Source: a virus (taxonomy: Duplodnaviria > Caudoviricetes). From it: a DNA stretch of 64,000 nt. The stretch is taken from positions 32,001 to 96,000 of IMG/VR virus record IMGVR_UViG_3300042275_000327, one strand, 5' to 3'. Below the pieces are notes generated by a model. It was not told where the DNA came from. It made no database searches and was given only the letters and a program-made list of their open reading frames with translations. Shown here one piece after another: positions 1 through 64,000 of the stretch. Both the position numbers and the translations under genes were made by a program. The stretch's first letter is position 1; the number at the start of each line of letters is the position of its first letter.

Positions 1-364
1 TTTCATTGTGCATTTCTTGCTTCTTCCTTTCTTCTTCTCTTTGTTCTGCTTCAGCTTCAAGTCTATCATCTAGATCAGTGATCTTCTTACAAATCTTTTC
101 TTCCAGATCTCTTAATTCTCTTTTTGTTGCAAAGATAAGATCATATCTAGCTTCTTGTGCTTTTATATCGGATATTGCCTTCAAATACTGATTCAAAGAA
201 TTTTTTATCTCATTTATATCTTGTGATAGTCCCAATATCTGACTCCTCATTCCATTTTGTCCATCAATCCCAATCAGAGTCACTTTCAGTGCTTGAATCT
301 CTCTACTTAAATTAGCAATTTCCTTTGACTTTTGCTTTTGATCTTCTCTAAATTCTGATTCCAT
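1..364 (-). CDS. Coiled-coil protein, runs off left edge (possible lysis/membrane-associated)
   Basis: Hand translation from ATG at 364: MESEFREDQKQK...LIGIDGQNGMRSQ...; frame open to window edge; not in the ORF track. Confidence 0.6.
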   Translation of the reverse strand, partial: MESEFREDQKQKSKEIANLSREIQALKVTLIGIDGQNGMRSQILGLSQDINEIKNSLNQYLKAISDIKAQEARYDLIFATKRELRDLEEKICKKITDLDDRLEAEAEQREEERKKQEMHNE

Positions 365-373
365 TCAACTTCT

Positions 374-628
374 CTACTTCTTATTCTTCTCTTCTGCATG
401 AGCCTGAATTCCTTTTGCGATATCCCCAATTGCCATTATTCCACCAGAGGCAGTTATCATTGAAATAGCAAGAGGAATAGCTTCCCATCTCTGATAGGCA
501 AATATCAAAAAGGAAAGCACAATTGATGATATGATTCCTAATGCTCCAAAGACAATTCCTATCATAAACCCTATTCTAAGAGCACTTGTTACATTTGGTT
601 CATATTCATACCATTTGGTCTTTTCCAT
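374..628 (-). CDS. Small two-TM membrane protein, holin-like
   Basis: Two hydrophobic helices, basic C-terminus (EEKNKK), late promoter motif directly upstream, position after tail fibre genes. Confidence 0.5.
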   Translation of the reverse strand: MEKTKWYEYEPNVTSALRIGFMIGIVFGALGIISSIVLSFLIFAYQRWEAIPLAISMITASGGIMAIGDIAKGIQAHAEEKNKK

Positions 629-640
629 AATAATATAGTT
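628..640 (-). promoter_or_regulatory. Late promoter motif copy
   Basis: Minus strand AACTATATTATTA, last base overlapping the start codon. Confidence 0.6.
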
Positions 641-645
641 CCTTT

Positions 646-1881
646 TTAATAGAAGAAGGATACACAGCCTGGACCACCGCTTCCACCTCTAGCAGCTTCT
701 CCAAGTTGTCCCCAGCCACCACCACCACCTCCACCAAAGAAACCAGACCAACCAGAATTACCTTGGTTTGGAGATCCTGCACCACCTTTTCCTCTAGAAT
801 AACCACCACCCCCACCAGCATACTCTGTATCAGTTCTAGCTGGTCCTGGTTGACATCCCTCTATGTAGCCAACTAGTCTTTCTCCTTCAATATATACTGA
901 AGTATCAAATGATAATGTTGGAGCTGTGTGTTTGCTTTCTGAGCCCTGTCCTCCCTGAAAGCTAAAAATTGAATTTGCTATCGTTGCACTATCAAGTGAA
1001 TATGGGTCTGTTGGATCATCATAACCACTGCCTCCTCTTCCTTTTGGAGCAGTGACCATTATACTACCATTAGGATAATAGACATATGAGTTAGTCCCAT
1101 CACTTCCTTTATTATTAGGTCTATTTTCCCATCCTGTCCAATCTCCATATGATCCACCATTATGAATTGAAAAACAATAGTCAGTAGAAGTACTTCTTAC
1201 AGAATAGTTAGATCTATATGGTCCTATAGGAATTCTAACAAGACAGTGCCCAGCTCCTGATCCACCTGAACCACCATAGCTATATCTACTAGAGACCCAT
1301 GCTATTGTTGTGTAGACACCTCCAGCTCCACCACCTCCTCCACCAGTTATCTCAGCATAAATATATTTTGGAATTCCACAATAAGACAAGGGAACTCCAA
1401 AATAATAATCTTGATTTCTAGTTCCAGAATTGGTAATAGATGTTGGAGCAAACGCATCTAGATATTGATTGCTCATAGGATCATTTATATTGATTCTCTC
1501 TATTAGTGAATAATTTGAATCTCTACTATAAGATTGGAAAATATAAAGATCTGTATCTGTTCTTGATAGATAATAAAATTTTCTTTGGGAAGATCCCACA
1601 TATGTTCTACTAAAGTTCAAATAATATCTTCCAAATCTTGGTCTACAGCCTTTAGCTAATAGAGGAGGAATAGAACCAAGATCAGAATTGAGATAAGAAT
1701 TAATATTGACTCCTGTTCCAGGAAAGCTTCCTTGAGATGGTATATTAGATACTGGAAAGTCTTTTCCTGTATTTTTGAATCCATAAGAAGCTAAAGGAGC
1801 AACAGGATCTGTAGCTGGATCTCTTGAATATTCTACTAGATCTGCTAAGTCCTGTCCATTAATCTCGTAACCAGTCTTCAT
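646..1881 (-). CDS. Glycine-rich tail fibre tip adhesin (gp38-like)
   Basis: Multiple poly-Gly motifs separated by variable loops; directly downstream of an S74-containing fibre. Confidence 0.6.
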   Translation of the reverse strand: MKTGYEINGQDLADLVEYSRDPATDPVAPLASYGFKNTGKDFPVSNIPSQGSFPGTGVNINSYLNSDLGSIPPLLAKGCRPRFGRYYLNFSRTYVGSSQRKFYYLSRTDTDLYIFQSYSRDSNYSLIERININDPMSNQYLDAFAPTSITNSGTRNQDYYFGVPLSYCGIPKYIYAEITGGGGGGAGGVYTTIAWVSSRYSYGGSGGSGAGHCLVRIPIGPYRSNYSVRSTSTDYCFSIHNGGSYGDWTGWENRPNNKGSDGTNSYVYYPNGSIMVTAPKGRGGSGYDDPTDPYSLDSATIANSIFSFQGGQGSESKHTAPTLSFDTSVYIEGERLVGYIEGCQPGPARTDTEYAGGGGGYSRGKGGAGSPNQGNSGWSGFFGGGGGGGWGQLGEAARGGSGGPGCVSFFY

Positions 1882-3980
1882 TATATTCTCTCCGATTCTA
1901 ATTTCTCTATCTTAGCTGTCAGTTCTTGAACTGCTTTGAGAAGAACACCACAGACATCTGAAAGAGCCATTGTGTTGCTGTCTTTTCCGGTCATAATTTC
2001 AGGTGTATCTTCAGCAATAAATCCTATATGCATATAAGAATCAGGGTCATCTATATAAGAGTATCTAACAATTTTTGTATTCTTTACAATTTCCAGAGCA
2101 TTCTCTTCAGCTTCAGAGATATTCTCTTTCACTTTTCTAGAAGAAGAAGCATTAAAAGAAGGAGCAGTCACTTCTGAAGTGAATGTTTTTGCTCCTCCTA
2201 TAGACTCTGTCCCAGATCTGTGAACTAGATTGCTAGAAGATCCATCGATAAAAGATTTGTTGACTGCAGAAGAACTTGATGCAGGAGTGGTTGGAACACT
2301 AGGAGAATTACTGAAAGTCTTAGTTCCAGAAAGAGACTCATCTCCTGTTCTGTGGAGAACATTACTAGAAGATCCATCCAGATAGGCTTTGTTAATAGCA
2401 GATCCATTTCCTGCTGGTGTAAGAGGAACACTTGGAGAAACACTGAAGGTTTTTGTTCCAGAAATAGTTTCAGTTCCATCCTTATGGACAACACTATTAG
2501 CAGTATCATCTAAATAAGACTTGTTGATCGCTGAGGATGCTCCAGCAGGAGTAGTTGGAATACTAGGAGAAGCACTGAAAGTTTTTGTTCCCTCAATAGT
2601 CTGATTTCCTGTAAGTTTCACTCCTGTACTGTCATAGAATTTCTTAGAAACTACTTCAGAATCTAGAGTAGGATCTGTCACAGGAACTTTTGGAAGAGAA
2701 CTAAAAGTCTTCACATCTGCTATTGTCTGATCCCCAGTAAGTTTTACTCCTGTATCATCATAGAACTTCTTGGATACTACTTCAGAATCCAAAGTTGGGT
2801 TTGTAATTGGAACTCTAGGAAGAGAACCAAATGTCTTTACTCCAGAAACAGACTGGTCTGTTGTGAGCTTGATAGTATTGTCATCATAAAATTTCTTAGC
2901 TACAGCATGAGAAGGATCTGTTGGAGTCAGAGGAGTTCCACCTGAAGACGAAAGCTTAGGAAGAATATTAAAAGTCTTTTCCCCTGTAACAGTCTGTGAT
3001 CCTGCCTTATAGACGACATCTTCTTCTAGAGAAGTTGCTCTGTTTTCAATAGCAACAGCCTTTTCCCAGAGTTCTCTGATAGCCATGTCTAGAGTAATCA
3101 GTCCATCAGCATTTTTAGCAAAAACCTCAGAAGTTCCAGCATCTTTTACAAGAATAGTGGAAGACTTGATTTCTCCTCTTTCTGCTGATCTACAGCTATA
3201 GATATCATCTCCTTTGATATCTGTTCTTCCTGCTCCTCTCTTTATGATAGCAAGAACTTTTCTTCCATAAAAAGGCTTTGTTGTAGGACTGGCAGATTCA
3301 ACACCTTCTTGAACTCTGAGTATTCCAGAATTATCTAAATATAGATAATCCCATCTTCCAAAAGAAGAAGTATCTGATATTATAGGAGAATATTGTCCTA
3401 CAAGTTCTACAAGGCCAGAGTCTGTAAGAACCTTTCCACCTTCTACATAAACTTTTTTCTCATTTCCTGTTCCTACAGGAGTTCTTACAACAAGGAGAGG
3501 AAGTAAATGGTCTGACTGAGGATTAGCAAAAGCTCTGTCTGCTCTTGTATAGTCAAAAGAGTTTGTTGAAGCAATTGTTGTTCCATCAAAGACAATTTTT
3601 CCAAGAATGAGATCTTTTTCATGTCTCTCTGTTATAGCTTCTCCAAGAGACTCTGTAACTTGAATGAACTCCATATAGTTTTCAGAATCTTCTGCCCAAA
3701 CATATCTAACAACAATAAGAGGTCTGTCTATATCTTCTGCAATACTTATGACAACAGGATCTAATGTTCTGATTCTCACAGCAATATCAGAATTTACTGT
3801 AGCATCTTCTATAATTACAGAGAGTGGATCAATAGAAATAGATGTTCCTGTCACTCTATTGAAGACTCCTCCCTCATAAATTCCTGGAGGAAGTGTCTTA
3901 GAGAATATTCTATTGAACTGAGCTGATTCAAGAGGTTGTCTGTAATGAAAAACTCTTTGTTGTCTACCAATGTCTGCCAT
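1881..3980 (-). CDS. Long tail fibre with tandem repeats and C-terminal peptidase S74 intramolecular chaperone
   Basis: Seven G-x-Q/E-T-I-x-G-x-K-T-F repeats; SSRKVKENI...HIGFIAED plus terminal coiled coil. Confidence 0.85.
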   Translation of the reverse strand: MADIGRQQRVFHYRQPLESAQFNRIFSKTLPPGIYEGGVFNRVTGTSISIDPLSVIIEDATVNSDIAVRIRTLDPVVISIAEDIDRPLIVVRYVWAEDSENYMEFIQVTESLGEAITERHEKDLILGKIVFDGTTIASTNSFDYTRADRAFANPQSDHLLPLLVVRTPVGTGNEKKVYVEGGKVLTDSGLVELVGQYSPIISDTSSFGRWDYLYLDNSGILRVQEGVESASPTTKPFYGRKVLAIIKRGAGRTDIKGDDIYSCRSAERGEIKSSTILVKDAGTSEVFAKNADGLITLDMAIRELWEKAVAIENRATSLEEDVVYKAGSQTVTGEKTFNILPKLSSSGGTPLTPTDPSHAVAKKFYDDNTIKLTTDQSVSGVKTFGSLPRVPITNPTLDSEVVSKKFYDDTGVKLTGDQTIADVKTFSSLPKVPVTDPTLDSEVVSKKFYDSTGVKLTGNQTIEGTKTFSASPSIPTTPAGASSAINKSYLDDTANSVVHKDGTETISGTKTFSVSPSVPLTPAGNGSAINKAYLDGSSSNVLHRTGDESLSGTKTFSNSPSVPTTPASSSSAVNKSFIDGSSSNLVHRSGTESIGGAKTFTSEVTAPSFNASSSRKVKENISEAEENALEIVKNTKIVRYSYIDDPDSYMHIGFIAEDTPEIMTGKDSNTMALSDVCGVLLKAVQELTAKIEKLESERI
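2160..3015 (-). repeat. Seven ~41-48 aa tail fibre shaft repeats
   Basis: e.g. TGVKLTGDQTIADVKTFSSLPKVP and TGVKLTGNQTIEGTKTFSASPSIP; DNA-level similarity between ~2620-2680 and ~2745-2800. Confidence 0.85.
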
Positions 3981-3999
3981 CTTTTTAATTCCTTCTATT

Positions 4000-4012
4000 T
4001 ATAAAAATAGTT
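4000..4012 (-). promoter_or_regulatory. Late promoter motif copy (variant)
   Basis: Minus strand AACTATTTTTATA upstream of RBS and tail fibre ATG. Confidence 0.55.
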
Positions 4013-4015
4013 CTT

Positions 4016-5914
4016 TTATCTTTCAAAAATTACTCCTAGATTCAGATGATAATAGTTATACGCAAATTCTATTGCAGGAAATGTCATATAGCATAGCAGC
4101 TGATCTACTGTAGGATTTAGAGCAGTTCTTACAAAGAGCCCTGCTTCTGTTATCTGCACTGGATTTTCTGTATAGACTTCATGTAAATATAATTTATGTC
4201 CTGCTCCAAAAGAGGTGGAATAGTTATATCTATAAATCTCTATAGAGTCCACTTGTTCTATTGATTCAGTGAATATAATTGAGACAGTTGGAGTGACATC
4301 ATATGCAATTGTTCCTGATACAAATTTATCGTAGTCAGACACAAGATTTCCAGCTCCATCGTCAGTGACATAGTGAATCTCTTCTCCATCTCCTGGAATA
4401 GGAATCTTAATGACTAGATTGTAGGAGCCAGGAATGATCTCTTCTAAGAAAGAAGCTGTATAAGTATCTCCTGTATTAGAGACAGTCTCTCTATATTCTT
4501 TTTCAAATGATGTCTCAAAACTGATCTTTCCAGTAGTATAGTCAACTGTTCCAGTACAATAATCACTTTCTAGAACTCCATATCCATTATCTGTTATTTT
4601 CATCATTGTGCTGAAAGGATCAGGATTAGAAAAATCTACAAAAGCCATCTTGAGAGTATTTGGTTTGAGAGGAGCAGCAGAAGCTAGTAGAGGAAGATCA
4701 GTATATCCAAACCCTAGTACAAGATCACTGAATATGATTCCTCCTACAGACTGTCCAATATACTCTCCAATTGCTCCCATATAGGAAGCTGACTCATATC
4801 TTTCTTCAGGATAGGGTTGTTTCCATTGAATAGGATAGCTGAGCTCTGTAGGATATGTTGGAGTGACATCACTGTATTCTGGTATTTCTTGAGTTCCTAT
4901 TCCAAATTGTATATAGGAAATTTGATTATATGAAACAATTCCTTCAGCTAGAACATTTGGATTCATCACAGCTTTAGCATTCAATTCTCCAAGACTAGAA
5001 GTCAAGAAGTTAGAAAAACCTGTTTTGTCAATAAAGAAAGTTAATTGAATTCCAATATGAGGAACTTCTGATGCTTTCTTATTATAATAAAATCCAGAAA
5101 ATAGATAAGCTGCAGAGTCTGCTGTATAAAGGTAGGAATTAAGAGTTCCAGTAGAATCATATCTGAAAAAAGTCTGATCTGCAATCATTTCAAATGAGAT
5201 ATGCTTTGTAGGATTTTTCAATTCTACTAAAGAAGCATCTAAAACAAGATTATCATCTAGAAGATATTCTTCCTCAGAATCAAGAGTAAACTCTTCTTTT
5301 GTTCTTCCGATGAAATCTCCTGTTACATCTTGTCTGTAGAAAGAAGAATATGGTCTATCAAATCCAAGTAGATAAGAAGAATCCTCCAATGTTGAATCTT
5401 CGTCATCAATAAAGTTGTAAGTCTCAAAGGAATCTTCTAGTCCTGTTAAAATATTTGGAACAAGATCTCTGATAATGACTTTATTTCCTGTAAAAATATC
5501 AGAATTTGTTGTTGTCTGGTAGACAGAAATTCTATTTGTAAAAGACAAATTCAGAAAGTTGAAAAAAGACTTATATACCTGATAGAGAGCTTTGTTCTTT
5601 ACTTGGAATGGAATCTTCAATAGTTCTTGTCTCAAGAACTCAGTCACTTGTTCTGTAGAAAGACCGTATGCTGTAGTAAGGAGATTTTCTATCACAGACA
5701 GGAAGTTATAATCTAATTCATAAACAAGATCTCCTAGCTCTTTCAATCTCTCCAAGTCAGTTACAGAAGTGGAGAACAGAGTTTTCTTCTTGTCTATTTC
5801 TGTTCTCATAGTCAGAATTTCTTCCTCGACTGTATCCATAAGAGCAACCCAGAAATCATTTCTGAGTGAAGCAGGTATTTTCTTCTGTAGTGATAGACTT
5901 GTTACTTCTGACAT
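4016..5914 (-). CDS. Baseplate wedge / fibre attachment protein (gp7-like)
   Basis: Follows gp6-like gene; C-terminal ITEAGLF motif; two TDDGAG/TDNGYG...GT(I/V)xY domains. Confidence 0.6.
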   Translation of the reverse strand: MSEVTSLSLQKKIPASLRNDFWVALMDTVEEEILTMRTEIDKKKTLFSTSVTDLERLKELGDLVYELDYNFLSVIENLLTTAYGLSTEQVTEFLRQELLKIPFQVKNKALYQVYKSFFNFLNLSFTNRISVYQTTTNSDIFTGNKVIIRDLVPNILTGLEDSFETYNFIDDEDSTLEDSSYLLGFDRPYSSFYRQDVTGDFIGRTKEEFTLDSEEEYLLDDNLVLDASLVELKNPTKHISFEMIADQTFFRYDSTGTLNSYLYTADSAAYLFSGFYYNKKASEVPHIGIQLTFFIDKTGFSNFLTSSLGELNAKAVMNPNVLAEGIVSYNQISYIQFGIGTQEIPEYSDVTPTYPTELSYPIQWKQPYPEERYESASYMGAIGEYIGQSVGGIIFSDLVLGFGYTDLPLLASAAPLKPNTLKMAFVDFSNPDPFSTMMKITDNGYGVLESDYCTGTVDYTTGKISFETSFEKEYRETVSNTGDTYTASFLEEIIPGSYNLVIKIPIPGDGEEIHYVTDDGAGNLVSDYDKFVSGTIAYDVTPTVSIIFTESIEQVDSIEIYRYNYSTSFGAGHKLYLHEVYTENPVQITEAGLFVRTALNPTVDQLLCYMTFPAIEFAYNYYHLNLGVIFER

Positions 5915-5921
5915 AGGCTTC

Positions 5922-7796
5922 TTATGTTAATCCTTGTGTATCTATATTTACTTCATTGATTCCAAATATCTGATTTCTTCCTTTTGGAATGATATCTACC
6001 TGAGTGGTTCCTACTTGGAACTCAAATTTCAACTGAAGATTATCATGCCAATCTGCTGGGATTCCTTTTCCTACTGAGACACCTTCTAGAATTGCTGTAT
6101 TGTAGTTGAAAACATCTGTAGGAACAATAGGAGCAATCTCAAATGTATCTCCAAAATTAGGAATTCCATCATAAGGAGGAATATCTTCAGAGATGAAGGT
6201 TCCTGCTCCATCATCTGTAGCTATATGGAACCAGCCACCAGTAGTCTCATTCTGATACGAATATGGATGATCTGTTGGAAGAGTATCATCAACATTTCTT
6301 ATATAGATCTTCAATGACTCTGATCTTATACTAGAATGTCCAAGATCAATATCAAAATAGTAAGTCAATCCAGAGGTATCTTCAAAATTACTGATCTGGA
6401 ACAGAATAATGTCAGTTACATGATAAGAAACTGATGGAATAGAATTGATGAAAGAATAATACTGGGAGAAATATAGATTCTCCTTGAATTCTCTACTTAC
6501 ATTTGAGATCTTATATTCTTCTAAAAGATCTTCAGATACTCTGTTTCTTACAAAGTCTGCAGTGAAGACTGTCTTGTCAAAATAGACTGTAGTGTTCACA
6601 TCAAAATAAGTTATCTTTGGACTGACAAACTGAATAATATCTGTAAGACATTTTCTTGGGAGAAGAGCTTCTTGTATAGCATCCTGCTGATCTTCATCAA
6701 TAGGAGTAGCTTCTCCTGTAATATCAGAGATGACAAGTCCAGAGACATAAATCAGATTCTCATTCAACTCAATGAAATTTCCAATAGGATCATTGTTGTC
6801 AATATTAGTTTCTGCTTCTCCCCAGACAGACACTTTGTCAGGAATGTTTGTATTGATAATTGCAGCAGTATAGTCTTGTTTTGTGACTAGTGTATTTCCT
6901 GTCTTGAAAGCAAGAGGAGCAGACTGTCTTATAGTCTCAATATCTTCTATTTCTCTTCCTCCTGTCACATAACTTCTATTAGTACAATAGAGACTGACTG
7001 CAGTCCCATTGACATCTCTGAAGGAAGAAATCACTTGAGTAATGTTGTTTGTTCTAAGAACTTCTCCTAATTCACCAGCAGTCTCAATGAAAGTAACAGA
7101 AATGATATCTCCAGAAGTGATCTTCTTAGATGTCAGACCATCTCCAAATGAGATTGTAATACCAGAGAAATCTAGATTATTTTTTATTGTATAGATAAGA
7201 TCATCTTTTCCAGAAGACTCCCCAAAGTGGTCTACCTTATTCCATACAACATTGTTGACTCTGACTTCTAGTATCTCATCTTCTACACTGTCATTCTCAA
7301 TATAAACTGAATGATTTGTCAGCTCAATATCTGTATAAGTAGAAGTAAGAAATTCTTCTGTTCTTACAAGTCCTTGGACAATTGGAACAAGAGTCTCATT
7401 ATTAGAAGAGAATAGACTTGCTTCTTCATAGGAAGCAAAATAGTATTCTCCATTGTAGAATTGAGAAAACTTAGGAATGTTCACCTGATATGGCCAAGAT
7501 CCATTGAATGACGGAGAAGAAGAAACTGAAAGATTCCCCTTAGCTCCGATCTTTCTGTGAGGAGTGTATCCAAAAAAGTCTGACTGAGCAATCAGAGAAG
7601 ATAAATTCTGGGCAGTAGACCACTTTGCCTCATTTGTAAGATACTCATTATATCTCATTTCTTCTGACAACTCTTCTGCTATAGCTTCAATGAGTCTTTG
7701 GTTTGTTGAATAGAATAAGATACCACTATTTTCCAATCTCTTTGAAAGATTGTCTTTCAGTCTATCTCGTATTGCTTCAAAGGTGAATTCAATCAT
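5922..7796 (-). CDS. Baseplate wedge protein (gp6 / baseplate J-like)
   Basis: GYTPHRK, ISFGDG, GGREIEDIETIRQSAP, LVTKQDY motifs. Confidence 0.85.
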   Translation of the reverse strand: MIEFTFEAIRDRLKDNLSKRLENSGILFYSTNQRLIEAIAEELSEEMRYNEYLTNEAKWSTAQNLSSLIAQSDFFGYTPHRKIGAKGNLSVSSSPSFNGSWPYQVNIPKFSQFYNGEYYFASYEEASLFSSNNETLVPIVQGLVRTEEFLTSTYTDIELTNHSVYIENDSVEDEILEVRVNNVVWNKVDHFGESSGKDDLIYTIKNNLDFSGITISFGDGLTSKKITSGDIISVTFIETAGELGEVLRTNNITQVISSFRDVNGTAVSLYCTNRSYVTGGREIEDIETIRQSAPLAFKTGNTLVTKQDYTAAIINTNIPDKVSVWGEAETNIDNNDPIGNFIELNENLIYVSGLVISDITGEATPIDEDQQDAIQEALLPRKCLTDIIQFVSPKITYFDVNTTVYFDKTVFTADFVRNRVSEDLLEEYKISNVSREFKENLYFSQYYSFINSIPSVSYHVTDIILFQISNFEDTSGLTYYFDIDLGHSSIRSESLKIYIRNVDDTLPTDHPYSYQNETTGGWFHIATDDGAGTFISEDIPPYDGIPNFGDTFEIAPIVPTDVFNYNTAILEGVSVGKGIPADWHDNLQLKFEFQVGTTQVDIIPKGRNQIFGINEVNIDTQGLT

Positions 7797-8188
7797 CTCA
7801 ATCTCCTGATGTTTTCAATCATATTGATACTCTCTCTAAATTCTGGACTATAAGCTTCAATATGAATTTCCCAGTATTCTCTTTCATAATTAGGAATCAC
7901 TTCAATCAGATTTGGAATAAGAACAGGATAGAACTCATCAACGAATCCATCTAAGATTGCTCTTTTGATAGCTAATGATGTTTCTTCTGATATAGGCTTC
8001 ATGAGCCATCTTGTAATATATCCACCTCTATCAGGATCTCTGATGATTTCTCCTTTGAAAGAAGATATCCACTGTCTTAAAGCATTAGTGATTGCTTCTC
8101 TTCCTTCAAGGATCTTAAGAGCTCCAGTAGTCTCGAGTTCTGCATCAATAGAGTAGTCTTTGTAGAGTGTCTGATTGGTTGTTTTCAT
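7793..8188 (-). CDS. Baseplate gp25-like protein
   Basis: AITNALRQWISSFKGE...PDRGG; size and position before gp6. Confidence 0.8.
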   Translation of the reverse strand: MKTTNQTLYKDYSIDAELETTGALKILEGREAITNALRQWISSFKGEIIRDPDRGGYITRWLMKPISEETSLAIKRAILDGFVDEFYPVLIPNLIEVIPNYEREYWEIHIEAYSPEFRESINMIENIRRLR

Positions 8189-8196
8189 AGTATTCT

Positions 8197-8209
8197 AATA
8201 ATAATAGTT
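8197..8209 (-). promoter_or_regulatory. Late promoter motif copy (variant)
   Basis: Minus strand AACTATTATTATT upstream of gp25-like ATG. Confidence 0.55.
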
Positions 8210-8210
8210 T

Positions 8211-9776
8211 CTAAGAAGCAAAAATTCCATTTGCTCTATGTAGAATACCATTTGCTGTCACTTCTCTATTCACTGTTATAGAAGAAGAAGTTCTAGAAAT
8301 GACTAGAAAAATTCCTTCAGTAGGAATATAGATATATTGTCCTGATGAAAGTTCATGCTCTCCTAGTGTGAGAACAAAACCAGTCAGATCTTTAGTGTAT
8401 GAATAAGAAGCAGTCTCATAGGCTAAAGACTGATCTGAGCCACTATCATATATATCAATGGAGCTCATGTCTTGAATCTTTACTCTATAGCTATATAGTT
8501 TATTAACTTCTATAGAAGATTCATCCTGGAAGCTCAGAGTGACCTCTGGGAGGTCAATAGAACTTACTTCATACTCTGCTCCATATGCATCATTAGATAA
8601 GTCAGAAGTTGAAAGAATTTCTTTTCTATAAATGATAATTCTACTAAAGCAAGGAAGAGAATTTACTAAAATGATAATTCTGTTCTCTTCGTCTCTGAAT
8701 ACTGCAGAAATAGAAGGAGTAGGAAGAAACTTTTCATAGTCTGATTCAAAGAGGATCTCTAGTTGTTTTTTCTTTTTTGCTAAAGAGGTGATTGTGTTAG
8801 ATAAAGCAATAGATAGCCCTTGAACTGAAACAAGTGTAGATTGAGGTTTTCCCAACATCAATTGAATCCAGAAATAATACTGCTTTCTTATTCCAGTCGT
8901 TAGATCTCCATTGAAGCTCTCCATCAAAAAAGAAACTCTTTCTAACAAACTTGTTTTTATTTCCTCCAACTTAGTTTCTATCGAACTTGGACTTCCCTCA
9001 AATCCTAGAAGTCCATCAAAGGTTGTTCTATTATAAGTGCCTTGAAGTGTATTCAGAAATGACTGAAGATCTGCTTCAAATCCTGAAATTGTTATCCCAT
9101 AGCCTTCTAGTCCTACTGGTAAATCTAGATAGCTATCTGGATTTGTCAGAAAAGGATTGCTGCTAGAAGAAATATAAATTGATTCTAGCTTATCTGTATA
9201 GAAAGATGCAAGATTATTTAAAGCATCTATAAGATCTGTTATCAAAATTTCTAGTGTAGAATCATAAGAGTCTCTATGAGTATAATGTCCTTCTGTATCT
9301 TTGTCTTCTCTTGCTGCTCTTATTTCAACAACTTTTGCAACAACTAAACCAGCAGGTATACCAATAGAAGAGTTATCATAGTCACTAGTAGAAGACATCC
9401 CATTGTTTGAGAGCCATCTAGAGGACTCATTGAATTCTTGATCAGATATAGAAGCATAAAATCCATCGCCATTTGGAGAGGAAAGATCATCTATCATCTT
9501 ATTCATAAGAGAGGTAGAATAAGCATTTTGTGACAATACTAAATTAGGAGAGGAGAAAGATCTATTGTCAATAAAATTAATTTCTTTTGCCATTAGAGCA
9601 AGAATATCCAATATTGCATATTCATCAGGATTTACAGCTGACCTAGTAAGATATTGATAGATAAAATCCCTTTCTTCTTCAGCAATGACTTTATTCTGTT
9701 CAATAGTTATTTTTCCTGATAAAGAAAGAGCTCTCTCTTCTACTAGTGAGTCTATTTTTTCTTGTATCGAAATCAT
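8211..9776 (-). CDS. Virion structural protein, helical N-terminus, possible FN3-like C-terminal domain
   Basis: Long ORF in baseplate block; IIIYRK...FQD...YSYRVK pattern. Confidence 0.45.
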   Translation of the reverse strand: MISIQEKIDSLVEERALSLSGKITIEQNKVIAEEERDFIYQYLTRSAVNPDEYAILDILALMAKEINFIDNRSFSSPNLVLSQNAYSTSLMNKMIDDLSSPNGDGFYASISDQEFNESSRWLSNNGMSSTSDYDNSSIGIPAGLVVAKVVEIRAAREDKDTEGHYTHRDSYDSTLEILITDLIDALNNLASFYTDKLESIYISSSSNPFLTNPDSYLDLPVGLEGYGITISGFEADLQSFLNTLQGTYNRTTFDGLLGFEGSPSSIETKLEEIKTSLLERVSFLMESFNGDLTTGIRKQYYFWIQLMLGKPQSTLVSVQGLSIALSNTITSLAKKKKQLEILFESDYEKFLPTPSISAVFRDEENRIIILVNSLPCFSRIIIYRKEILSTSDLSNDAYGAEYEVSSIDLPEVTLSFQDESSIEVNKLYSYRVKIQDMSSIDIYDSGSDQSLAYETASYSYTKDLTGFVLTLGEHELSSGQYIYIPTEGIFLVISRTSSSITVNREVTANGILHRANGIFAS

Positions 9777-10201
9777 ATCACTCCTCCACTTGTATAATAA
9801 GTAACAACAGCTTGAGCAAGAATACTAGCTGCCATCTGTATTTGTGCACCTTGTCTCATTGATAGAGCAGATTCTATTTGCTGTCCTAGAAGACTTAATC
9901 CTACAGGAGGTGCTGTGGGTGCAATTAGAGATACTCCATTAGCAATCAGTCTAGAAGTTATTGAAATTTGAGTTCCTTGCCTCATTGACAATGCCTGTTG
10001 AATCATAGATATTCCTGCAGATGTGCCTGTTGGAATTAATGGGACTGGAGTAGGAATAACAGGAAATAATCCCATTGGTGCAACTGATGCTACAGCTGAG
10101 GAAATCATAGATGCAGTTATCTGAGTCTGAGCTCCTTGCTTCATAGACAAAGCAGAAATAAACTGACTTTGTAAAATTGAAAGTCCAGCTGCTATTGGCA
10201 T
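9773..10201 (-). CDS. Hydrophobic protein with three internal repeats
   Basis: Three ALSM(K/R)QG(A/T)Q repeats; overlaps neighbours. Confidence 0.65.
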   Translation of the reverse strand: MPIAAGLSILQSQFISALSMKQGAQTQITASMISSAVASVAPMGLFPVIPTPVPLIPTGTSAGISMIQQALSMRQGTQISITSRLIANGVSLIAPTAPPVGLSLLGQQIESALSMRQGAQIQMAASILAQAVVTYYTSGGVI

Positions 10202-10407
10202 ATTTTCTTCATCAGATTAGAAATCTTTTCTATACAATAAGAAGCAGATTTCCTACTCTTCAATATCAGAGAGGTCTCGTGGACAAAATATTCTAATATA
10301 TTCAGTCTCTCTTCTTTCCTTTCTTTGTCTGTGGTGATAGAAAGAAATTGATTTGCTAAGTCTTGTCTTCCTGTTGATACTAGCTGTTTATAAATCTCAT
10401 TTTCCAT
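10192..10407 (-). CDS. Hypothetical protein
   Basis: Fits operon, AAGGA RBS. Confidence 0.55.
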   Translation of the reverse strand: MENEIYKQLVSTGRQDLANQFLSITTDKERKEERLNILEYFVHETSLILKSRKSASYCIEKISNLMKKICQ

Positions 10408-10418
10408 ATAATGATTCC

Positions 10419-11192
10419 TTAGTCTGTCTGTATGATAGACTTCATATTTTCTAATCTTGACTTCAGAGCACTCAAAGGAGCTCCAGAAGATTCTTGAGCA
10501 GGCATTGTTGGACCAGTTGGTGCTATATGATTATGGTCTAAGAGCTTTTCTAATATTTCCTTCAATGGACTAAATAGAACTGCAAAATCAGAAGCATTTC
10601 CAATTTCAAAACTTTCAACATTTGAAAATATCACCTTCTTACTTTCATTGTCAAATAGAAATGAGACATTAGAAAAGACAAACTGAATTGATCCATTTTC
10701 TAAAAAATCAATCTCAGACTCTAGATACTTCAGTTTCATTGTCCCATTAGACCTTATATGAATAAAAGATCCAGATGGAAATATAGTTCCTTGTTCTCCA
10801 GTTTCTGTATTGGTAAACTGAATTTTTCCGCTATTGTCTTTCAATAGTCTAGGTTGAGGATATGTCTGTTCTTCTAGATCTTCTATAGCATTCTGTACTT
10901 CTTCCAATAAAGACTCATAAGGATACTTTGGCTCTAAATATGGAACCTCATCTAGATAGTAGAAAGCTGTCCAGTCTTCTGATACTTCACAGTAGATAAA
11001 AGAATCTAACTCTGGTACTGAGTGTATGAAAGCTCCATTCTCTTTAGACATTCCAGAAATATCTCTGATAAGAGGTCTTGCCCAAGGAAGATCATCTACA
11101 GAATATGAGTTCATCTCAGGAAAAATTCTTACCTGAACTTTTCCCTTTAAATCTGGATCATTGTTGTCTATAACTAATGCTAATTTTTTCAT
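10419..11192 (-). CDS. Baseplate central spike (gp5 / gpV-like)
   Basis: N-terminal OB fold DNNDPDLKGKVQVRI...LPWA; C-terminal HxH (HNH) metal tip motif. Confidence 0.85.
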   Translation of the reverse strand: MKKLALVIDNNDPDLKGKVQVRIFPEMNSYSVDDLPWARPLIRDISGMSKENGAFIHSVPELDSFIYCEVSEDWTAFYYLDEVPYLEPKYPYESLLEEVQNAIEDLEEQTYPQPRLLKDNSGKIQFTNTETGEQGTIFPSGSFIHIRSNGTMKLKYLESEIDFLENGSIQFVFSNVSFLFDNESKKVIFSNVESFEIGNASDFAVLFSPLKEILEKLLDHNHIAPTGPTMPAQESSGAPLSALKSRLENMKSIIQTD

Positions 11193-12355
11193 CTCATTAA
11201 TTTCCCAGTCAATTTACTCTGTAGAGGATATTCTGTTTTCTGTCTTGAAAGAATCATTTGTGTATATCCTTTCATTTCTTTAGAATTCCAAGAATGCTTA
11301 GTCCCTTCAACTAGATATTTTCCAGAATAAGAAGCAGAAGTAGACTCACTCTCATAGTCAACATCCAATTCTACTGTAAGTCCTGCTCTTACAGATGTAT
11401 CTAGAAGAGTAGTAACAACAATCTTGTCAGTAAGAAAATTTTTCTTTTTGAGAAGATTGATTTTTATCTTTGCTTGTTCAATTGAGGTAGAAGAGCTGAA
11501 TTTGTCATTGAAAACTATATACTTCTGAGTATATAAGTCTAAAATATTCATTCTGGAGTTTATATTATCAACAAGTCTCTTCTCTTCTTTTTCTAATCCT
11601 AAGGAGCCAGACTCATCAAAGTAGAACAAATCAAAATTCAGATAGTCATGAATGTCTTCTAGTTTAGATGTGTATGGTCTGAAATCCAGAACTTTCTGAA
11701 CTTCTCTTATATCTTTTCTTCCTACTCTATAGACAAGAGTCTTAGAAGCAGACTTATCAAGCATACTAGAAAGAGTCTCATAATGAAATCTATTAGAAGA
11801 ATCTATAAAGCAATAGAAAGGCTCCTCTGAGTTCTCTGATGAACGAGAATTAGGAAGTAGTATAGTAGTAATGAAGTCTTTGAAGGATAGTCCTGGATTG
11901 TAATATGGGCTATCCTGTATTCTATTAGTTCTCTCTATAGAAAGGCTTTTGAACTTCTCATTCTGTACAATAGATCTGACTATCTCTGAAGGAACATCAG
12001 AGTAGGCTTTACTTTCAGAAGTGAATTTTGTAATAAATGAATGAATCAGATCAATCCCAATCTGTCCATTCATATATTGAGAATACTTCTGGTCTATTGT
12101 CTGAAAATTATTCACTACAAATGGAATTGTGACATCTTCATTATTATATCCAATTGTGAATACAAAATCAAGACCAAGAGTTCCTAGTCTGGACTCTAGA
12201 AATATTCCTGAAGAATCATTGAGAGACATCTTGGCTTTTGGATAGATAGAATAAATAGAATCCGACAATGAAAGATCTGCATCCCTTGCATCTAGAAAGG
12301 ATGAAGATCCATGAACTTCTAATTCTAATGTATAGAGGTCAGCAATTGAATTCAT
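11189..12355 (-). CDS. Baseplate hub protein (gp27-like)
   Basis: C-terminal SGKYLVEGTKHSW; position before spike. Confidence 0.7.
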   Translation of the reverse strand: MNSIADLYTLELEVHGSSSFLDARDADLSLSDSIYSIYPKAKMSLNDSSGIFLESRLGTLGLDFVFTIGYNNEDVTIPFVVNNFQTIDQKYSQYMNGQIGIDLIHSFITKFTSESKAYSDVPSEIVRSIVQNEKFKSLSIERTNRIQDSPYYNPGLSFKDFITTILLPNSRSSENSEEPFYCFIDSSNRFHYETLSSMLDKSASKTLVYRVGRKDIREVQKVLDFRPYTSKLEDIHDYLNFDLFYFDESGSLGLEKEEKRLVDNINSRMNILDLYTQKYIVFNDKFSSSTSIEQAKIKINLLKKKNFLTDKIVVTTLLDTSVRAGLTVELDVDYESESTSASYSGKYLVEGTKHSWNSKEMKGYTQMILSRQKTEYPLQSKLTGKLMR

Positions 12356-12672
12356 TCTTTGTCTACTTTATTCTTTATGAGGAATCTATCAAGATCTCTT
12401 TTACTAGGCAATAATATAGTTTCTCCTGGAGTGAGAATATGAACTGAACTTATTCCATTCATCCATAGTACAATATCATCATATTCAGAAGAACCATAGG
12501 ACTCATAACAAAGAAGATAGAATCTTTCCTTATATCTTTGAGTAATTGTTACCTCTTTTAGAGGATCATTGAAGACAAATTCTTTTATTGGAAAAGAAAG
12601 AACATCAGGATATTTGTCTCCCTTATCATTTGTCATATGGCTTTCTTTCATGGCTATATATCTAGATTTCAT
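12352..12672 (-). CDS. Baseplate wedge gp53 / LysM-like protein
   Basis: RFYLLCYESYGSSEYDDIVLWMNGI...PGETILLP; likely start MKSRY at 12672 (ATGA overlap), shorter than the ORF track call. Confidence 0.75.
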   Translation of the reverse strand: MKSRYIAMKESHMTNDKGDKYPDVLSFPIKEFVFNDPLKEVTITQRYKERFYLLCYESYGSSEYDDIVLWMNGISSVHILTPGETILLPSKRDLDRFLIKNKVDKE

Positions 12673-13304
12673 AGAAGACCCACCATGTCTTGTAACATCT
12701 CTACAGTAGCAGAGAATATAGTTGTGAAGGACAGTTCCATTGTTCCCCAAATAGGATATCCAAATTGATCAGTATGCTTAGAAAATGTTGGAACTGCTCT
12801 AGTGAGAATGATGTTAGAGATCTTGAAATTTCCAATATAACAGTGAATACTTTTGTGTTTTCCCAATCTAGAATCCTCAAAAGCAGACAAAACAGAAGGT
12901 CCTGGACCAACTAAAGATCCCTTAGCTCCTGTTTCTGTTGGGAGAACCATTTTTGTCAAAGCTATCATTGGATCAATTACTTCAGTCTTTGCATCATTCA
13001 GCATAGAAAATCGAATGCTCAGTGTTGTTGATAGAGGTTCAGTTCCTGTCCAAGTCTGAAATCCTAGTTGTTTCCATTCTCCTCCTATAAGTCCAGCAGC
13101 ACCAGAAGATCCAGTTGAGCTCAATACTCCAGCAATCATCTTGAAAGCTTTTGGAGAAGAAGACTCAGATAGAGAACTATAGCTAGAAGAAAAATTCAGA
13201 GTGAGATCTTCATTAAGAATCATTCTAGCATTTTCTGTTCCATCTATAGGACCTCCATCTTGTTGGAAGATAACTTGTTTTCCTTTAGAAATTGGTATGA
13301 TCAT
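12669..13304 (-). CDS. Tail tube initiator (gp48-like)
   Basis: WTGTEPL...F, GYPIWG motifs; position after tape measure. Confidence 0.6.
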   Translation of the reverse strand: MIIPISKGKQVIFQQDGGPIDGTENARMILNEDLTLNFSSSYSSLSESSSPKAFKMIAGVLSSTGSSGAAGLIGGEWKQLGFQTWTGTEPLSTTLSIRFSMLNDAKTEVIDPMIALTKMVLPTETGAKGSLVGPGPSVLSAFEDSRLGKHKSIHCYIGNFKISNIILTRAVPTFSKHTDQFGYPIWGTMELSFTTIFSATVEMLQDMVGLL

Positions 13305-13307
13305 TTA

Positions 13308-15911
13308 TTACCTCAATAGCTCGAAATCTAATTTTCCTGGCATTCTCAATTCTGTTATAGAAGGAGCCATCTCTTTATCCTTAAGAGTGTCTAAAATGGA
13401 AGAAAGAAGAGTAACCATCTTATTGAAAGCTGGATTGTCAGAAATTTCAATAGGAGTTTGAATTGCTGTCACTTCTTTAGCTGTAGACTTATAAGATTCT
13501 GAATACGGATTGAAAGAAAGTTTTGCTGCTTGTTTATTCTCATTTAACAGAATAGGAGAATTCTGAGTGGCTACAATAGAATCTTCAGGATGAGTCCTAA
13601 TAATTTGTCCATCTTTATAGATAATAGCATCATCTACAGGAGAAGTTAATCCCTTAAAGGAATCCTTGAAAAAATCTTTGAAGAAAGCCCCAGTCTTCTT
13701 AAAGAATCCTTCATCTTCTTTAGACTGAGTTTCTTTAATAGGCTGCTCTGTACCATAGTAAGAAGAATACTTATCAATTATTCCCTGATTAGTCCCAACA
13801 GTTTCAGGAACAGGAAGACTTTTTTTAGCATAGTCTGCATTTGTATAATATGCTGCTTCATCAGGAGTAGGATTTTTAGATCCTTTCAGCTCTTGGTCTT
13901 TTCCAAGTCCTACAAATTGAAGACCTTTCTGAAGAAATCCTGGAAGGATACTCCATATCCATTCTCCAATACTATCAGCTATATTTGTAAACCAGCTTGT
14001 GAACTTTTCAGACAGATCTTGAAATATCTTATTGTCTTTCATTCCATCAATCCATCCTTTTACAATATTGAATGGACCATCAAGAACTCCTAATATAAGT
14101 TCTCTTACTACTCCTAAAACTTTTTTCCATAAACTCTTGTCTTCATCAAAGGCAATTTCAGATATATTCTCAAATCGAGTTTTCCAACCTGAGAAAAATC
14201 CTGTAATCCCACCAACAATAGGATCTATAATCAGACTGAACCATTCTCCTATCTTGGTTTTGAATATCTCATATTTAGCATCCCACTCATCATTGAGAAA
14301 TAATTTTATTGTTGCATCAGCACCAATAAGAATTCCATCAGTGAAAGAGACTATTCTATCTACTATTCCACCTATGATCTCTTTTCCTATAGAGCCTATT
14401 TTCTGCCAAACAGTTAGCTCATCATCCCCAAGAATATCAGACATAGTAGTCCATCTAGACCCAAAAAATGATGATAAACCACCTTTTACAAAATTATATG
14501 GAACTTCTACAATTCCTAGGATGATCTCCTTTCCTATAGAACCTGTTTTCTGCCAGAAAGTCAATTCATCATCTCCTAGAATCTCTTTGATACTATTGAA
14601 TCTGAAAGTAATGCCAGAAAACACTGAGCTAAATCCATCAATCAGAGGACCAAATAGAGATCTTCCTATCTGAATTACAGAAGTCTTAATTAGTTCTATA
14701 TCCTCAGTATTCTCATTTAGCCATGTCTTCACATTTGCAAGTTGTTCTTTAAACCAGTCTCCAACTCCTTGGAAAAACTGAGCTATATTTTCTCCTCCAA
14801 TCCAGCCTAGAACTCCGCCTAAGACAGCACCAGCTAATCCTCCAGCAAGAGCACCAATAGGTCCACCTGTGAGCATTCCAACACCAGCACCTGTCATTGC
14901 AAATTTTCCAGCATTCTTGAAGGCATCCTTTATGTCTCCACCTTCTCCAGTTCCTCCAAAAAATCCTCCAAGACTAGCAGAAATCTTAGATACTCCCCAG
15001 TTATCTGCTTCTCCCACAGCAATAATTCCATCAATTACTCCCCAAAGAATCCCTCCTGCAAGAGAGGCAATCCCAGCTCCTTTCAACAAAGCTGGTCCAA
15101 GACCTCTAACAGTTGAAGAAGCTAGGCTTCCTGCAGCAAAGTCACCTAGACCAGAGTCTTCACCTGAAACTCCTTTTCTTCCTAGAAGTTTATTGATAGA
15201 CTCAGAGATAAAGACAGCAGCAGATCCTATTAGGCCTGCTCTTTTTAAATTATCTGCTCTAGCAGGAACTTTCTTTTGTAGAAATTCTCCAGCATCTTCT
15301 TCTTTTTCTTTTCTTTTGAAAATCTTTGAAAATCCACCCTTGATCATATCATTCACCTTGATACCAAGTAGATCTTCAAGAGGAGAAGTGATAACACTAA
15401 ACATACCAAGAGAAGAATTCAGTAGAGAGTCTGTGATAGAGCTAACAGAAGACTTGAAAGTATCAACCATCTTGGAGGGTTCTTTAGAACTTTTTGAGAA
15501 CTCTTCTACTGCTTCTTGTATGTCTTCTGTATTCTTTGACATCTCAATGTAGGCTTTTACATTGCTGATTTGCTCATCAGACAGAGAGGAAGAACTAGTA
15601 AATCCTTCAAGTTGCCCAGCAATATTCTTTGAAGCTTCTAGGAATTTCTTAGATGTCATCTCTATAGACTCATCATAGACTTTAAGAGATTTCTCAATCA
15701 CTTCTCTAGACAGTCCAAAAGACTCTGCTGCTTCCTCTCTAGTATCCCTTTCTCTCTGAAGATCCAAAACCTGCTTTTTTGAAGCTTTCAATTCTTCTTG
15801 ATAAGAAAGAACTTTACTTTTTTCAGACTCAGACAGATTTTCTATCAAATCAGATAGAAGATTTTCTAGAGGACTTTCGCTTTTTGTTACACCTGAAGGA
15901 ATTCCTGCCAT
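13308..15911 (-). CDS. Tape measure-like protein
   Basis: Helical N-terminus, Gly-zipper segment, Trp/Phe periodic repeats (LGDDELTxWQKxGSIGKEII). Confidence 0.75.
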   Translation of the reverse strand: MAGIPSGVTKSESPLENLLSDLIENLSESEKSKVLSYQEELKASKKQVLDLQRERDTREEAAESFGLSREVIEKSLKVYDESIEMTSKKFLEASKNIAGQLEGFTSSSSLSDEQISNVKAYIEMSKNTEDIQEAVEEFSKSSKEPSKMVDTFKSSVSSITDSLLNSSLGMFSVITSPLEDLLGIKVNDMIKGGFSKIFKRKEKEEDAGEFLQKKVPARADNLKRAGLIGSAAVFISESINKLLGRKGVSGEDSGLGDFAAGSLASSTVRGLGPALLKGAGIASLAGGILWGVIDGIIAVGEADNWGVSKISASLGGFFGGTGEGGDIKDAFKNAGKFAMTGAGVGMLTGGPIGALAGGLAGAVLGGVLGWIGGENIAQFFQGVGDWFKEQLANVKTWLNENTEDIELIKTSVIQIGRSLFGPLIDGFSSVFSGITFRFNSIKEILGDDELTFWQKTGSIGKEIILGIVEVPYNFVKGGLSSFFGSRWTTMSDILGDDELTVWQKIGSIGKEIIGGIVDRIVSFTDGILIGADATIKLFLNDEWDAKYEIFKTKIGEWFSLIIDPIVGGITGFFSGWKTRFENISEIAFDEDKSLWKKVLGVVRELILGVLDGPFNIVKGWIDGMKDNKIFQDLSEKFTSWFTNIADSIGEWIWSILPGFLQKGLQFVGLGKDQELKGSKNPTPDEAAYYTNADYAKKSLPVPETVGTNQGIIDKYSSYYGTEQPIKETQSKEDEGFFKKTGAFFKDFFKDSFKGLTSPVDDAIIYKDGQIIRTHPEDSIVATQNSPILLNENKQAAKLSFNPYSESYKSTAKEVTAIQTPIEISDNPAFNKMVTLLSSILDTLKDKEMAPSITELRMPGKLDFELLR

Positions 15912-15918
15912 TTATATA

Positions 15919-16117
15919 TTATCCTTTTGTTCCTAATAGAGGACATATCATTGGATGCTTTTTCTTATAATCATTCAATCGTTTTACTTGCATGATGATC
16001 TCATGTCCTCTAAATTCATATAGATCTCTTTTAGACCAAGACATTTCTTTACCCAAAAGAAATATCAAATCCTGAATCGTCTGTTTGTTCCAGGGTCGAT
16101 AAGAAATGAAATGTTCG
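15919..16117 (-). CDS. Tail assembly chaperone C-terminal extension (gp51 / T-like), probably reached by +1 frameshift
   Basis: Overlaps the preceding gene in the +1 frame; no good start; QDLIFLLGKEMSWSKRDLYEF; sits just upstream of tape measure. Confidence 0.55.
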
Positions 16118-16996
16118 AAAATCAAACCTCCGGATAATGGTCTTCTTAAGCTCTTCACTGTAGAACTCTACTTCTGGATCAATTCCAAATGTAAAGTGTT
16201 CTTTCACAATCTCTTGGTATTTCTTCAATAGAGAAAGACTCAGGTTTGGAAGAACTTCTAGTTTTTCTTCTACAGTCTCTAATTTCTTTCCATTATAAGA
16301 ATCAATCAGAAGAGCTTGGTTGATTGATAAGAAATCAGAAGATCTTCTCTTTTGATAGTCTTTGTACTTATCAAATTCTTCTACAGTCTGAGTTCCCTTA
16401 CTCACTTTCTTCTTGATTTCTGAGAGGTCATTCTCCTCTTGAGAATATTTCATTTCTACTAATTTATAAGCAATGATCTCATTCTTCACCTTAGGAAGAA
16501 CAAATTTCACTTCTGCTCCCTGATACTTTATAGTAATAGGAAGATTCACTTTCTCTTCTAAAGAAGTTGTCTTTATCTGACTGAAAGGAATAATTGCTTT
16601 CCCAATATTTTCTTTAGTTCTTAGATCTTTTCTATCTAAATCTGGATTCAGATAATATGGCATATCTTCTAATTTAGGAGAATACCATGTACCAAGAATA
16701 GTCATGAGAATTTCTAGTACATCATTCTTATGAAGATCACCTGCATCTATGTCCTCAAATATGACAGAGTTGAGAACCTGGACAATCACTTCTGTCTCAT
16801 TGTTTTCATCAATGTCAGCAATTGCTAGAGCTTCTTCAAAAGAATAGTCTCTAATATGCAAAATGCTAGGAATGCCAAGCTTTCCAACTGAAGACAACTT
16901 TATAGGAATGTATCCTGCTGGTACCAGTTTTGTCTGTGACTCTTTCACTTCTTCTTTCTTAAAAAATAAATCGTTTGCTTTTAAATCTTTTTCCAT
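16049..16996 (-). CDS. Baseplate hub / tail assembly chaperone (gp26-like)
   Basis: PIKLSSVGK...IRDYSFEE...DLHKND; position between tube and tape measure. Confidence 0.65.
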   Translation of the reverse strand: MEKDLKANDLFFKKEEVKESQTKLVPAGYIPIKLSSVGKLGIPSILHIRDYSFEEALAIADIDENNETEVIVQVLNSVIFEDIDAGDLHKNDVLEILMTILGTWYSPKLEDMPYYLNPDLDRKDLRTKENIGKAIIPFSQIKTTSLEEKVNLPITIKYQGAEVKFVLPKVKNEIIAYKLVEMKYSQEENDLSEIKKKVSKGTQTVEEFDKYKDYQKRRSSDFLSINQALLIDSYNGKKLETVEEKLEVLPNLSLSLLKKYQEIVKEHFTFGIDPEVEFYSEELKKTIIRRFDFRTFHFLSTLEQTDDSGFDISFG

Positions 16997-17010
16997 CTTA
17001 ATTTCTCCCT

Positions 17011-17796
17011 TTAGATGTTTCTCAAAATATTTCTATAATTCTCTCTACTCGTAGAGTATCTCAAATCAGCATCATAGAATCTATCTGCTGTAAAATTCAC
17101 ATTCCAAACAAGTTGTTCTCCATCATCATAAGTCAATGCTGTTTCTTCCAAACCAAGAATTCTCACATTTTCAAATACAAATGTCTTTGTAGTAACTTCT
17201 TCTATCATATCTCCAAAGTCAGGCATAATAGAATTTAGTCCATTTTGGACTTTAGAAGAAAGAATAGATCCACCTTGTGAAGCTAATCTACTCAGAGGAA
17301 AAGGAAGAGCAGCACTGGCTTCTTTCTTAGCTTTTTGTATAAGAGTTTGACTTGTGATTGCTTGTAGATTCTTTACTTTTTCTGTTATGTATTTCTCAGA
17401 AAACAATCGATAAGCTGAAGGATCCATTTTGTATGAATAAAATTGTATTGTTGCTTGCTTAGTCTTTGGCTCTGAACTAGAAATAAAATTTCCATTTACA
17501 GAATCAAAAACTTTATTCATCCAATTCTTGAAATATTCATATACTGAGAATTCTGTATTTTCTCTTATAGTTATTGAAAAAGTAGAGGGCATTGTATATC
17601 CAGTATAGAAATTCTCTCCAGTAGGATAAGACTCTGTTTCTAGCTGAGTGAAAAAAGGAAGATTTGTAGATATAACATTATATTTACTAATTGTGTAGAC
17701 AGATTCGTCCCAGTCTTCTAGGTAGAAATCCCAGAGATTGTTGAATTGAGGTGGTCTTGTATAAGAGTACTGTAATTGGTCTATATTTCCCATCAT
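17011..17796 (-). CDS. Tail tube-like protein (gp54-like)
   Basis: FSITIRE...YFKNWMNKV and LTYDDGEQLVWNVNF resemble the adjacent tube protein. Confidence 0.65.
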   Translation of the reverse strand: MMGNIDQLQYSYTRPPQFNNLWDFYLEDWDESVYTISKYNVISTNLPFFTQLETESYPTGENFYTGYTMPSTFSITIRENTEFSVYEYFKNWMNKVFDSVNGNFISSSEPKTKQATIQFYSYKMDPSAYRLFSEKYITEKVKNLQAITSQTLIQKAKKEASAALPFPLSRLASQGGSILSSKVQNGLNSIMPDFGDMIEEVTTKTFVFENVRILGLEETALTYDDGEQLVWNVNFTADRFYDADLRYSTSRENYRNILRNI

Positions 17797-17797
17797 A

Positions 17798-17810
17798 TAA
17801 TAAAATAGTT
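17798..17810 (-). promoter_or_regulatory. Late promoter motif copy
   Basis: Minus strand AACTATTTTATTA. Confidence 0.65.
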
Positions 17811-17821
17811 GTTTATTTCGT

Positions 17822-17858
17822 AAAATCTCCAGCCCAATACTATCAGGCTGGAGAAAAG
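17822..17858 (-). terminator. Intrinsic terminator after tail tube gene
   Basis: 9-bp stem TCTCCAGCC/GGCTGGAGA flanked by A/T tracts. Confidence 0.65.
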
Positions 17859-17917
17859 GGAGGTAGGGAGAAAACCTTCTGCTGATTTTGAAGTCAGCAT
17901 AAATTTTTTAATTAGTT

Positions 17918-18451
17918 CTAAGCTTCTGATCCAGGAATACACTTCACAAAAGAAAGTGTAACTGAGACATTCAATACTTCTCCAGTACTTGTCTGATCAA
18001 AAGATACACTACCTAGATTCTTGATCCAAGCATTTGTAAACTTCCAGCCTTTATAAGTGACAGTACCATTAGAATCCATAGGAAATACTGAGAAGTTTGT
18101 TCTCAAAGAAGACGAGGCAGTAAGAGGACTTACATCTTCTGCTACTGCTCCAGTATCATCATTTCCTATCAACTGTTTCCAGGTCATTAGCTCATCATAG
18201 ATAGTCCAATATTTATCTACTCTGAATGTGAATGTGAATTCTTTTGGAGTAGTAATATTTCCTTTTGGTTTTTCAAATTCCTGAGTCTTGTAATGAACAA
18301 CATAAGAGTCTTGAGAAAACTCAGGAATATCAAAATTAGAAATTCTAAATTGGAGTGCTTCTGCATTTGCCATGAAAGAAAGAGGTTCAAATACAATCAT
18401 TCCTTCATTATCTACTGCATCATCACCCATCTTAAAGGCAATATCAAGCAT
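17918..18451 (-). CDS. Tail tube protein (gp19-like)
   Basis: FTFTFRVDKYWTIY...W, WKFTNAWIKNLGSVSFD; directly after sheath. Confidence 0.8.
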   Translation of the reverse strand: MLDIAFKMGDDAVDNEGMIVFEPLSFMANAEALQFRISNFDIPEFSQDSYVVHYKTQEFEKPKGNITTPKEFTFTFRVDKYWTIYDELMTWKQLIGNDDTGAVAEDVSPLTASSSLRTNFSVFPMDSNGTVTYKGWKFTNAWIKNLGSVSFDQTSTGEVLNVSVTLSFVKCIPGSEA

Positions 18452-18675
18452 TATTTCTTCCCCTTTTTCTTCTCTTCCATATCATCCTCAGAGTCATCGT
18501 CGTCTTCTTTCTCTTCAGGATCTTCTTTGTCTTCTTCGTCATCAGATTCTTTCTTCTTAGCTTCGAAAACCTCGATCTTATCACCTTTTTCAAGAATGAT
18601 ATTAGTCCCAGGAATCCTCACTTCTTCTTCAATGACCAAGATAGTTCCTTCTTCTTTCTTTTCTTCTATACGCAT
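18451..18675 (-). CDS. Small acidic protein carrying EKGDKI motif
   Basis: AGGAG RBS; IEEEVRIPGTNIILEKGDKIEV followed by D/E/K low-complexity tail. Confidence 0.75.
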   Translation of the reverse strand: MRIEEKKEEGTILVIEEEVRIPGTNIILEKGDKIEVFEAKKKESDDEEDKEDPEEKEDDDDSEDDMEEKKKGKK

Positions 18676-18688
18676 TTTCTATTTCTCC

Positions 18689-20542
18689 TTATTCAAACAT
18701 TTCTTCTACAGATGAAGTTTGTGGTGTATTGATAAAAGTAAACACAAGAGTTCTAGATTTCGGAGTAACTTTTACACTCACATCCAACCTGAATTCCTCT
18801 CTTGCTCTTACTTCATCATTGTTGTTTTCGCTATCACATTTTACATAATATGAATCTATCACATTCAGAGGAGCAACTGTCATAGGCTGAAGAATAGACT
18901 CAGTCTTAGTTCTGACAATGTTTCTATGGATTGTATCATTCAGTTTTACAATCTGATACGGAAGAACTTGAGAAGTAATATTTTTCAGAATGTAATCAGC
19001 AATCATAGAATAATCACTGAATGAGTAATCACTAAGTTCAGCAAGAGAGGTTCTTCTTGAAACAATCATAGCTCCATAAGATGGATCATATACAATAGGA
19101 TTGATCCTAGCTTCGTCCATAAGTTGAAGATTTGCTTCAGAAGGATCATAGATCGATCTTATATATCTTCCACTTGTCAGCTGTCCACCAACTCCATTCT
19201 CATTGATCCAAGCTACAGACAAACCACCAAAGGCATTTACCCAAGAGTCTGCATAGTTTTTAGCAATCTCTCCCATAGGAGTCCAGACAACATTTCCTTT
19301 CTTACTATAGAGATTGTTCATCTCAAACCATCCCCAGAAATAACTGAATCCTCTATCCTGAACTCCAAGAGAAGTCTCAATAGTTGTTGATTCATCAGCA
19401 TTTGCCATTGGGAGTAAGAATCTAGAATATTTCTGATAAGTATCTCTTAATTCTTTCATCAAAGTAGGAACATCTGAATCTAGAGTAGCATCAAAGAATA
19501 CATCTGCATAATAGGTTCTGAAAGATTTAAAATAGTTGTATCCAGTTGTCACATCAAGATCAGAGATATCTCTACTTCCACCTGAAAGAGTTACATAAGA
19601 AGTTCCTTCCTCAAATGTAGTGAAATCAGCTCCACCTTCTACATGAGCAATGAAGAAATCATGATTTTTAAAAACTGTTGAAGTATCAATTATCTGTCCA
19701 AATCCATTAGTTGCTCCAGGAACAATACTAAATTCAATAGGAGAATTATTATTTGCATTATAAGTTCCATATGAATTCTTATTCTGGAAATACAGCTTGA
19801 AAGCTCCTGCTCCTTCAGATTCTACCATTGCCTTGATGTAAGCACTTCCAGCACCAACTGTAGTGAGCATACAATAATAGTCAGATAGATCTAGAGTGAA
19901 TTGAACAGTAATATCATCTGTAGTTTCTACTGCAAATTCAGTATCAAAAGTGATCTGAACAACACCAGTAGCACTATCATAAATATTTGTTTCGATAGCA
20001 TCAAGAGGAGTTCCAGTGAAAGTATCTTCTGTATTAGTGATTCCTTCTATAGCAACACCATTCTGAAGAATCTGCATTGACTCAACCACATACTCATCAG
20101 CCCAAGAATCAGTCTGACCAGAATAAGCTTTGGTGCCTTCAACAGAAGTAAGCTTCTTGTAAAAAGTAACAGAGCTCAAATCTGTTACAGGATTAATTCC
20201 TTTGAATCCATCAGTCACTGCTCTATAGCCTGGAGTTGCAGGATCACCAGAAGATCCAGGACCTATCAGTAAAGCTGAATGATATCCATCAAGGGATGGA
20301 GAAGATATCCAAATAGGATATGATTTGTTATATTCAATTGCTTCCAATAGATCAGGATTGTTTTTTGTAGGCTCTCCTAATAGACTTAGAATCCTCTGAG
20401 TTTCTCCCTTAGCAAAGAGAACAGGCTTCTCTAAGCTTCTTTCAGCTCTGACAACAGTAGCTCCTGTTCCAGTGCCTGCAGATGGAAGAGACTTCTGGCT
20501 TCTATTATCTAGAATTGTTGATATTCGCCATGAATTTGACAT
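18689..20542 (-). CDS. Tail sheath protein (gp18-like)
   Basis: RINPI, VKCDSENN, VSVKVTP C-terminal sheath motifs. Confidence 0.9.
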   Translation of the reverse strand: MSNSWRISTILDNRSQKSLPSAGTGTGATVVRAERSLEKPVLFAKGETQRILSLLGEPTKNNPDLLEAIEYNKSYPIWISSPSLDGYHSALLIGPGSSGDPATPGYRAVTDGFKGINPVTDLSSVTFYKKLTSVEGTKAYSGQTDSWADEYVVESMQILQNGVAIEGITNTEDTFTGTPLDAIETNIYDSATGVVQITFDTEFAVETTDDITVQFTLDLSDYYCMLTTVGAGSAYIKAMVESEGAGAFKLYFQNKNSYGTYNANNNSPIEFSIVPGATNGFGQIIDTSTVFKNHDFFIAHVEGGADFTTFEEGTSYVTLSGGSRDISDLDVTTGYNYFKSFRTYYADVFFDATLDSDVPTLMKELRDTYQKYSRFLLPMANADESTTIETSLGVQDRGFSYFWGWFEMNNLYSKKGNVVWTPMGEIAKNYADSWVNAFGGLSVAWINENGVGGQLTSGRYIRSIYDPSEANLQLMDEARINPIVYDPSYGAMIVSRRTSLAELSDYSFSDYSMIADYILKNITSQVLPYQIVKLNDTIHRNIVRTKTESILQPMTVAPLNVIDSYYVKCDSENNNDEVRAREEFRLDVSVKVTPKSRTLVFTFINTPQTSSVEEMFE

Positions 20543-20580
20543 ACTATTTTAGTCTCCTTCGAAATTTAATTCGGTCTTTA

Positions 20581-20593
20581 TAATTAAATAGTT
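20581..20593 (-). promoter_or_regulatory. Late promoter motif copy (sheath-tube operon)
   Basis: Minus strand AACTATTTAATTA. Confidence 0.65.
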
Positions 20594-20600
20594 ATACGAA

Positions 20601-21380
20601 TCAAGAAAAAGTTGTTTCTTCATTTATATGATCTATCACACCAGAAAGAAGTGTATCATAGTCATCCCAGTCATGAATCTCTAAATCTTTTGACATAGCA
20701 AAAGAAGCAAGAATAGTTTTTGGAATCCAGAATTTCTCATCATCTGTTTTAATCAAATATGTATCTAAAGAAAAATTCAATCCTATCGTTCTGATCTTAT
20801 TCTGCTGTAACCAATCATCTTCACTGTATGTAGGACTATAATCTATAGAATTAAATGTAACATTTCCATAGTTTTCATAAATATTATCTCCAATCTGGAA
20901 CTTTGGTTTAATAAGAGTTTCCATCGCAGCTTGCCATTGTAATTCAGAAAAAGCAAATTGTATATCCATCTCTTCAGTGGAAAAATATGTTCCTTCATAG
21001 GAGATCCTTAAAGGAGACAATTTTATCTTCTTTTTAGATACCCAATCCATAATCCCTAGTCTTTCTAATTGATTGTTGTTGAGAGTCCTTTCAGTTGAAG
21101 AATCTTTTCCACTTGATGAGACAGCATAATTCATGAATGGCATATTGAGTGTATTAATTTGAAAACTAGAAACATCTGGATTTTTACTAGACTGCAACTT
21201 CAATCTTCTTCTAAAAGCATGTTCATTTGATGAATATATGATTCTATTTGGATCATTTGGAAACAGAAAAGATTGCAGATATTGATTTATTGCAATAGTA
21301 GAAGACAGATATACATTATAGAAATTAGATGTGTCATAATAAGATCGATTAAAGACAATCCTTTCTTTCTCTATGTTCAA
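20601..21380 (-). CDS. Tail terminator / sheath stabiliser (gp15-like)
   Basis: Directly upstream of sheath; LNMPFMNY...PLRISYE pattern. Confidence 0.55.
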   Translation of the reverse strand: MNIEKERIVFNRSYYDTSNFYNVYLSSTIAINQYLQSFLFPNDPNRIIYSSNEHAFRRRLKLQSSKNPDVSSFQINTLNMPFMNYAVSSSGKDSSTERTLNNNQLERLGIMDWVSKKKIKLSPLRISYEGTYFSTEEMDIQFAFSELQWQAAMETLIKPKFQIGDNIYENYGNVTFNSIDYSPTYSEDDWLQQNKIRTIGLNFSLDTYLIKTDDEKFWIPKTILASFAMSKDLEIHDWDDYDTLLSGVIDHINEETTFS

Positions 21381-21865
21381 AATATTACTCCAATTCTTAA
21401 TCCAATTGCAAGAGGATTTCCTGATAAAATAGTAGAAACTTGTATTTTTTCTAAAAGAACAATCCCAACATCTACTGAGAAAGTATAATTTGTTAGACCT
21501 GAGATCCCAACAGAAGGAGAAACAAATTTTGGTTTTGACTTCTTAGAAAGTAAATCAGATAAATCATCTCTATCTTTTATAGCATCTTTATAGAGATCAT
21601 CTAGATCAGACTTTTCTTGTTTTACTTTTGTATAATTAGATTTAAGATCATCAACAACATTCAATAGATCCTCATGATCAAATCTTTCTTCTAAGTAGAG
21701 CTTTGACATCTCAAGGAAAGCTTCTAATTCTGTATATCCTTCTGGAATTTCTACAATCCGAGGTCCTCTAGATGTTTCTATCTCATAACTAGAAGCAAAT
21801 AGATTGCTAACAGTAAGAAGAAAAATGAAACTAAAGACCAGGAAAAAATTTCTTAGCTTTTTCAT
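21377..21865 (-). CDS. Exported protein with signal peptide and coiled coil (possible spanin-like)
   Basis: N-terminal signal sequence, central coiled coil, C-terminal amphipathic beta strands ending in F. Confidence 0.5.
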   Translation of the reverse strand: MKKLRNFFLVFSFIFLLTVSNLFASSYEIETSRGPRIVEIPEGYTELEAFLEMSKLYLEERFDHEDLLNVVDDLKSNYTKVKQEKSDLDDLYKDAIKDRDDLSDLLSKKSKPKFVSPSVGISGLTNYTFSVDVGIVLLEKIQVSTILSGNPLAIGLRIGVIF

Positions 21866-22109
21866 CTCTATCCTCTTTTTTATCTAGATTATCATTTTTT
21901 ACTTCATCAATATCATCTATAATGTCATCTAATTCTTGTTCATCATTTTTTAAATCTTTTTCTTTGTCTTTAATATTCTTATCAGTTTTCTTTATCTCTT
22001 CTTTCTTCTTTTTCACAAGATCACTTAGATCAGAAGTGTCTCTCCTAAAAAGAACTGACAATAAGAACAACCCAATTGGAATCAGTATGTACCATATAAA
22101 TTTTTTCAT
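21831..22109 (-). CDS. Membrane-anchored coiled-coil protein (possible inner-membrane spanin-like)
   Basis: N-terminal TM helix then charged coiled coil; overlaps next gene. Confidence 0.5.
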   Translation of the reverse strand: MKKFIWYILIPIGLFLLSVLFRRDTSDLSDLVKKKKEEIKKTDKNIKDKEKDLKNDEQELDDIIDDIDEVKNDNLDKKEDRDEKAKKFFPGL

Positions 22110-22513
22110 TCCTCTTTTCCTCTTTCTTTGATATCTGTGATATCTTGTTTAAGATTGTCCATCTGTTGTTTTAGATCTTCTTTCTCTTCTGAAGAAGCAT
22201 CTAGCATTCTTCTTTTTAGATCTATCATATCATACTCTAAGTCTAAAATTGTTCTTTGATCATCTGTAGAGAGAGCTTCCATATACCTTTTAATCTGAAC
22301 ATTACAAGAATCCACATTATCAAATAAATATCCATAATAATCATCTACTATATTATAGAATACTTTTGCATTTGAAAATCTAATTGAAGTAATTCTTCCA
22401 GTAAAAAGTTCCTTTTCTATTTCATATTTCTCACAGTGAGAGCTCATAGGATAGAACTCTACTATATCATTAATATCATAAAGTGAAAAGTATTCTTTCT
22501 CAAATATTCTCAT
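22106..22513 (-). CDS. Hypothetical protein
   Basis: ATGA-coupled on both sides. Confidence 0.65.
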   Translation of the reverse strand: MRIFEKEYFSLYDINDIVEFYPMSSHCEKYEIEKELFTGRITSIRFSNAKVFYNIVDDYYGYLFDNVDSCNVQIKRYMEALSTDDQRTILDLEYDMIDLKRRMLDASSEEKEDLKQQMDNLKQDITDIKERGKEE

Positions 22514-23478
22514 AATAAATCCTTGTCTTTCATTCTCTTTTGAACCATACTTGCCATGTTGTTATAGAAAAATTTTATTTGCATTATGATTCCATAGAGA
22601 TGTTTATCTAAAAAATATGGATCAGAACCATGAAGATCTGAAGAATTCCAAAACTTTGGAGCTATATCAGTTGGAAATAAACTAGCATCTATCTGAGATA
22701 AGAAAAAATTCATACCTTGCCAATGTAGGGAAGGAGAAGTACTGAATACTTGAACATTAGCAACTTCAAGAACATCTTTGATTTCTCTCCAAGTAATCTT
22801 TTTTGTTTCTAAATAGTTAGGTCTAGTCTCTTTCAGCCATTCCATAAAATCAAGAATCTTAATGTAGACTATGTATTTCTTATCTAAATTCTTTTCTATC
22901 TCAAAATTGTTCTCTGGATTCACTTGTCCAAACTCATAGTCATCTGGATAAATTGGAGTTGTGGCTGTAGTCTCAAAGATAAATAGAACAGATCCATCAT
23001 TATTTAATTCACAATCTTTTATCTTTGCTGTGTAGTTCTCCGCTTTAACTGCAGAGTTTCTTTGTTTACGAGTTCTTTTAGTAAAGTTTGATATAGCATC
23101 TTTTGTCATAAGACCAGATAGAGTTATCCACTCTTTCAGAACTTTAGATTCTCTTACTTGTTGATTCTTAGAATTCCCATAAATGCCAGAGATATCTATA
23201 GAGATAATGAACAGATCTTGAGTCTGTCCATTGTATTCTTCTAGTGGAATCAAAGGAGAAAATAGAAGTTCTTCTGTATGTGGAAATAGTCTTACAGAAA
23301 ATAGATTGAAGTTTTTCAGAACTCTTTGAGTAGTAAGAGGAATATTAGATCTTCTGGAATCATAAAATACAGCAATTGTTCTCTGAGAAAGTCCAAGTAC
23401 TCTTATAAAAGAGACATACTTCAAATGAGACAATCCAAGATTTTGTTTTAATTTGACTCCAGAAGTTTCTTTTTTCAT
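22510..23478 (-). CDS. Phage protein with degenerate SWIM-like C-terminus
   Basis: VQVFSTSPSLHWQG...FLDKHL. Confidence 0.55.
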   Translation of the reverse strand: MKKETSGVKLKQNLGLSHLKYVSFIRVLGLSQRTIAVFYDSRRSNIPLTTQRVLKNFNLFSVRLFPHTEELLFSPLIPLEEYNGQTQDLFIISIDISGIYGNSKNQQVRESKVLKEWITLSGLMTKDAISNFTKRTRKQRNSAVKAENYTAKIKDCELNNDGSVLFIFETTATTPIYPDDYEFGQVNPENNFEIEKNLDKKYIVYIKILDFMEWLKETRPNYLETKKITWREIKDVLEVANVQVFSTSPSLHWQGMNFFLSQIDASLFPTDIAPKFWNSSDLHGSDPYFLDKHLYGIIMQIKFFYNNMASMVQKRMKDKDLL

Positions 23479-23487
23479 TTAGCTATC

Positions 23488-25650
23488 CTATAGTACTTCT
23501 ACTGGTGTTTGACTCACTAATACACCATTGGTTATTGTTGATGTTAGTGTATAGAATTTTCCATTAGAAGTATCAGCTATTACTTGGTCATTGTTCAGCA
23601 CATTCACTTCCATCTCCGGTGCCAGTGGTTCGCTTCTTGACAGCTCCACGTAGAACACCTCATTTTCAACTGCACCAGTAACCGTCAACGTAGTTCCTAC
23701 AAGCGTATAGCCTGTGCTCGGTACTTCGTAGGGTTCAAGGTTCTCGTCATAGCCAGTGAGCTTGTCAATCGTGCCTGTGTATGGAAGAATGATTTGAGAG
23801 CTTGCGTTGGTCTGGTGCGAGCCTTCGTAGTAGGGTTCGTAGTAGACCGTGCCATTAGGCTTGGCTTGGAGGATGCCAGAGGTGGTGAGGGGGGTGATGA
23901 TGGGGGTGGCGAGTTGGTAGTAAATTACTGTTCCGGCAAGGGAGGCTCGGGCTTCTGCAATGGTGGCGTAGGTGCCTTTGGCTACAGGAAAATAGAGTCG
24001 TTGTTGGGCAGAAGCCCCTCTTTTCCCAATTCCTCCTCTATGTTCAATCTTATCAAGACCCGTCACATCCTCATAACCTAGTACTTCTGGCCCATATGGA
24101 CTAAAAATTACTCCTTGTACAGTAATTTCCCATAACAATTGGTCTATATCAAACACTCTCGTATACCACCAATTATTGTTTACACCAGTCGTATTATTTA
24201 CCCCTGCTATATCACTCTCCTGCAACACATACCTCTGCACATTCTGCACCTTCACCAACTGCCCATTCACAACTTTGACTTCATCAGATATTGCCGGAAC
24301 ACTCCGCAATTCCTCATTGTCTGAGAGGTAGAGAGTGGAGTCGGTGTAGGGTTCGTAGGGAGTGGCGGTGGAGCCGAGTTCGAGTTGGATGTTTGTGTAG
24401 TCGATGGTTACGGAGTTATCTACATCCCAAGATGTGTGCAAAATCACCCATATGACTCCAGAGTCAGGGGCTGTAAAAGTTACTGATTTTGAGCCTGTGC
24501 CGGAGTTTGAGCCAAGTTGTGCAAATGCACCAACAACTTCAGAAGATGTAAGCAGACCGTCAGCAACAGCCGTGAATGCAGGGGTGGATGATGTACCAGA
24601 AATCAGTGTTGCCATCCTTGTAAGTGTGTACAATGCGCCTGCTACAACGGAAACCTTGAAGCCGACTCTGGCGTAAGTTCCACTTGCGTTTGTTATTCTC
24701 ATGCCATCAGAAATTATAGTTTTTGTGCATGACCCCCTGTTTGCAAGAATCGGTAAGGTAGTATCAAACAAGTTCCTCCCCACACTCCTCAACCTCGCCG
24801 GCAACTGAATCGACTTCGTGCCATCGAAGTAATTAGAGAATAGTTTTGCACAGTCGGCTTCGGAGGGTTCGTTGCCGGAGCCGTAGATGGATGTGAGGTT
24901 TATGATATTGTAACCATCAACATAATACTCTAACGTATCTGCTATAACAGAAAAGCAGACAGTTAAAGCATCATTATTTGGAGCAGTGTAAACAATCTTA
25001 AATTCTAACCATGTATTAGTATCGCAAGTTGACAAATCTATCCTGTTTGTGGCAATTGCTGTTGTACCAGAATATAACCCGAAGTAATGAGTCTCAGCAG
25101 TGTTTGCGGTTATTCTCATCCATGCGCTAATATAATATGTATGACCAGAGATAACACTTCCAACTCCAAAACCACCACGAGTTGCTCCACTTGGATGTTT
25201 AGACAATTTCATGGAATAATCGCCATATAAGGAATACTCACTAGACCGTGTTAAAGTAGGTGTGTACCAACCAAGATTACTAAAGTAAGGATTGCCACTA
25301 GTGTAATCTTGCGCAAAATCCCCATTCTCCACCAAGTTCGTCGCCGTCCTCCCCTCAATCGTAGGATTCGCCCTGCCTGTCGCTCGTGCGTCTAGGGGAA
25401 CGATTCCAACATCCGAGAAGTCCAAGGTAGCACCGTTGCCCTGCTGTAACGTCTGCTTGACAGATGCAAGGTCTTGCCCTTGTTGAACTATCGCTGTTTC
25501 TGTCTTATCTATTCTAGTTTCAACAGGAGCTAAAAAGTCTTCTCTTGTCTGATAGACATATCCACCATCTTGCTCAATAGAGACAATATCAGTATTCTGA
25601 GCTTCTGTGATTTCTGGTTGATCTGAATATAAAATTGTGTTTACTGCCAT
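23488..25650 (-). CDS. Mosaic receptor-binding / fibre protein with carbohydrate-binding-like modules
   Basis: TNLVENGDF, VGRNLFD, IQLELGSTATPYEPY, YYQLATP motifs typical of phage RBPs; GC-rich mosaic DNA. Confidence 0.75.
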   Translation of the reverse strand: MAVNTILYSDQPEITEAQNTDIVSIEQDGGYVYQTREDFLAPVETRIDKTETAIVQQGQDLASVKQTLQQGNGATLDFSDVGIVPLDARATGRANPTIEGRTATNLVENGDFAQDYTSGNPYFSNLGWYTPTLTRSSEYSLYGDYSMKLSKHPSGATRGGFGVGSVISGHTYYISAWMRITANTAETHYFGLYSGTTAIATNRIDLSTCDTNTWLEFKIVYTAPNNDALTVCFSVIADTLEYYVDGYNIINLTSIYGSGNEPSEADCAKLFSNYFDGTKSIQLPARLRSVGRNLFDTTLPILANRGSCTKTIISDGMRITNASGTYARVGFKVSVVAGALYTLTRMATLISGTSSTPAFTAVADGLLTSSEVVGAFAQLGSNSGTGSKSVTFTAPDSGVIWVILHTSWDVDNSVTIDYTNIQLELGSTATPYEPYTDSTLYLSDNEELRSVPAISDEVKVVNGQLVKVQNVQRYVLQESDIAGVNNTTGVNNNWWYTRVFDIDQLLWEITVQGVIFSPYGPEVLGYEDVTGLDKIEHRGGIGKRGASAQQRLYFPVAKGTYATIAEARASLAGTVIYYQLATPIITPLTTSGILQAKPNGTVYYEPYYEGSHQTNASSQIILPYTGTIDKLTGYDENLEPYEVPSTGYTLVGTTLTVTGAVENEVFYVELSRSEPLAPEMEVNVLNNDQVIADTSNGKFYTLTSTITNGVLVSQTPVEVL

Positions 25651-25656
25651 GTTAGG

Positions 25657-26640
25657 TTACACTCCATAAGTAAAATCATAAATTGGATTATAGAAGAAAG
25701 TATTTTCAAAATCTTTTCCTATATAAATAGTTATAGGATCGCTAAATTCTATCTGAGTTCCAAATGATAAAATATCTGTTCCAGAGACAACTCCAAATAC
25801 AAACTGATCTCCTCCACTTTCATATCCAAAAACATCTCCTTCATCTGTCTGGAGAATATATGTTTCTAAATCAAAGACAACAGAACACTCTCCTGTAATA
25901 AGATTCATAGCAACAGAAAACTCAGTCTCTGAACCAGAATAATCAGAAGATTCTTCCCTTGTTCCCTGAGGTGTTACTAGCTTAGCATACATCTTTAGAT
26001 CTTTATAATAGAGAACCAAATAGTTTTCTGAATCTTGATATAGAACAAAAAATGGAAGAGAAACTCCAGAAGGCTGATATCCATCAAGTACAATCTTTCC
26101 ACTAGCTGTAGCAAAATCTGAAATTGGATACTCTTCAGAGAAAGAGACAGTTTTCTTTTCTAAAGCTTCTTCTGATGAATCTTCCACAAAAGAATCTGTG
26201 TTAGGTACTAATCCCCAAGGAGAAATTAGAAAAGCATCATAGGCTGTCCAATCATCTTTTTCAAATATGACTGTGCTAGAATCATGAGAAAAAACTGCAG
26301 TTGTAGTATCATCTATTGTCTCAAAAATTGCTTCTCTGAATTCTGTTGTAAAGACAAATAACTTCAACTTATTTCCTACACCTGTAAATCCATAGGAAGC
26401 TTCTATCATAGACTTCACAGTAAAATGAACTGCTCGTTTAGAATATACAGATTTTCCACCTGTGATCTGATAGCCAGAATATGACTGTGGAATAGAATTC
26501 AGAGGAGTTGAGTATTTCAGGATTTTTTCCACTGAAGATACAGGAATCTTTTTCAGAAGTAAACCCTCTTCTGTTATAAAGTAATCTGTATCTTTTAGAT
26601 ATCCTGTTTCTGTTAATGAATCTACATGTCTATTTTTCAT
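25657..26640 (-). CDS. Fibre-associated virion protein
   Basis: N-terminal anchor shared with neighbours; C-terminus similar to 30792-31817 and 32163-33452. Confidence 0.55.
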   Translation of the reverse strand: MKNRHVDSLTETGYLKDTDYFITEEGLLLKKIPVSSVEKILKYSTPLNSIPQSYSGYQITGGKSVYSKRAVHFTVKSMIEASYGFTGVGNKLKLFVFTTEFREAIFETIDDTTTAVFSHDSSTVIFEKDDWTAYDAFLISPWGLVPNTDSFVEDSSEEALEKKTVSFSEEYPISDFATASGKIVLDGYQPSGVSLPFFVLYQDSENYLVLYYKDLKMYAKLVTPQGTREESSDYSGSETEFSVAMNLITGECSVVFDLETYILQTDEGDVFGYESGGDQFVFGVVSGTDILSFGTQIEFSDPITIYIGKDFENTFFYNPIYDFTYGV

Positions 26641-26650
26641 ACGTCTCTCT

Positions 26651-26899
26651 TTAAAAAATTAATACTGCTAATCCAATTCCCAACACATCTACAACCAAAT
26701 CAGCAACGGACAATTTACCATCTGTCAGCTTGTCCCATATCTCTTTTGTAACTCCCACAAGGATGCCAACAGCAATTGCCCCATTTATATCCCACTTGTC
26801 TGCCAGTGTGTACACCAAAGCGTAAGTGATGGCAAAATGCGCTACTTTGTCGATGTGCTTTACCAACGTGTTCTCAATGAATTTTATTAAGTGTTTCAT
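26651..26899 (-). CDS. Small membrane protein, VanZ/YfiM-like
   Basis: DKVAHF...GVTKEIWD...DLVVDVLG; likely start MKHLIK at 26899 with GAGG RBS. Confidence 0.65.
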   Translation of the reverse strand: MKHLIKFIENTLVKHIDKVAHFAITYALVYTLADKWDINGAIAVGILVGVTKEIWDKLTDGKLSVADLVVDVLGIGLAVLIF

Positions 26900-27237
26900 A
26901 CCTCGCCTCTCACAATCTCTTCCCATTCCATCCTCTGTGCAAGCAACTCTTTTCTGGATTCAAGTTTCTCCTTGTACTCCTCAGAGTCTGTTCCATATAC
27001 AAGAGCGTATCGGTTGAGTTGCACCTCTACCCAATCAGTATCATTGAGGTTTTTCTGTGCCTGCTTTGCCATTTCCTTCTTATGCAATTCATCAAAAGAC
27101 TCATTGCCATATGTGCGATAATAATCACACTCATATTGCATACCATCTTCTGTTTTATGCTCAATAAAATTGCCCCGAACTTCACGGACATTCCCAAATT
27201 TAAACTCTGTTTCTTTTGTATCAACAAACATTTTCAT
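26896..27237 (-). CDS. Tail fibre assembly chaperone-like protein
   Basis: Likely start MKMFVD at 27237 after AGGAG; LNDTDW motif; follows fibre gene. Confidence 0.6.
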   Translation of the reverse strand: MKMFVDTKETEFKFGNVREVRGNFIEHKTEDGMQYECDYYRTYGNESFDELHKKEMAKQAQKNLNDTDWVEVQLNRYALVYGTDSEEYKEKLESRKELLAQRMEWEEIVRGEV

Positions 27238-27319
27238 TTTATTATCTCCTATTAACTCCACCGGAGTGCAAAATCGCTTGCAAGCAAACACCCTGAAAAA
27301 ATTTTCAAAAAACGACAGG

Positions 27320-27340
27320 GCAGGGGTTGCGCACCCCTGC
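27320..27340 (-). other. GC-rich hairpin just downstream of DGR-like variable region
   Basis: 8-bp perfect stem GCAGGGGT-GCGCA-ACCCCTGC, 9 nt after the stop codon. Confidence 0.75.
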
Positions 27341-27349
27341 ACCCCCGAA

Positions 27350-29344
27350 CTAACCGATAAGGCGGGACCCGACGCTGTGGACGGAGTTCCCCGGCGCATG
27401 GTAACCATGGCAGCAGAAGAGGGAAACAATGACACCCTTGCTCCAGTCGCCACCGGAGAGCAAAATGCGCACACCGTCGTAAGTGGCAGTGAAGTTGTAC
27501 ACATATGCTGCGTAGAACGTTCCAGAGCCTGCTCCTCCTCCTATCACTATTACATAGTCAACAGAGCCTTGGTCGGTCACGAATGGCTTACGTGTAAGCT
27601 GATAGCCATTGCCATCAAAATACTCTCCATCTCCTGTGTATATCCATCCTGCATCAGAGCGTGGGTCAGAGACGTTATATTTGCTCTGGTCAAAGCAAAC
27701 ATAATAGGCACCGTTATATCGGGCAAATCCGTAAGTGAATGACCATACATTCCCCCAGAGGTCCCACATACCACGATATGATACGTGTGAGCGTGCCTCA
27801 CTTCCGAATTGCAGGATGTAACCTGAGCCACCTCCCAGAGCGTCAATCTGGGATGATGGAACCGGTTGTCCCCAACTTACAATTGAGGTTGTGCCGGCTG
27901 TAGAATCGAAAGCCGCTCCATCAACGGTGATTCTCTTGTTTGATGCGTTATAATCGGTGATAGATGTGATTTTGCGGTTTGCTGCAACGCTGTTGTTTGA
28001 ATATGCAGTTCCAATCTGCATGACCATGCCAACATACATGTTGGTCGCTCCTGCATTCGGAATGATGACGCTGGTTGCACCAGTCTGGCTGACCGAACAT
28101 ACAAATTCGCTACCGCTACCATATGGCATACCGGAGTTGATTCCCTGCCCGAATTTTGCTTTCTGGTCCCAGTCTCCAGCTTCCACTGCCATCAGCAATC
28201 CCAGCTTGTGGTGGGTAGCCGAATCATCGAGCCACCATCCACCATCACCCTTTGCATATGCAGTGGTGATGAAAGAGGTGTAGGTACGGTTTACTTCGAC
28301 ACCCATATCCGGCTTTGAGCGCAACTCTGTATCGTATCCAGCAGGAACACGACCAACAAGACGATACTCAACAGGATTGCCATCCTTATCCAACCATGCT
28401 GGGTAAAATCCAACTACAGGCTGTGTGGCTATACGAATATGACGGACGTTGTCAACATCGATATAATCTTGGAACCAAAATTGCGGAATGAGTGTCATAT
28501 ACTCACCGTCTACGGAAGAGTAATTACTATCTCCAAGTTCTGCCAAAATGTTCTTATTGCTATCCACCTTTACCTGTCTAATACCTTTCCACGGATAGTA
28601 GTTGTCAAAGTCTGATGCAATTGCGTTCACTCCATCAGGAGTCCCAAAATTCAGTCCTACAGCCATGTCAGTACGTGTGTATGTGTCTGTATCATTGTCC
28701 CATTCCAAACCAAATATTTGCAGTGATTGGGTTTCTAAACGTGACACCCTTGTATCAATCGGGTCAACTGCATCCTTGACGCTCTTGGCTACTGAGCCTT
28801 CGGTGGTGTCGTCGGCTTCGAGGGTAGTAATATCAGATTCTAAGCTATTGATATCACCTTCTGCAGTTGACAATCTTGTCTCATGACCAGCAATTTCATC
28901 TGCATTTCCCTTTACAGTTTCTGTAATTCTTCCTGCTCCAGCTAAATCATTGAAAGCAGTAGAGTCATTATAGACCCCACCAGATAACCAATCAGAAGTT
29001 GTAGTATCCCAAAAATACCAATTTCCATCAGCTTCAACAACATAAGTGAATGAATGGTCTGGATCAGCTGTCTGTAGATCTACTAAAGTATCATAAACAC
29101 CTCTTGGACCACCTACAGATAAAGCATCCACTTGATCCTGTAAAGTCCCAGCATGATCATTTACTTCTTTTAATGTTGTACCATCCCAAGTCTCTCCAAC
29201 AATGGGCTTCTTCAGATCTTCATAAGAAATCTTCTTCATATCAAGGAGTTCTTCTCCTTGTTGTATTCCTAACAAGTCTGTATTCTGGGGATCGGTGGCA
29301 GTCCTTGGTATAGCTGCAAATCCTTTTGGTGTTAATTCTGACAT
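27350..29344 (-). CDS. Fibre protein with C-terminal C-type-lectin/FGE fold and DGR-type variable region
   Basis: YRGMWDLWGNVW and terminal SGGDWSKG...VGSRL; AT-rich N-terminal part, GC-rich remainder. Confidence 0.8.
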   Translation of the reverse strand: MSELTPKGFAAIPRTATDPQNTDLLGIQQGEELLDMKKISYEDLKKPIVGETWDGTTLKEVNDHAGTLQDQVDALSVGGPRGVYDTLVDLQTADPDHSFTYVVEADGNWYFWDTTTSDWLSGGVYNDSTAFNDLAGAGRITETVKGNADEIAGHETRLSTAEGDINSLESDITTLEADDTTEGSVAKSVKDAVDPIDTRVSRLETQSLQIFGLEWDNDTDTYTRTDMAVGLNFGTPDGVNAIASDFDNYYPWKGIRQVKVDSNKNILAELGDSNYSSVDGEYMTLIPQFWFQDYIDVDNVRHIRIATQPVVGFYPAWLDKDGNPVEYRLVGRVPAGYDTELRSKPDMGVEVNRTYTSFITTAYAKGDGGWWLDDSATHHKLGLLMAVEAGDWDQKAKFGQGINSGMPYGSGSEFVCSVSQTGATSVIIPNAGATNMYVGMVMQIGTAYSNNSVAANRKITSITDYNASNKRITVDGAAFDSTAGTTSIVSWGQPVPSSQIDALGGGSGYILQFGSEARSHVSYRGMWDLWGNVWSFTYGFARYNGAYYVCFDQSKYNVSDPRSDAGWIYTGDGEYFDGNGYQLTRKPFVTDQGSVDYVIVIGGGAGSGTFYAAYVYNFTATYDGVRILLSGGDWSKGVIVSLFCCHGYHAPGNSVHSVGSRLIG

Positions 29345-29357
29345 AATTTTATCTCCA

Positions 29358-29370
29358 TAATAAAATAGTT
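29358..29370 (-). promoter_or_regulatory. Late promoter motif copy
   Basis: Minus strand AACTATTTTATTA. Confidence 0.65.
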
Positions 29371-29374
29371 CTTT

Positions 29375-30586
29375 TTAGACTTCAAAAGCAAAGTATTCAG
29401 TTTCAGAAAATCCTAACACTTCAGTATCTGAAAAAAGAATTGGAATAGGATCATCATAAGTATCATCTAATAAGTATCTCTCATATGTTCTATCATATAG
29501 ATGTTGAATTTCTGCTTTTTCAGCTTCAATTCCTAATTCAATATAAAAAAATCCAAAAGCACCAGAGAATGTTTCCATTCCTATAGAGTTCAATCCTGTA
29601 AAAGATGTTATTCCTTCAAAAGCAACAGAAAGTTCTCTATCTATATAGACATATACTTTTCCAGTTGAGTCACTTACAAGAGAAATCATATGAAATCTCT
29701 TATCAAAAATTGGAGCAGCAGCTAAAACAGAATATCCTGTAGAATCTATTAAATTCAACATTCCTAAATCATAATCAAGAATAATTCTGTTATTAGCACT
29801 TGAAGTATTTCCTAAAAGATCTTCTGTTCTGTTCGAAGGTCTTACCCAGAAAGTAATTGTCCAATCAGAAGAAGTGTTTAGATCAAAAGGAGTTATATCA
29901 ATAGAAGTCAGTGAACTGAATAGTAATGTTTTTATACCAGACAATGTTTCAAAAACTACAGGTCTTTTTGTAGCATCAGCTTGTCCAATTGTTTCTGTCT
30001 CAATCTGATTATGAATCAAAGAAATCTCATCCTCATCCCAAGTATTTCTTGCATCATCAGGATCCCACATCTGAGAAGGTCTAGCAGGATATCCTGGAAG
30101 ATCAAAGTCTCTAAGCCAACTTTGTGTATTTGCTAAATTTCCTTTCCAAGAATAAATTTTTGTCTCTACTGCAGTTGAATCATCTTCTTCATAAGTACTG
30201 GTTGTTCCATCTTCGAAAAAGATCTTTATAGAATTTGGAATTCCAAGTAGATGAGTCATCCATCCTTTTGTAGTATCTAATGTTCCATTGGTATCTATGA
30301 GAACTGAAGCACCATGTATAAAGCTATCTTCTGAAAGATCATATCCATAACTTTCTAAAAGAGCTTTTCCAAAGAGATAGAATTCTCCCCTTGTTTCTGC
30401 CGGTCTAAAATTTCCAGCAAGATTGAAGAAAGAGTATTCAATAGACTCTTTTATTCTTGAATAGAGATCTGCTTTTAAATTCAGACCAGAGATTTTCAAT
30501 GGAATTCCATTATCTCTATCTATCAGAAAAGCAGCATCATCAGCTATTGTTGTTATCTTATTATCTAATTGTGTTATTCTAGGCAT
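29375..30586 (-). CDS. Virion protein with LamG/concanavalin-like domain
   Basis: WTITFWVRP...FHMISLV...VYVYID; N-terminal RITQL anchor. Confidence 0.7.
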   Translation of the reverse strand: MPRITQLDNKITTIADDAAFLIDRDNGIPLKISGLNLKADLYSRIKESIEYSFFNLAGNFRPAETRGEFYLFGKALLESYGYDLSEDSFIHGASVLIDTNGTLDTTKGWMTHLLGIPNSIKIFFEDGTTSTYEEDDSTAVETKIYSWKGNLANTQSWLRDFDLPGYPARPSQMWDPDDARNTWDEDEISLIHNQIETETIGQADATKRPVVFETLSGIKTLLFSSLTSIDITPFDLNTSSDWTITFWVRPSNRTEDLLGNTSSANNRIILDYDLGMLNLIDSTGYSVLAAAPIFDKRFHMISLVSDSTGKVYVYIDRELSVAFEGITSFTGLNSIGMETFSGAFGFFYIELGIEAEKAEIQHLYDRTYERYLLDDTYDDPIPILFSDTEVLGFSETEYFAFEV

Positions 30587-30588
30587 CT

Positions 30589-30792
30589 TTATTCCTCTAC
30601 TTCAGTGGATGCATCAAAAGGATCAAAATACTGAAATAGATCTTCATATTGATTCTCATTCCAGAGTCTCTTTCCTTCTATAGTCTGGATTGATGGAAAG
30701 ACAATCTTCTCATCTAGAACTTTTGCTTCATCATATTCAGATAATCTTTTTGTTATTTTTGATGATACTCTCATCATGCTCATTACTTCCAT
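30589..30792 (-). CDS. Hypothetical protein
   Basis: Fills gap in operon, TAATG coupling. Confidence 0.55.
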   Translation of the reverse strand: MEVMSMMRVSSKITKRLSEYDEAKVLDEKIVFPSIQTIEGKRLWNENQYEDLFQYFDPFDASTEVEE

Positions 30793-31817
30793 TACAAATA
30801 CACCTCAGATATCTTGTTGTTCATATAATTAGAAATTCCATCATATCCTATAAAAATAGTTTCATACTGGAATAGATTCTCAAATTCAAATAAGTATTGT
30901 TGGTTTTGAAATCCTACAGCAATAGAGTCAGTTGTGAAGAACATAATAGGAGTATCACGATAGTTTTCTAATCCACAGAGAGAATACCTGAATTCTACTC
31001 CAGAATTCTTCCCTATCATTGCTCCCATATAATTAGGAAGAACAACAAGACTTGCATAATTGTCAGAATCCTTATAAAAAGAGATCAATACAGAAAGATC
31101 TACATCAGATAAATCAGCTGTCTGAAAACTTGGTTCTGATAAATAATCAATTGATCTATAATCACCAACTATTGATTCTGCATCTAATAGAAAAGTTTGC
31201 TCGTCATCTTCAAAGTTGTAAGAAAAATACCATCCATACAAAGAATCAAATTCTAATTTAATGGAGATAGCACCAACAAAATCAGCTCCGTAGGAAATTT
31301 CTTTTAATGGATCAATAGTATCTATATAAGTTCTGTATCGATTCATCCAAAGTGCTCTGTGTTCATCTGAGAGTAATCTGGAACTAATACTGGAATAAGG
31401 AAAATTTAAATAAGCTGGAGTTGAAATAGAATCAACAAATGGAAGAATTAAATTCTCTTTATAAAGACTAGGATTTTCACAGTCTGTACTGAATAAAAAG
31501 AATACTTCTGAAGTTTCTGTGACAGCTAGATGATAAGGCTCTTTTGCATACACTTTAGCATAAAAAGGAATATCAATAAATCCAGAATCACACTGAACAA
31601 TGTAGTCACCAGGACTCAAGATCAGAGATTGATCTTCAGTATCTCTTGGATATAAGAAAAGATTCTCATACCTTTTTCCTAAGAAAGAACTCTCTGAAAG
31701 AAAAGAAATTCTTCTAGAAAGTGGTCTTACAACAGAATTCCTTCTTATCAAAGTTGTAGAGATAAAATCTTCTCTTATAACTGAGGATATTTTAGACAAA
31801 TACTCTAGAGTAATCAC
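30792..31817 (-). CDS. Virion protein, paralog of C-terminal part of 32163-33452
   Basis: LSPGDYIVQC...FSTDCENPSLY vs LDSGTYVAQC...FSDDCQFPSIY. Confidence 0.6.
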   Translation of the reverse strand: MITLEYLSKISSVIREDFISTTLIRRNSVVRPLSRRISFLSESSFLGKRYENLFLYPRDTEDQSLILSPGDYIVQCDSGFIDIPFYAKVYAKEPYHLAVTETSEVFFLFSTDCENPSLYKENLILPFVDSISTPAYLNFPYSSISSRLLSDEHRALWMNRYRTYIDTIDPLKEISYGADFVGAISIKLEFDSLYGWYFSYNFEDDEQTFLLDAESIVGDYRSIDYLSEPSFQTADLSDVDLSVLISFYKDSDNYASLVVLPNYMGAMIGKNSGVEFRYSLCGLENYRDTPIMFFTTDSIAVGFQNQQYLFEFENLFQYETIFIGYDGISNYMNNKISEVYL

Positions 31818-32150
31818 TTAAATTCTCCAGTCAACTTCTAAGTCATTTGTACTCTCAGGTCTATTGACGATCTTTATTCCTCCACCATATTCAACTACAA
31901 AGTCTTCTGATGAAGAGAAATCAACTGAGTCAGCATCCAAATATTTGGCTAGATCTTCTTTTATCTTATCTGAATTTGCCTGAGTAACAGAAATCATATA
32001 ATAAGAAGTTCCTTCTGTTACAATTGATAAAGAAGCTGGTCTCGCTTTCATCAATAGATATAAAGTTGAACCAGGACTAACAACTTTTGATCCATGATCA
32101 TTGATTATCAAATTTTTTGTGTAATCATAATTTTCTAGTATTATTGCCAT
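31818..32150 (-). CDS. Hypothetical virion protein
   Basis: GAGGA RBS, operon fit. Confidence 0.6.
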   Translation of the reverse strand: MAIILENYDYTKNLIINDHGSKVVSPGSTLYLLMKARPASLSIVTEGTSYYMISVTQANSDKIKEDLAKYLDADSVDFSSSEDFVVEYGGGIKIVNRPESTNDLEVDWRI

Positions 32151-32162
32151 TTATTCTTTTCC

Positions 32163-33452
32163 TCACATATAGATCTGACTTATGAAGTCATTAAGATATC
32201 TTTCTGGTTCATATCCAATATATATCTCCTTGTTTAAAAAGAGAGTATCTAATAAAATAGTTCTTTCTTGGCATAAAACAGAAATTTCTGTTTCAGAAAT
32301 ACTGATACTAAAAGGAATAATGGAAAACTCTGGAATTCCAAAAGACTCTATTGTTGTCTCTGTTCCTACTTTCTGAGTAAGAACTAACTCTTTAAAAGAC
32401 TTCATCTTAAACTCTACATAGTTTCCTGTGGCATCCTCAGTATAGAACAGTGGTCTGAATTCTTCTTCATCAAAGTCAGTAACCACAGGAACATATCCTT
32501 CTTGATACTCATAATCATCAGTCAGTGCCAATAAGAATCCATATTTATAATTGTCTGTAAACTCTGTATGTAACTCAAAATTAAGAACCCCAGGAGTAAG
32601 ATATCTCTGTATATAGTATTCTTCTCTCTTATCAAATACATAAGGATGAAAATAATAAGAGTTATAGATAGAGGGAAATTGACAATCATCAGAAAAATCT
32701 ATAGAGATCTCTGTTTCTTTAGATAGAGTGAACCTTACAGGAGTGGTTGGAGTGACAGAATATTCTAAGAATGAGAAAGAGCCAAAAGCACATTGTGCAA
32801 CATAAGTCCCAGAATCTAGAGTGACAGAAAAGTCTGTTGGATTCAATGAATTATGAAGCATATTAGTATAAGATTCAGAAATATATTCATCTGATTCTTC
32901 TTTTGATACTAGATAATTCAAATCAGAGTTCTCTTCTTTATAAGAATCATAAGCATCATGAATCACATACTCTTCTAGATATTTTATTATCTTATTTGTG
33001 AGTTTACCATGATATGGTGCAAGATATTGTTTCTTCCATACAAGTCCTATCTCAAACTTGCCAAAAGAATCTGTCACTTGAAACAAATAAGGGATCTTAT
33101 TATTTTTCTCATCTTCTAAAAAGAAGAATAGAAAATCATTTTTCTCTATATGGTCTTCTAATTTGGTATAAGCTTCTATTGGTAGAATCTCATAGAAGTA
33201 TGTTCTTGTCTCTGTTACTTCAGACTGAAATCCTAGTCTGTATCTTTCTAATGGCATCTCAGCTGGAAATCTGATGATAGCATCCAGAATAGAATCAGAA
33301 ATAGAATCTTCTATTCTTACATCTTGGTAGATGTCTTCAGTAAAGGAGATTCTTACTGCTTTCATTTCCTGTCCTAAGATAGAGACATTGAAGTCAAATA
33401 GTCTTCTTTTGGCTTTTAGAGAAGCTCTTGAAATGGATTCATATACACTCAT
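32163..33452 (-). CDS. Probable neck/head-closure protein (gp14-like N-terminus) with C-terminal extension
   Basis: First gene after a late promoter; position after head genes; weak motif resemblance only. Confidence 0.4.
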   Translation of the reverse strand: MSVYESISRASLKAKRRLFDFNVSILGQEMKAVRISFTEDIYQDVRIEDSISDSILDAIIRFPAEMPLERYRLGFQSEVTETRTYFYEILPIEAYTKLEDHIEKNDFLFFFLEDEKNNKIPYLFQVTDSFGKFEIGLVWKKQYLAPYHGKLTNKIIKYLEEYVIHDAYDSYKEENSDLNYLVSKEESDEYISESYTNMLHNSLNPTDFSVTLDSGTYVAQCAFGSFSFLEYSVTPTTPVRFTLSKETEISIDFSDDCQFPSIYNSYYFHPYVFDKREEYYIQRYLTPGVLNFELHTEFTDNYKYGFLLALTDDYEYQEGYVPVVTDFDEEEFRPLFYTEDATGNYVEFKMKSFKELVLTQKVGTETTIESFGIPEFSIIPFSISISETEISVLCQERTILLDTLFLNKEIYIGYEPERYLNDFISQIYM

Positions 33453-33464
33453 AGTATAATAGTT
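33452..33464 (-). promoter_or_regulatory. Late promoter motif copy
   Basis: Minus strand AACTATTATACTA, last base overlapping the ATG. Confidence 0.6.
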
Positions 33465-33481
33465 CTCTTTTTGATCATAAA

Positions 33482-33526
33482 GAAAAAGTCCTTGAGAAAA
33501 TCTGTAGTAATCTCAAAGACTTTTTC
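33482..33526. terminator. Probable bidirectional intrinsic terminator
   Basis: GAAAAAGTCCTTGAGA ... TCTCAAAGACTTTTTC inverted repeat. Confidence 0.65.
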
Positions 33527-33544
33527 ATTTCATTTTGTTCTAAC

Positions 33545-33778
33545 TCAGAACAGAGAAGACAATAGATATAAGTCCTCTTCTCCAAACCAAGATCCAAACC
33601 AATCATCCTCTTGAGGAGTTCTGAATCTCTCAACAAACTCTTCAGGATCTACAATATCTAAATCGGAAAATAGGAGGATTTCTTCAATTGGTCCTTTATA
33701 GGAAATGACTTCATTCTTCACTTCATAAAAACCAACATCAAATCCAGAAACTATTTTCATAGAATTACAACCATCCAT
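33545..33778 (-). CDS. Hypothetical protein
   Basis: Small acidic ORF after protease; start uncertain (MKIVSG likely). Confidence 0.5.
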   Translation of the reverse strand: MDGCNSMKIVSGFDVGFYEVKNEVISYKGPIEEILLFSDLDIVDPEEFVERFRTPQEDDWFGSWFGEEDLYLLSSLF

Positions 33779-35480
33779 CTTTTATTGGAAGTGATTTTGT
33801 AGTCTCAACTTCTCTTTTCTTTCTAGGACTAAATTTCCTATCATAAGCAGATTCCGAAATTTCATAAAGAGGCTTGAGTCTCAGATGAGTTCTTTGTGCT
33901 TCCATGAGAGTTCTACATTTCAGAATGTCATTCTTGATTACAATCACAGATGGATTGGAGTACTCAAGATTTTCATAATATCTTAGAACCTCTTTATTAG
34001 CACTTTCCTCTATACTTTCCTCTTCAGTTTCTTCTTCCTCTTCTTGGACATCTTCTTCTACTCTTGAAGTAAGATCTTCAGTTGCCTTTTCAGACAGTTT
34101 AGATTTAAGTTCGATCACCTCTCTTTCTAAAAGTTCTTTTTCATTTTCAACTTTCTCCAGATAAACCTGAGCTTCTCTATATTCAGAAGCAGTTACCATT
34201 CCATTCTTTTCAGCCTGAACAAGATCGTACATCTCTTTCAGCTTCTTAGAATAGACCTTGAGTGAATCTAAAAGTTCTAGTGAGTCATTGAGTTTTTCTT
34301 CAAGTCCCTCCTTTTCTCTCTTGATTGATTCAATTTCTTCTTTTATGGTTTCGAGTTCATTAGGTTTTGATTCTTTTAAAACTTCTTCTTTTGTAATCTC
34401 TTCTTCAATCTCTTTCTTGAGATCTTCTGCAAATCCTTCTTCAAAATAAGAAAGGAGTTCTTTATACTGATCGATTCTTTCTTCCTGGCTTTCAAGAGTC
34501 TTAGCTCTATTGAAAGAAGACACCATGTTCAATCTAAAAGACTTAGACAGGAAAGACTCTTTCTTCTTTTCATCTTTATCTTTCTTATCTTCTTTCTCTG
34601 AAGGATTATTTACTTTCTTTTTACAAGAAGGACAATATCCAGTATTGACTAAGACTTTTCCACCACAATCAGGACACTTGAAGGTATCTGTTCCTTCTTC
34701 CTTTTTGTCCTCATCATCTTCTTCTGGTTCATCTTTCTTATCATCCTCAGATTCTTCTTTCTTGTCTTCGGAGTCATCCTTTTCTTTTTCTTCAGGGTCT
34801 TCTTTCTTATCTTCTGGCTCTTCTTCACAAGCTTTCTTCTTTTCTTCTAAATCTTCTAGATCATTATCTATCTCTTCATTAATTTTCATAGTATCTTCCT
34901 TTATTTCAGACTCCTCTTGATTTATGATATCCTCTTGAGAACCATATACTTCATATGATGGATTAAATACAAAATCAGCAACTCTTTCAAGCTCATAAGA
35001 ATCAGGATTGATAGTCTTTTTGTCTTCAAGAAATTCTCCAAAACCAGAAGTAGAAAGACCTACCTTTCCCCCAGCTTCAAGAATTTCTTTTACCATTTCA
35101 CCATGATCACCAATAAGATAAGCATCTGCAATTACCATGTCTTTTGATTCATTGAATCTAAGATTTCTCCATACACACCAAATGTCTTTTGTTGATCCTT
35201 CTTCTTGAGGATGATCCATCAATCCAAAAGTTGAAGAATCCTTCAATCTAGATACAGAATTCTTCCAAAGCTTTTCATTATACACTCGACCATTGAGGTT
35301 TTCTTTTCCAGGTCTGGATATAGGAAAAGTGTAAATTGCTTTTGCTTTGTATTCTACTTTTGGTTCACCTTTTTTCTCAACAAATACAGTTTGATCTGAT
35401 TCGTTTAAAAAATTAGATTCTTTATATTCGTTAGGTCCAATAATAGCAGTTTCAACTAGTCTTATCTTCATGAGCTTCAA
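33765..35480 (-). CDS. Prohead protease (gp21-like) fused to scaffold, with internal zinc ribbon
   Basis: NLNGRVY, GLMDHP, VGLSTSGFG, DFVFNPS; CPDC...CPSC; acidic coiled coil. Confidence 0.9.
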   Translation of the reverse strand: MKLMKIRLVETAIIGPNEYKESNFLNESDQTVFVEKKGEPKVEYKAKAIYTFPISRPGKENLNGRVYNEKLWKNSVSRLKDSSTFGLMDHPQEEGSTKDIWCVWRNLRFNESKDMVIADAYLIGDHGEMVKEILEAGGKVGLSTSGFGEFLEDKKTINPDSYELERVADFVFNPSYEVYGSQEDIINQEESEIKEDTMKINEEIDNDLEDLEEKKKACEEEPEDKKEDPEEKEKDDSEDKKEESEDDKKDEPEEDDEDKKEEGTDTFKCPDCGGKVLVNTGYCPSCKKKVNNPSEKEDKKDKDEKKKESFLSKSFRLNMVSSFNRAKTLESQEERIDQYKELLSYFEEGFAEDLKKEIEEEITKEEVLKESKPNELETIKEEIESIKREKEGLEEKLNDSLELLDSLKVYSKKLKEMYDLVQAEKNGMVTASEYREAQVYLEKVENEKELLEREVIELKSKLSEKATEDLTSRVEEDVQEEEEETEEESIEESANKEVLRYYENLEYSNPSVIVIKNDILKCRTLMEAQRTHLRLKPLYEISESAYDRKFSPRKKREVETTKSLPIKDGWL

Positions 35481-35504
35481 ATACTCCTCATAAATATTCT
35501 TTTA

Positions 35505-35517
35505 TAATATAATAGTT
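35505..35517 (-). promoter_or_regulatory. Late promoter motif copy
   Basis: Minus strand AACTATTATATTA. Confidence 0.65.
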
Positions 35518-35545
35518 ATCACAAATTCTAAAAAGTTTTTTATCA

Positions 35546-37288
35546 TCATCCATTTATGACATTTTCCTTTTCAATGAATCTGAACATCTTATAAATTGGG
35601 ATATACTCATTCTGAATATATCTGCTACTTGATGTAAAATAGTGCCTTCCATTAGAGGTGCATTCTTTAATATCAAACTTTCTCAAAGATTCAAAATATG
35701 CTGAATTAACAATTGACTCATCAATCTTAGTTGTGTTCTCATAGAACTTGTTCTGACTTTCTTCAGGACTTTCCATTTGCTTTGCTAGAGCGTCAACAAT
35801 ATCATTCAGTATTTCTGGCTCTAAGAATGAGAATTTTGAGAAAAGATCTTTCACTACTTTTGGAGGAAGCTCTGCATCTCTCAATCCAAGAGCAGTCTTA
35901 ATATTGTCTATTATGTCATTAGCTAATCTTAGAGAATCTTGTTTCATTCTTTGTCTGTCTGAAGCTTCTTCTACAACAGGAAAATTCAGAGATAACTGGA
36001 ACTCAGTCATTTCTTTTTCAAATTGTCCAGTCATCAAGAAATGCATTCTTACTAGATGTGTCAGTCCTTTGAGGATTGCACTCTGAACTGTATATACAGA
36101 TCTTCCAAAAGGTTTGGACTGCTGAAGAAGAGACTGTCCAGAAGTTCCCCATCCACCTGATCTATCAGCAATTAGATATCCTTTTGGAATCTTAGTTCCC
36201 ATGATGAAGTTTTCTCTCAGAAGTTCTACGTCTGCAATATTTTCTACATTGACATTTGATTCAATTGTATCATGGCTCAATAGATCATCTGGTAACCAAA
36301 GTTGATCTCCAATAGCAAAATCATCTTTTGCCCTATTGAGAATTCCAGAATTCTGATATTCTATCTTAGCTTCATTAACTGCTTGCCATTTTTCTACTGC
36401 AGTCATCTCATCAGAGGTCTTTACAGTGAAAACTTCTGTTGGAAAAGAGAGAGCTCTAGTGATAGCCATAAGGCTCATTGAGGTTTTTAATTGTCTGTAT
36501 GGACCAATAAGATTAATTAGAAGAGGTCTTCCAAAAGGAAAGAATTCAGATTTTCTAGATTCTAATCGATAGTGGTTTATTTGCCAAGGATATACAAAAG
36601 AATCAGATCCTAAAATGAATCCAAAAAGGTAAGAGACATAACTCTTTGAATAGTCATAGTCTTTTTCATCCTTAATCTCTTTTATGAAATTCTCAATAGA
36701 GGATGTCTTTGTGAAAGAGAATCGCTTCTTATTTTCATATGATTTTTTTATTTCAGATAGCTTAAATTCTAGTCTATCTGTAACATCTCTTACATGAATA
36801 GGAGTTACTGAGATGATTCCTTTCTTGTCATCAAGTTCATTGACATCAAAAGAATCTCCATAAGCAACAAGATTGTAAGCAGTTTCTCTAACATATTCCT
36901 GGTCAATCTCCCACTGATCAAACAGAGCTTTGATCTCTTGTTCAACCTTTGGATTTTTTGCCTTTATTCCAATGAGATTAAACTGATCATCAGACTGAGC
37001 CACTTCATCTGCATACAGGTCAACAGAGAATGAAGCTAGAGGCTCATTATAAATCATATATTCTATGTCTTCATATCTTGCTTCTCTGTTCTTCAGAGTC
37101 TCAAGACGATCATTTGTTTCTTTTAGATACCAATCCCAAAGCTTTTTTGCTTTTGGAGGAAGACTGATTCCTTTTCCTGTCTCTTTGTCAACAGGATCTA
37201 TATCAACTTTTCCTATAACCTCTGAACTCTTTTTTGTACTGTAACCAAAGAAAGTTTGTAACCTTTTGGTCAATGATGATTCTGCCAT
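35546..37288 (-). CDS. Portal protein (gp20-like)
   Basis: LVAYGDSF, PFGRPLL...YRQL, IADVELL...KIPKGYL motifs; upstream of protease. Confidence 0.9.
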   Translation of the reverse strand: MAESSLTKRLQTFFGYSTKKSSEVIGKVDIDPVDKETGKGISLPPKAKKLWDWYLKETNDRLETLKNREARYEDIEYMIYNEPLASFSVDLYADEVAQSDDQFNLIGIKAKNPKVEQEIKALFDQWEIDQEYVRETAYNLVAYGDSFDVNELDDKKGIISVTPIHVRDVTDRLEFKLSEIKKSYENKKRFSFTKTSSIENFIKEIKDEKDYDYSKSYVSYLFGFILGSDSFVYPWQINHYRLESRKSEFFPFGRPLLINLIGPYRQLKTSMSLMAITRALSFPTEVFTVKTSDEMTAVEKWQAVNEAKIEYQNSGILNRAKDDFAIGDQLWLPDDLLSHDTIESNVNVENIADVELLRENFIMGTKIPKGYLIADRSGGWGTSGQSLLQQSKPFGRSVYTVQSAILKGLTHLVRMHFLMTGQFEKEMTEFQLSLNFPVVEEASDRQRMKQDSLRLANDIIDNIKTALGLRDAELPPKVVKDLFSKFSFLEPEILNDIVDALAKQMESPEESQNKFYENTTKIDESIVNSAYFESLRKFDIKECTSNGRHYFTSSSRYIQNEYIPIYKMFRFIEKENVING

Positions 37289-37297
37289 GTCTTTTCC

Positions 37298-37504
37298 TTA
37301 GAAGAAGTGTTTCTTTTTAGATGGTGATTTGTTGAAATTAAGATTAGATTCTTGTCCCCACTGAAATGGAATATGAAAAGCTGTTGTCCATACTCTGAAA
37401 AAAGTCTTTCCATCCTCTTCAATCTTAGATGGAATATCTTCTTTGATAGAAAGTTCTAATTCTTTTTCTTCACCTGTTTCTTCACATTTATATCTATAGA
37501 TCAT
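37298..37504 (-). CDS. FmdB-like ribbon protein (degenerate)
   Basis: MIYRYKCEETG...RVW; likely start at 37504. Confidence 0.55.
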   Translation of the reverse strand: MIYRYKCEETGEEKELELSIKEDIPSKIEEDGKTFFRVWTTAFHIPFQWGQESNLNFNKSPSKKKHFF

Positions 37505-37676
37505 AAAAATATTCCTCGTCATCATCTTCATACATGTCCATAACTTCCATTACTGCTCTAATTACTTGAGAATCAGAAGGAAGTCTCAGTATCTGTCCCT
37601 TTTTCATTATTACAGGAATATCAGGGATAAGAGTATCTTCTTCAAATGTAACTGAATTTAGATCTTTATTGTACAA
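37494..37676 (-). CDS. Small acidic protein with EKGDKI-like motif
   Basis: VTFEEDTLIPDIPVIMKKGQILRL; GAGGA RBS, TTG start. Confidence 0.6.
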   Translation of the reverse strand: MYNKDLNSVTFEEDTLIPDIPVIMKKGQILRLPSDSQVIRAVMEVMDMYEDDDEEYFYDL

Positions 37677-37689
37677 TTTAGTTTTCCTC

Positions 37690-37702
37690 TAATTAAATAG
37701 TT
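37690..37702 (-). promoter_or_regulatory. Late promoter motif copy (portal operon)
   Basis: Minus strand AACTATTTAATTA. Confidence 0.65.
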
Positions 37703-37988
37703 ACAGAAGAGTCTTTAAATCTTTCTCCCAAATCCAAATGGTTCTATCTGATCCATTAGCAATCTCTTGAGCTATCTGAAGATATGTCATACTTCTGAAG
37801 GAGTGAGGATCTTGGAAGTTGTCTTTAGCTTTTAGTTTCTTCAAAATAGCTGCAAATTCTTCTACAGATCCATAGATAGACTTAAAACTTCCTTTTCCCC
37901 AATTAAGAGTCCATCCTCTAGATCCATTATAAAGAACCTCTACTTGAATTAGTTTTCTTGATTCTAAAAAATTTTCAATCTTTCTCAT
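37701..37988 (-). CDS. Hypothetical, possible internal head protein
   Basis: Leader MRKIENFLE-S; ATGA coupling. Confidence 0.6.
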   Translation of the reverse strand: MRKIENFLESRKLIQVEVLYNGSRGWTLNWGKGSFKSIYGSVEEFAAILKKLKAKDNFQDPHSFRSMTYLQIAQEIANGSDRTIWIWEKDLKTLL

Positions 37989-38233
37989 TTTTTATCCTTT
38001 AAAAATGATTTAAGTCTCTCTAATTCTTCTTCTGAAAAATTGATTGACTCTAAGCTCTCATCAGAAAAATCAATTTTTCCTTCTGAGTTTTCCAAAACAA
38101 TTTCTTTTCTATTTTCATCATCCTCATCAGTTTCTAAGAACCAAGTCTCTCTAGCTGGATCATGAAACACTGAGAATCCTTCATATTCAAATTCTACAAG
38201 TTCTTCATTAAAAATAGAAATATCTTCATTCAT
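37985..38233 (-). CDS. Hypothetical acidic protein
   Basis: ATGA coupling both sides. Confidence 0.6.
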   Translation of the reverse strand: MNEDISIFNEELVEFEYEGFSVFHDPARETWFLETDEDDENRKEIVLENSEGKIDFSDESLESINFSEEELERLKSFLKDKK

Positions 38234-39546
38234 TTATATACACCTGTGACTGCGTGAAACAGCTTTCTTGCTACCTCTGGTACATCATATCCCATAAGAA
38301 TATAACTGAATAATTCTGGGAAACCTTCAAATGCACCCTTCATCTTAGCATATCCAGTAACAACTGCCATTCCCAAAACCTGTCCTTCTATTGCCTTGAA
38401 TTTCTCATAGAGAACTTGATAATTCTTATTCTCTAGGATTTCTTTCCCTTCCTCATAAGAAAAATAGAAGTCTATAGTATCCAATGTCTCATTGTAAATA
38501 AGCAATTCATAGATAAACCTTGTTTCATTATCAGAAATAAAAGAGTCCAATAATCCATTGTTAAAAATCTTATCAATATCACTTGCTCTCTTTGGTTTAT
38601 TCCTATCCAAAGCCTGTGTATAAGCATTAAACAAAAGGGAGACATGGTTCTTCTCAACTTTCAACTTACTATCAAAGAAAGTCTTGAAAAAGAAAGATTG
38701 TTTTTCATCCTCCATCAAATCCCAATATTTATGACCAAACTCATGAATAAGTGATCTAGCAGTTTCCTCAACATCCTTAACACTATAAGGTGAAGATAAT
38801 AGAATAGTATTCTGCCTTAACCCTTCCCATCTGCCACCATAATCAAAATTTGATTTCAACTCAACATTGATAATTGTACCATTAAGAATAAATGAAAACT
38901 TTGATTTTCTTAGTATTGATAAAGCTTTCTCTATAGCAAGTCTTGAAAGTTGTACCCTTTTCTTTATTACCTCAGGGTCTTGATGTTCATCAGACCTCCA
39001 AGAAACAGATACTCCCTGAATCTTATCAGTGACAGGCTTATAATAATCAGGAGCAACTCCCTGATAAAAGGTGGAATCAAAGTACAGATAAAGTTCTTTA
39101 AAAGCATTCTTTCTCAATCTATTGTATTTCTGATAAGTGCTACTGAGATTATCTTTCCAGTTATTCAACAATATGTTCTGACCTTCTAGAGGATATTTTG
39201 AGATATCTGTACTTGACCTATAGTCAACATTATATTGCTGAGATAAAGGATAAGCCTGAGATGAACTCATGGGAAGAAACAGATAGTTCTGAATGAATAC
39301 AATAAATTCTTGTACAGCAATCCTTGCCTTATTCTCTGAATCATCATTGCTATTCTTATTCATAAGACTCTTAAAAACAAAAGCGTCAAAGTCGTTAGAC
39401 CAGTCTATATAAGACCTCCTGATCAATAGGAAATCCTTTACTGTTTTTATTCTCCTGAGATTCTTTGATAAGTTAGTTGCATCCTTATCAAATCTTTCAA
39501 TATTTCTTCTCTGTATTACTTCTTTCAATCTAATTATTCGTTTCAT
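38230..39546 (-). CDS. Zincin metallopeptidase (HExxH), probable virion-packaged effector
   Basis: SLIHEFGH; distal YAK...EGFPELF; leader MKRIIRLKE. Confidence 0.7.
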   Translation of the reverse strand: MKRIIRLKEVIQRRNIERFDKDATNLSKNLRRIKTVKDFLLIRRSYIDWSNDFDAFVFKSLMNKNSNDDSENKARIAVQEFIVFIQNYLFLPMSSSQAYPLSQQYNVDYRSSTDISKYPLEGQNILLNNWKDNLSSTYQKYNRLRKNAFKELYLYFDSTFYQGVAPDYYKPVTDKIQGVSVSWRSDEHQDPEVIKKRVQLSRLAIEKALSILRKSKFSFILNGTIINVELKSNFDYGGRWEGLRQNTILLSSPYSVKDVEETARSLIHEFGHKYWDLMEDEKQSFFFKTFFDSKLKVEKNHVSLLFNAYTQALDRNKPKRASDIDKIFNNGLLDSFISDNETRFIYELLIYNETLDTIDFYFSYEEGKEILENKNYQVLYEKFKAIEGQVLGMAVVTGYAKMKGAFEGFPELFSYILMGYDVPEVARKLFHAVTGVYK

Positions 39547-39549
39547 TAC

Positions 39550-39705
39550 TTAATCCCTTACATATCCAACCAATTGATAGTCCCTACTGAAAAAATCCAA
39601 TGAGAATTCCTTTTGTAGCTGAAGCTGTCTCACCATTTGAACATCAATGACTACACCACTAGGAAGAAAAAGTTTTTTAGTGTTTAGAGTTCTAATTTCA
39701 CTCAT
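39550..39705 (-). CDS. 51-aa hypothetical protein below the ORF track cutoff
   Basis: MSEIRTLNTKKLFLPSGVVIDV...YVRD; ATGA overlap with upstream stop; exactly fills the gap. Confidence 0.6.
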   Translation of the reverse strand: MSEIRTLNTKKLFLPSGVVIDVQMVRQLQLQKEFSLDFFSRDYQLVGYVRD

Positions 39706-40319
39706 TTCAACACTCCTTTGTCAATCAGAACTTGGAGAGCTCTGATCATATGTTTATCAAGGAAAACAATTCCTTTTGGATTTGTTATCTTAGGAGGTCC
39801 GTTAGCAAAGTTTCTTCCAAAAAGAATTCCGTTTTGTTGGTAAACATAGGAAAGTCTGAAGAAAAAATCACCATTTAATCCTCTTCTTATATTAGACCCT
39901 TCAATGAATTTTCTATTTCTACCTTTTCCTTCCCAATGTCCTTTTCCTTTTTCAGAAAAATCCCACTTTGCATCAGCACCAGTTCTAAGCTTTATTCTGT
40001 CATCATCAATAGACAAAGAGTCCATTTGTATTGTAATATCATATTGGTGCTTATAAGTTCTTTGCTTTGTTATTGGTCGTCCTCTAACGTCTTTTCCTGT
40101 ATAATAAGGAGCATATTGAGGATAAGAAGAAGTTTGAATGATGAATTTAGTTCTATCTTGACCAAGATCTTTTGCATCATAAACTGAAATTTTCTTTATT
40201 GTAATAGATTTAAGAACGTCTCTTTCCTTGTTCTCAAATCGATTTCTCTTATGATGAAAGGTATTTTGAAGTAGTTTTCTGATTGTCCATCCTTCAGTGT
40301 TTCTAATTGATCTTGGCAT
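39702..40319 (-). CDS. Basic protein with degenerate SWIM-like motif
   Basis: GDFFFRLSY...ITNPKGIVFLDKH. Confidence 0.6.
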   Translation of the reverse strand: MPRSIRNTEGWTIRKLLQNTFHHKRNRFENKERDVLKSITIKKISVYDAKDLGQDRTKFIIQTSSYPQYAPYYTGKDVRGRPITKQRTYKHQYDITIQMDSLSIDDDRIKLRTGADAKWDFSEKGKGHWEGKGRNRKFIEGSNIRRGLNGDFFFRLSYVYQQNGILFGRNFANGPPKITNPKGIVFLDKHMIRALQVLIDKGVLK

Positions 40320-40357
40320 AAAAAAGTCCTCTTAATAAAATAGTTATCAAGAGGACT
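40320..40357 (-). terminator. Intrinsic terminator whose loop contains a late promoter motif
   Basis: AGTCCTCTT/AAGAGGACT stem plus T6; AACTATTTTATTA at 40333-40345. Confidence 0.65.
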
Positions 40358-40363
40358 AAAGGA

Positions 40364-42055
40364 TCAGATCATTAGCTTCGCCATAGAGACTAGAGCTGAA
40401 AGAGCAGGAGCTGGAATCGGAACTTTATCTGGATGTTGTTTAGCATTATCTAATAGTGTTTTGAAGTATATTTTATTTCCTATTAAATATTTTTCCATTT
40501 TTCCAGCAGGAGTATCTACAATAATACCACCATCATTAGTAAATCCAGAAACATGATCTCCAAAAATATGAGCTATGTGAGGAATCAAAATCTTTGAAAA
40601 CATCTTTGGAGGCATTTTAAATTCTTTCTTAGAGAGCTTTTCAAGCATCTTAGCTAGATCTAGAGTCATAACCCCCCAAATAGGAGAATTTCCAATCTCT
40701 CTTCTCATATCATGGAAAGCACCAATTATTTCTCTAGGATTTCCATATGTGGCATTTAGCTTATACATTCCGGATTTTTGCTTTCTAAGAGCTATTCCTC
40801 CAGTTGAGCTTCCAAAAAAGATCCATGAGTTAGCTCTTCCATCAAAATGTCCTCTATTCCATGAAGCTCCTGTTGCTTGTTTATATGAAAGTTCAAAAGT
40901 AGAAAATAAATCATCTTTTTCATTCTGTGTCAGAGAATTATAATAAAATGATTCATACATCTTAGTCAGAATATTCAACTGTATTTTACTCTCCTGTCTA
41001 CTTTGAAAAAAGTCAATAGGATCTTCTTTAGACATAATAGAGGTTCTATCATTAATATAGATTTCTCCTTTGTTCCAAGTTCCACCTCTCCAAGTCCCTC
41101 CCTTCCAAAGTCCATCTATCCAATAGCCAGAAAAAGTGCCTGAAAGAAAATTTCCATATTTCCAATTACCTGAAAGAAATTCACCTTTATGCCAAACACC
41201 AGATTCAAAAGTTCCTTGATTCCAGATATCTCCATACCAATGACCTTTTTTCCATGTTCCATCAATCCATTCAAAGGTTCCATCATCATGAATTTTAAAA
41301 GAAGCCTCTGACATCTTTGCTTGGAACAGCCATCTAAAATCTTTTTCTAATTTAGAAAGATCATAGTTATCAACTTCTATCCTAGTTACATCACCAGAAA
41401 ACTTATCAAGAGCAAATTCAGCAAGATTAGCTCGATTCAATACTTTATCAACTTTCTTTACAGGAAGCCATTCAGATATCAATTCACCTGTGCTAGAGTC
41501 TGTAAGAGCAAATTCATATGGAATAGCTGTTTCATGGCTGTAAAGAACAAGAACATTTCCATCATGATTTCCAGAAAAGACAATTCCTCTAACTCCTCTG
41601 ATCTGGCAGATTCCATTCTTAACATACTTTCTAACAAATTTATTCATTGCTACATCAGCAGAAAAAGTTGGAAGACTAAAAGTTTTTTCTAATTCATCAG
41701 ACCAATCATAGAGATCTCTAGGAATATCTAAAATGTCCCTATAGATTTTATAGTGTTTTATCAACTGTTCTCTTAAAGAGTATTCATTCCCAAAAACATC
41801 TTTTGCAACATTGTAGTCAAGAATCAATAAATTTTTAGGATTAATCTTACATTTAAGTAGACTATCTCCATAATGAGTCATTCTAGATCTTGTTTGAGAT
41901 GATAGATCATAGGTCAGATAAAAACCTTTTCCATAAGCATCTCCCCATCCTGGACGAAAACCTTCATCAATAATAGATTCGATATTTTCTTTTTTTGTTC
42001 TATGATAGGCAATATAAAAATTTTTTATTCTTGTTATGCTTTCTTCAATTCTCAT
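40364..42055 (-). CDS. Multidomain effector: H-Y-type ADP-ribosyltransferase, W-x-x-G repeats, C-terminal possibly GNAT-like domain
   Basis: AYHRT...GF...YGKGFYLT; WKKGHW/WNQGTF/WKGGTW repeats; leader MRIEE-S. Confidence 0.65.
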   Translation of the reverse strand: MRIEESITRIKNFYIAYHRTKKENIESIIDEGFRPGWGDAYGKGFYLTYDLSSQTRSRMTHYGDSLLKCKINPKNLLILDYNVAKDVFGNEYSLREQLIKHYKIYRDILDIPRDLYDWSDELEKTFSLPTFSADVAMNKFVRKYVKNGICQIRGVRGIVFSGNHDGNVLVLYSHETAIPYEFALTDSSTGELISEWLPVKKVDKVLNRANLAEFALDKFSGDVTRIEVDNYDLSKLEKDFRWLFQAKMSEASFKIHDDGTFEWIDGTWKKGHWYGDIWNQGTFESGVWHKGEFLSGNWKYGNFLSGTFSGYWIDGLWKGGTWRGGTWNKGEIYINDRTSIMSKEDPIDFFQSRQESKIQLNILTKMYESFYYNSLTQNEKDDLFSTFELSYKQATGASWNRGHFDGRANSWIFFGSSTGGIALRKQKSGMYKLNATYGNPREIIGAFHDMRREIGNSPIWGVMTLDLAKMLEKLSKKEFKMPPKMFSKILIPHIAHIFGDHVSGFTNDGGIIVDTPAGKMEKYLIGNKIYFKTLLDNAKQHPDKVPIPAPALSALVSMAKLMI

Positions 42056-43611
42056 TAGAACTTTTTCCTTTTGACTTCTCTACCATAGTCTTTCAAAAGT
42101 CTCATACTTCTTTCTTGCCACACACGATCTGGAGAGCCTGCTTGTCTAGCAGCATGGCAATAGGTAAGACAGAAATTGAAAGCACGATAGTCAATATCAT
42201 TTACTCCAGGCATGATTGCTTCCACAAAGTCATAAACATCTTTTCTCATTTGATCAGTAATTGAAGAGATATCCTTATAGAGATTAAAAAGATTCTCTTT
42301 AATGAGCTCCAGCATTTCTTCTTTAGTGAAGTTAATCTCATGCATTACTCCAGAAAGTCTACTTTTAATAGCTGAATCCATCTGAACCTTATTAGAAATA
42401 AAAATCAATTTAGAATCAAAATCAAAGGATTCGTCTACAACATTTTGAGATCCAAAAATTTTAACAGGCTGGTTGATTTCTACTCTTCTAACAGGCTTCA
42501 TGTCAAGAACTTTCTTTAGCAAATTCACATTATCTTCATTATCAAAAATAGAATCATTGTCATCAATAATTATTACTTCATTTGTTCTATATTCATAAAG
42601 AGCCCAAAGAACTCTTGAATAAGCAGAAAGTTTTTCATCAATAATTACTGGTTTTATTCCTTCTTCTTTTAGTACCTCTCTAATAGTCTGAGTTTTACCA
42701 GTTCCTGGTTTTCCATAAACTAAAAGTCCTGGAAGAAGCTTGTCACCTTGAGCAATTCTTCTTGTGTCATCTTCCAGAGTTTGCATAATCTGCTTTGGTG
42801 AGATATCCTGAACAGAATCCCAAATCTCTTGTAACTCTTTAGTAGGAAGAATAACCTCATTAGAAGATGCAGGAGAGACTGAAATCGAAGGAACAGTGCT
42901 AGGATTTACACCGAACTGCGGATTTTCTGAAACTGCTTGTTGAACATTCCATTGAAGAGCTCCAGCAGTAATTTTTCCTTTTCTTGAATTAAAGGTTACA
43001 CCAATATAATCTAAAAAAGGTCTTGTCATTTTATCATAATCAAATCTTGAACTTTGAATATCTTTCAGATAATTAGGATTATCAGTAAGCCACTGTGTGG
43101 CCATATCCTTTAATGAAAGTCTAGCTTCTTTTAAAGCAGTCTTCTTCACTTTTACAGACTCATCATATCTTTCAAACTCACCTGTGATATAATCAGCTAC
43201 TTGATCAATTACTTGAACAATATTGAACCCATTAAGATCCAGTCTTTCAGTAGGATAATCATCTGTATTTGAGTCATAAAAATCAATTGACTCAAGAAGA
43301 TCACTTTTTCCTTTTAGGAAATTAAGTCTAAATGCTCTGTTTGGAGAAATATAGCCAAAATAAGTATCATAGGTCTTCCCCTCAATTTTCATAGGAATAG
43401 CTATTGATGAAATACCAATTTTAAATCCTGTTCTTTTTGAAAGAATAGAGGCAATCTTATCAATCATCTTTGAAGCCATCCCTGCTCTAAATGCTGCTTC
43501 TTTTAATCTCTTTTTATAATCTTCATCAAATCTTTTTATAGAGATTAGATCAATCTTCTCTTTTACTTTTGGAAGATCTTTTTTAAATTTTGAAATATCA
43601 ACAATTTTCAT
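42055..43611 (-). CDS. AAA+ ATPase with N-terminal extra domain
   Basis: Walker A GKPGTGKT, Walker B IIIDDND, sensor FISN, arginine finger SAIKSR. Confidence 0.85.
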   Translation of the reverse strand: MKIVDISKFKKDLPKVKEKIDLISIKRFDEDYKKRLKEAAFRAGMASKMIDKIASILSKRTGFKIGISSIAIPMKIEGKTYDTYFGYISPNRAFRLNFLKGKSDLLESIDFYDSNTDDYPTERLDLNGFNIVQVIDQVADYITGEFERYDESVKVKKTALKEARLSLKDMATQWLTDNPNYLKDIQSSRFDYDKMTRPFLDYIGVTFNSRKGKITAGALQWNVQQAVSENPQFGVNPSTVPSISVSPASSNEVILPTKELQEIWDSVQDISPKQIMQTLEDDTRRIAQGDKLLPGLLVYGKPGTGKTQTIREVLKEEGIKPVIIDEKLSAYSRVLWALYEYRTNEVIIIDDNDSIFDNEDNVNLLKKVLDMKPVRRVEINQPVKIFGSQNVVDESFDFDSKLIFISNKVQMDSAIKSRLSGVMHEINFTKEEMLELIKENLFNLYKDISSITDQMRKDVYDFVEAIMPGVNDIDYRAFNFCLTYCHAARQAGSPDRVWQERSMRLLKDYGREVKRKKF

Positions 43612-43626
43612 TCTTTTTTATTCCTT

Positions 43627-44346
43627 TTAATTTCTCAATATTGTAACTTTGCTTATAGCTTTCCATTTTTCCATAACTTTATCTTCTAGATCCTGAGATC
43701 TAGATAAGAATTCAGAAGTATTAAATTCTACTCCTACATCAGAGTTTAGCTGACTTCGAAGCATAGCAAAACCTTTTAATACATTTGACTTGGCTAGATT
43801 GATGACATCTGTTTTTCTTATGAAAGGAACATCATCAAAGTTGTTTGAGAATTTAGCCCAAGTAATAATCAATTCTCCATTGATAGTAGTATATCCTGTC
43901 AGTTTCTTATTTACAGTATCTACATCAAGTCTCTTCACTCTGATAGAGTTATTCACTGTCTTATTGAAAGATCTTTCTAGATAGGAAGCATCTCTTACTC
44001 CATAGTCATTTCCAGTTCCATACATATTGTATCCAGAAGTGGTCTGTTTGAAGTAAAGAGAATTGATAAATGGAGAAGAAGTTCTTCCATCACTTGTTAT
44101 AGATGTATTTATTCTAGCATCTATTACACCATAAGTGTTTTCATCTGGAAAGTCAATTGAAAAATCAGAAGCTACAAAAGTAGACTGAATCTCTGTCTTT
44201 GGGAACCAAGTGAAAAATAGTCTAAGTGCTGGAAAAATGAAATAATCTTCTATCTGTTGTTTTGTAAATTCTAAATCGTCTTGCTGTAAAACAGGATATC
44301 CTATCTCAGTCAAAATCTCATAATAGTCCTGGTCTGATATTATCAT
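43627..44346 (-). CDS. Neck / head-tail adaptor (gp13-like)
   Basis: ILTEIGYPVL...QIED...AL..FF..FP N-terminal motif. Confidence 0.65.
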   Translation of the reverse strand: MIISDQDYYEILTEIGYPVLQQDDLEFTKQQIEDYFIFPALRLFFTWFPKTEIQSTFVASDFSIDFPDENTYGVIDARINTSITSDGRTSSPFINSLYFKQTTSGYNMYGTGNDYGVRDASYLERSFNKTVNNSIRVKRLDVDTVNKKLTGYTTINGELIITWAKFSNNFDDVPFIRKTDVINLAKSNVLKGFAMLRSQLNSDVGVEFNTSEFLSRSQDLEDKVMEKWKAISKVTILRN

Positions 44347-44359
44347 AGCTATTCCTCTA

Positions 44360-44372
44360 TAGTAAAATAGTT
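44360..44372 (-). promoter_or_regulatory. Late promoter motif copy
   Basis: Minus strand AACTATTTTACTA. Confidence 0.65.
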
Positions 44373-44375
44373 ATC

Positions 44376-45440
44376 TTACACAGAAAAATAGTTTTTATTA
44401 TAATCCTGAGACTCTATAAGTTCTGACTCATCTAACAAAAATTCTGTTGATTCTTTTGCTGTCTCTATAGCATTCTTAATTGTATCTAATGAATTTTCTG
44501 GAGATCCTGGATCACCATCTTCTAATCTAGCTATCCAATAAGGCTTTTCCATAAAATCATCAAATTCTTTTATCATCAATCTACCTGCAGAATCAGTGTC
44601 AGAAAAGATGATCACATGTTCAAATTCTTTTAGCTGTTCTTTCTGTCGAGGAGTAAGATTTATTCCAAATGTTGTTGTAATATTCTTAGTAATATTTTGC
44701 CATATCCTAGGCATATCCATGATTCCTTCCACAACAATCAAAGGTTCTTTCTTATTAAGATTATGATAATTGAATAAAGAAGAAACTGATCCACCTTTAG
44801 GATACAATACTTTTGGCTTTGCTCTCTTTGTGAAGTCTCTTCCCTCAATAGAAATCAGATCTGATCCTTCATAGATAGGAATGCAAATTCTATTTCTAAA
44901 TTTTGTAAACTCTAGATATGGATCTCTGAAAGAATCTTTGAAAGCTCTACAAATTTCAACACTAGTACAATAGCCTATCTCAAAAGTTTCTAGAAATTCT
45001 TCTGTTAGAAATCTCTCTTTTATATAGTCATTTGCTAATTGATTCTTTGAAAAATCATAAAGTATTTTTCCACCTCTGATTCTCAGTTCTTTCTCAAGAG
45101 ACTTTAGTTCTCTGACTTTCTCATCTTTAGAAAAATAGGTCTTATCAACGATTCCTTTTTTATCCATCTCAAGATATTTGATAAGAGAAGTTCCTGTGCA
45201 TCTATAAAAGAAATAAGAAAAAGAACCACTAGCATCTCCTCCAAAGTCTTTGCATACTAGAGAATTCTTATAGAGTACTGCTGATGGATTCTTGTCTTCT
45301 CTAAATGGAGAAGAGAATAAGAAATAAGATCCTTTATCTGTAATATTTTTTGCTCCACATTCTAAAAGAAGAGACTGGACTGGGGTAATCTGATTGATGA
45401 TGTCATAGGTCAGTGTTTTTTCTAATTCTCTATAATTCAT
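44376..45440 (-). CDS. DnaG-type DNA primase
   Basis: SPFREDKNPS...DFGG; FRNRICIPI; TOPRIM VVEGIMD and DTDSAG. Confidence 0.9.
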   Translation of the reverse strand: MNYRELEKTLTYDIINQITPVQSLLLECGAKNITDKGSYFLFSSPFREDKNPSAVLYKNSLVCKDFGGDASGSFSYFFYRCTGTSLIKYLEMDKKGIVDKTYFSKDEKVRELKSLEKELRIRGGKILYDFSKNQLANDYIKERFLTEEFLETFEIGYCTSVEICRAFKDSFRDPYLEFTKFRNRICIPIYEGSDLISIEGRDFTKRAKPKVLYPKGGSVSSLFNYHNLNKKEPLIVVEGIMDMPRIWQNITKNITTTFGINLTPRQKEQLKEFEHVIIFSDTDSAGRLMIKEFDDFMEKPYWIARLEDGDPGSPENSLDTIKNAIETAKESTEFLLDESELIESQDYNKNYFSV

Positions 45441-45445
45441 ATTAT

Positions 45446-45988
45446 CTAGTCTACAAAAACTGTAGTGCTATTTATTCCTATAATCTCATTATCATAAATA
45501 TTCACTTTGAATCCTTCTTTTGTCTCAAATCTTGTATATCTAGCTGAGGATTCTTTTAGAAGCTGATCTGAATAATTTTCTCTTACATATTTCAAAAGCA
45601 AATTCTGTACCTCTACAAAAACTCTGACATCAGAATCATATTTCTTATAATGAGGAACAGGACTATATCCAAGAACAGTAACAACAAAAGCATGATTCTT
45701 TCCATCATCATAGATTCTATCTCTTCTCCAGTCAATCACAAGTCCTAAACCAGAGCCTTTAGAATAGATGACATAGTGACCTTTTTCATCATTATAATTT
45801 TTCATTATCTGATGCATTGTCTGAGCAATCATTAATTTATGTTTGTCTACATAAGCTTTTCTATTAGGAAAAATCCCTTGAATTGCTTTTTCTCTTTCAT
45901 AAGATCTCTCTATAGCATGATCAGTATCAGTCATAAAACGATCTCTATATCTAGCAAATGGCTTGTTTTCTTTCAGTAGAATTCTCAT
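45446..45988 (-). CDS. Hypothetical protein, possible RelE/BECR-like RNase fold, probable internal head protein
   Basis: TDHAIERSYER...FVVTVL; likely start MRILLKE at 45988. Confidence 0.45.
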   Translation of the reverse strand: MRILLKENKPFARYRDRFMTDTDHAIERSYEREKAIQGIFPNRKAYVDKHKLMIAQTMHQIMKNYNDEKGHYVIYSKGSGLGLVIDWRRDRIYDDGKNHAFVVTVLGYSPVPHYKKYDSDVRVFVEVQNLLLKYVRENYSDQLLKESSARYTRFETKEGFKVNIYDNEIIGINSTTVFVD

Positions 45989-46173
45989 TATTCTTTTATT
46001 CTCCATATAGACAAAAATTCTTCAGCATTAGTAGAAAGATGATTTTTCCTGTTAACTGAAACTTGTATTCTTTCTACTTCTTCAAATTTTTCTCTTATTA
46101 AGAGTATACTCATATCTTCTAAAAATTTTCTAGATTTTTCTTCAAGTTCAGACCAAAGTATTTTCGTATACAA
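45988..46173 (-). CDS. Hypothetical protein (start uncertain)
   Basis: TAATG coupling at 3' end; TTG start lies in the terminator T-tract. Confidence 0.35.
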   Translation of the reverse strand: MYTKILWSELEEKSRKFLEDMSILLIREKFEEVERIQVSVNRKNHLSTNAEEFLSIWRIKE

Positions 46174-46202
46174 AAAAGTCCCTGAATTTTACTTCAGGGA
46201 CT
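46172..46202 (-). terminator. Intrinsic terminator after major capsid gene
   Basis: 10-bp stem AGTCCCTGAA/TTCAGGGACT followed by T tract. Confidence 0.8.
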
Positions 46203-46220
46203 AAAACTTTAGAGAAAAAC

Positions 46221-47642
46221 TTAGATGTTAGTAAGCTTGATTCTCTGGAGATAGTTAGGTTGAAGAACCTTAGCATCACCAAAGTAAGCAAGACCAGTTT
46301 CTTTATACATCTCTTTGAACTCAAGTGTCTGAGTCTGATAAAGTGGGATCAAACTGCCAAAACTCACGGATACGTCTTCCGGAACTAATTCGTTCTTATA
46401 GATAGCCATGATCTCATCATTAGGAACAATAGAAGCAGGAACCTTGTAAACATCGATTCCATCCAATGTACCTTCACGATAAGCACCAACTTTTGGCTGT
46501 CTGCTAGAAACATCAAACCGTCTGTGAAGCTTGATCTGAGTGATAGCTCCAGGTCCACCAACCAACTTAGTGACTCCGCCTCTCTGTAGAGAATTATAGA
46601 TCAAGTCAGAAGCTTGGTCAATAGCCTTGTTGAAAGCTGTCATACGATCAATCTCAGGCTCACCAACAGCACCCTGAACATTGAAAGTTACAGGAGCATG
46701 TCCCTTTGCACTCTGGTAAGCTAGACGAATAGCATGGAAGTCAAGAGACTTCTTGAACTCATCAGCAGCACCACGAATAAGAGCATCTTCTGCGTCAATA
46801 TTGAGAGTAGTGTTAACCAACACTTCAGTCATCTTAGACCAGCTGACATACAACGGCCAAGGTTTTACTCTGAACTGATAGTCTCTAAGTTGCAACTCAA
46901 CTGAACCAATATCAGTGTAGTTGTTAGAAACTTCAGAATCATAGTGGTATTCAAGAGAAATAAGTCCACCAGAAGCAGGAGCAGCTGTGAAAGTAACAGT
47001 GTATTCACCAGTGGTGTAGTTGATAGTGTTAGTCCCAGAGGAATTGAGAAGAGCACCAGAAAGATTTCCAGCACCATCATCAGTAGCAATAGGAACATCA
47101 TCAACTAACAGTCTTACAGTATAAGGTCTGATAGGAGCATTGAGCAAGGTGTTGTCAAAAGCAACAGTAGAACCATCACCAGTACCAACAGTGTCAACCT
47201 CAATTTCAGAACCATACCTAAAAGCAGGTGATTCATGCATAACACCACCAGCAGTAGCACCACGTTTTGAAGCCTGATAAACAGGAGACAAGTAGTAAAT
47301 ACTATCTCTTGCAGTTTCCATAGCCCATTCTAAGAACAAGTCACCACGTACACTATTAGGATATCCAAGACGAACAATTCTCATCACATTTTCAGGAGTA
47401 GTTGCAAAGCTGTTAGAGATCTGAGTCTCAGTCAACTTACCAAGGTGATTCTCCTGGTTCTCAAGAATAATAGAAAGAGCACGTGCTTTGTTGACGTCCT
47501 TTTCCATGATCTTATCCATGTTCTCGCCGATCCCAGTTTTCTTTGACCACTTCTCAAAGAGCCGATCAGCATTTTCATTTCTCTGAGAGAGCATTTCATC
47601 TCTTTGCTCTTTCAGGATTGCTTCACGCATTTCTTTACGCAT
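46221..47642 (-). CDS. Major capsid protein (gp23-like) with inserted beta-rich domain
   Basis: EKWS...IILENQE...LTE motif; biased high-expression codons; likely start MRKEMRE at 47642 after GAAGGA. Confidence 0.9.
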   Translation of the reverse strand: MRKEMREAILKEQRDEMLSQRNENADRLFEKWSKKTGIGENMDKIMEKDVNKARALSIILENQENHLGKLTETQISNSFATTPENVMRIVRLGYPNSVRGDLFLEWAMETARDSIYYLSPVYQASKRGATAGGVMHESPAFRYGSEIEVDTVGTGDGSTVAFDNTLLNAPIRPYTVRLLVDDVPIATDDGAGNLSGALLNSSGTNTINYTTGEYTVTFTAAPASGGLISLEYHYDSEVSNNYTDIGSVELQLRDYQFRVKPWPLYVSWSKMTEVLVNTTLNIDAEDALIRGAADEFKKSLDFHAIRLAYQSAKGHAPVTFNVQGAVGEPEIDRMTAFNKAIDQASDLIYNSLQRGGVTKLVGGPGAITQIKLHRRFDVSSRQPKVGAYREGTLDGIDVYKVPASIVPNDEIMAIYKNELVPEDVSVSFGSLIPLYQTQTLEFKEMYKETGLAYFGDAKVLQPNYLQRIKLTNI

Positions 47643-47774
47643 ATTAAAATTCCTTCTTTTTGTAAACAAGATTTTGAGGGAGGGAACTTTAGAGGTATAT
47701 CTCATAAAATCTGTTTTCATGAGAAGAACTTTCAATATTTCATCTTTCATTTATGAACAGAGAAATAAAAAATA

Positions 47775-47800
47775 TCCCTTACATATATAATAGTAAGGGA
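47775..47800 (-). promoter_or_regulatory. Capsid gene promoter motif variant inside an inverted repeat
   Basis: TCCCTTAC/GTAAGGGA arms around minus-strand TACTATTATATAT. Confidence 0.5.
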
Positions 47801-47828
47801 CAATTTAAAAACCTGTTTTTCACAAATT

Positions 47829-48680
47829 CTATACTATTCCGAATCCTGTTTTCTTTTTTAGATATAGAAAAGCCTTCTCTATCAGAGACTTAATATAAAT
47901 TCTATAAGCAAGCTCTGTCAATTCAGAAAAATTCACTCTTCTATTTCTATTAAAAGCTTTTTCTAAAGCTTCATCAAAATATATCTTTGGATTGAACTTT
48001 GATTCAAAAAACCATTTTTCAATATCATTAATCTTGGACACAGAGAAATCTTCTTCATTGTATTCTTCTGGATCAAAAGACATCTCTATGTCAAGAAGAT
48101 CAGGATCGTCAGATACAAGAATGTAGTCCCCACGAAGAATTCTTTCTTCTATTATCTTATATGCATTATACTGACAATCAGTTAGAACATAATTAGGAAG
48201 ACCAGACTCTGGCTTATATGACATCAGAGCTTTCTTTACTGCTTTCAGGTAATCAGTTTCACTTCGAAAAGTTTTTTCTTCTTTGTAGATAGAGATCTTG
48301 TCTCCTTTCTCAATTATGAAAATACCTTCTTTCTGTCTTACTGGAAAATCATCAGAAACAACTAGACTATCTATGGCATCAGAAATAATCTCTTCTGTCT
48401 CTTTTGTTCCTTCTTTTGCAGAGGAATATTCTTCAGGATCTATATCAAAAAGTAATCTTTGAAATTCATGAACATGAACCTTTTCTTCTTGAGAAGTGTG
48501 ACTGAAAAGCTTTCCAATAACAGAAGAATCTTTACCTAACAAATTCGCTATTCTATTATAAAGATTGATAGCACTTTGCTCTGCTGAAATTCCTATTCTA
48601 AGAAAATCTTCAGCAGTAGCGTTATCTAGATCTAACTCAGTTATGGCTTGTAAAACAGACTCATAAAGATTCTTTTTCAT
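47829..48680 (-). CDS. Ferritin/rubrerythrin-like domain protein with EKGDKI motif
   Basis: AEQSAINLY...EEKVHVHEF...IDPEE diiron-type helices; IIEKGDKISI. Confidence 0.7.
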   Translation of the reverse strand: MKKNLYESVLQAITELDLDNATAEDFLRIGISAEQSAINLYNRIANLLGKDSSVIGKLFSHTSQEEKVHVHEFQRLLFDIDPEEYSSAKEGTKETEEIISDAIDSLVVSDDFPVRQKEGIFIIEKGDKISIYKEEKTFRSETDYLKAVKKALMSYKPESGLPNYVLTDCQYNAYKIIEERILRGDYILVSDDPDLLDIEMSFDPEEYNEEDFSVSKINDIEKWFFESKFNPKIYFDEALEKAFNRNRRVNFSELTELAYRIYIKSLIEKAFLYLKKKTGFGIV

Positions 48681-48777
48681 TTTATTTCCTATACTTCATA
48701 AAGACATTTTTCATTGCTGATTTAGAATCATTCTCTCTTGTATATCTATTTTTCTCATGGTCTTTTTTATAGTCCTT

Positions 48778-49347
48778 TTATAAATAGTGCTTTTTTATAG
48801 AATTTGAAAAGTTAAAAAATAACTTATAAAGATCTATAGGAGATAGATTATTATTTGGTCCATAAACATCTAATAAATATGAAAGAGATTTTTGAACTTG
48901 CAAAGAATCTATAAATCTATATTTGAACTCATCAAAAAATTTATCAAGATCTCTATCTTGAGGACCTTTCATCTGTCCTATATATTCTTTTAGATCTTTT
49001 TCTAAAACTTGAATCTTATCACCCTTCTCCAAAATGATTTTCTTTCCATCTTGTTCAATTACTACTTCTTCTTGAATTTCAATTATAGAATCATGTATAG
49101 AGAAGCTTTCTTCTTTAATTCCAAAATTTTTTTGAATAGAATCCCAGATATCTTTATGCTGCTTTTTCAACTTTGTATAGATAGGTCTATCACCTGTTTT
49201 TCCACTCTTTAAAGTAGAAGCCACCTTTTCAAAATCTTCAGGTGAGACAAAAGAGTAGCTACTCATCCAAGACCCTTCATCTTCTCCGTTATATTTAATT
49301 TTTTTAGAATCTCTAGCAGTATAGATTCCAGGTTTAAATTGATCCAT
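48778..49347 (-). CDS. Modular hypothetical protein with central EKGDKI motif
   Basis: IQEEVVIEQDGKKIILEKGDKIQV; AAGGAG RBS. Confidence 0.7.
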   Translation of the reverse strand: MDQFKPGIYTARDSKKIKYNGEDEGSWMSSYSFVSPEDFEKVASTLKSGKTGDRPIYTKLKKQHKDIWDSIQKNFGIKEESFSIHDSIIEIQEEVVIEQDGKKIILEKGDKIQVLEKDLKEYIGQMKGPQDRDLDKFFDEFKYRFIDSLQVQKSLSYLLDVYGPNNNLSPIDLYKLFFNFSNSIKKHYL

Positions 49348-49382
49348 TATGATCTCCTTTTTAGATTACAGTATGAGTTATA

Positions 49383-49395
49383 TATTTAAATAGTT
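49383..49395 (-). promoter_or_regulatory. Late promoter motif copy (variant) overlapping end of KdsC-like gene
   Basis: Minus strand AACTATTTAAATA upstream of 49347. Confidence 0.45.
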
Positions 49396-49859
49396 ATAAT
49401 CTTCTCAATAACTTCTCGAACACATCCCTTTCCACTTTCCAAATTTGTTCTCTTGACTCTTTCAAAATCTTTATTTACATACAGATCAATAATAGAGTTT
49501 TTTGGACAATAAGAAATTCCAGCTTCGAGAAGACACTGAAGATCAGAAAAGTCATCCCCAATATAAGCTGCTTCAGACCAAGAGAGATTTTTAGACTTCA
49601 AAAACTCAGAGATAGTGATGAACTTATCCTCTGAGTTTAGGAAATGGTCAATCTTTAATTTTATTGCTCTTTCTAGATGAGTCTGACAATTTTTCTCTTT
49701 AGTAATCCATACAGTTAGAATTCCTTTTTCTTTTAGTCTTGAAAAACCTTCTCCATCTATCTTAGAATACTGGATCATTGAATCACCAGAAGTACTCATG
49801 TAGATGTTTCCATCTGTCAATGTTCCATCAATGTCACAAATAAGAACTTTTATTTTCAA
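49386..49859 (-). CDS. KdsC/YrbI-family HAD phosphatase
   Basis: CDIDGTLTDG, AAYIGDDFSD, GKGCVREVIE. Confidence 0.9.
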   Translation of the reverse strand: MKIKVLICDIDGTLTDGNIYMSTSGDSMIQYSKIDGEGFSRLKEKGILTVWITKEKNCQTHLERAIKLKIDHFLNSEDKFITISEFLKSKNLSWSEAAYIGDDFSDLQCLLEAGISYCPKNSIIDLYVNKDFERVKRTNLESGKGCVREVIEKIITI

Positions 49860-50539
49860 AATATACTCCTCATGATAGACTCTATTATTCTGAAGTCTTC
49901 TTCTGTATCAATCTCCAGAATAGTCTCTTTTGACATCTCAAAGATTCCACAAGGAGGAATAATCCTACATTTGCTATTTCTCCAAGACTGAATAGAATTA
50001 TAATAGAACATTCCATTTTCTACTAAATATTCTTTCTTGATCTTTAGATCTTGTCTTCTACTTCTGTTGAGAGGATTATAGTTTTTTGGAAGCCCTGTTC
50101 TATCCCAGATAAATCTATCTGACATACTCACAACAGACAAAGAGGATTCTTCAGGAGTAACTTTAGCATAGTTGATAAACTCATCAACATCTTCAGAAGT
50201 TACAATAGGAGAAGTGAGCTGTGCTAAAAGAATAGATCCTTCTAATTGAGGATTAGATTCTAGAAATTCAATAACAGCAGATTCTGTGGAGGAATCATCA
50301 CTAGAGTTCTCTTTTGACCTGTAAACAATCTCAGCTTTAGGGCAGTATGTTCTGACAAGCTTAGCATATTCATTAGAATCTGTAGAAACAATTACTCTAT
50401 CAATCTCTACTGACTCTAACAAAGCTGAGATCATCCAATAGAACAAAGGCATTGAGTTTATCTCTTTGATATTCTTATCAATAATTCCTTTACTGCCACT
50501 TCTCATAGGAACAAATGCAATCACTTTCTCTTTTGTCAT
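49856..50539 (-). CDS. neuA: Acylneuraminate cytidylyltransferase (CMP-nonulosonic acid synthetase)
   Basis: PMRSGSKGIIDKNIK, VSTDS, QLTSP, RRQD, ENGMFY, EIDTEEDF; likely start MTKEK. Confidence 0.9.
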   Translation of the reverse strand: MTKEKVIAFVPMRSGSKGIIDKNIKEINSMPLFYWMISALLESVEIDRVIVSTDSNEYAKLVRTYCPKAEIVYRSKENSSDDSSTESAVIEFLESNPQLEGSILLAQLTSPIVTSEDVDEFINYAKVTPEESSLSVVSMSDRFIWDRTGLPKNYNPLNRSRRQDLKIKKEYLVENGMFYYNSIQSWRNSKCRIIPPCGIFEMSKETILEIDTEEDFRIIESIMRSIF

Positions 50540-51081
50540 CTTTTTACAAATCCCCAACTAGTGTCTTTGCCTAGAATCTCTGGTTCTCCAAGAACTTCTC
50601 TCACTGCTTTCATTGTTCCAGGAAAAGCTTCTTGAAAATCATGTCCTGCAATAATTCCTCCCTTTTTTACTTTTGGGAGCCAATTCAGGATATCTTTTTT
50701 AACATCTTCATATTGATGAACAGCATCTATATATACCATAGTAAGACTTTCATCCTCAAATAATTTACATGCTTCATCTCCAGTCATTTTCATCTTATGA
50801 ATATTGTCATATTTCTCTTTCATAGAATCAAATTGACTCTCAACAATATTCATATCATATTTATAACTAGAAGCATCAGAATCATCATAACCATTCATCC
50901 AAGGGTCAATAGCATAGACAATGAAGAAGTTATTAGAAAAAATCTCTGTAGAGTCTCCTACATAACATCCAATTTCTGCAATCTTATGAGTACAAAATAG
51001 AGAATTCCTCTGACACTCATTAATAAACTCTATCAATCCACTTTTTGCATTCTTTGCCTTTCTAATACTAATTTTTTCCAT
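50536..51081 (-). CDS. Class I SAM-dependent methyltransferase (Methyltransf_24-like)
   Basis: AEIGCYVGDS, AIDPW, VYIDAVHQYEDVKKDI, GGIIAGHDF. Confidence 0.85.
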   Translation of the reverse strand: MEKISIRKAKNAKSGLIEFINECQRNSLFCTHKIAEIGCYVGDSTEIFSNNFFIVYAIDPWMNGYDDSDASSYKYDMNIVESQFDSMKEKYDNIHKMKMTGDEACKLFEDESLTMVYIDAVHQYEDVKKDILNWLPKVKKGGIIAGHDFQEAFPGTMKAVREVLGEPEILGKDTSWGFVKR

Positions 51082-53206
51082 ATGCTACCTCTTCCATTTT
51101 TTTCTTACTGATAGGATCTATTGTTACTCTTGGATCTTTTGCAAAGTCTAGAATCAGTCTAGTATCTCTATATTTATCATGAAGACTAAGAGGTTTTCCA
51201 ATTCTATTTTTTCTCTGTCTTAGAGTAAATTCAGGAAGATAGCCTTCTATATATTCCTCATTTTTTCCATCAGTAATATCTGGAATATTAGCATAAGCAT
51301 CTACACCTGTAATAAAGAGACTCTTAATATCAAAGAATAAAAGATCATTGATAAGTCTTGTTCCAATAAATAATGTTGGACAAGGAATATCTTTGAGTCT
51401 GTTTGGAATATTTCTCCATCTAAATGGTAACTCTTCTTTTGGAATACTGTTCATGAGCTTACAAATATATTGAAGATCTCTCTTAGCCCATTCATTTGTT
51501 CTCCATTCATTGAAATCATCACGCTCATATGTAACATTGACATAGAGAACATCAGTTCTTGATCCAAAATCTTTCTCAAGAGAAGGATCAGAAATCAGTG
51601 AATTCAACATATTATTTGTTCTTACAACAATATCAAAAGAGTCTATAAACTCTCCTAGTTCTCTACCTTTTAGAATTGGAGATGGACCAACAAAGATAAC
51701 TTTCTTATTATAAAGAAAACTATAGAATTCATCCTCTGAAGAAGAATTTGGATATCTCTTAGAAAATTTAGAATCAATGTTGATGTAAAAAAGCCATGTA
51801 TCATCTCTATCAGATGTTAGTGGTTTTGTCTTTAGAAGTGTAATCAGTTTTCCACAAGTTGAAGACATATGATAAGAAACACCCTTACCATAAATAGATC
51901 CACCTGTTTCTGAGATATCTTGAATAAAAGATTTGAGCTCTTCTAATGAGAAAACCTTATCTTCTAAATTCTTATGTATGAGTCCCTTCTTTCTTTTTGA
52001 CTTAAGATTCCAAAGATCATAAACATCCTTATATATAACATCATTTCTTGACTCTTCCTGCCAAGGTTTTACTCCAACAAAATGTAGAAGAACAGAATCA
52101 TCATAGATATTCTTAAAACTCTTTGACAGGAACATTCTTTTTTCAACATTGAACTTCTTTGGAAGATAAGTCAAATAATTATTTTCTTTTAGAAAAAACA
52201 AGTTGATGATTTCTTGATCTGGGAGGTAGAATCCTTTAGAACAATAGGAAACAAGAGTATCATAGATAGAATAAGACAACATCTTTAAATCTAAAACCAT
52301 CACACCAGAATTTATCTCATTTGAAAGAATATCTTTTTGAGATTTATACTGTCGACAAGCCCCAAGAATCTTACTTTGAAGAGATATATAAGTCAGCTCT
52401 TCCAAAGAACCTCTTACAAGAATATCCATATCTACAAAGATGGCCCTCTCCATATAAGACTTATACAAAGAGGGATTGAAGAATTCTAATTTGTAGTATG
52501 TAGAAAGTAATCTTGATTCAGTTGATTCTATAGAAAAAGAATAAGACTCCTTACTAAAAGTCTTAAAGATGAGATTTGAATAAATATTCTTCATCTCTTC
52601 TTTAGTAGCATCACTGAGCCCATTATCAAGTATGATAAATGTGTAAGAAAAATCTGGATCAGTCTCTTTCAAAGATCGGAAAAACCCTTTAAATCCTAAG
52701 AAAAAATTATCATCCATCAGAGTTACAAAAACAGTCTCTCTTTTCTTTTCAGGATATCTGAGAAATAATTTTTTCTTTGAATCAAAACGAGAATCTTCTA
52801 GTATGCTATCATATTGCTTTTTAAAATTAGATCCTTCAAGAGAGTGATTCTGATAGATATCCTCTCCACCAAAATCAAATCCATACAAATAAATTTCATC
52901 ATAGTCTTCTAATAGAGCATCTAATATAGCCTGATTGCCAGAACTCCATCCTCTGTCTTCCTTAAATTGTGAGATCCCTGGCAAACCTTCTCTTCCTACT
53001 AGTATAATCTTATTACTCTCTATGAAGGATTCATCCTGGAAGCTCTGCAGTACCTCTGAGTGAACACTGTAAACTCTTTTAATAGTAGGAAATTTATTGA
53101 TCTCGTAGATACCTTTATTACAGACCCAAATCTCTTCAAACTCAGAGATCTCTTCTTCTAGATATTTTCTAGATATTCCATTCCCTACTATTGCAAGTTC
53201 TTTCAT
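51068..53206 (-). CDS. Three-domain glycosyltransferase: Maf/GT29-like, GT8, GT29 sialyltransferase-like
   Basis: IVGNGIS...SSG...LYGFD; YYKL...DMD...INSGV...DQ...HFVGVKPW; VGPSPILKGRELGEFIDSFDIVVRTN...DFGSRTD. Confidence 0.85.
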   Translation of the reverse strand: MKELAIVGNGISRKYLEEEISEFEEIWVCNKGIYEINKFPTIKRVYSVHSEVLQSFQDESFIESNKIILVGREGLPGISQFKEDRGWSSGNQAILDALLEDYDEIYLYGFDFGGEDIYQNHSLEGSNFKKQYDSILEDSRFDSKKKLFLRYPEKKRETVFVTLMDDNFFLGFKGFFRSLKETDPDFSYTFIILDNGLSDATKEEMKNIYSNLIFKTFSKESYSFSIESTESRLLSTYYKLEFFNPSLYKSYMERAIFVDMDILVRGSLEELTYISLQSKILGACRQYKSQKDILSNEINSGVMVLDLKMLSYSIYDTLVSYCSKGFYLPDQEIINLFFLKENNYLTYLPKKFNVEKRMFLSKSFKNIYDDSVLLHFVGVKPWQEESRNDVIYKDVYDLWNLKSKRKKGLIHKNLEDKVFSLEELKSFIQDISETGGSIYGKGVSYHMSSTCGKLITLLKTKPLTSDRDDTWLFYINIDSKFSKRYPNSSSEDEFYSFLYNKKVIFVGPSPILKGRELGEFIDSFDIVVRTNNMLNSLISDPSLEKDFGSRTDVLYVNVTYERDDFNEWRTNEWAKRDLQYICKLMNSIPKEELPFRWRNIPNRLKDIPCPTLFIGTRLINDLLFFDIKSLFITGVDAYANIPDITDGKNEEYIEGYLPEFTLRQRKNRIGKPLSLHDKYRDTRLILDFAKDPRVTIDPISKKKMEEVAYGKN

Positions 53207-53712
53207 TTTGTCAGAACCTTATAAAGAAGATAGTCTTCAAAATCTAAAGTCTGATCTTCAGAAACAGGACTTTCAGAGAACTCATCTATGTAAGAATCAA
53301 ATTCTTTTCCTTTCACTGTTGTCTTCTTTCCTAGTGGATCTGTCACAAAAGCTCTTTTAGAGGTGATATCTAACTCTATTTTAGAACCATTCATCTTCTC
53401 TTTCTTTACAAAAGCCTTTATCTTCTTTGAACTTTCTTCTTCATTCATAGATTTCTTTACAAATTCAGTTGACTCGTAGAAATTCAAAAAAATCTTTTTG
53501 TATTGAGGAGCTATAGCAATCTTTTCCAAAAGCTTCTTTTCTGCTTTTCTGACCAGAAGATCAAAAGTATTATCTGATACAATAACATCTCCTGTATCTC
53601 CAAAAATAAGTTGATACTCAAAAGTCTCTTCTGAAAAAACAATCTGGTATACTCTGCTATCTGATTCTAGATATGGAACGTTGTCATAAGCTCTACTGAT
53701 ATGAAATGTCAT
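53203..53712 (-). CDS. Hypothetical protein, first gene of the glycosylation operon
   Basis: AGGAG RBS; ATGA-coupled to the glycosyltransferase. Confidence 0.7.
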   Translation of the reverse strand: MTFHISRAYDNVPYLESDSRVYQIVFSEETFEYQLIFGDTGDVIVSDNTFDLLVRKAEKKLLEKIAIAPQYKKIFLNFYESTEFVKKSMNEEESSKKIKAFVKKEKMNGSKIELDITSKRAFVTDPLGKKTTVKGKEFDSYIDEFSESPVSEDQTLDFEDYLLYKVLTK

Positions 53713-53737
53713 AATTATTCTCCTATTAAAATATTAC

Positions 53738-53750
53738 TAATAAAATAGTT
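53738..53750 (-). promoter_or_regulatory. Late promoter motif copy heading the glycosylation operon
   Basis: Minus strand AACTATTTTATTA, perfect consensus. Confidence 0.65.
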
Positions 53751-55619
53751 CTAGATTGCTGAAAGATTGAAAGCTCTACCTTCCAAGAAGTCCTTTCTAG
53801 AGCCACTCTCTCCACTGGACATCCACTCTTTTATTATCTTTTCACTATCTGATGTTCTCTCAAATTGTACAAGAAAATCTTCCATTGTACCAACTTTCTC
53901 AATAATCTTTTTTAGAACTTCTGGTTCAAAAGATCCTAATCCCTTGTAATAATCTATTCTATGAAATTTTGTTTTTGAACTCTTCATATAATCATCAATA
54001 TTAAAAAACCATTCTATGGGATCATCCTTCTTATTAAAAGCAACAAGAAGAGGTGTGTTCATAAAACATATCCTTCCATCCTCGATCATTTTAGGAGTAA
54101 ATTTATGGAAGAAAGTCAAGAGCAAAGATCTGATGTGGATCCCATCCATATCCTGGTCCGACAAAAAAACAACCTTATCATACTCCATATCTGTATTTTT
54201 ATCAAGAAGATCCAGGTTTAGAATATCTACAATATCCTTGAACTCTTTATTTTTGATCATTTTAGATACTGGAACATTGAAAGTATTCAATGGTTTTCCT
54301 CTAAGAGAATAGTAAGCAATGTCTCTTCTACCAAGAATATTCCACATTGAACTTGTTGCAGAATAACCTTCTGTAAGCATCAAATATTTCTTATCCCCAA
54401 TGGGAGGAAAATATGATTCACTAGAGACTTTCTTCTTAGAATTTGAAAGATTTTTCAGAGCTTGTTTCTTTTTGAATTCTTCTTTTAGCTTGAACATCTC
54501 AACAATAGGCTCTAGAATCAGTTCATTCTTTTGTAGTCTCTTAGTCATAGCAAGAAAATCATCATTAGAAAGATCAAGGTATTTTCTTATTTCAGCAACA
54601 GAATTTGTGAGAGTCTCTTTGGTCTGAGAATCAAATTGCATAGATGGAAAATCATTGAAGAAGACAACAATAGAAAGTTTATTCTTAATATCTCCAGGCT
54701 TGATGGTCTTGAATTTTTTTACTAAAAGATCTCTTAGCTTATAAGAAAACTCATTGGAAATAAGATCTACATGAGTTCCCCCTCTCTTTAAATAAAGACC
54801 ATTCACATAAGAGAAAAAAGAAAAGTCTTCTTCCTCATTAGGATAAATCCCTATGAACCATTTATCTCCTGTGAATAGCTCAAATGTTTCTGAAAACATA
54901 GACATAAATTGTTTTGAATTACCAATCGATACTCTCTTGTCATTAAAGTAAAACTTAATTTTTGGAAAGGAGTATGAAAGAAACAATATTCTCTGGTAGA
55001 TCATATTGATGTGATCTTTATCTATCTCAGACAATCCAAAACGCTCCAGGTCAGGCTGAAAATGTACTTTAGTATAATTACTTGAATTCTTTCTTATCGA
55101 GTGCTCTGTAGTCTCCATATTATCTTTGCAAGTCAGAGATAACTTATTCTTACCATCACTAGTCTCAGCTTCGAACAACTTGGAAAAAATATTAGTTGCT
55201 TTGATTCCAATTCCATGAGTACCAATAGAAGATGTTCCCTCATCTACTTTATCAAAATTACTTCCTGCTCTAGCATTACAAAATGCCATGATAGGCATAT
55301 ATTCTTTTGTCTCTTTAGATCTTGTTACAGGAATTCCTCTACCGTTGTCTTCAATTGTAACATCTTTTTCAGAAATTGAAATTCGTATTTTATTTCCGAA
55401 CTTAAAATTTGTCTTAACTGCTTCATCCAAAGAGTTATCAATTGCTTCATTGATGATCTTCAAAAGTGCAGGAACATACTTGACTTTTTCTTTTTGAAAT
55501 TTTCCATCTTTCAGTATCATCTCATCTGATTCAGAGAGTGACATTGATCCTAGATACATTCCAGGTAATAAAAGAATATGGCTTCTAGCATCTAATTCTT
55601 TAATAAGTGCTTGTTTCAT
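53751..55619 (-). CDS. Type IIA DNA topoisomerase large subunit (gp39+60 / GyrB-like)
   Basis: PGMYLGS, EAIDN, DNGRGIP, GTHGIG, TEGYSA, LRGKPLN, DQDMDG, YYKGLG. Confidence 0.95.
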   Translation of the reverse strand: MKQALIKELDARSHILLLPGMYLGSMSLSESDEMILKDGKFQKEKVKYVPALLKIINEAIDNSLDEAVKTNFKFGNKIRISISEKDVTIEDNGRGIPVTRSKETKEYMPIMAFCNARAGSNFDKVDEGTSSIGTHGIGIKATNIFSKLFEAETSDGKNKLSLTCKDNMETTEHSIRKNSSNYTKVHFQPDLERFGLSEIDKDHINMIYQRILFLSYSFPKIKFYFNDKRVSIGNSKQFMSMFSETFELFTGDKWFIGIYPNEEEDFSFFSYVNGLYLKRGGTHVDLISNEFSYKLRDLLVKKFKTIKPGDIKNKLSIVVFFNDFPSMQFDSQTKETLTNSVAEIRKYLDLSNDDFLAMTKRLQKNELILEPIVEMFKLKEEFKKKQALKNLSNSKKKVSSESYFPPIGDKKYLMLTEGYSATSSMWNILGRRDIAYYSLRGKPLNTFNVPVSKMIKNKEFKDIVDILNLDLLDKNTDMEYDKVVFLSDQDMDGIHIRSLLLTFFHKFTPKMIEDGRICFMNTPLLVAFNKKDDPIEWFFNIDDYMKSSKTKFHRIDYYKGLGSFEPEVLKKIIEKVGTMEDFLVQFERTSDSEKIIKEWMSSGESGSRKDFLEGRAFNLSAI

Positions 55620-55631
55620 CTTTACTCCAAT

Positions 55632-56249
55632 CTATACAATCGCATTTGAATAAATAGTAGTCAACTCATTCTTAGTTGATCTAATGAATTTATACACTTT
55701 CATATAATTCATTTTCATTCTTTCTGAGATATCTTTCACAGACACATCCTCCATATACATCTGAAGAATTTGTCTTTTCTTTTCTGGTTGCTCACTGACA
55801 TATTTTTGTACAATGCTTGATACAACTTTAGTTTTCAATTGATCATCAAAATCAATAGCTGTCTTGGAATTAAATGCTTTTTTCAATCCTGAGGTTGATT
55901 CATCTACTTCATCCTTCGATTCCATAGAGGAAAGATAGATTGGAATTCCCATGTGAGCAAGTTCTCTTTGATTTTTGTTCTTAATCTTCAGAAGAAAAAA
56001 ATAGAAGCTTGTTCCAAAATTGGACTCTGAATTTTCCATCTTTTCAAGATCAATGTATTCGATACAATCTATAAAAGAAAAGAAAGCTTCTTGTTTATAG
56101 TCCTCAAGAGAGAGTCCAATATCATTGAAGAATTTTGCATTCTTGAAAAAAGAAGAAGCTACTTTTGCTTGGTATTTTTCCCAAAGCAAATTTCTGATTT
56201 CAAGATCATTTTCATTTTTGATTCTTTTGAGCATTTCTAAGTCGGTCAT
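55632..56249 (-). CDS. Sigma-70-like phage sigma factor
   Basis: EDYKQEAFFSFIDCIEYID region 2-like; C-terminal HTH SVKDISERMKM. Confidence 0.7.
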   Translation of the reverse strand: MTDLEMLKRIKNENDLEIRNLLWEKYQAKVASSFFKNAKFFNDIGLSLEDYKQEAFFSFIDCIEYIDLEKMENSESNFGTSFYFFLLKIKNKNQRELAHMGIPIYLSSMESKDEVDESTSGLKKAFNSKTAIDFDDQLKTKVVSSIVQKYVSEQPEKKRQILQMYMEDVSVKDISERMKMNYMKVYKFIRSTKNELTTIYSNAIV

Positions 56250-56300
56250 ATTTGTCCTCCACAGCAGATTATATATTTAACTATATACTAGATCTTGAAA

Positions 56301-57605
56301 TTAGTAAACCAAAATTTTACATCTAGTCAAAACAGTTTGCTTTTGTTCTTTAAAGATTTCAAGATTTTTGATTGTCCCTTTAAGAGTAACATCCATTCCT
56401 TCATTCTTCAACTTTTCATTGTAAGCAATCATCTTCTCAACTAATTCCTGATAATCAAATTCTCCCTTTTTCTCTAGATCTTTGGATGCCATCTCTTCAG
56501 AGAGATCCTTTGAGGAGAACCATTTAGCAAGTCCTCTTTCTGTCTCAATCTGATAAAGATAAGTGATTCCATCTTGTCCATATCCATAATTTGTATTGAA
56601 ACTGTTGATAAGCTTTATGTTTCCTGTGATGGTTATCTTATCTTTGATCTCTCCAAGAAACTCTGAATTATTCTTGTCCTCTTTGACTAATGAATCTTTA
56701 ATTGCCATATTCAAAGCTTTCCAGAAAGCCCAGCAGACAATTCCAAGATTCTTTGAAGGAACCTTCATATTGAATTCTGAGTTTGAATAGAGATTAGAGA
56801 AGATATTGAATTCAAAATCATTTGTATAACCTTTTTTGATATCCCAGAACTTCTTGATTGTCTCAATCTGCTTCTCTACATTTTTGGAGTTTCTCTGAAT
56901 GTCTTTCCTAATTTCTTCTCTATTTCCTACACTGAAAATGATATTCTTAACAAGACTAGAAGTACCTTCTTCTCCTTTCTCCCAATTTCTTGAAAAATCA
57001 TTGGTTACACTACTGAGAATTCCTAAGACTTCTTTCACTGAGATGTAGCTATTAGAAGTGAAGAATCTATTTCTAAGGAGTTCTCTCTCTTCTTCATCTA
57101 GATCTGAAAAATCAAGTGTAGTCTCATTGATTCTGAGAGCTTTAGTCTCAGCTTCAAAAGCTCCGAGGATCCCCTCAAGAGGAATACCAAAATACTCAAG
57201 AACACAAGTTGATCCAATCTGCTTGATCTGTCCCTCATCCTCAAAGAAGAACCACTTCTTCCTATCCCTAGAAGTATGACAATGATCACAGACTGAGCCT
57301 TTTTTGTAGAGCTTATGAATATCATATCTGTCAGTATTTGAATAAATCATAGGAACTCCACTATTGTAAGATAGAGTTCCTAAAAATTCTACATTCTCTT
57401 TTCCATTAGTCTCAGGAATTTCAAGAAAGTATTCTACTACTGGAAAATTAACATTAACTGTAGCTGTCTCAAGAAGTTGAAAACCTTTTTTATGAGAGAT
57501 AACTCTAATCTCTGAATCATACTTCTGGAGTTTCTTATTCAGAGAAGTCATCTTCTTCTGAAACTTTTTGAGATCTTCTTCTAGAATTACAAGGTTCATA
57601 ATCAT
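56301..57605 (-). CDS. Early protein with zinc finger and C-terminal OB-like domain
   Basis: CDHC...R.RK...QIGSTC; terminal KQTVLTRCK. Confidence 0.65.
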   Translation of the reverse strand: MIMNLVILEEDLKKFQKKMTSLNKKLQKYDSEIRVISHKKGFQLLETATVNVNFPVVEYFLEIPETNGKENVEFLGTLSYNSGVPMIYSNTDRYDIHKLYKKGSVCDHCHTSRDRKKWFFFEDEGQIKQIGSTCVLEYFGIPLEGILGAFEAETKALRINETTLDFSDLDEEERELLRNRFFTSNSYISVKEVLGILSSVTNDFSRNWEKGEEGTSSLVKNIIFSVGNREEIRKDIQRNSKNVEKQIETIKKFWDIKKGYTNDFEFNIFSNLYSNSEFNMKVPSKNLGIVCWAFWKALNMAIKDSLVKEDKNNSEFLGEIKDKITITGNIKLINSFNTNYGYGQDGITYLYQIETERGLAKWFSSKDLSEEMASKDLEKKGEFDYQELVEKMIAYNEKLKNEGMDVTLKGTIKNLEIFKEQKQTVLTRCKILVY

Positions 57606-57627
57606 CTTTGATTCTCCTTACATTAAT

Positions 57628-57656
57628 ATACTATACTATTTTCTTACTAATGTAAA
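57628..57656 (-). promoter_or_regulatory. Host sigma70-type early promoter
   Basis: TTTACA-N17-TAGTAT upstream of AAGGAG RBS. Confidence 0.65.
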
Positions 57657-57666
57657 TAGAAAAAAT

Positions 57667-58107
57667 TTATTTTTTTCCTGTTGATCCAAAACCTCCAGAT
57701 CCTCTCTCAGTTTCTTCAAGGGATTCTACCTCAACAAAAGCAGTTTCCTGTGTGTATGTTCTGCAGATAACTAACTGAGCAACTCTATCACCAACATCAA
57801 CATAAAAAGGTTTGTCAGAGGAATTAAAAAGAATTACTCCTATCTCCCCACGATAATCACAGTCGAGAGTCCCAGGACTGTTCAGAACCATTATTCCTTT
57901 TTTAAGAGCCAATCCAGACCTAGATCTAATCTGCCCTTCATATCCTTCTGGAATCTTCACATGAAGACCAGTCTTCACAAGAACAGCTTTTCCTGGACTG
58001 ATCTTATGGACATTATTACTTCTGAGATCAATTCCAGAGGAACCAGAAGTCTCTGGTTTCAACTCAAATTTCTGACTTGTACTGTCAAAATAATACTTTA
58101 CTTCCAT
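57667..58107 (-). CDS. dut: Trimeric dUTPase
   Basis: SGIDL, RSRSGLA, GTLDCDYRGEI, GDRVAQL, RGSGGFGSTG. Confidence 0.95.
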   Translation of the reverse strand: MEVKYYFDSTSQKFELKPETSGSSGIDLRSNNVHKISPGKAVLVKTGLHVKIPEGYEGQIRSRSGLALKKGIMVLNSPGTLDCDYRGEIGVILFNSSDKPFYVDVGDRVAQLVICRTYTQETAFVEVESLEETERGSGGFGSTGKK

Positions 58108-58119
58108 CTCTATCTTCTC

Positions 58120-60624
58120 CTATTCTTTTACTTCTTTTCCAAATCCCCAGACTTCTCCAAGCTCTGGATCTGAAATTTCTAATTCAAATTCCATATGAAC
58201 ACCTTCATACTCTTCATACTGTCTTTGGAATATATCTAATATTGTTTTTACCATAAAGCTTCTTTCATCCTTATGTATATAAAATCCCACAGCATCATGA
58301 ATCATTCCAAAGATTCTAGATTTCCAATTATTCTTCTTTACTAACTCATGAAACTCTCTCATTCCTCTCATGATTGCAACTGACTCAAAATTTTGAACAG
58401 GACTATTTTTACTTATATTCTGATCTTCTGAAATCTCTTTTCTATCAGTATCTTTTCCAATATAAGTGAGTCTAGGAAGAAGTCTCCTAGCACCAAATGG
58501 TGATCTTATCATTCCATATTTCTTAGCTGTCTCATGACATTTATCATGCCATTCTAAGAGCTTTGGATATTTCTTAAAGAAGGTATTTCTAATGTATTCT
58601 GCTGCTTCTAAGAATGGATCATCCGAATTTGTATCTAGATTCATCTCTTTTAAAAAATTTAAACAAAAATCTAAATCCCATTCTGCTCTCAATTTATCAT
58701 TAGCAAATGACCATGCAGATCCACCAAAAAGAAAACCAAAATTTACATTTTTTGCTATTCCTCTCTGAGTCTTGTATGGTTCCTGTTTCTTTACTTCTAG
58801 AAATTGTTCAATAGTCCAATCCTGATGAAAAATAGCAATAGCAGTCATCGAGTGAACATCACCACCATACTTTGTAAAAGCATCTTTCAAATTCTGATCA
58901 CCAGAAAGAACAGCAGCAATCCTAAGCTGAAAACCTGCAAAATCACCTTCTGACAAATAATATTTTCCTTGTTCTGGTGCTACAAATATTTTTCTATATT
59001 CTTTTGAAAATTCTGTTTTCTTTGGAACTTGCTGAAGATTGGGAGATTTACATTTATTCCTATGAGATTGTGCAAGCATTACACTGTAAGTTGGATGAAT
59101 GCTATTGGTACTCTTGTTTCTATATTCCCAATAAGCAGAATTATTTTGTTCCTCTCCAATAAAGGTGTTTATCTGAGTCGTAAGAGATCGATAACCAATT
59201 AACTTATCAACAACTGAATATCCTAATTTCTTCCATTTCAGAAGAACATCTTCATTTGTTAGATAATATCCATCTTTAGACCTTAGACCAAGATCAGGAA
59301 GTTTTAGATCGTTCTCTAGTGCCAATCCCAGATCTTTTGCTGAGGACAAATTAACAGGGACTCCCATTTCATCATGTATCTCTCTTGTTAGATCTTCCAA
59401 CTCCTTATCTTTCTTAATCTTCATTTCTTTCAAAAGATCCCAATTGATCACAACCCCATTCAGTTCTATATCAACATAAAGATTCAGATTTGGAACAACT
59501 TCTTTGAAATAATATGAATATAACTGAGGATCCAAAGAAAGTTTTTCTATTTGTTTTTTATATGCTTGATAACAGATTATAGCATCTTTTGTTGCATATT
59601 CAGACAGGATGCTGATTGGAATCTGGGAATAGTTTACCAATTTTGGATGTTTCACCTTATACTTTTGAAGTTCAATCTCATGACCTCCATAATAAGTATA
59701 CATCCAACCATGAGCACTCAATGCATTAGACGCTGTCTCATTCAGACAATGACCAGCACTGAGAGTATCAAAGTCTACCTTAACATTAGTAACACCAAGA
59801 TTTCTCAGGAACTTACAGTCAAATTTTAAATTTGCTCCAATCTGATATTTTCCCTTCAGGAACTCATTTAAGATTTTCAAATCTATCTTGGAAAAATCAA
59901 AATAATATCCTGTGATACCATCAAAAGACATAGTCATACAAATTATTTTATCTTTAAAATAAAAGAATCCACTAGTCTCTAGATCCCATGCTACCTCAGT
60001 AACTTTATCTTTCATCTCTAAAAGAAATTCATTAGGATCTTCTATGATCTCAACTTTTAAAGAAGGAATTCTTATTTTTTCTATATTAAAATCATAAGCT
60101 TTTCTTATTTGTTTAAAAAAGAAAAAACTATAGAAGTTATCAAGAAATCTCTTTTCTTCAAAAGATGCAAACTTGTAAATATCATCCACAGGAAATACAT
60201 AGCTCTTAGTATCTGGATAATAAAAATATGTATCTACATAATCATATGGATAAAAAGCAGAAGCATTGAATGTAGTCTCTAATGTAAATGTATAAATGGA
60301 TCTTCCCAAACAGATAATCTTTGATCCATTAGGAATATACTTTTTATAATCCAGAGAATAACTGTACATGAACTTTGTAACATTCTTTGTTAAATCTTTC
60401 TCTCTTGGTTTAAACTTAAAAGAATATAATAAAGCAAATTGAGGAGCATCATATTTGAATACCTTCTGAAGAGCATTATGGATAAAGCTTACTTGTCTCT
60501 TATTTGTACTATCTGTAACAAAATATAATTCTGGATTTTCATCTGTATAGATAAAGGGATCTTTTATGATATCATTCTGTCTGTTCAATGGGACAGATGT
60601 ATCTACTTTCTTGAAAAAACTCAC
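58120..60624 (-). CDS. Family A DNA polymerase with 3'-5' exonuclease
   Basis: WDLETSG, NLKFD, YATKDA; PNLQ; motif A DFAGFQLR, motif B RGIAKNVNFG, motif C IHDA. Confidence 0.95.
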   Translation of the reverse strand: MSFFKKVDTSVPLNRQNDIIKDPFIYTDENPELYFVTDSTNKRQVSFIHNALQKVFKYDAPQFALLYSFKFKPREKDLTKNVTKFMYSYSLDYKKYIPNGSKIICLGRSIYTFTLETTFNASAFYPYDYVDTYFYYPDTKSYVFPVDDIYKFASFEEKRFLDNFYSFFFFKQIRKAYDFNIEKIRIPSLKVEIIEDPNEFLLEMKDKVTEVAWDLETSGFFYFKDKIICMTMSFDGITGYYFDFSKIDLKILNEFLKGKYQIGANLKFDCKFLRNLGVTNVKVDFDTLSAGHCLNETASNALSAHGWMYTYYGGHEIELQKYKVKHPKLVNYSQIPISILSEYATKDAIICYQAYKKQIEKLSLDPQLYSYYFKEVVPNLNLYVDIELNGVVINWDLLKEMKIKKDKELEDLTREIHDEMGVPVNLSSAKDLGLALENDLKLPDLGLRSKDGYYLTNEDVLLKWKKLGYSVVDKLIGYRSLTTQINTFIGEEQNNSAYWEYRNKSTNSIHPTYSVMLAQSHRNKCKSPNLQQVPKKTEFSKEYRKIFVAPEQGKYYLSEGDFAGFQLRIAAVLSGDQNLKDAFTKYGGDVHSMTAIAIFHQDWTIEQFLEVKKQEPYKTQRGIAKNVNFGFLFGGSAWSFANDKLRAEWDLDFCLNFLKEMNLDTNSDDPFLEAAEYIRNTFFKKYPKLLEWHDKCHETAKKYGMIRSPFGARRLLPRLTYIGKDTDRKEISEDQNISKNSPVQNFESVAIMRGMREFHELVKKNNWKSRIFGMIHDAVGFYIHKDERSFMVKTILDIFQRQYEEYEGVHMEFELEISDPELGEVWGFGKEVKE

Positions 60625-61604
60625 AATTCAACCTCTTCAAATGCAGACTTTGGATCTTCAGGATCATATTTATCATTATATGTAAAAGCAAGGTTTTCTT
60701 TCTCTAAAAACATAAATGAGTCTTCTATACTAATAGATCCACCAGCTGCAGCATCATGTCCATTTGCAACACCTAGATCATTACAATTAAATCCATTCTT
60801 TGATCTGAAAGACAACTTTCCACTCAATCCTCCCCAAGTATTGAATGCAACAACATAATCTAGATTTTCTTCTTCTTTGAGAATTCTAGAACATACAAGA
60901 GAAATCTTGGACTTTATTGGAAAGACTCCAAATAATTTTCCCTTACTGTCAACACGTATTTGCATCTTATCTTTTGCATACAGATACATGTCTTCTTCTC
61001 TCTTATTAGATCGTTCAATGATCTCTAATTCTTGTCGTGTTTCTACCCAATGAGGAAAATTTCTTATTTTTCTTTCAAAGAAATCATAAAACGGAATAGT
61101 AGCATCTAGACTATTCTCTGCTTTCCAATCTTTCATCCCCATAAGAACACTATTCAGGTTTTTTGCTTTTTCCCAAAGATCTGATTCATCCTTCCACAAA
61201 TCATAGGTATCAACAAGTTCAACAAACTCATCAATAATTGGAAGATATCTCTTTACTCTAGGAATTACATAATCTTGCCAGAAAATCTTTGTTCCACATC
61301 GATTAAGATCAAATGAAGAATCTCTGTCCTCCTCTAGCCAATCAGCTTTTGAGTGATGATCATAAATTTCTACATGAATATCAAAAGATCTCAATTCTTC
61401 TGTTTTCTCTTTTGGTATTGAAAGATCAGAAAAAATGATTGTATTGAATGTTTTCATGTAGTTCCATTTTTCTTCATCTTCTTCAAAATTATAATCTTCT
61501 GACATCATTGAAGTAAATTTAAGTTTTTCATTAAAAAATCTAGCAATAGCTATACAGGCGTGACCATCGAGGTCAAGATGAGAGACTAATAATTTTCTTT
61601 CCAT
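60621..61604 (-). CDS. DHH/DHHA1 phosphoesterase
   Basis: HLDLDG, SDL, YDHH, SFRS, GHDAAAG. Confidence 0.9.
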   Translation of the reverse strand: MERKLLVSHLDLDGHACIAIARFFNEKLKFTSMMSEDYNFEEDEEKWNYMKTFNTIIFSDLSIPKEKTEELRSFDIHVEIYDHHSKADWLEEDRDSSFDLNRCGTKIFWQDYVIPRVKRYLPIIDEFVELVDTYDLWKDESDLWEKAKNLNSVLMGMKDWKAENSLDATIPFYDFFERKIRNFPHWVETRQELEIIERSNKREEDMYLYAKDKMQIRVDSKGKLFGVFPIKSKISLVCSRILKEEENLDYVVAFNTWGGLSGKLSFRSKNGFNCNDLGVANGHDAAAGGSISIEDSFMFLEKENLAFTYNDKYDPEDPKSAFEEVEL

Positions 61605-61625
61605 ATATACAGTATACTCCCTAAT

Positions 61626-63437
61626 TTACAATTCTTTCCCTTCAAAAATACTTTCCCATTGATCCTTAGAAAGGGAATCATACTTAAATAGATCTTTATC
61701 TAATCTTTCTCTATTTTCTAGGACTCTATCTTGTCTCTCTTCAATTGTGTTCTCAAACACAATTGGTCTCATCAGTACTCTTTCTGTGGTTCCAATTCTA
61801 TGATTTCTTTTTGACATCTGATCCCAAATCTCAAAGTCCCAAGGTCTATCAAAACAGATAGCTCTAGGAGCTTCTACAATATTAACTGCTCTAGCAATCA
61901 TTCTGTAAGAAGCAATCAGAAGCTTATGCTTCTTTTGTTTCTTGAATTTCTCTATCAGTCCATCTCTATATTCATCTCTGGTTACACCTTTAGGAATTTC
62001 TATCTCTCCATGAATAAGGATAGGATTATACTTTTTATAATACTCTCCCAATTGCTTGATTGACATAGGATGTCCAGACCACAGAATTGTCTTCTTTCCT
62101 TCTGTATCAATAAATTTTTCTAGAAGAGAAGTTACAACTTCCAACTTTGAATGGTCTTCAAATTTCCATTTCTCCACCATAGAATAAAACTCAGGCTCTT
62201 TCTGTGGATCAATTTTTCCCTTTAGAATACAAGGATTGTCTAGACATAAAGATATTCTAGGAAAATTAAGATACATCTCTCTTGTATTCAATCTTCCATT
62301 CTTGTCCTTGTTGTCTGTCATATACATTTTTATATAATGTCTATAAAGTTTCTTCTGCTTTTCTGAAATTTCGGTATAGACAACTCTCTTATCTAGTTCT
62401 GGAAGATCAATGTTGTCTTCTGTAAATTCTCTTACAAACCAAGGAGAAATTTCCTCCAAGAATTCTTTGATCTTATCATGCTTATAACTTCTTATTGCAT
62501 ATTTAGACCATCTGGTTCCCAAAAAGGCAAGCCTTGAGATCCAGGACTGATAGTCCTTACTTACAATATTCTTATCCAGAAATTTCAGTTGAGAATACAT
62601 ATCCTCAATTCCTCTTGGGTAAGGAGTGCCTGAAAGACCATATCTGAATCTGAAAAAATTCTTATGCATCTGGATGACTTTTGTAGATCTTGATCCTCTG
62701 TTCTTTATGAGATGCATTTCATCTAGAACAATTGCTCGATTTGTTCCCCAAGAATCTAATGGTAAACAAGCTGTCCTATAATCTTTACTTTTCTTCTTAA
62801 AGACCTTCTTGTAGGCATCATCACTCAGCATCAAGAATGTTCTATAAGTCATAATTGCTACTTTAGTTGACTCTACAAAAGGCTCTCTCCTAGCAGCATT
62901 AGCTACATAGATCTCCTCCTCTTTCAATCCAAAAGTATTGAATCTGATTAATTCTCTCTTGAAGTTATATACAGACTCTGTAGGAGCAAGAACAAGAATT
63001 CTATCAATAAGATTATTATTCCATAAATGATTCAGAATTCCAATCATGATGAATGTCTTACCAAGCCCCATCTTATGAGCAAGATAAAGACGACTTTGTC
63101 GTATTCCTGTTTTTATGGCTCTTACTTGATAATCACCAATTGGATTTCCACCTAGAATCTCTGGATTATAGGATATTCTGAATTTTTCAGTTTCTGGTTT
63201 TGGAATTAGAAGAGAATATATCTCTTCAGAGATATCAAATTTCTCAATCTTGAGAAGTTCTTCTAGAGCTTCTTTACTCTCATCCACATTCTTCAACCAG
63301 ACCATGTCATTATACTCAAATTCAGGAAGAAATCTGAATCGATGTTCTTTCAGGACATCTTTGATCTCATTGAAGTTTGAACCAGATATCTTTAATGCAA
63401 TTTTTTGTTTGTCTCTACTTAAATATAATCTTATCAT
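61626..63437 (-). CDS. SNF2-family helicase
   Basis: MGLGKT, DEMH, LSGTP, RNHRIG. Confidence 0.9.
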   Translation of the reverse strand: MIRLYLSRDKQKIALKISGSNFNEIKDVLKEHRFRFLPEFEYNDMVWLKNVDESKEALEELLKIEKFDISEEIYSLLIPKPETEKFRISYNPEILGGNPIGDYQVRAIKTGIRQSRLYLAHKMGLGKTFIMIGILNHLWNNNLIDRILVLAPTESVYNFKRELIRFNTFGLKEEEIYVANAARREPFVESTKVAIMTYRTFLMLSDDAYKKVFKKKSKDYRTACLPLDSWGTNRAIVLDEMHLIKNRGSRSTKVIQMHKNFFRFRYGLSGTPYPRGIEDMYSQLKFLDKNIVSKDYQSWISRLAFLGTRWSKYAIRSYKHDKIKEFLEEISPWFVREFTEDNIDLPELDKRVVYTEISEKQKKLYRHYIKMYMTDNKDKNGRLNTREMYLNFPRISLCLDNPCILKGKIDPQKEPEFYSMVEKWKFEDHSKLEVVTSLLEKFIDTEGKKTILWSGHPMSIKQLGEYYKKYNPILIHGEIEIPKGVTRDEYRDGLIEKFKKQKKHKLLIASYRMIARAVNIVEAPRAICFDRPWDFEIWDQMSKRNHRIGTTERVLMRPIVFENTIEERQDRVLENRERLDKDLFKYDSLSKDQWESIFEGKEL

Positions 63438-63445
63438 AGTGTTTT

Positions 63446-64000
63446 TTAAGCTCTTGGAATCTTTTCCCTTTTAAAGAAAGATCCTCCCTTTTTATTTATA
63501 GGATAGAACTGATATACTCTAGTATCCAATCTTGAAACATCAAATTCTAATGTTTGATACAAAGAATTCAAAGTTCTAGGATTGAAAGAACAATCATAGG
63601 TTCCTTCATTAATCTGTTCTTCTGAAATATCTAAATAATCTACAAGTTTGTAATTCATCAGAAGTCTTGGAGTATTTTCCTTTATTCTTTCTTTAAATGT
63701 ATCTGAAACATAGTCAAGTTCATCAACATGTCTAATGATATCTTGTATAGAATCAAATTCAGAAACAAGTTTCACAAGAACCTTGGTTCTTATTCCTTCT
63801 ACTCCAATAGGAACATTATCTCCAGAATCTCCCTTGAAACTTTTGTACATACACATCTTTGTTACTGTTGGTTCAAAACCATATTTCTCAACAAATTCAT
63901 CCTTATCATAAATATGATAATTTCCCTTCTCATATTTAGCAACATGAACATTTTCTCTAATAGCTCTGAACCAATCTAGATCATTTGAGACAAGAAGAAT
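63446..64000 (-). CDS. 5'-3' exonuclease / RNase H (FEN-like), N-terminus off the right edge
   Basis: LLVSNDLDW and GDSGDNVP motifs; frame open to window edge. Confidence 0.8.
   Translation of the reverse strand: MLLVSNDLDWFRAIRENVHVAKYEKGNYHIYDKDEFVEKYGFEPTVTKMCMYKSFKGDSGDNVPIGVEGIRTKVLVKLVSEFDSIQDIIRHVDELDYVSDTFKERIKENTPRLLMNYKLVDYLDISEEQINEGTYDCSFNPRTLNSLYQTLEFDVSRLDTRVYQFYPINKKGGSFFKREKIPRA

Follow-up and report, generated by a model that had tools for sequence, protein, structure and literature searches.

The window analysed here, a stretch of 64,000 nucleotides from the 147.6-kb genome of an uncultured phage, carries portal, protease-scaffold, capsid, sheath and tube genes, together with small genes that share a module of about 30-36 residues:

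18451-18675, minus strand: p74, a 74-residue open reading frame between the sheath and tube genes, made up of a module and a poly-acidic tail
about 18559-18645, minus strand: module of p74 (residues 11-39), the PGT short-loop variant
33765-35480, minus strand: prohead protease-scaffold fusion of 571 residues (phrog_207 head maturation protease, E 1.9e-11)
35546-37288, minus strand: T4-type portal protein (Pfam Portal_T4, E 1.3e-16)
37494-37676, minus strand: p60, the first gene of the portal operon, whose module copy is doubtful and may be a decayed one
46221-47642, minus strand: major capsid protein (phrog_138/1014; tblastn to annotated major capsid proteins)
47829-48680, minus strand: p283, with an N-domain, a divergent module and a C-domain of no assigned kind, directly upstream of the capsid gene
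within p283, residues 25-93, minus strand: two-helix ferritin/rubrerythrin-like N-domain (Pfam Rubrerythrin, E 2.2e-6)
about 48276-48368, minus strand: divergent module of p283 (residues 105-135)
48778-49347, minus strand: p189, with an N-domain (1-80), a module and a C-domain (121-189), heading the p189-p283-capsid block
about 48994-49086, minus strand: module of p189 (residues 88-118)

An HMM built from 166 copies from other phages, none of them from the source genome, was run against the six-frame translation of the 147.6-kb genome, and recovers the modules of p74 (E 5.4e-15), p189 (E 2.1e-15) and p283 (E 4.4e-5). The original prediction had counted p60 as a fourth copy, and had described the module as standing almost alone in two tiny proteins, one in the sheath-tube operon and one in the portal operon. 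The first three copies and the near-solitary module of p74 hold, while p60 does not: it is not significant with module HMMs (E 95 and E 14), is also missed by the external-copy HMM, and reads KKGQ where true modules carry an invariant EKGD. When compared with the fetched loci by tblastn, it matches genuine modules best (L051, 31% over 32 residues, E 0.011 in a small database), and we treat it as at most a decayed copy. In p189 and p283 the module does lie, as claimed, between otherwise unrelated domains. The whole genome contains 11 copies in 9 genes, so that the original prediction missed most of the family. Eight of them lie beyond the window, in a seven-gene tandem array (genome 119,941-123,732, plus strand).

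The consensus of the module is K-E-N-I-I-E-I-Q-E-E-V-x-I-(P-G-T-D or x-Q-D-D-x-K)-I-I-L-E-K-G-D-K-I-x-V-L-K-E, and conservation stops after about 36 residues. AlphaFold2 predicts that it forms four short strands, with a pLDDT that reaches 96, and places the flanks poorly (pTM 0.29), so that the module behaves as an autonomous unit, and is predicted to be a small, independently folding beta unit. Its likeness to SH3 domains is weak and sub-threshold. The local motif L-x-x-K-G-D-x-I-x-V-L resembles the SH3 diverging turn, and SH3 domains come top, though not significantly, in sequence and fold searches with the module: Foldseek ranks them first at E of 0.27 or higher, VIA gives Z of 2.3-2.7 on SH3 rows (best Z overall 3.4), and no SH3 family appears among the Pfam matches of 150 module proteins at E<=1e-3. 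Membership of Pfam SH3_1 or SH3_2 was rejected because scores lie under the gathering thresholds (SH3_1 on g122746, 20.1 bits against a cut-off of 22.9; SH3_2 on p74, 12.8 against 21.8). Of the five-strand barrel of about 55-60 residues that makes up an SH3 domain, the conserved module spans only about half the length, and the second half is missing. Comparison with known, unrelated domains, which the original prediction had proposed, gave no match above threshold, and the module is not described in Pfam, PHROGs, the PDB, cultured phages or the literature searched.

One hypothesis that draws on this likeness, which is consistent and covers approximately the N-terminal half of SH3 only, is that the module, with its roughly three to four strands, is half of an SH3-like barrel that pairs with another copy, assembling the many small late proteins into hetero-oligomers (a core body or other complex) and acting neither as an address label nor in proteolytic release. 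Several proteins do contain two modules, one of which (P0029, 84 residues) is modelled by AlphaFold2 as a single compact object (pLDDT 74.5, pTM 0.53), and copies are numerous in the genomes of the source phage and its relatives (11, 7, 7 and 4). However, 141 of 150 proteins have one module only, the supposed contact between modules is conjecture, and self-association leaves both the conserved slot among the head genes and the effector-type partners described below unexplained. We consider it unlikely, at roughly one chance in six.

A profile search of 1.84 billion proteins yields 386 protein clusters (representatives) at E<=1e-3. Carriers are small phage proteins, of 46-299 residues across the best 150 of the 386 clusters, and the module is borne by well over a hundred unrelated small proteins in the source phage and its relatives. 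Among 185,579 prokaryote species genomes there are only three matches, each on a phage-like fragment binned into a MAG; the module is restricted to phages. Its conservation is at the protein level. The invariant residues L-E-K-G-D are written with many synonymous codons, amino acid identity between copies is about equal to nucleotide identity, and DNA identity is only 52-80%, and this low DNA identity together with free synonymous variation at invariant residues shows selection on the protein. Consequently, the idea that the stretch is kept mainly as a patch of DNA homology for shuffling, with a peptide of little function, is largely refuted by the codon analysis and runs against the confidently predicted fold. 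It would account for the clear shuffling of partners at the module (P0059) and for the presence of different partners in one genomic slot, but shuffling is better seen as a by-product, and we judge the idea highly improbable. In one close relative (G004, with a capsid protein 58% identical and a genome 92% complete) no module copy was found; the module is thus dispensable, as would be expected of accessory cargo more than of an essential component of the core.

The partners of the module are extremely varied, as the original prediction had anticipated for relatives of this phage: 191 partner segments fall into 135 BLAST clusters, 106 of them singletons, and their combinations are shuffled. The N-domain of p189, for example, recurs with other partners, including in P0059, where it is joined to the C-domain of g121400. 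Module position also varies: of 159 cases, 97 are N-terminal, 44 internal and 18 C-terminal. Module proteins are mostly acidic, with a median pI of 5.0. Most partner domains are small and have no assigned function. Among the remainder, an ART-PolyVal ADP-ribosyltransferase is a partner twice, once alongside a Zeta-toxin-like kinase (Zeta_toxin), an LPD11 domain is found in g121854 of the source genome, in a 280-residue protein of relative L002 a complete Ferritin domain (E 4e-26) comes after the module, and in relative L026 the module sits on an AAA+ ATPase encoded beside primase. For polyvalent-protein domains, a repertoire to which the ART-PolyVal, Zeta-toxin-like and LPD11 types belong, packaging and injection have been predicted (Iyer et al. 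2017, PMC5512222), and effector domains of the kind usual in injected polyvalent proteins are thus among the module's partners.

Module genes are mostly encoded between the head protease and capsid genes. The order portal, protease-scaffold, one to four module genes, capsid is found in at least nine relatives (L006/L049, L007, L008, L024, L044, L050, L051, L052, L054), and in the window the capsid gene is preceded by p189 and p283. The slot upstream of a capsid gene commonly holds decoration proteins, e.g. lambda gpD, so synteny alone cannot tell inside from outside. A surface anchor that inserts into the lattice of capsid or neck from the outside, and there presents exchangeable small domains such as adhesins or stabilisers, would fit this position, as well as the mostly small partners without assigned function, the 100-residue beta-rich protein that fills the same slot in the module-less G004, and the module genes found in tail or neck operons. 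These last include p74 and genes of L020, L022, L025 and L060; in L060 the slot after the sheath gene again holds a module gene, but with a different partner (a p189-like N-domain). Yet the ADP-ribosyltransferase, Zeta-like kinase and LPD11 partners require a cytoplasmic target and would be useless outside the head, and a conserved Glu site and gp21-like protease (see below) suit interior processing. We think display on the surface improbable, at about one chance in eight.

The structural operons and the external module array are preceded by the same promoter-like motif, which occurs 13 times in the genome, compared with 4.4 times in shuffles, and in every case 0-100 nt upstream of an open reading frame on the same strand:

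49383-49394, minus strand: ACTATTTAAATA, ahead of p189
37690-37701: copy at the p60/portal operon
35505-35516: copy at the protease gene
20581-20592: copy at the sheath operon, including p74
genome 119485, plus strand, outside the window: copy heading the tandem module array

The array itself adjoins SbcD and DNA ligase and not head genes, and this location, like the replication-gene context of the AAA+ ATPase carrier in L026, could reflect a role outside the virion: the module would bind a single host or phage hub protein and recruit variable effectors to it, the link to head genes being late co-expression only. The invariant charged E-K-G-D-[KR] suggests a specific binding surface, and SH3-like units are typical peptide binders. 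However, SbcD adjoins the portal gene in three relatives (L006, L010, L024), indicating that the array owes its context to the head module; it also shares its promoter-like motif with the structural operons, and the recurrent protease-capsid slot would be hard to account for. An unpackaged adaptor is, in our estimation, about as improbable as a surface anchor.

The protease-scaffold fusion comprises a gp21-like domain (approximately residues 1-190), an acidic linker, a zinc ribbon (264-290), a long coiled-coil and a conserved C-terminal G-W motif. A Pfam scan of the protein returned nothing at E<=0.01; a profile of eight orthologues has T4 gp21 (5JBL) as its sole match (E 0.0026), and the D-H-P and G-x-S motifs, with their His and Ser, are invariant among the orthologues. 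The module was not found in this protein, which we infer to be the processing enzyme and a possible docking partner. The hydrophobic-x-Glu sites that the original prediction had noticed after the module are a general feature: [ILVMF]-x-E occurs at +7/+8 from the module Gly in 133 of 170 modules (78%), against 4.8% expected from partner regions, and the next residue is mostly A, S or N. The capsid protein, which probably begins at Met37 of the long open reading frame 46221-47750, has an invariant I-L-E (approximately 59-61) and L-T-E (approximately 70-72) near its N-terminus when aligned with seven relatives. T4 gp21 and its giant-phage relatives cleave after Glu in X-x-E motifs (PMC5694885). 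The conserved hydrophobic-x-Glu of the module may be no more than the end of its last strand.

The most likely explanation for these patterns is that the module is a folded capsid-loading domain that works from any position in a protein and resembles the T4 capsid targeting sequence (CTS) in action. Module-bearing accessory proteins would be made late, and the module would dock its carriers to the interior of the assembling prohead, most plausibly to the scaffold half of the protease-scaffold fusion or to the inner face of the capsid protein. Docked proteins would then be enclosed by the shell, the T4 gp21-like protease would probably cut at the hydrophobic-x-Glu of the module edge and free the C-terminal cargo, and part of the cargo at least (the ADP-ribosyltransferase, the Zeta-like kinase and the LPD11 proteins) would enter the host along with the ejected DNA. 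All of these steps, from docking and packaging to cleavage and ejection, are conjectural. The head-gene slot, the diverse and shuffled partners, the effector cargo, the gp21-like protease, the boundary Glu and the dispensability of the module fit such loading, and at the level of sequence the capsid-loading reading of the original prediction is partly supported.

The closest parallel is the CTS of T4, which is carried by internal proteins IPI-III and Alt and removed by gp21 (Mullaney and Black 1996, as cited in PMC5694885 and PMC3012670), in internal proteins that are highly diverse and have only the conserved CTS in common (PMC3012670). In both cases a single element recurs on accessory proteins that are otherwise unrelated and change quickly, the heads are made by T4-type machinery (here a Portal_T4 portal and a gp21-like protease), the element ends in hydrophobic-x-Glu (here judged by sequence only), and an ADP-ribosyltransferase is among the cargo, as is Alt in T4. 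There is, however, no sequence similarity between the two, and the module cannot be a classic CTS, a linear leader of 10-20 residues at the extreme N-terminus, given its 30-36 residues, its predicted beta fold and its N-terminal, internal, C-terminal or twofold occurrence in mostly acidic carriers. In the giant phages SPN3US and phiKZ (PMC5694885), inner-head and ejection proteins that form paralogous families have long propeptides. These too outsize a short leader, have a proposed role in bringing their proteins into the prohead, and are removed by a gp21-related protease that cuts at X-x-Glu. Yet each paralogue group has its own propeptide, N-terminal and more than 100 residues long, whereas the module is compact and has more than 100 unrelated partners. 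MuF toxins and polyvalent proteins (PMC5512222) would follow a similar logic of a folded head-incorporation domain with variable effectors, and polyvalent proteins have ART-PolyVal, Zeta-toxin-like and LPD11 domains in common with the module proteins; the latter are mostly tiny, single-domain and in tandem arrays rather than giant and multidomain. A MuF-type domain was rejected, with no MuF or portal Pfam domain found in the 150 module proteins nor in 10 larger ones. Encapsulins likewise combine tag and cargo, and p283 recalls them as a tagged ferritin-like protein encoded beside an HK97-fold shell gene, but their tags are short linear peptides, usually C-terminal, that bind a portal-less shell. 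An encapsulin cargo-loading peptide was excluded here, the head being that of a tailed phage with portal, sheath, tube, protease and scaffold, and the tag being predicted to fold.

Several observations weigh against loading. Internal and C-terminal modules are unlike any known cleavable leader, and if the protease cut behind an internal module, the upstream domain would keep the module attached. T4 internal proteins are basic, unlike the acidic carriers here, and the module genes of tail operons and the AAA+ ATPase carrier beside primase do not sit easily with packaging in the head. The data are equally compatible with a simple oligomerisation unit or with an anchor on the capsid surface. We put the chances of a position-independent, T4-CTS-like loading domain at about even. 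A broader version would make the folded, SH3-like half-domain, about 30 residues long, a universal adaptor for capsid loading, active at any position and used by an entire lineage of T4-related phages. It would be clipped by a gp21-like protease at its own C-terminal Glu, and would load a quickly exchanged arsenal of ADP-ribosyltransferases, kinases, ferritin-like proteins and more than 100 small domains of no assigned function; this version we hold with somewhat less than even confidence.

Whatever its function, the module is an undescribed, phage-restricted and highly mobile mini-domain that merits an entry as a family, being in neither Pfam nor PHROGs. If it is a loading domain, all carriers (386 clusters so far) become candidate virion-packaged, host-injected factors, and the injected proteome of these uncultured phages, including the counter-defence and takeover arsenal of the lineage, would be readable from sequence alone. 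Capsid targeting would then be achieved not by an N-terminal leader alone, but also by a small folded domain anywhere in the protein, a second and structurally distinct class of signal beside the linear T4 CTS. This would be relevant to phage evolution and to protein packaging in phage heads, and the module might be reused as a packaging tag.

We find that the EKGD module, a unit of roughly 30-36 residues recurring on unrelated small phage proteins, is present 11 times in nine genes of the source genome (a single contig of 147,626 bp, 33% G+C), so that the original prediction, which took it for a capsid-loading tag with cargo released by the prohead protease, had covered just part of the family. 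To avoid circularity, a six-frame translation of the whole genome was searched with an HMM built from 166 module copies of other phages. The three strong copies that had been proposed in the window were recovered in their places, with E values of 2.1e-15 (p189), 5.4e-15 (p74) and 4.4e-5 (p283). A weaker copy had also been claimed in p60, yet HMM searches missed it and it lacks the invariant E-K-G-D; among the fetched loci its top tblastn matches are to genuine modules, at no better than E 0.011 against a small database. We regard p60 as possibly a decayed copy and do not count it as a member. Eight copies form a tandem array outside the window, which spans bases 32,001-96,000 of the contig, and the genes discussed within the window lie on the minus strand throughout:

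18451-18675, minus strand: module protein p74
37494-37676, minus strand: p60
47829-48680, minus strand: module protein p283
48778-49347, minus strand: module protein p189
genome 119518-119934 (L001:2518-2934), plus strand: conserved protein beginning M-P-S-P-Y-V, 138 aa with an acidic C-terminal part, heading the module array
genome 119,941-123,732, plus strand: tandem array of eight module copies, between an SbcD-like gene and a DNA ligase gene

An alignment of 170 copies contains an invariant L-E-K-G-D-[KR]-I with alternating hydrophobic and acidic positions on both sides, and conservation ends abruptly 8 residues past the Gly. The loop comes in two variants, I-P-G-T-[DN], which is the shorter and is found in p74 and the majority of IMG/VR copies, and the longer x-Q-D-D-x-K. 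In this genome the invariant residues are encoded by a range of synonymous codons (five for Leu, three for Gly, and both for Glu, Lys and Asp), and amino-acid identity between copies roughly equals nucleotide identity, so that it is the peptide, and not a DNA repeat, that is under selection. With DNA identities of 52-80% and such synonymous variation, a DNA-level repeat or mobile element is ruled out.

In the AlphaFold2 model of g122746, a two-module protein of the array, each module consists of four short strands, and pLDDT reaches 96 in the second copy; the pTM of the whole chain is 0.29, so the module is a confident unit not fixed to its neighbours. For P0029, a natural 84-aa protein comprising two modules and a linker, mean pLDDT was 74.5 and pTM 0.53. 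Neither Pfam nor PHROGs holds a family for the module among the window proteins and 150 family members, and a profile search of the PDB gave no significant match; on these searches a known domain was rejected. Fold searches with both AlphaFold2 models returned nothing at Foldseek E<=0.001 or VIA Z>=5, and the stored ESM Atlas model of p189 (pLDDT just 0.45) made for an uninformative search. One weak signal recurs, that of SH3 (SH3_2 at E 0.096; SH3_1 at 20.1 bits against a cut-off of 22.9); the best row of the PDB sequence search is an SH3 domain, though not significant, as are the top Foldseek rows at E>=0.27. This likeness is limited to the first half of the SH3 domain, and we consequently go no further than calling the module SH3-like, short of an SH3 domain proper.

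Searched with a profile, 1.84 billion cluster representatives yielded 386 proteins at E<=1e-3. The best 150 of these are all 46-299 aa long; the module lies at the N-terminus in 97 cases, within the protein in 44 and at the C-terminus in 18, and nine proteins carry two copies. The idea that internal modules are fossil gene starts was rejected, an upstream Met showing no enrichment (28% versus a 22% background). No match to two module versions or to the protease was found by tblastn in 50,697 records of cultured phages, and the three matches among 185,579 prokaryote species genomes all come from short phage-like contigs that had been binned into MAGs and show synteny with this phage. The contig found to encode one family member (P0003) is only 2 kb long. 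A literature search for the motif strings retrieved nothing relevant, and the module is an undescribed family. Two features of these proteins speak against a role in capsid loading, namely their acidity (median pI 5.0) and the many modules in internal or C-terminal positions.

The premise of varied fusion partners was borne out. After masking of the module, retention of segments of >=35 aa and BLAST clustering, 191 partner segments fell into 135 clusters, 106 of them singletons. Domains have also recombined at the module, one protein uniting the N-domain of p189 with the C-domain of g121400 from the array; that the module is no more than a patch for recombination is nevertheless largely refuted by the codon data, and we consider this highly improbable. 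Recognisable partners are few, yet they form a pattern. In this genome g121854, another array gene, carries LPD11 (E 2.8e-21), and two of the larger module proteins, each of about 500 aa, have ART-PolyVal ADP-ribosyltransferase domains (L045:912-2456 and L057:1216-2709). Both of the latter lie within arrays of small module proteins and are of polyvalent type, one combining ART-PolyVal, the module and a Zeta-toxin-like kinase, the other an internal repeat (recognised by eye, unscored), ART-PolyVal, the module and a tail. Polyvalent proteins of phages and plasmids, in which ART-PolyVal and LPD11 were defined, are predicted to be packaged and injected (Iyer et al., PMC5512222), and the T4 ADP-ribosyltransferase Alt is the classic packaged and processed head enzyme (PMC5512222; PMC5694885). 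That module proteins are instead host-directed adaptors which are not packaged seems to us distinctly unlikely. A 563-aa protein of the window that lacks the module (40364-42055, minus strand) has a weakly PARP/ADP-ribosyltransferase-like N-terminus (Pfam PARP, E 0.006); a possible counterpart of 578 aa, ART-like by eye at its N-terminus, is encoded a few genes upstream of module genes in a relative (L003:2387-4123).

The second recognisable class is ferritin-like. In p283 the module is preceded by half a ferritin/rubrerythrin-like domain, of two helices (residues 25-93), and a 280-aa protein of a relative (L002:10291-11133) has a full Ferritin domain (E 4e-26) after the module, so ferritin-like cargo would occur on either side of the tag. 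This combination adjoins an HK97-fold capsid gene.

The head and tail genes against which these positions are read are as follows:

17918-18451, minus strand: tube, T4 gp19-like
18689-20542, minus strand: tail sheath
33765-35480, minus strand: apparent protease-scaffold fusion, 571 aa, the gene after the portal, head-maturation protease domain first (phrog_207, E 1.9e-11)
35546-37288, minus strand: T4-type portal (Pfam Portal_T4, E 1.3e-16)
46221-47750 (long ORF), minus strand: major capsid protein, nearest cultured relatives just 22-27% identical

The capsid protein probably starts at Met37 (47642) of the long ORF; all seven relatives open with an equivalent M-R-K-E-M-R-E, and the 36 codons 5' of Met37 are not conserved. 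A profile of eight protease orthologues, in which the catalytic motifs D-H-P and G-x-S are invariant, has the T4 prohead protease gp21 (5JBL) as its sole solved-structure match (E 0.0026). Beyond the protease domain come an acidic linker, a zinc ribbon, a long Glu/Lys-rich coiled coil and a conserved C-terminal G-W motif, and the 571-aa protein therefore looks like a protease-scaffold fusion; no module was found within it. In L008 a 171-aa module protein encoded upstream of the portal has the same zinc ribbon (CxxC...CxxC, residues 264-290 of the fusion), with 81% identity across 27 aa. As a docking site the ribbon of the fusion is ruled out, being missing from all eight orthologues, with or without modules.

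Relatives with capsid proteins 47-65% identical to that of the window share a compact order of portal, protease-scaffold, one to four module genes and capsid gene (L006/L049, L007, L008, L024, L044, L050, L051, L052 and L054); in L010 a module gene lies between portal and protease. In the window this place, immediately before the capsid gene, is taken by p189 and p283, the portal and protease having moved away. Module genes nearly always stand in tandem arrays, of up to ten (L059). SbcD adjoins the portal gene in L006, L010 and L024 and the large array in this genome, an arrangement suggesting that the array derives its position from the head block. Module genes also recur close to sheath and tube genes (p74 in this genome; L020, L022, L025, L060); in L060 the gene immediately following the sheath gene joins the module to a p189-like partner, where p74 has an acidic tail. 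The presence of some module genes in tail operons counts against loading, as does a module at residues 21-46 of an AAA+ ATPase in a 133-kb relative (L026:9929-11551), a partner that looks non-structural and fits a cargo poorly. This ATPase gene resembles the AAA+ gene at 42055-43611 of the window in lying downstream of a primase. We think it rather unlikely that the module is a general pairing unit.

The genome has 13 copies of the 12-nt motif ACTATT[AT][AT]A[ATC]T[AC], against 4.4 expected, each of them 0-100 nt upstream of a same-strand ORF:

window 17798, 20581, 29358, 32250, 33452, 35505, 37690, 40333, 44360, 49383 and 53738, minus strand: 12-nt motif
genome 119485 and 129935, plus strand: 12-nt motif

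It precedes the sheath operon with p74, the p60/portal operon, the protease, p189 and the gene heading the array, and is probably a late or structural promoter of this phage; co-expression of module genes with structural genes is thus likely.

Copy number varies from 11 here to 7, 7, 4 and zero in relatives. The zero-module relative (G004) is 92% complete and has a capsid protein 58% identical to that of the window, so that the module is dispensable to the head machinery, which makes module proteins more likely accessory than core. Its slot between protease-scaffold and capsid genes (L009 9507-9809) encodes a 100-aa beta-rich protein, possibly a decoration protein. Decoration proteins, too, would fit the slot ahead of the capsid gene, which weighs against loading, although we judge a surface anchor improbable. 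The M-P-S-P-Y-V protein heads arrays in L005 and L039 as well, is present in G002 and L022 and absent from G003 and G004; as an obligatory module partner it is not supported, since G003 has four modules without it.

Conservation at the module end takes the form of a hydrophobic residue (98%), Lys or Glu, and finally Glu (55%). The string [ILVMF]-x-E stands at the module end in 133 of 170 copies, compared with 4.8% expected from partner regions, and is followed most often by Ala, Ser or Asn. T4 gp21 itself prefers Leu/Ile-x-Glu. Two invariant [ILVMF]-x-E sites, I-L-E and L-T-E, also lie in the N-terminal region of the capsid protein, at residues ~59-72. In T4, gp21 strips N-terminal propeptides from head proteins, its giant-phage relatives cleave at A/S-x-Glu, and such propeptides are regarded as signals that direct proteins into the prohead (PMC5694885; PMC3012670). 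The candidate Glu site fits processing at the module edge, and might just as well reflect the structure of the last strand.

The simplest account of these findings, whose chances we put at about even, is that the module is a docking domain: a head-assembly system related to that of T4 would use it to take variable, non-essential proteins into the prohead, where the prohead protease would probably clip it. It would then be a functional analogue of the T4 capsid targeting sequence, but folded and longer. The module differs from the published T4 and giant-phage signals in that it is a compact predicted fold, can occupy any place in a protein and is common to more than 100 partner families.
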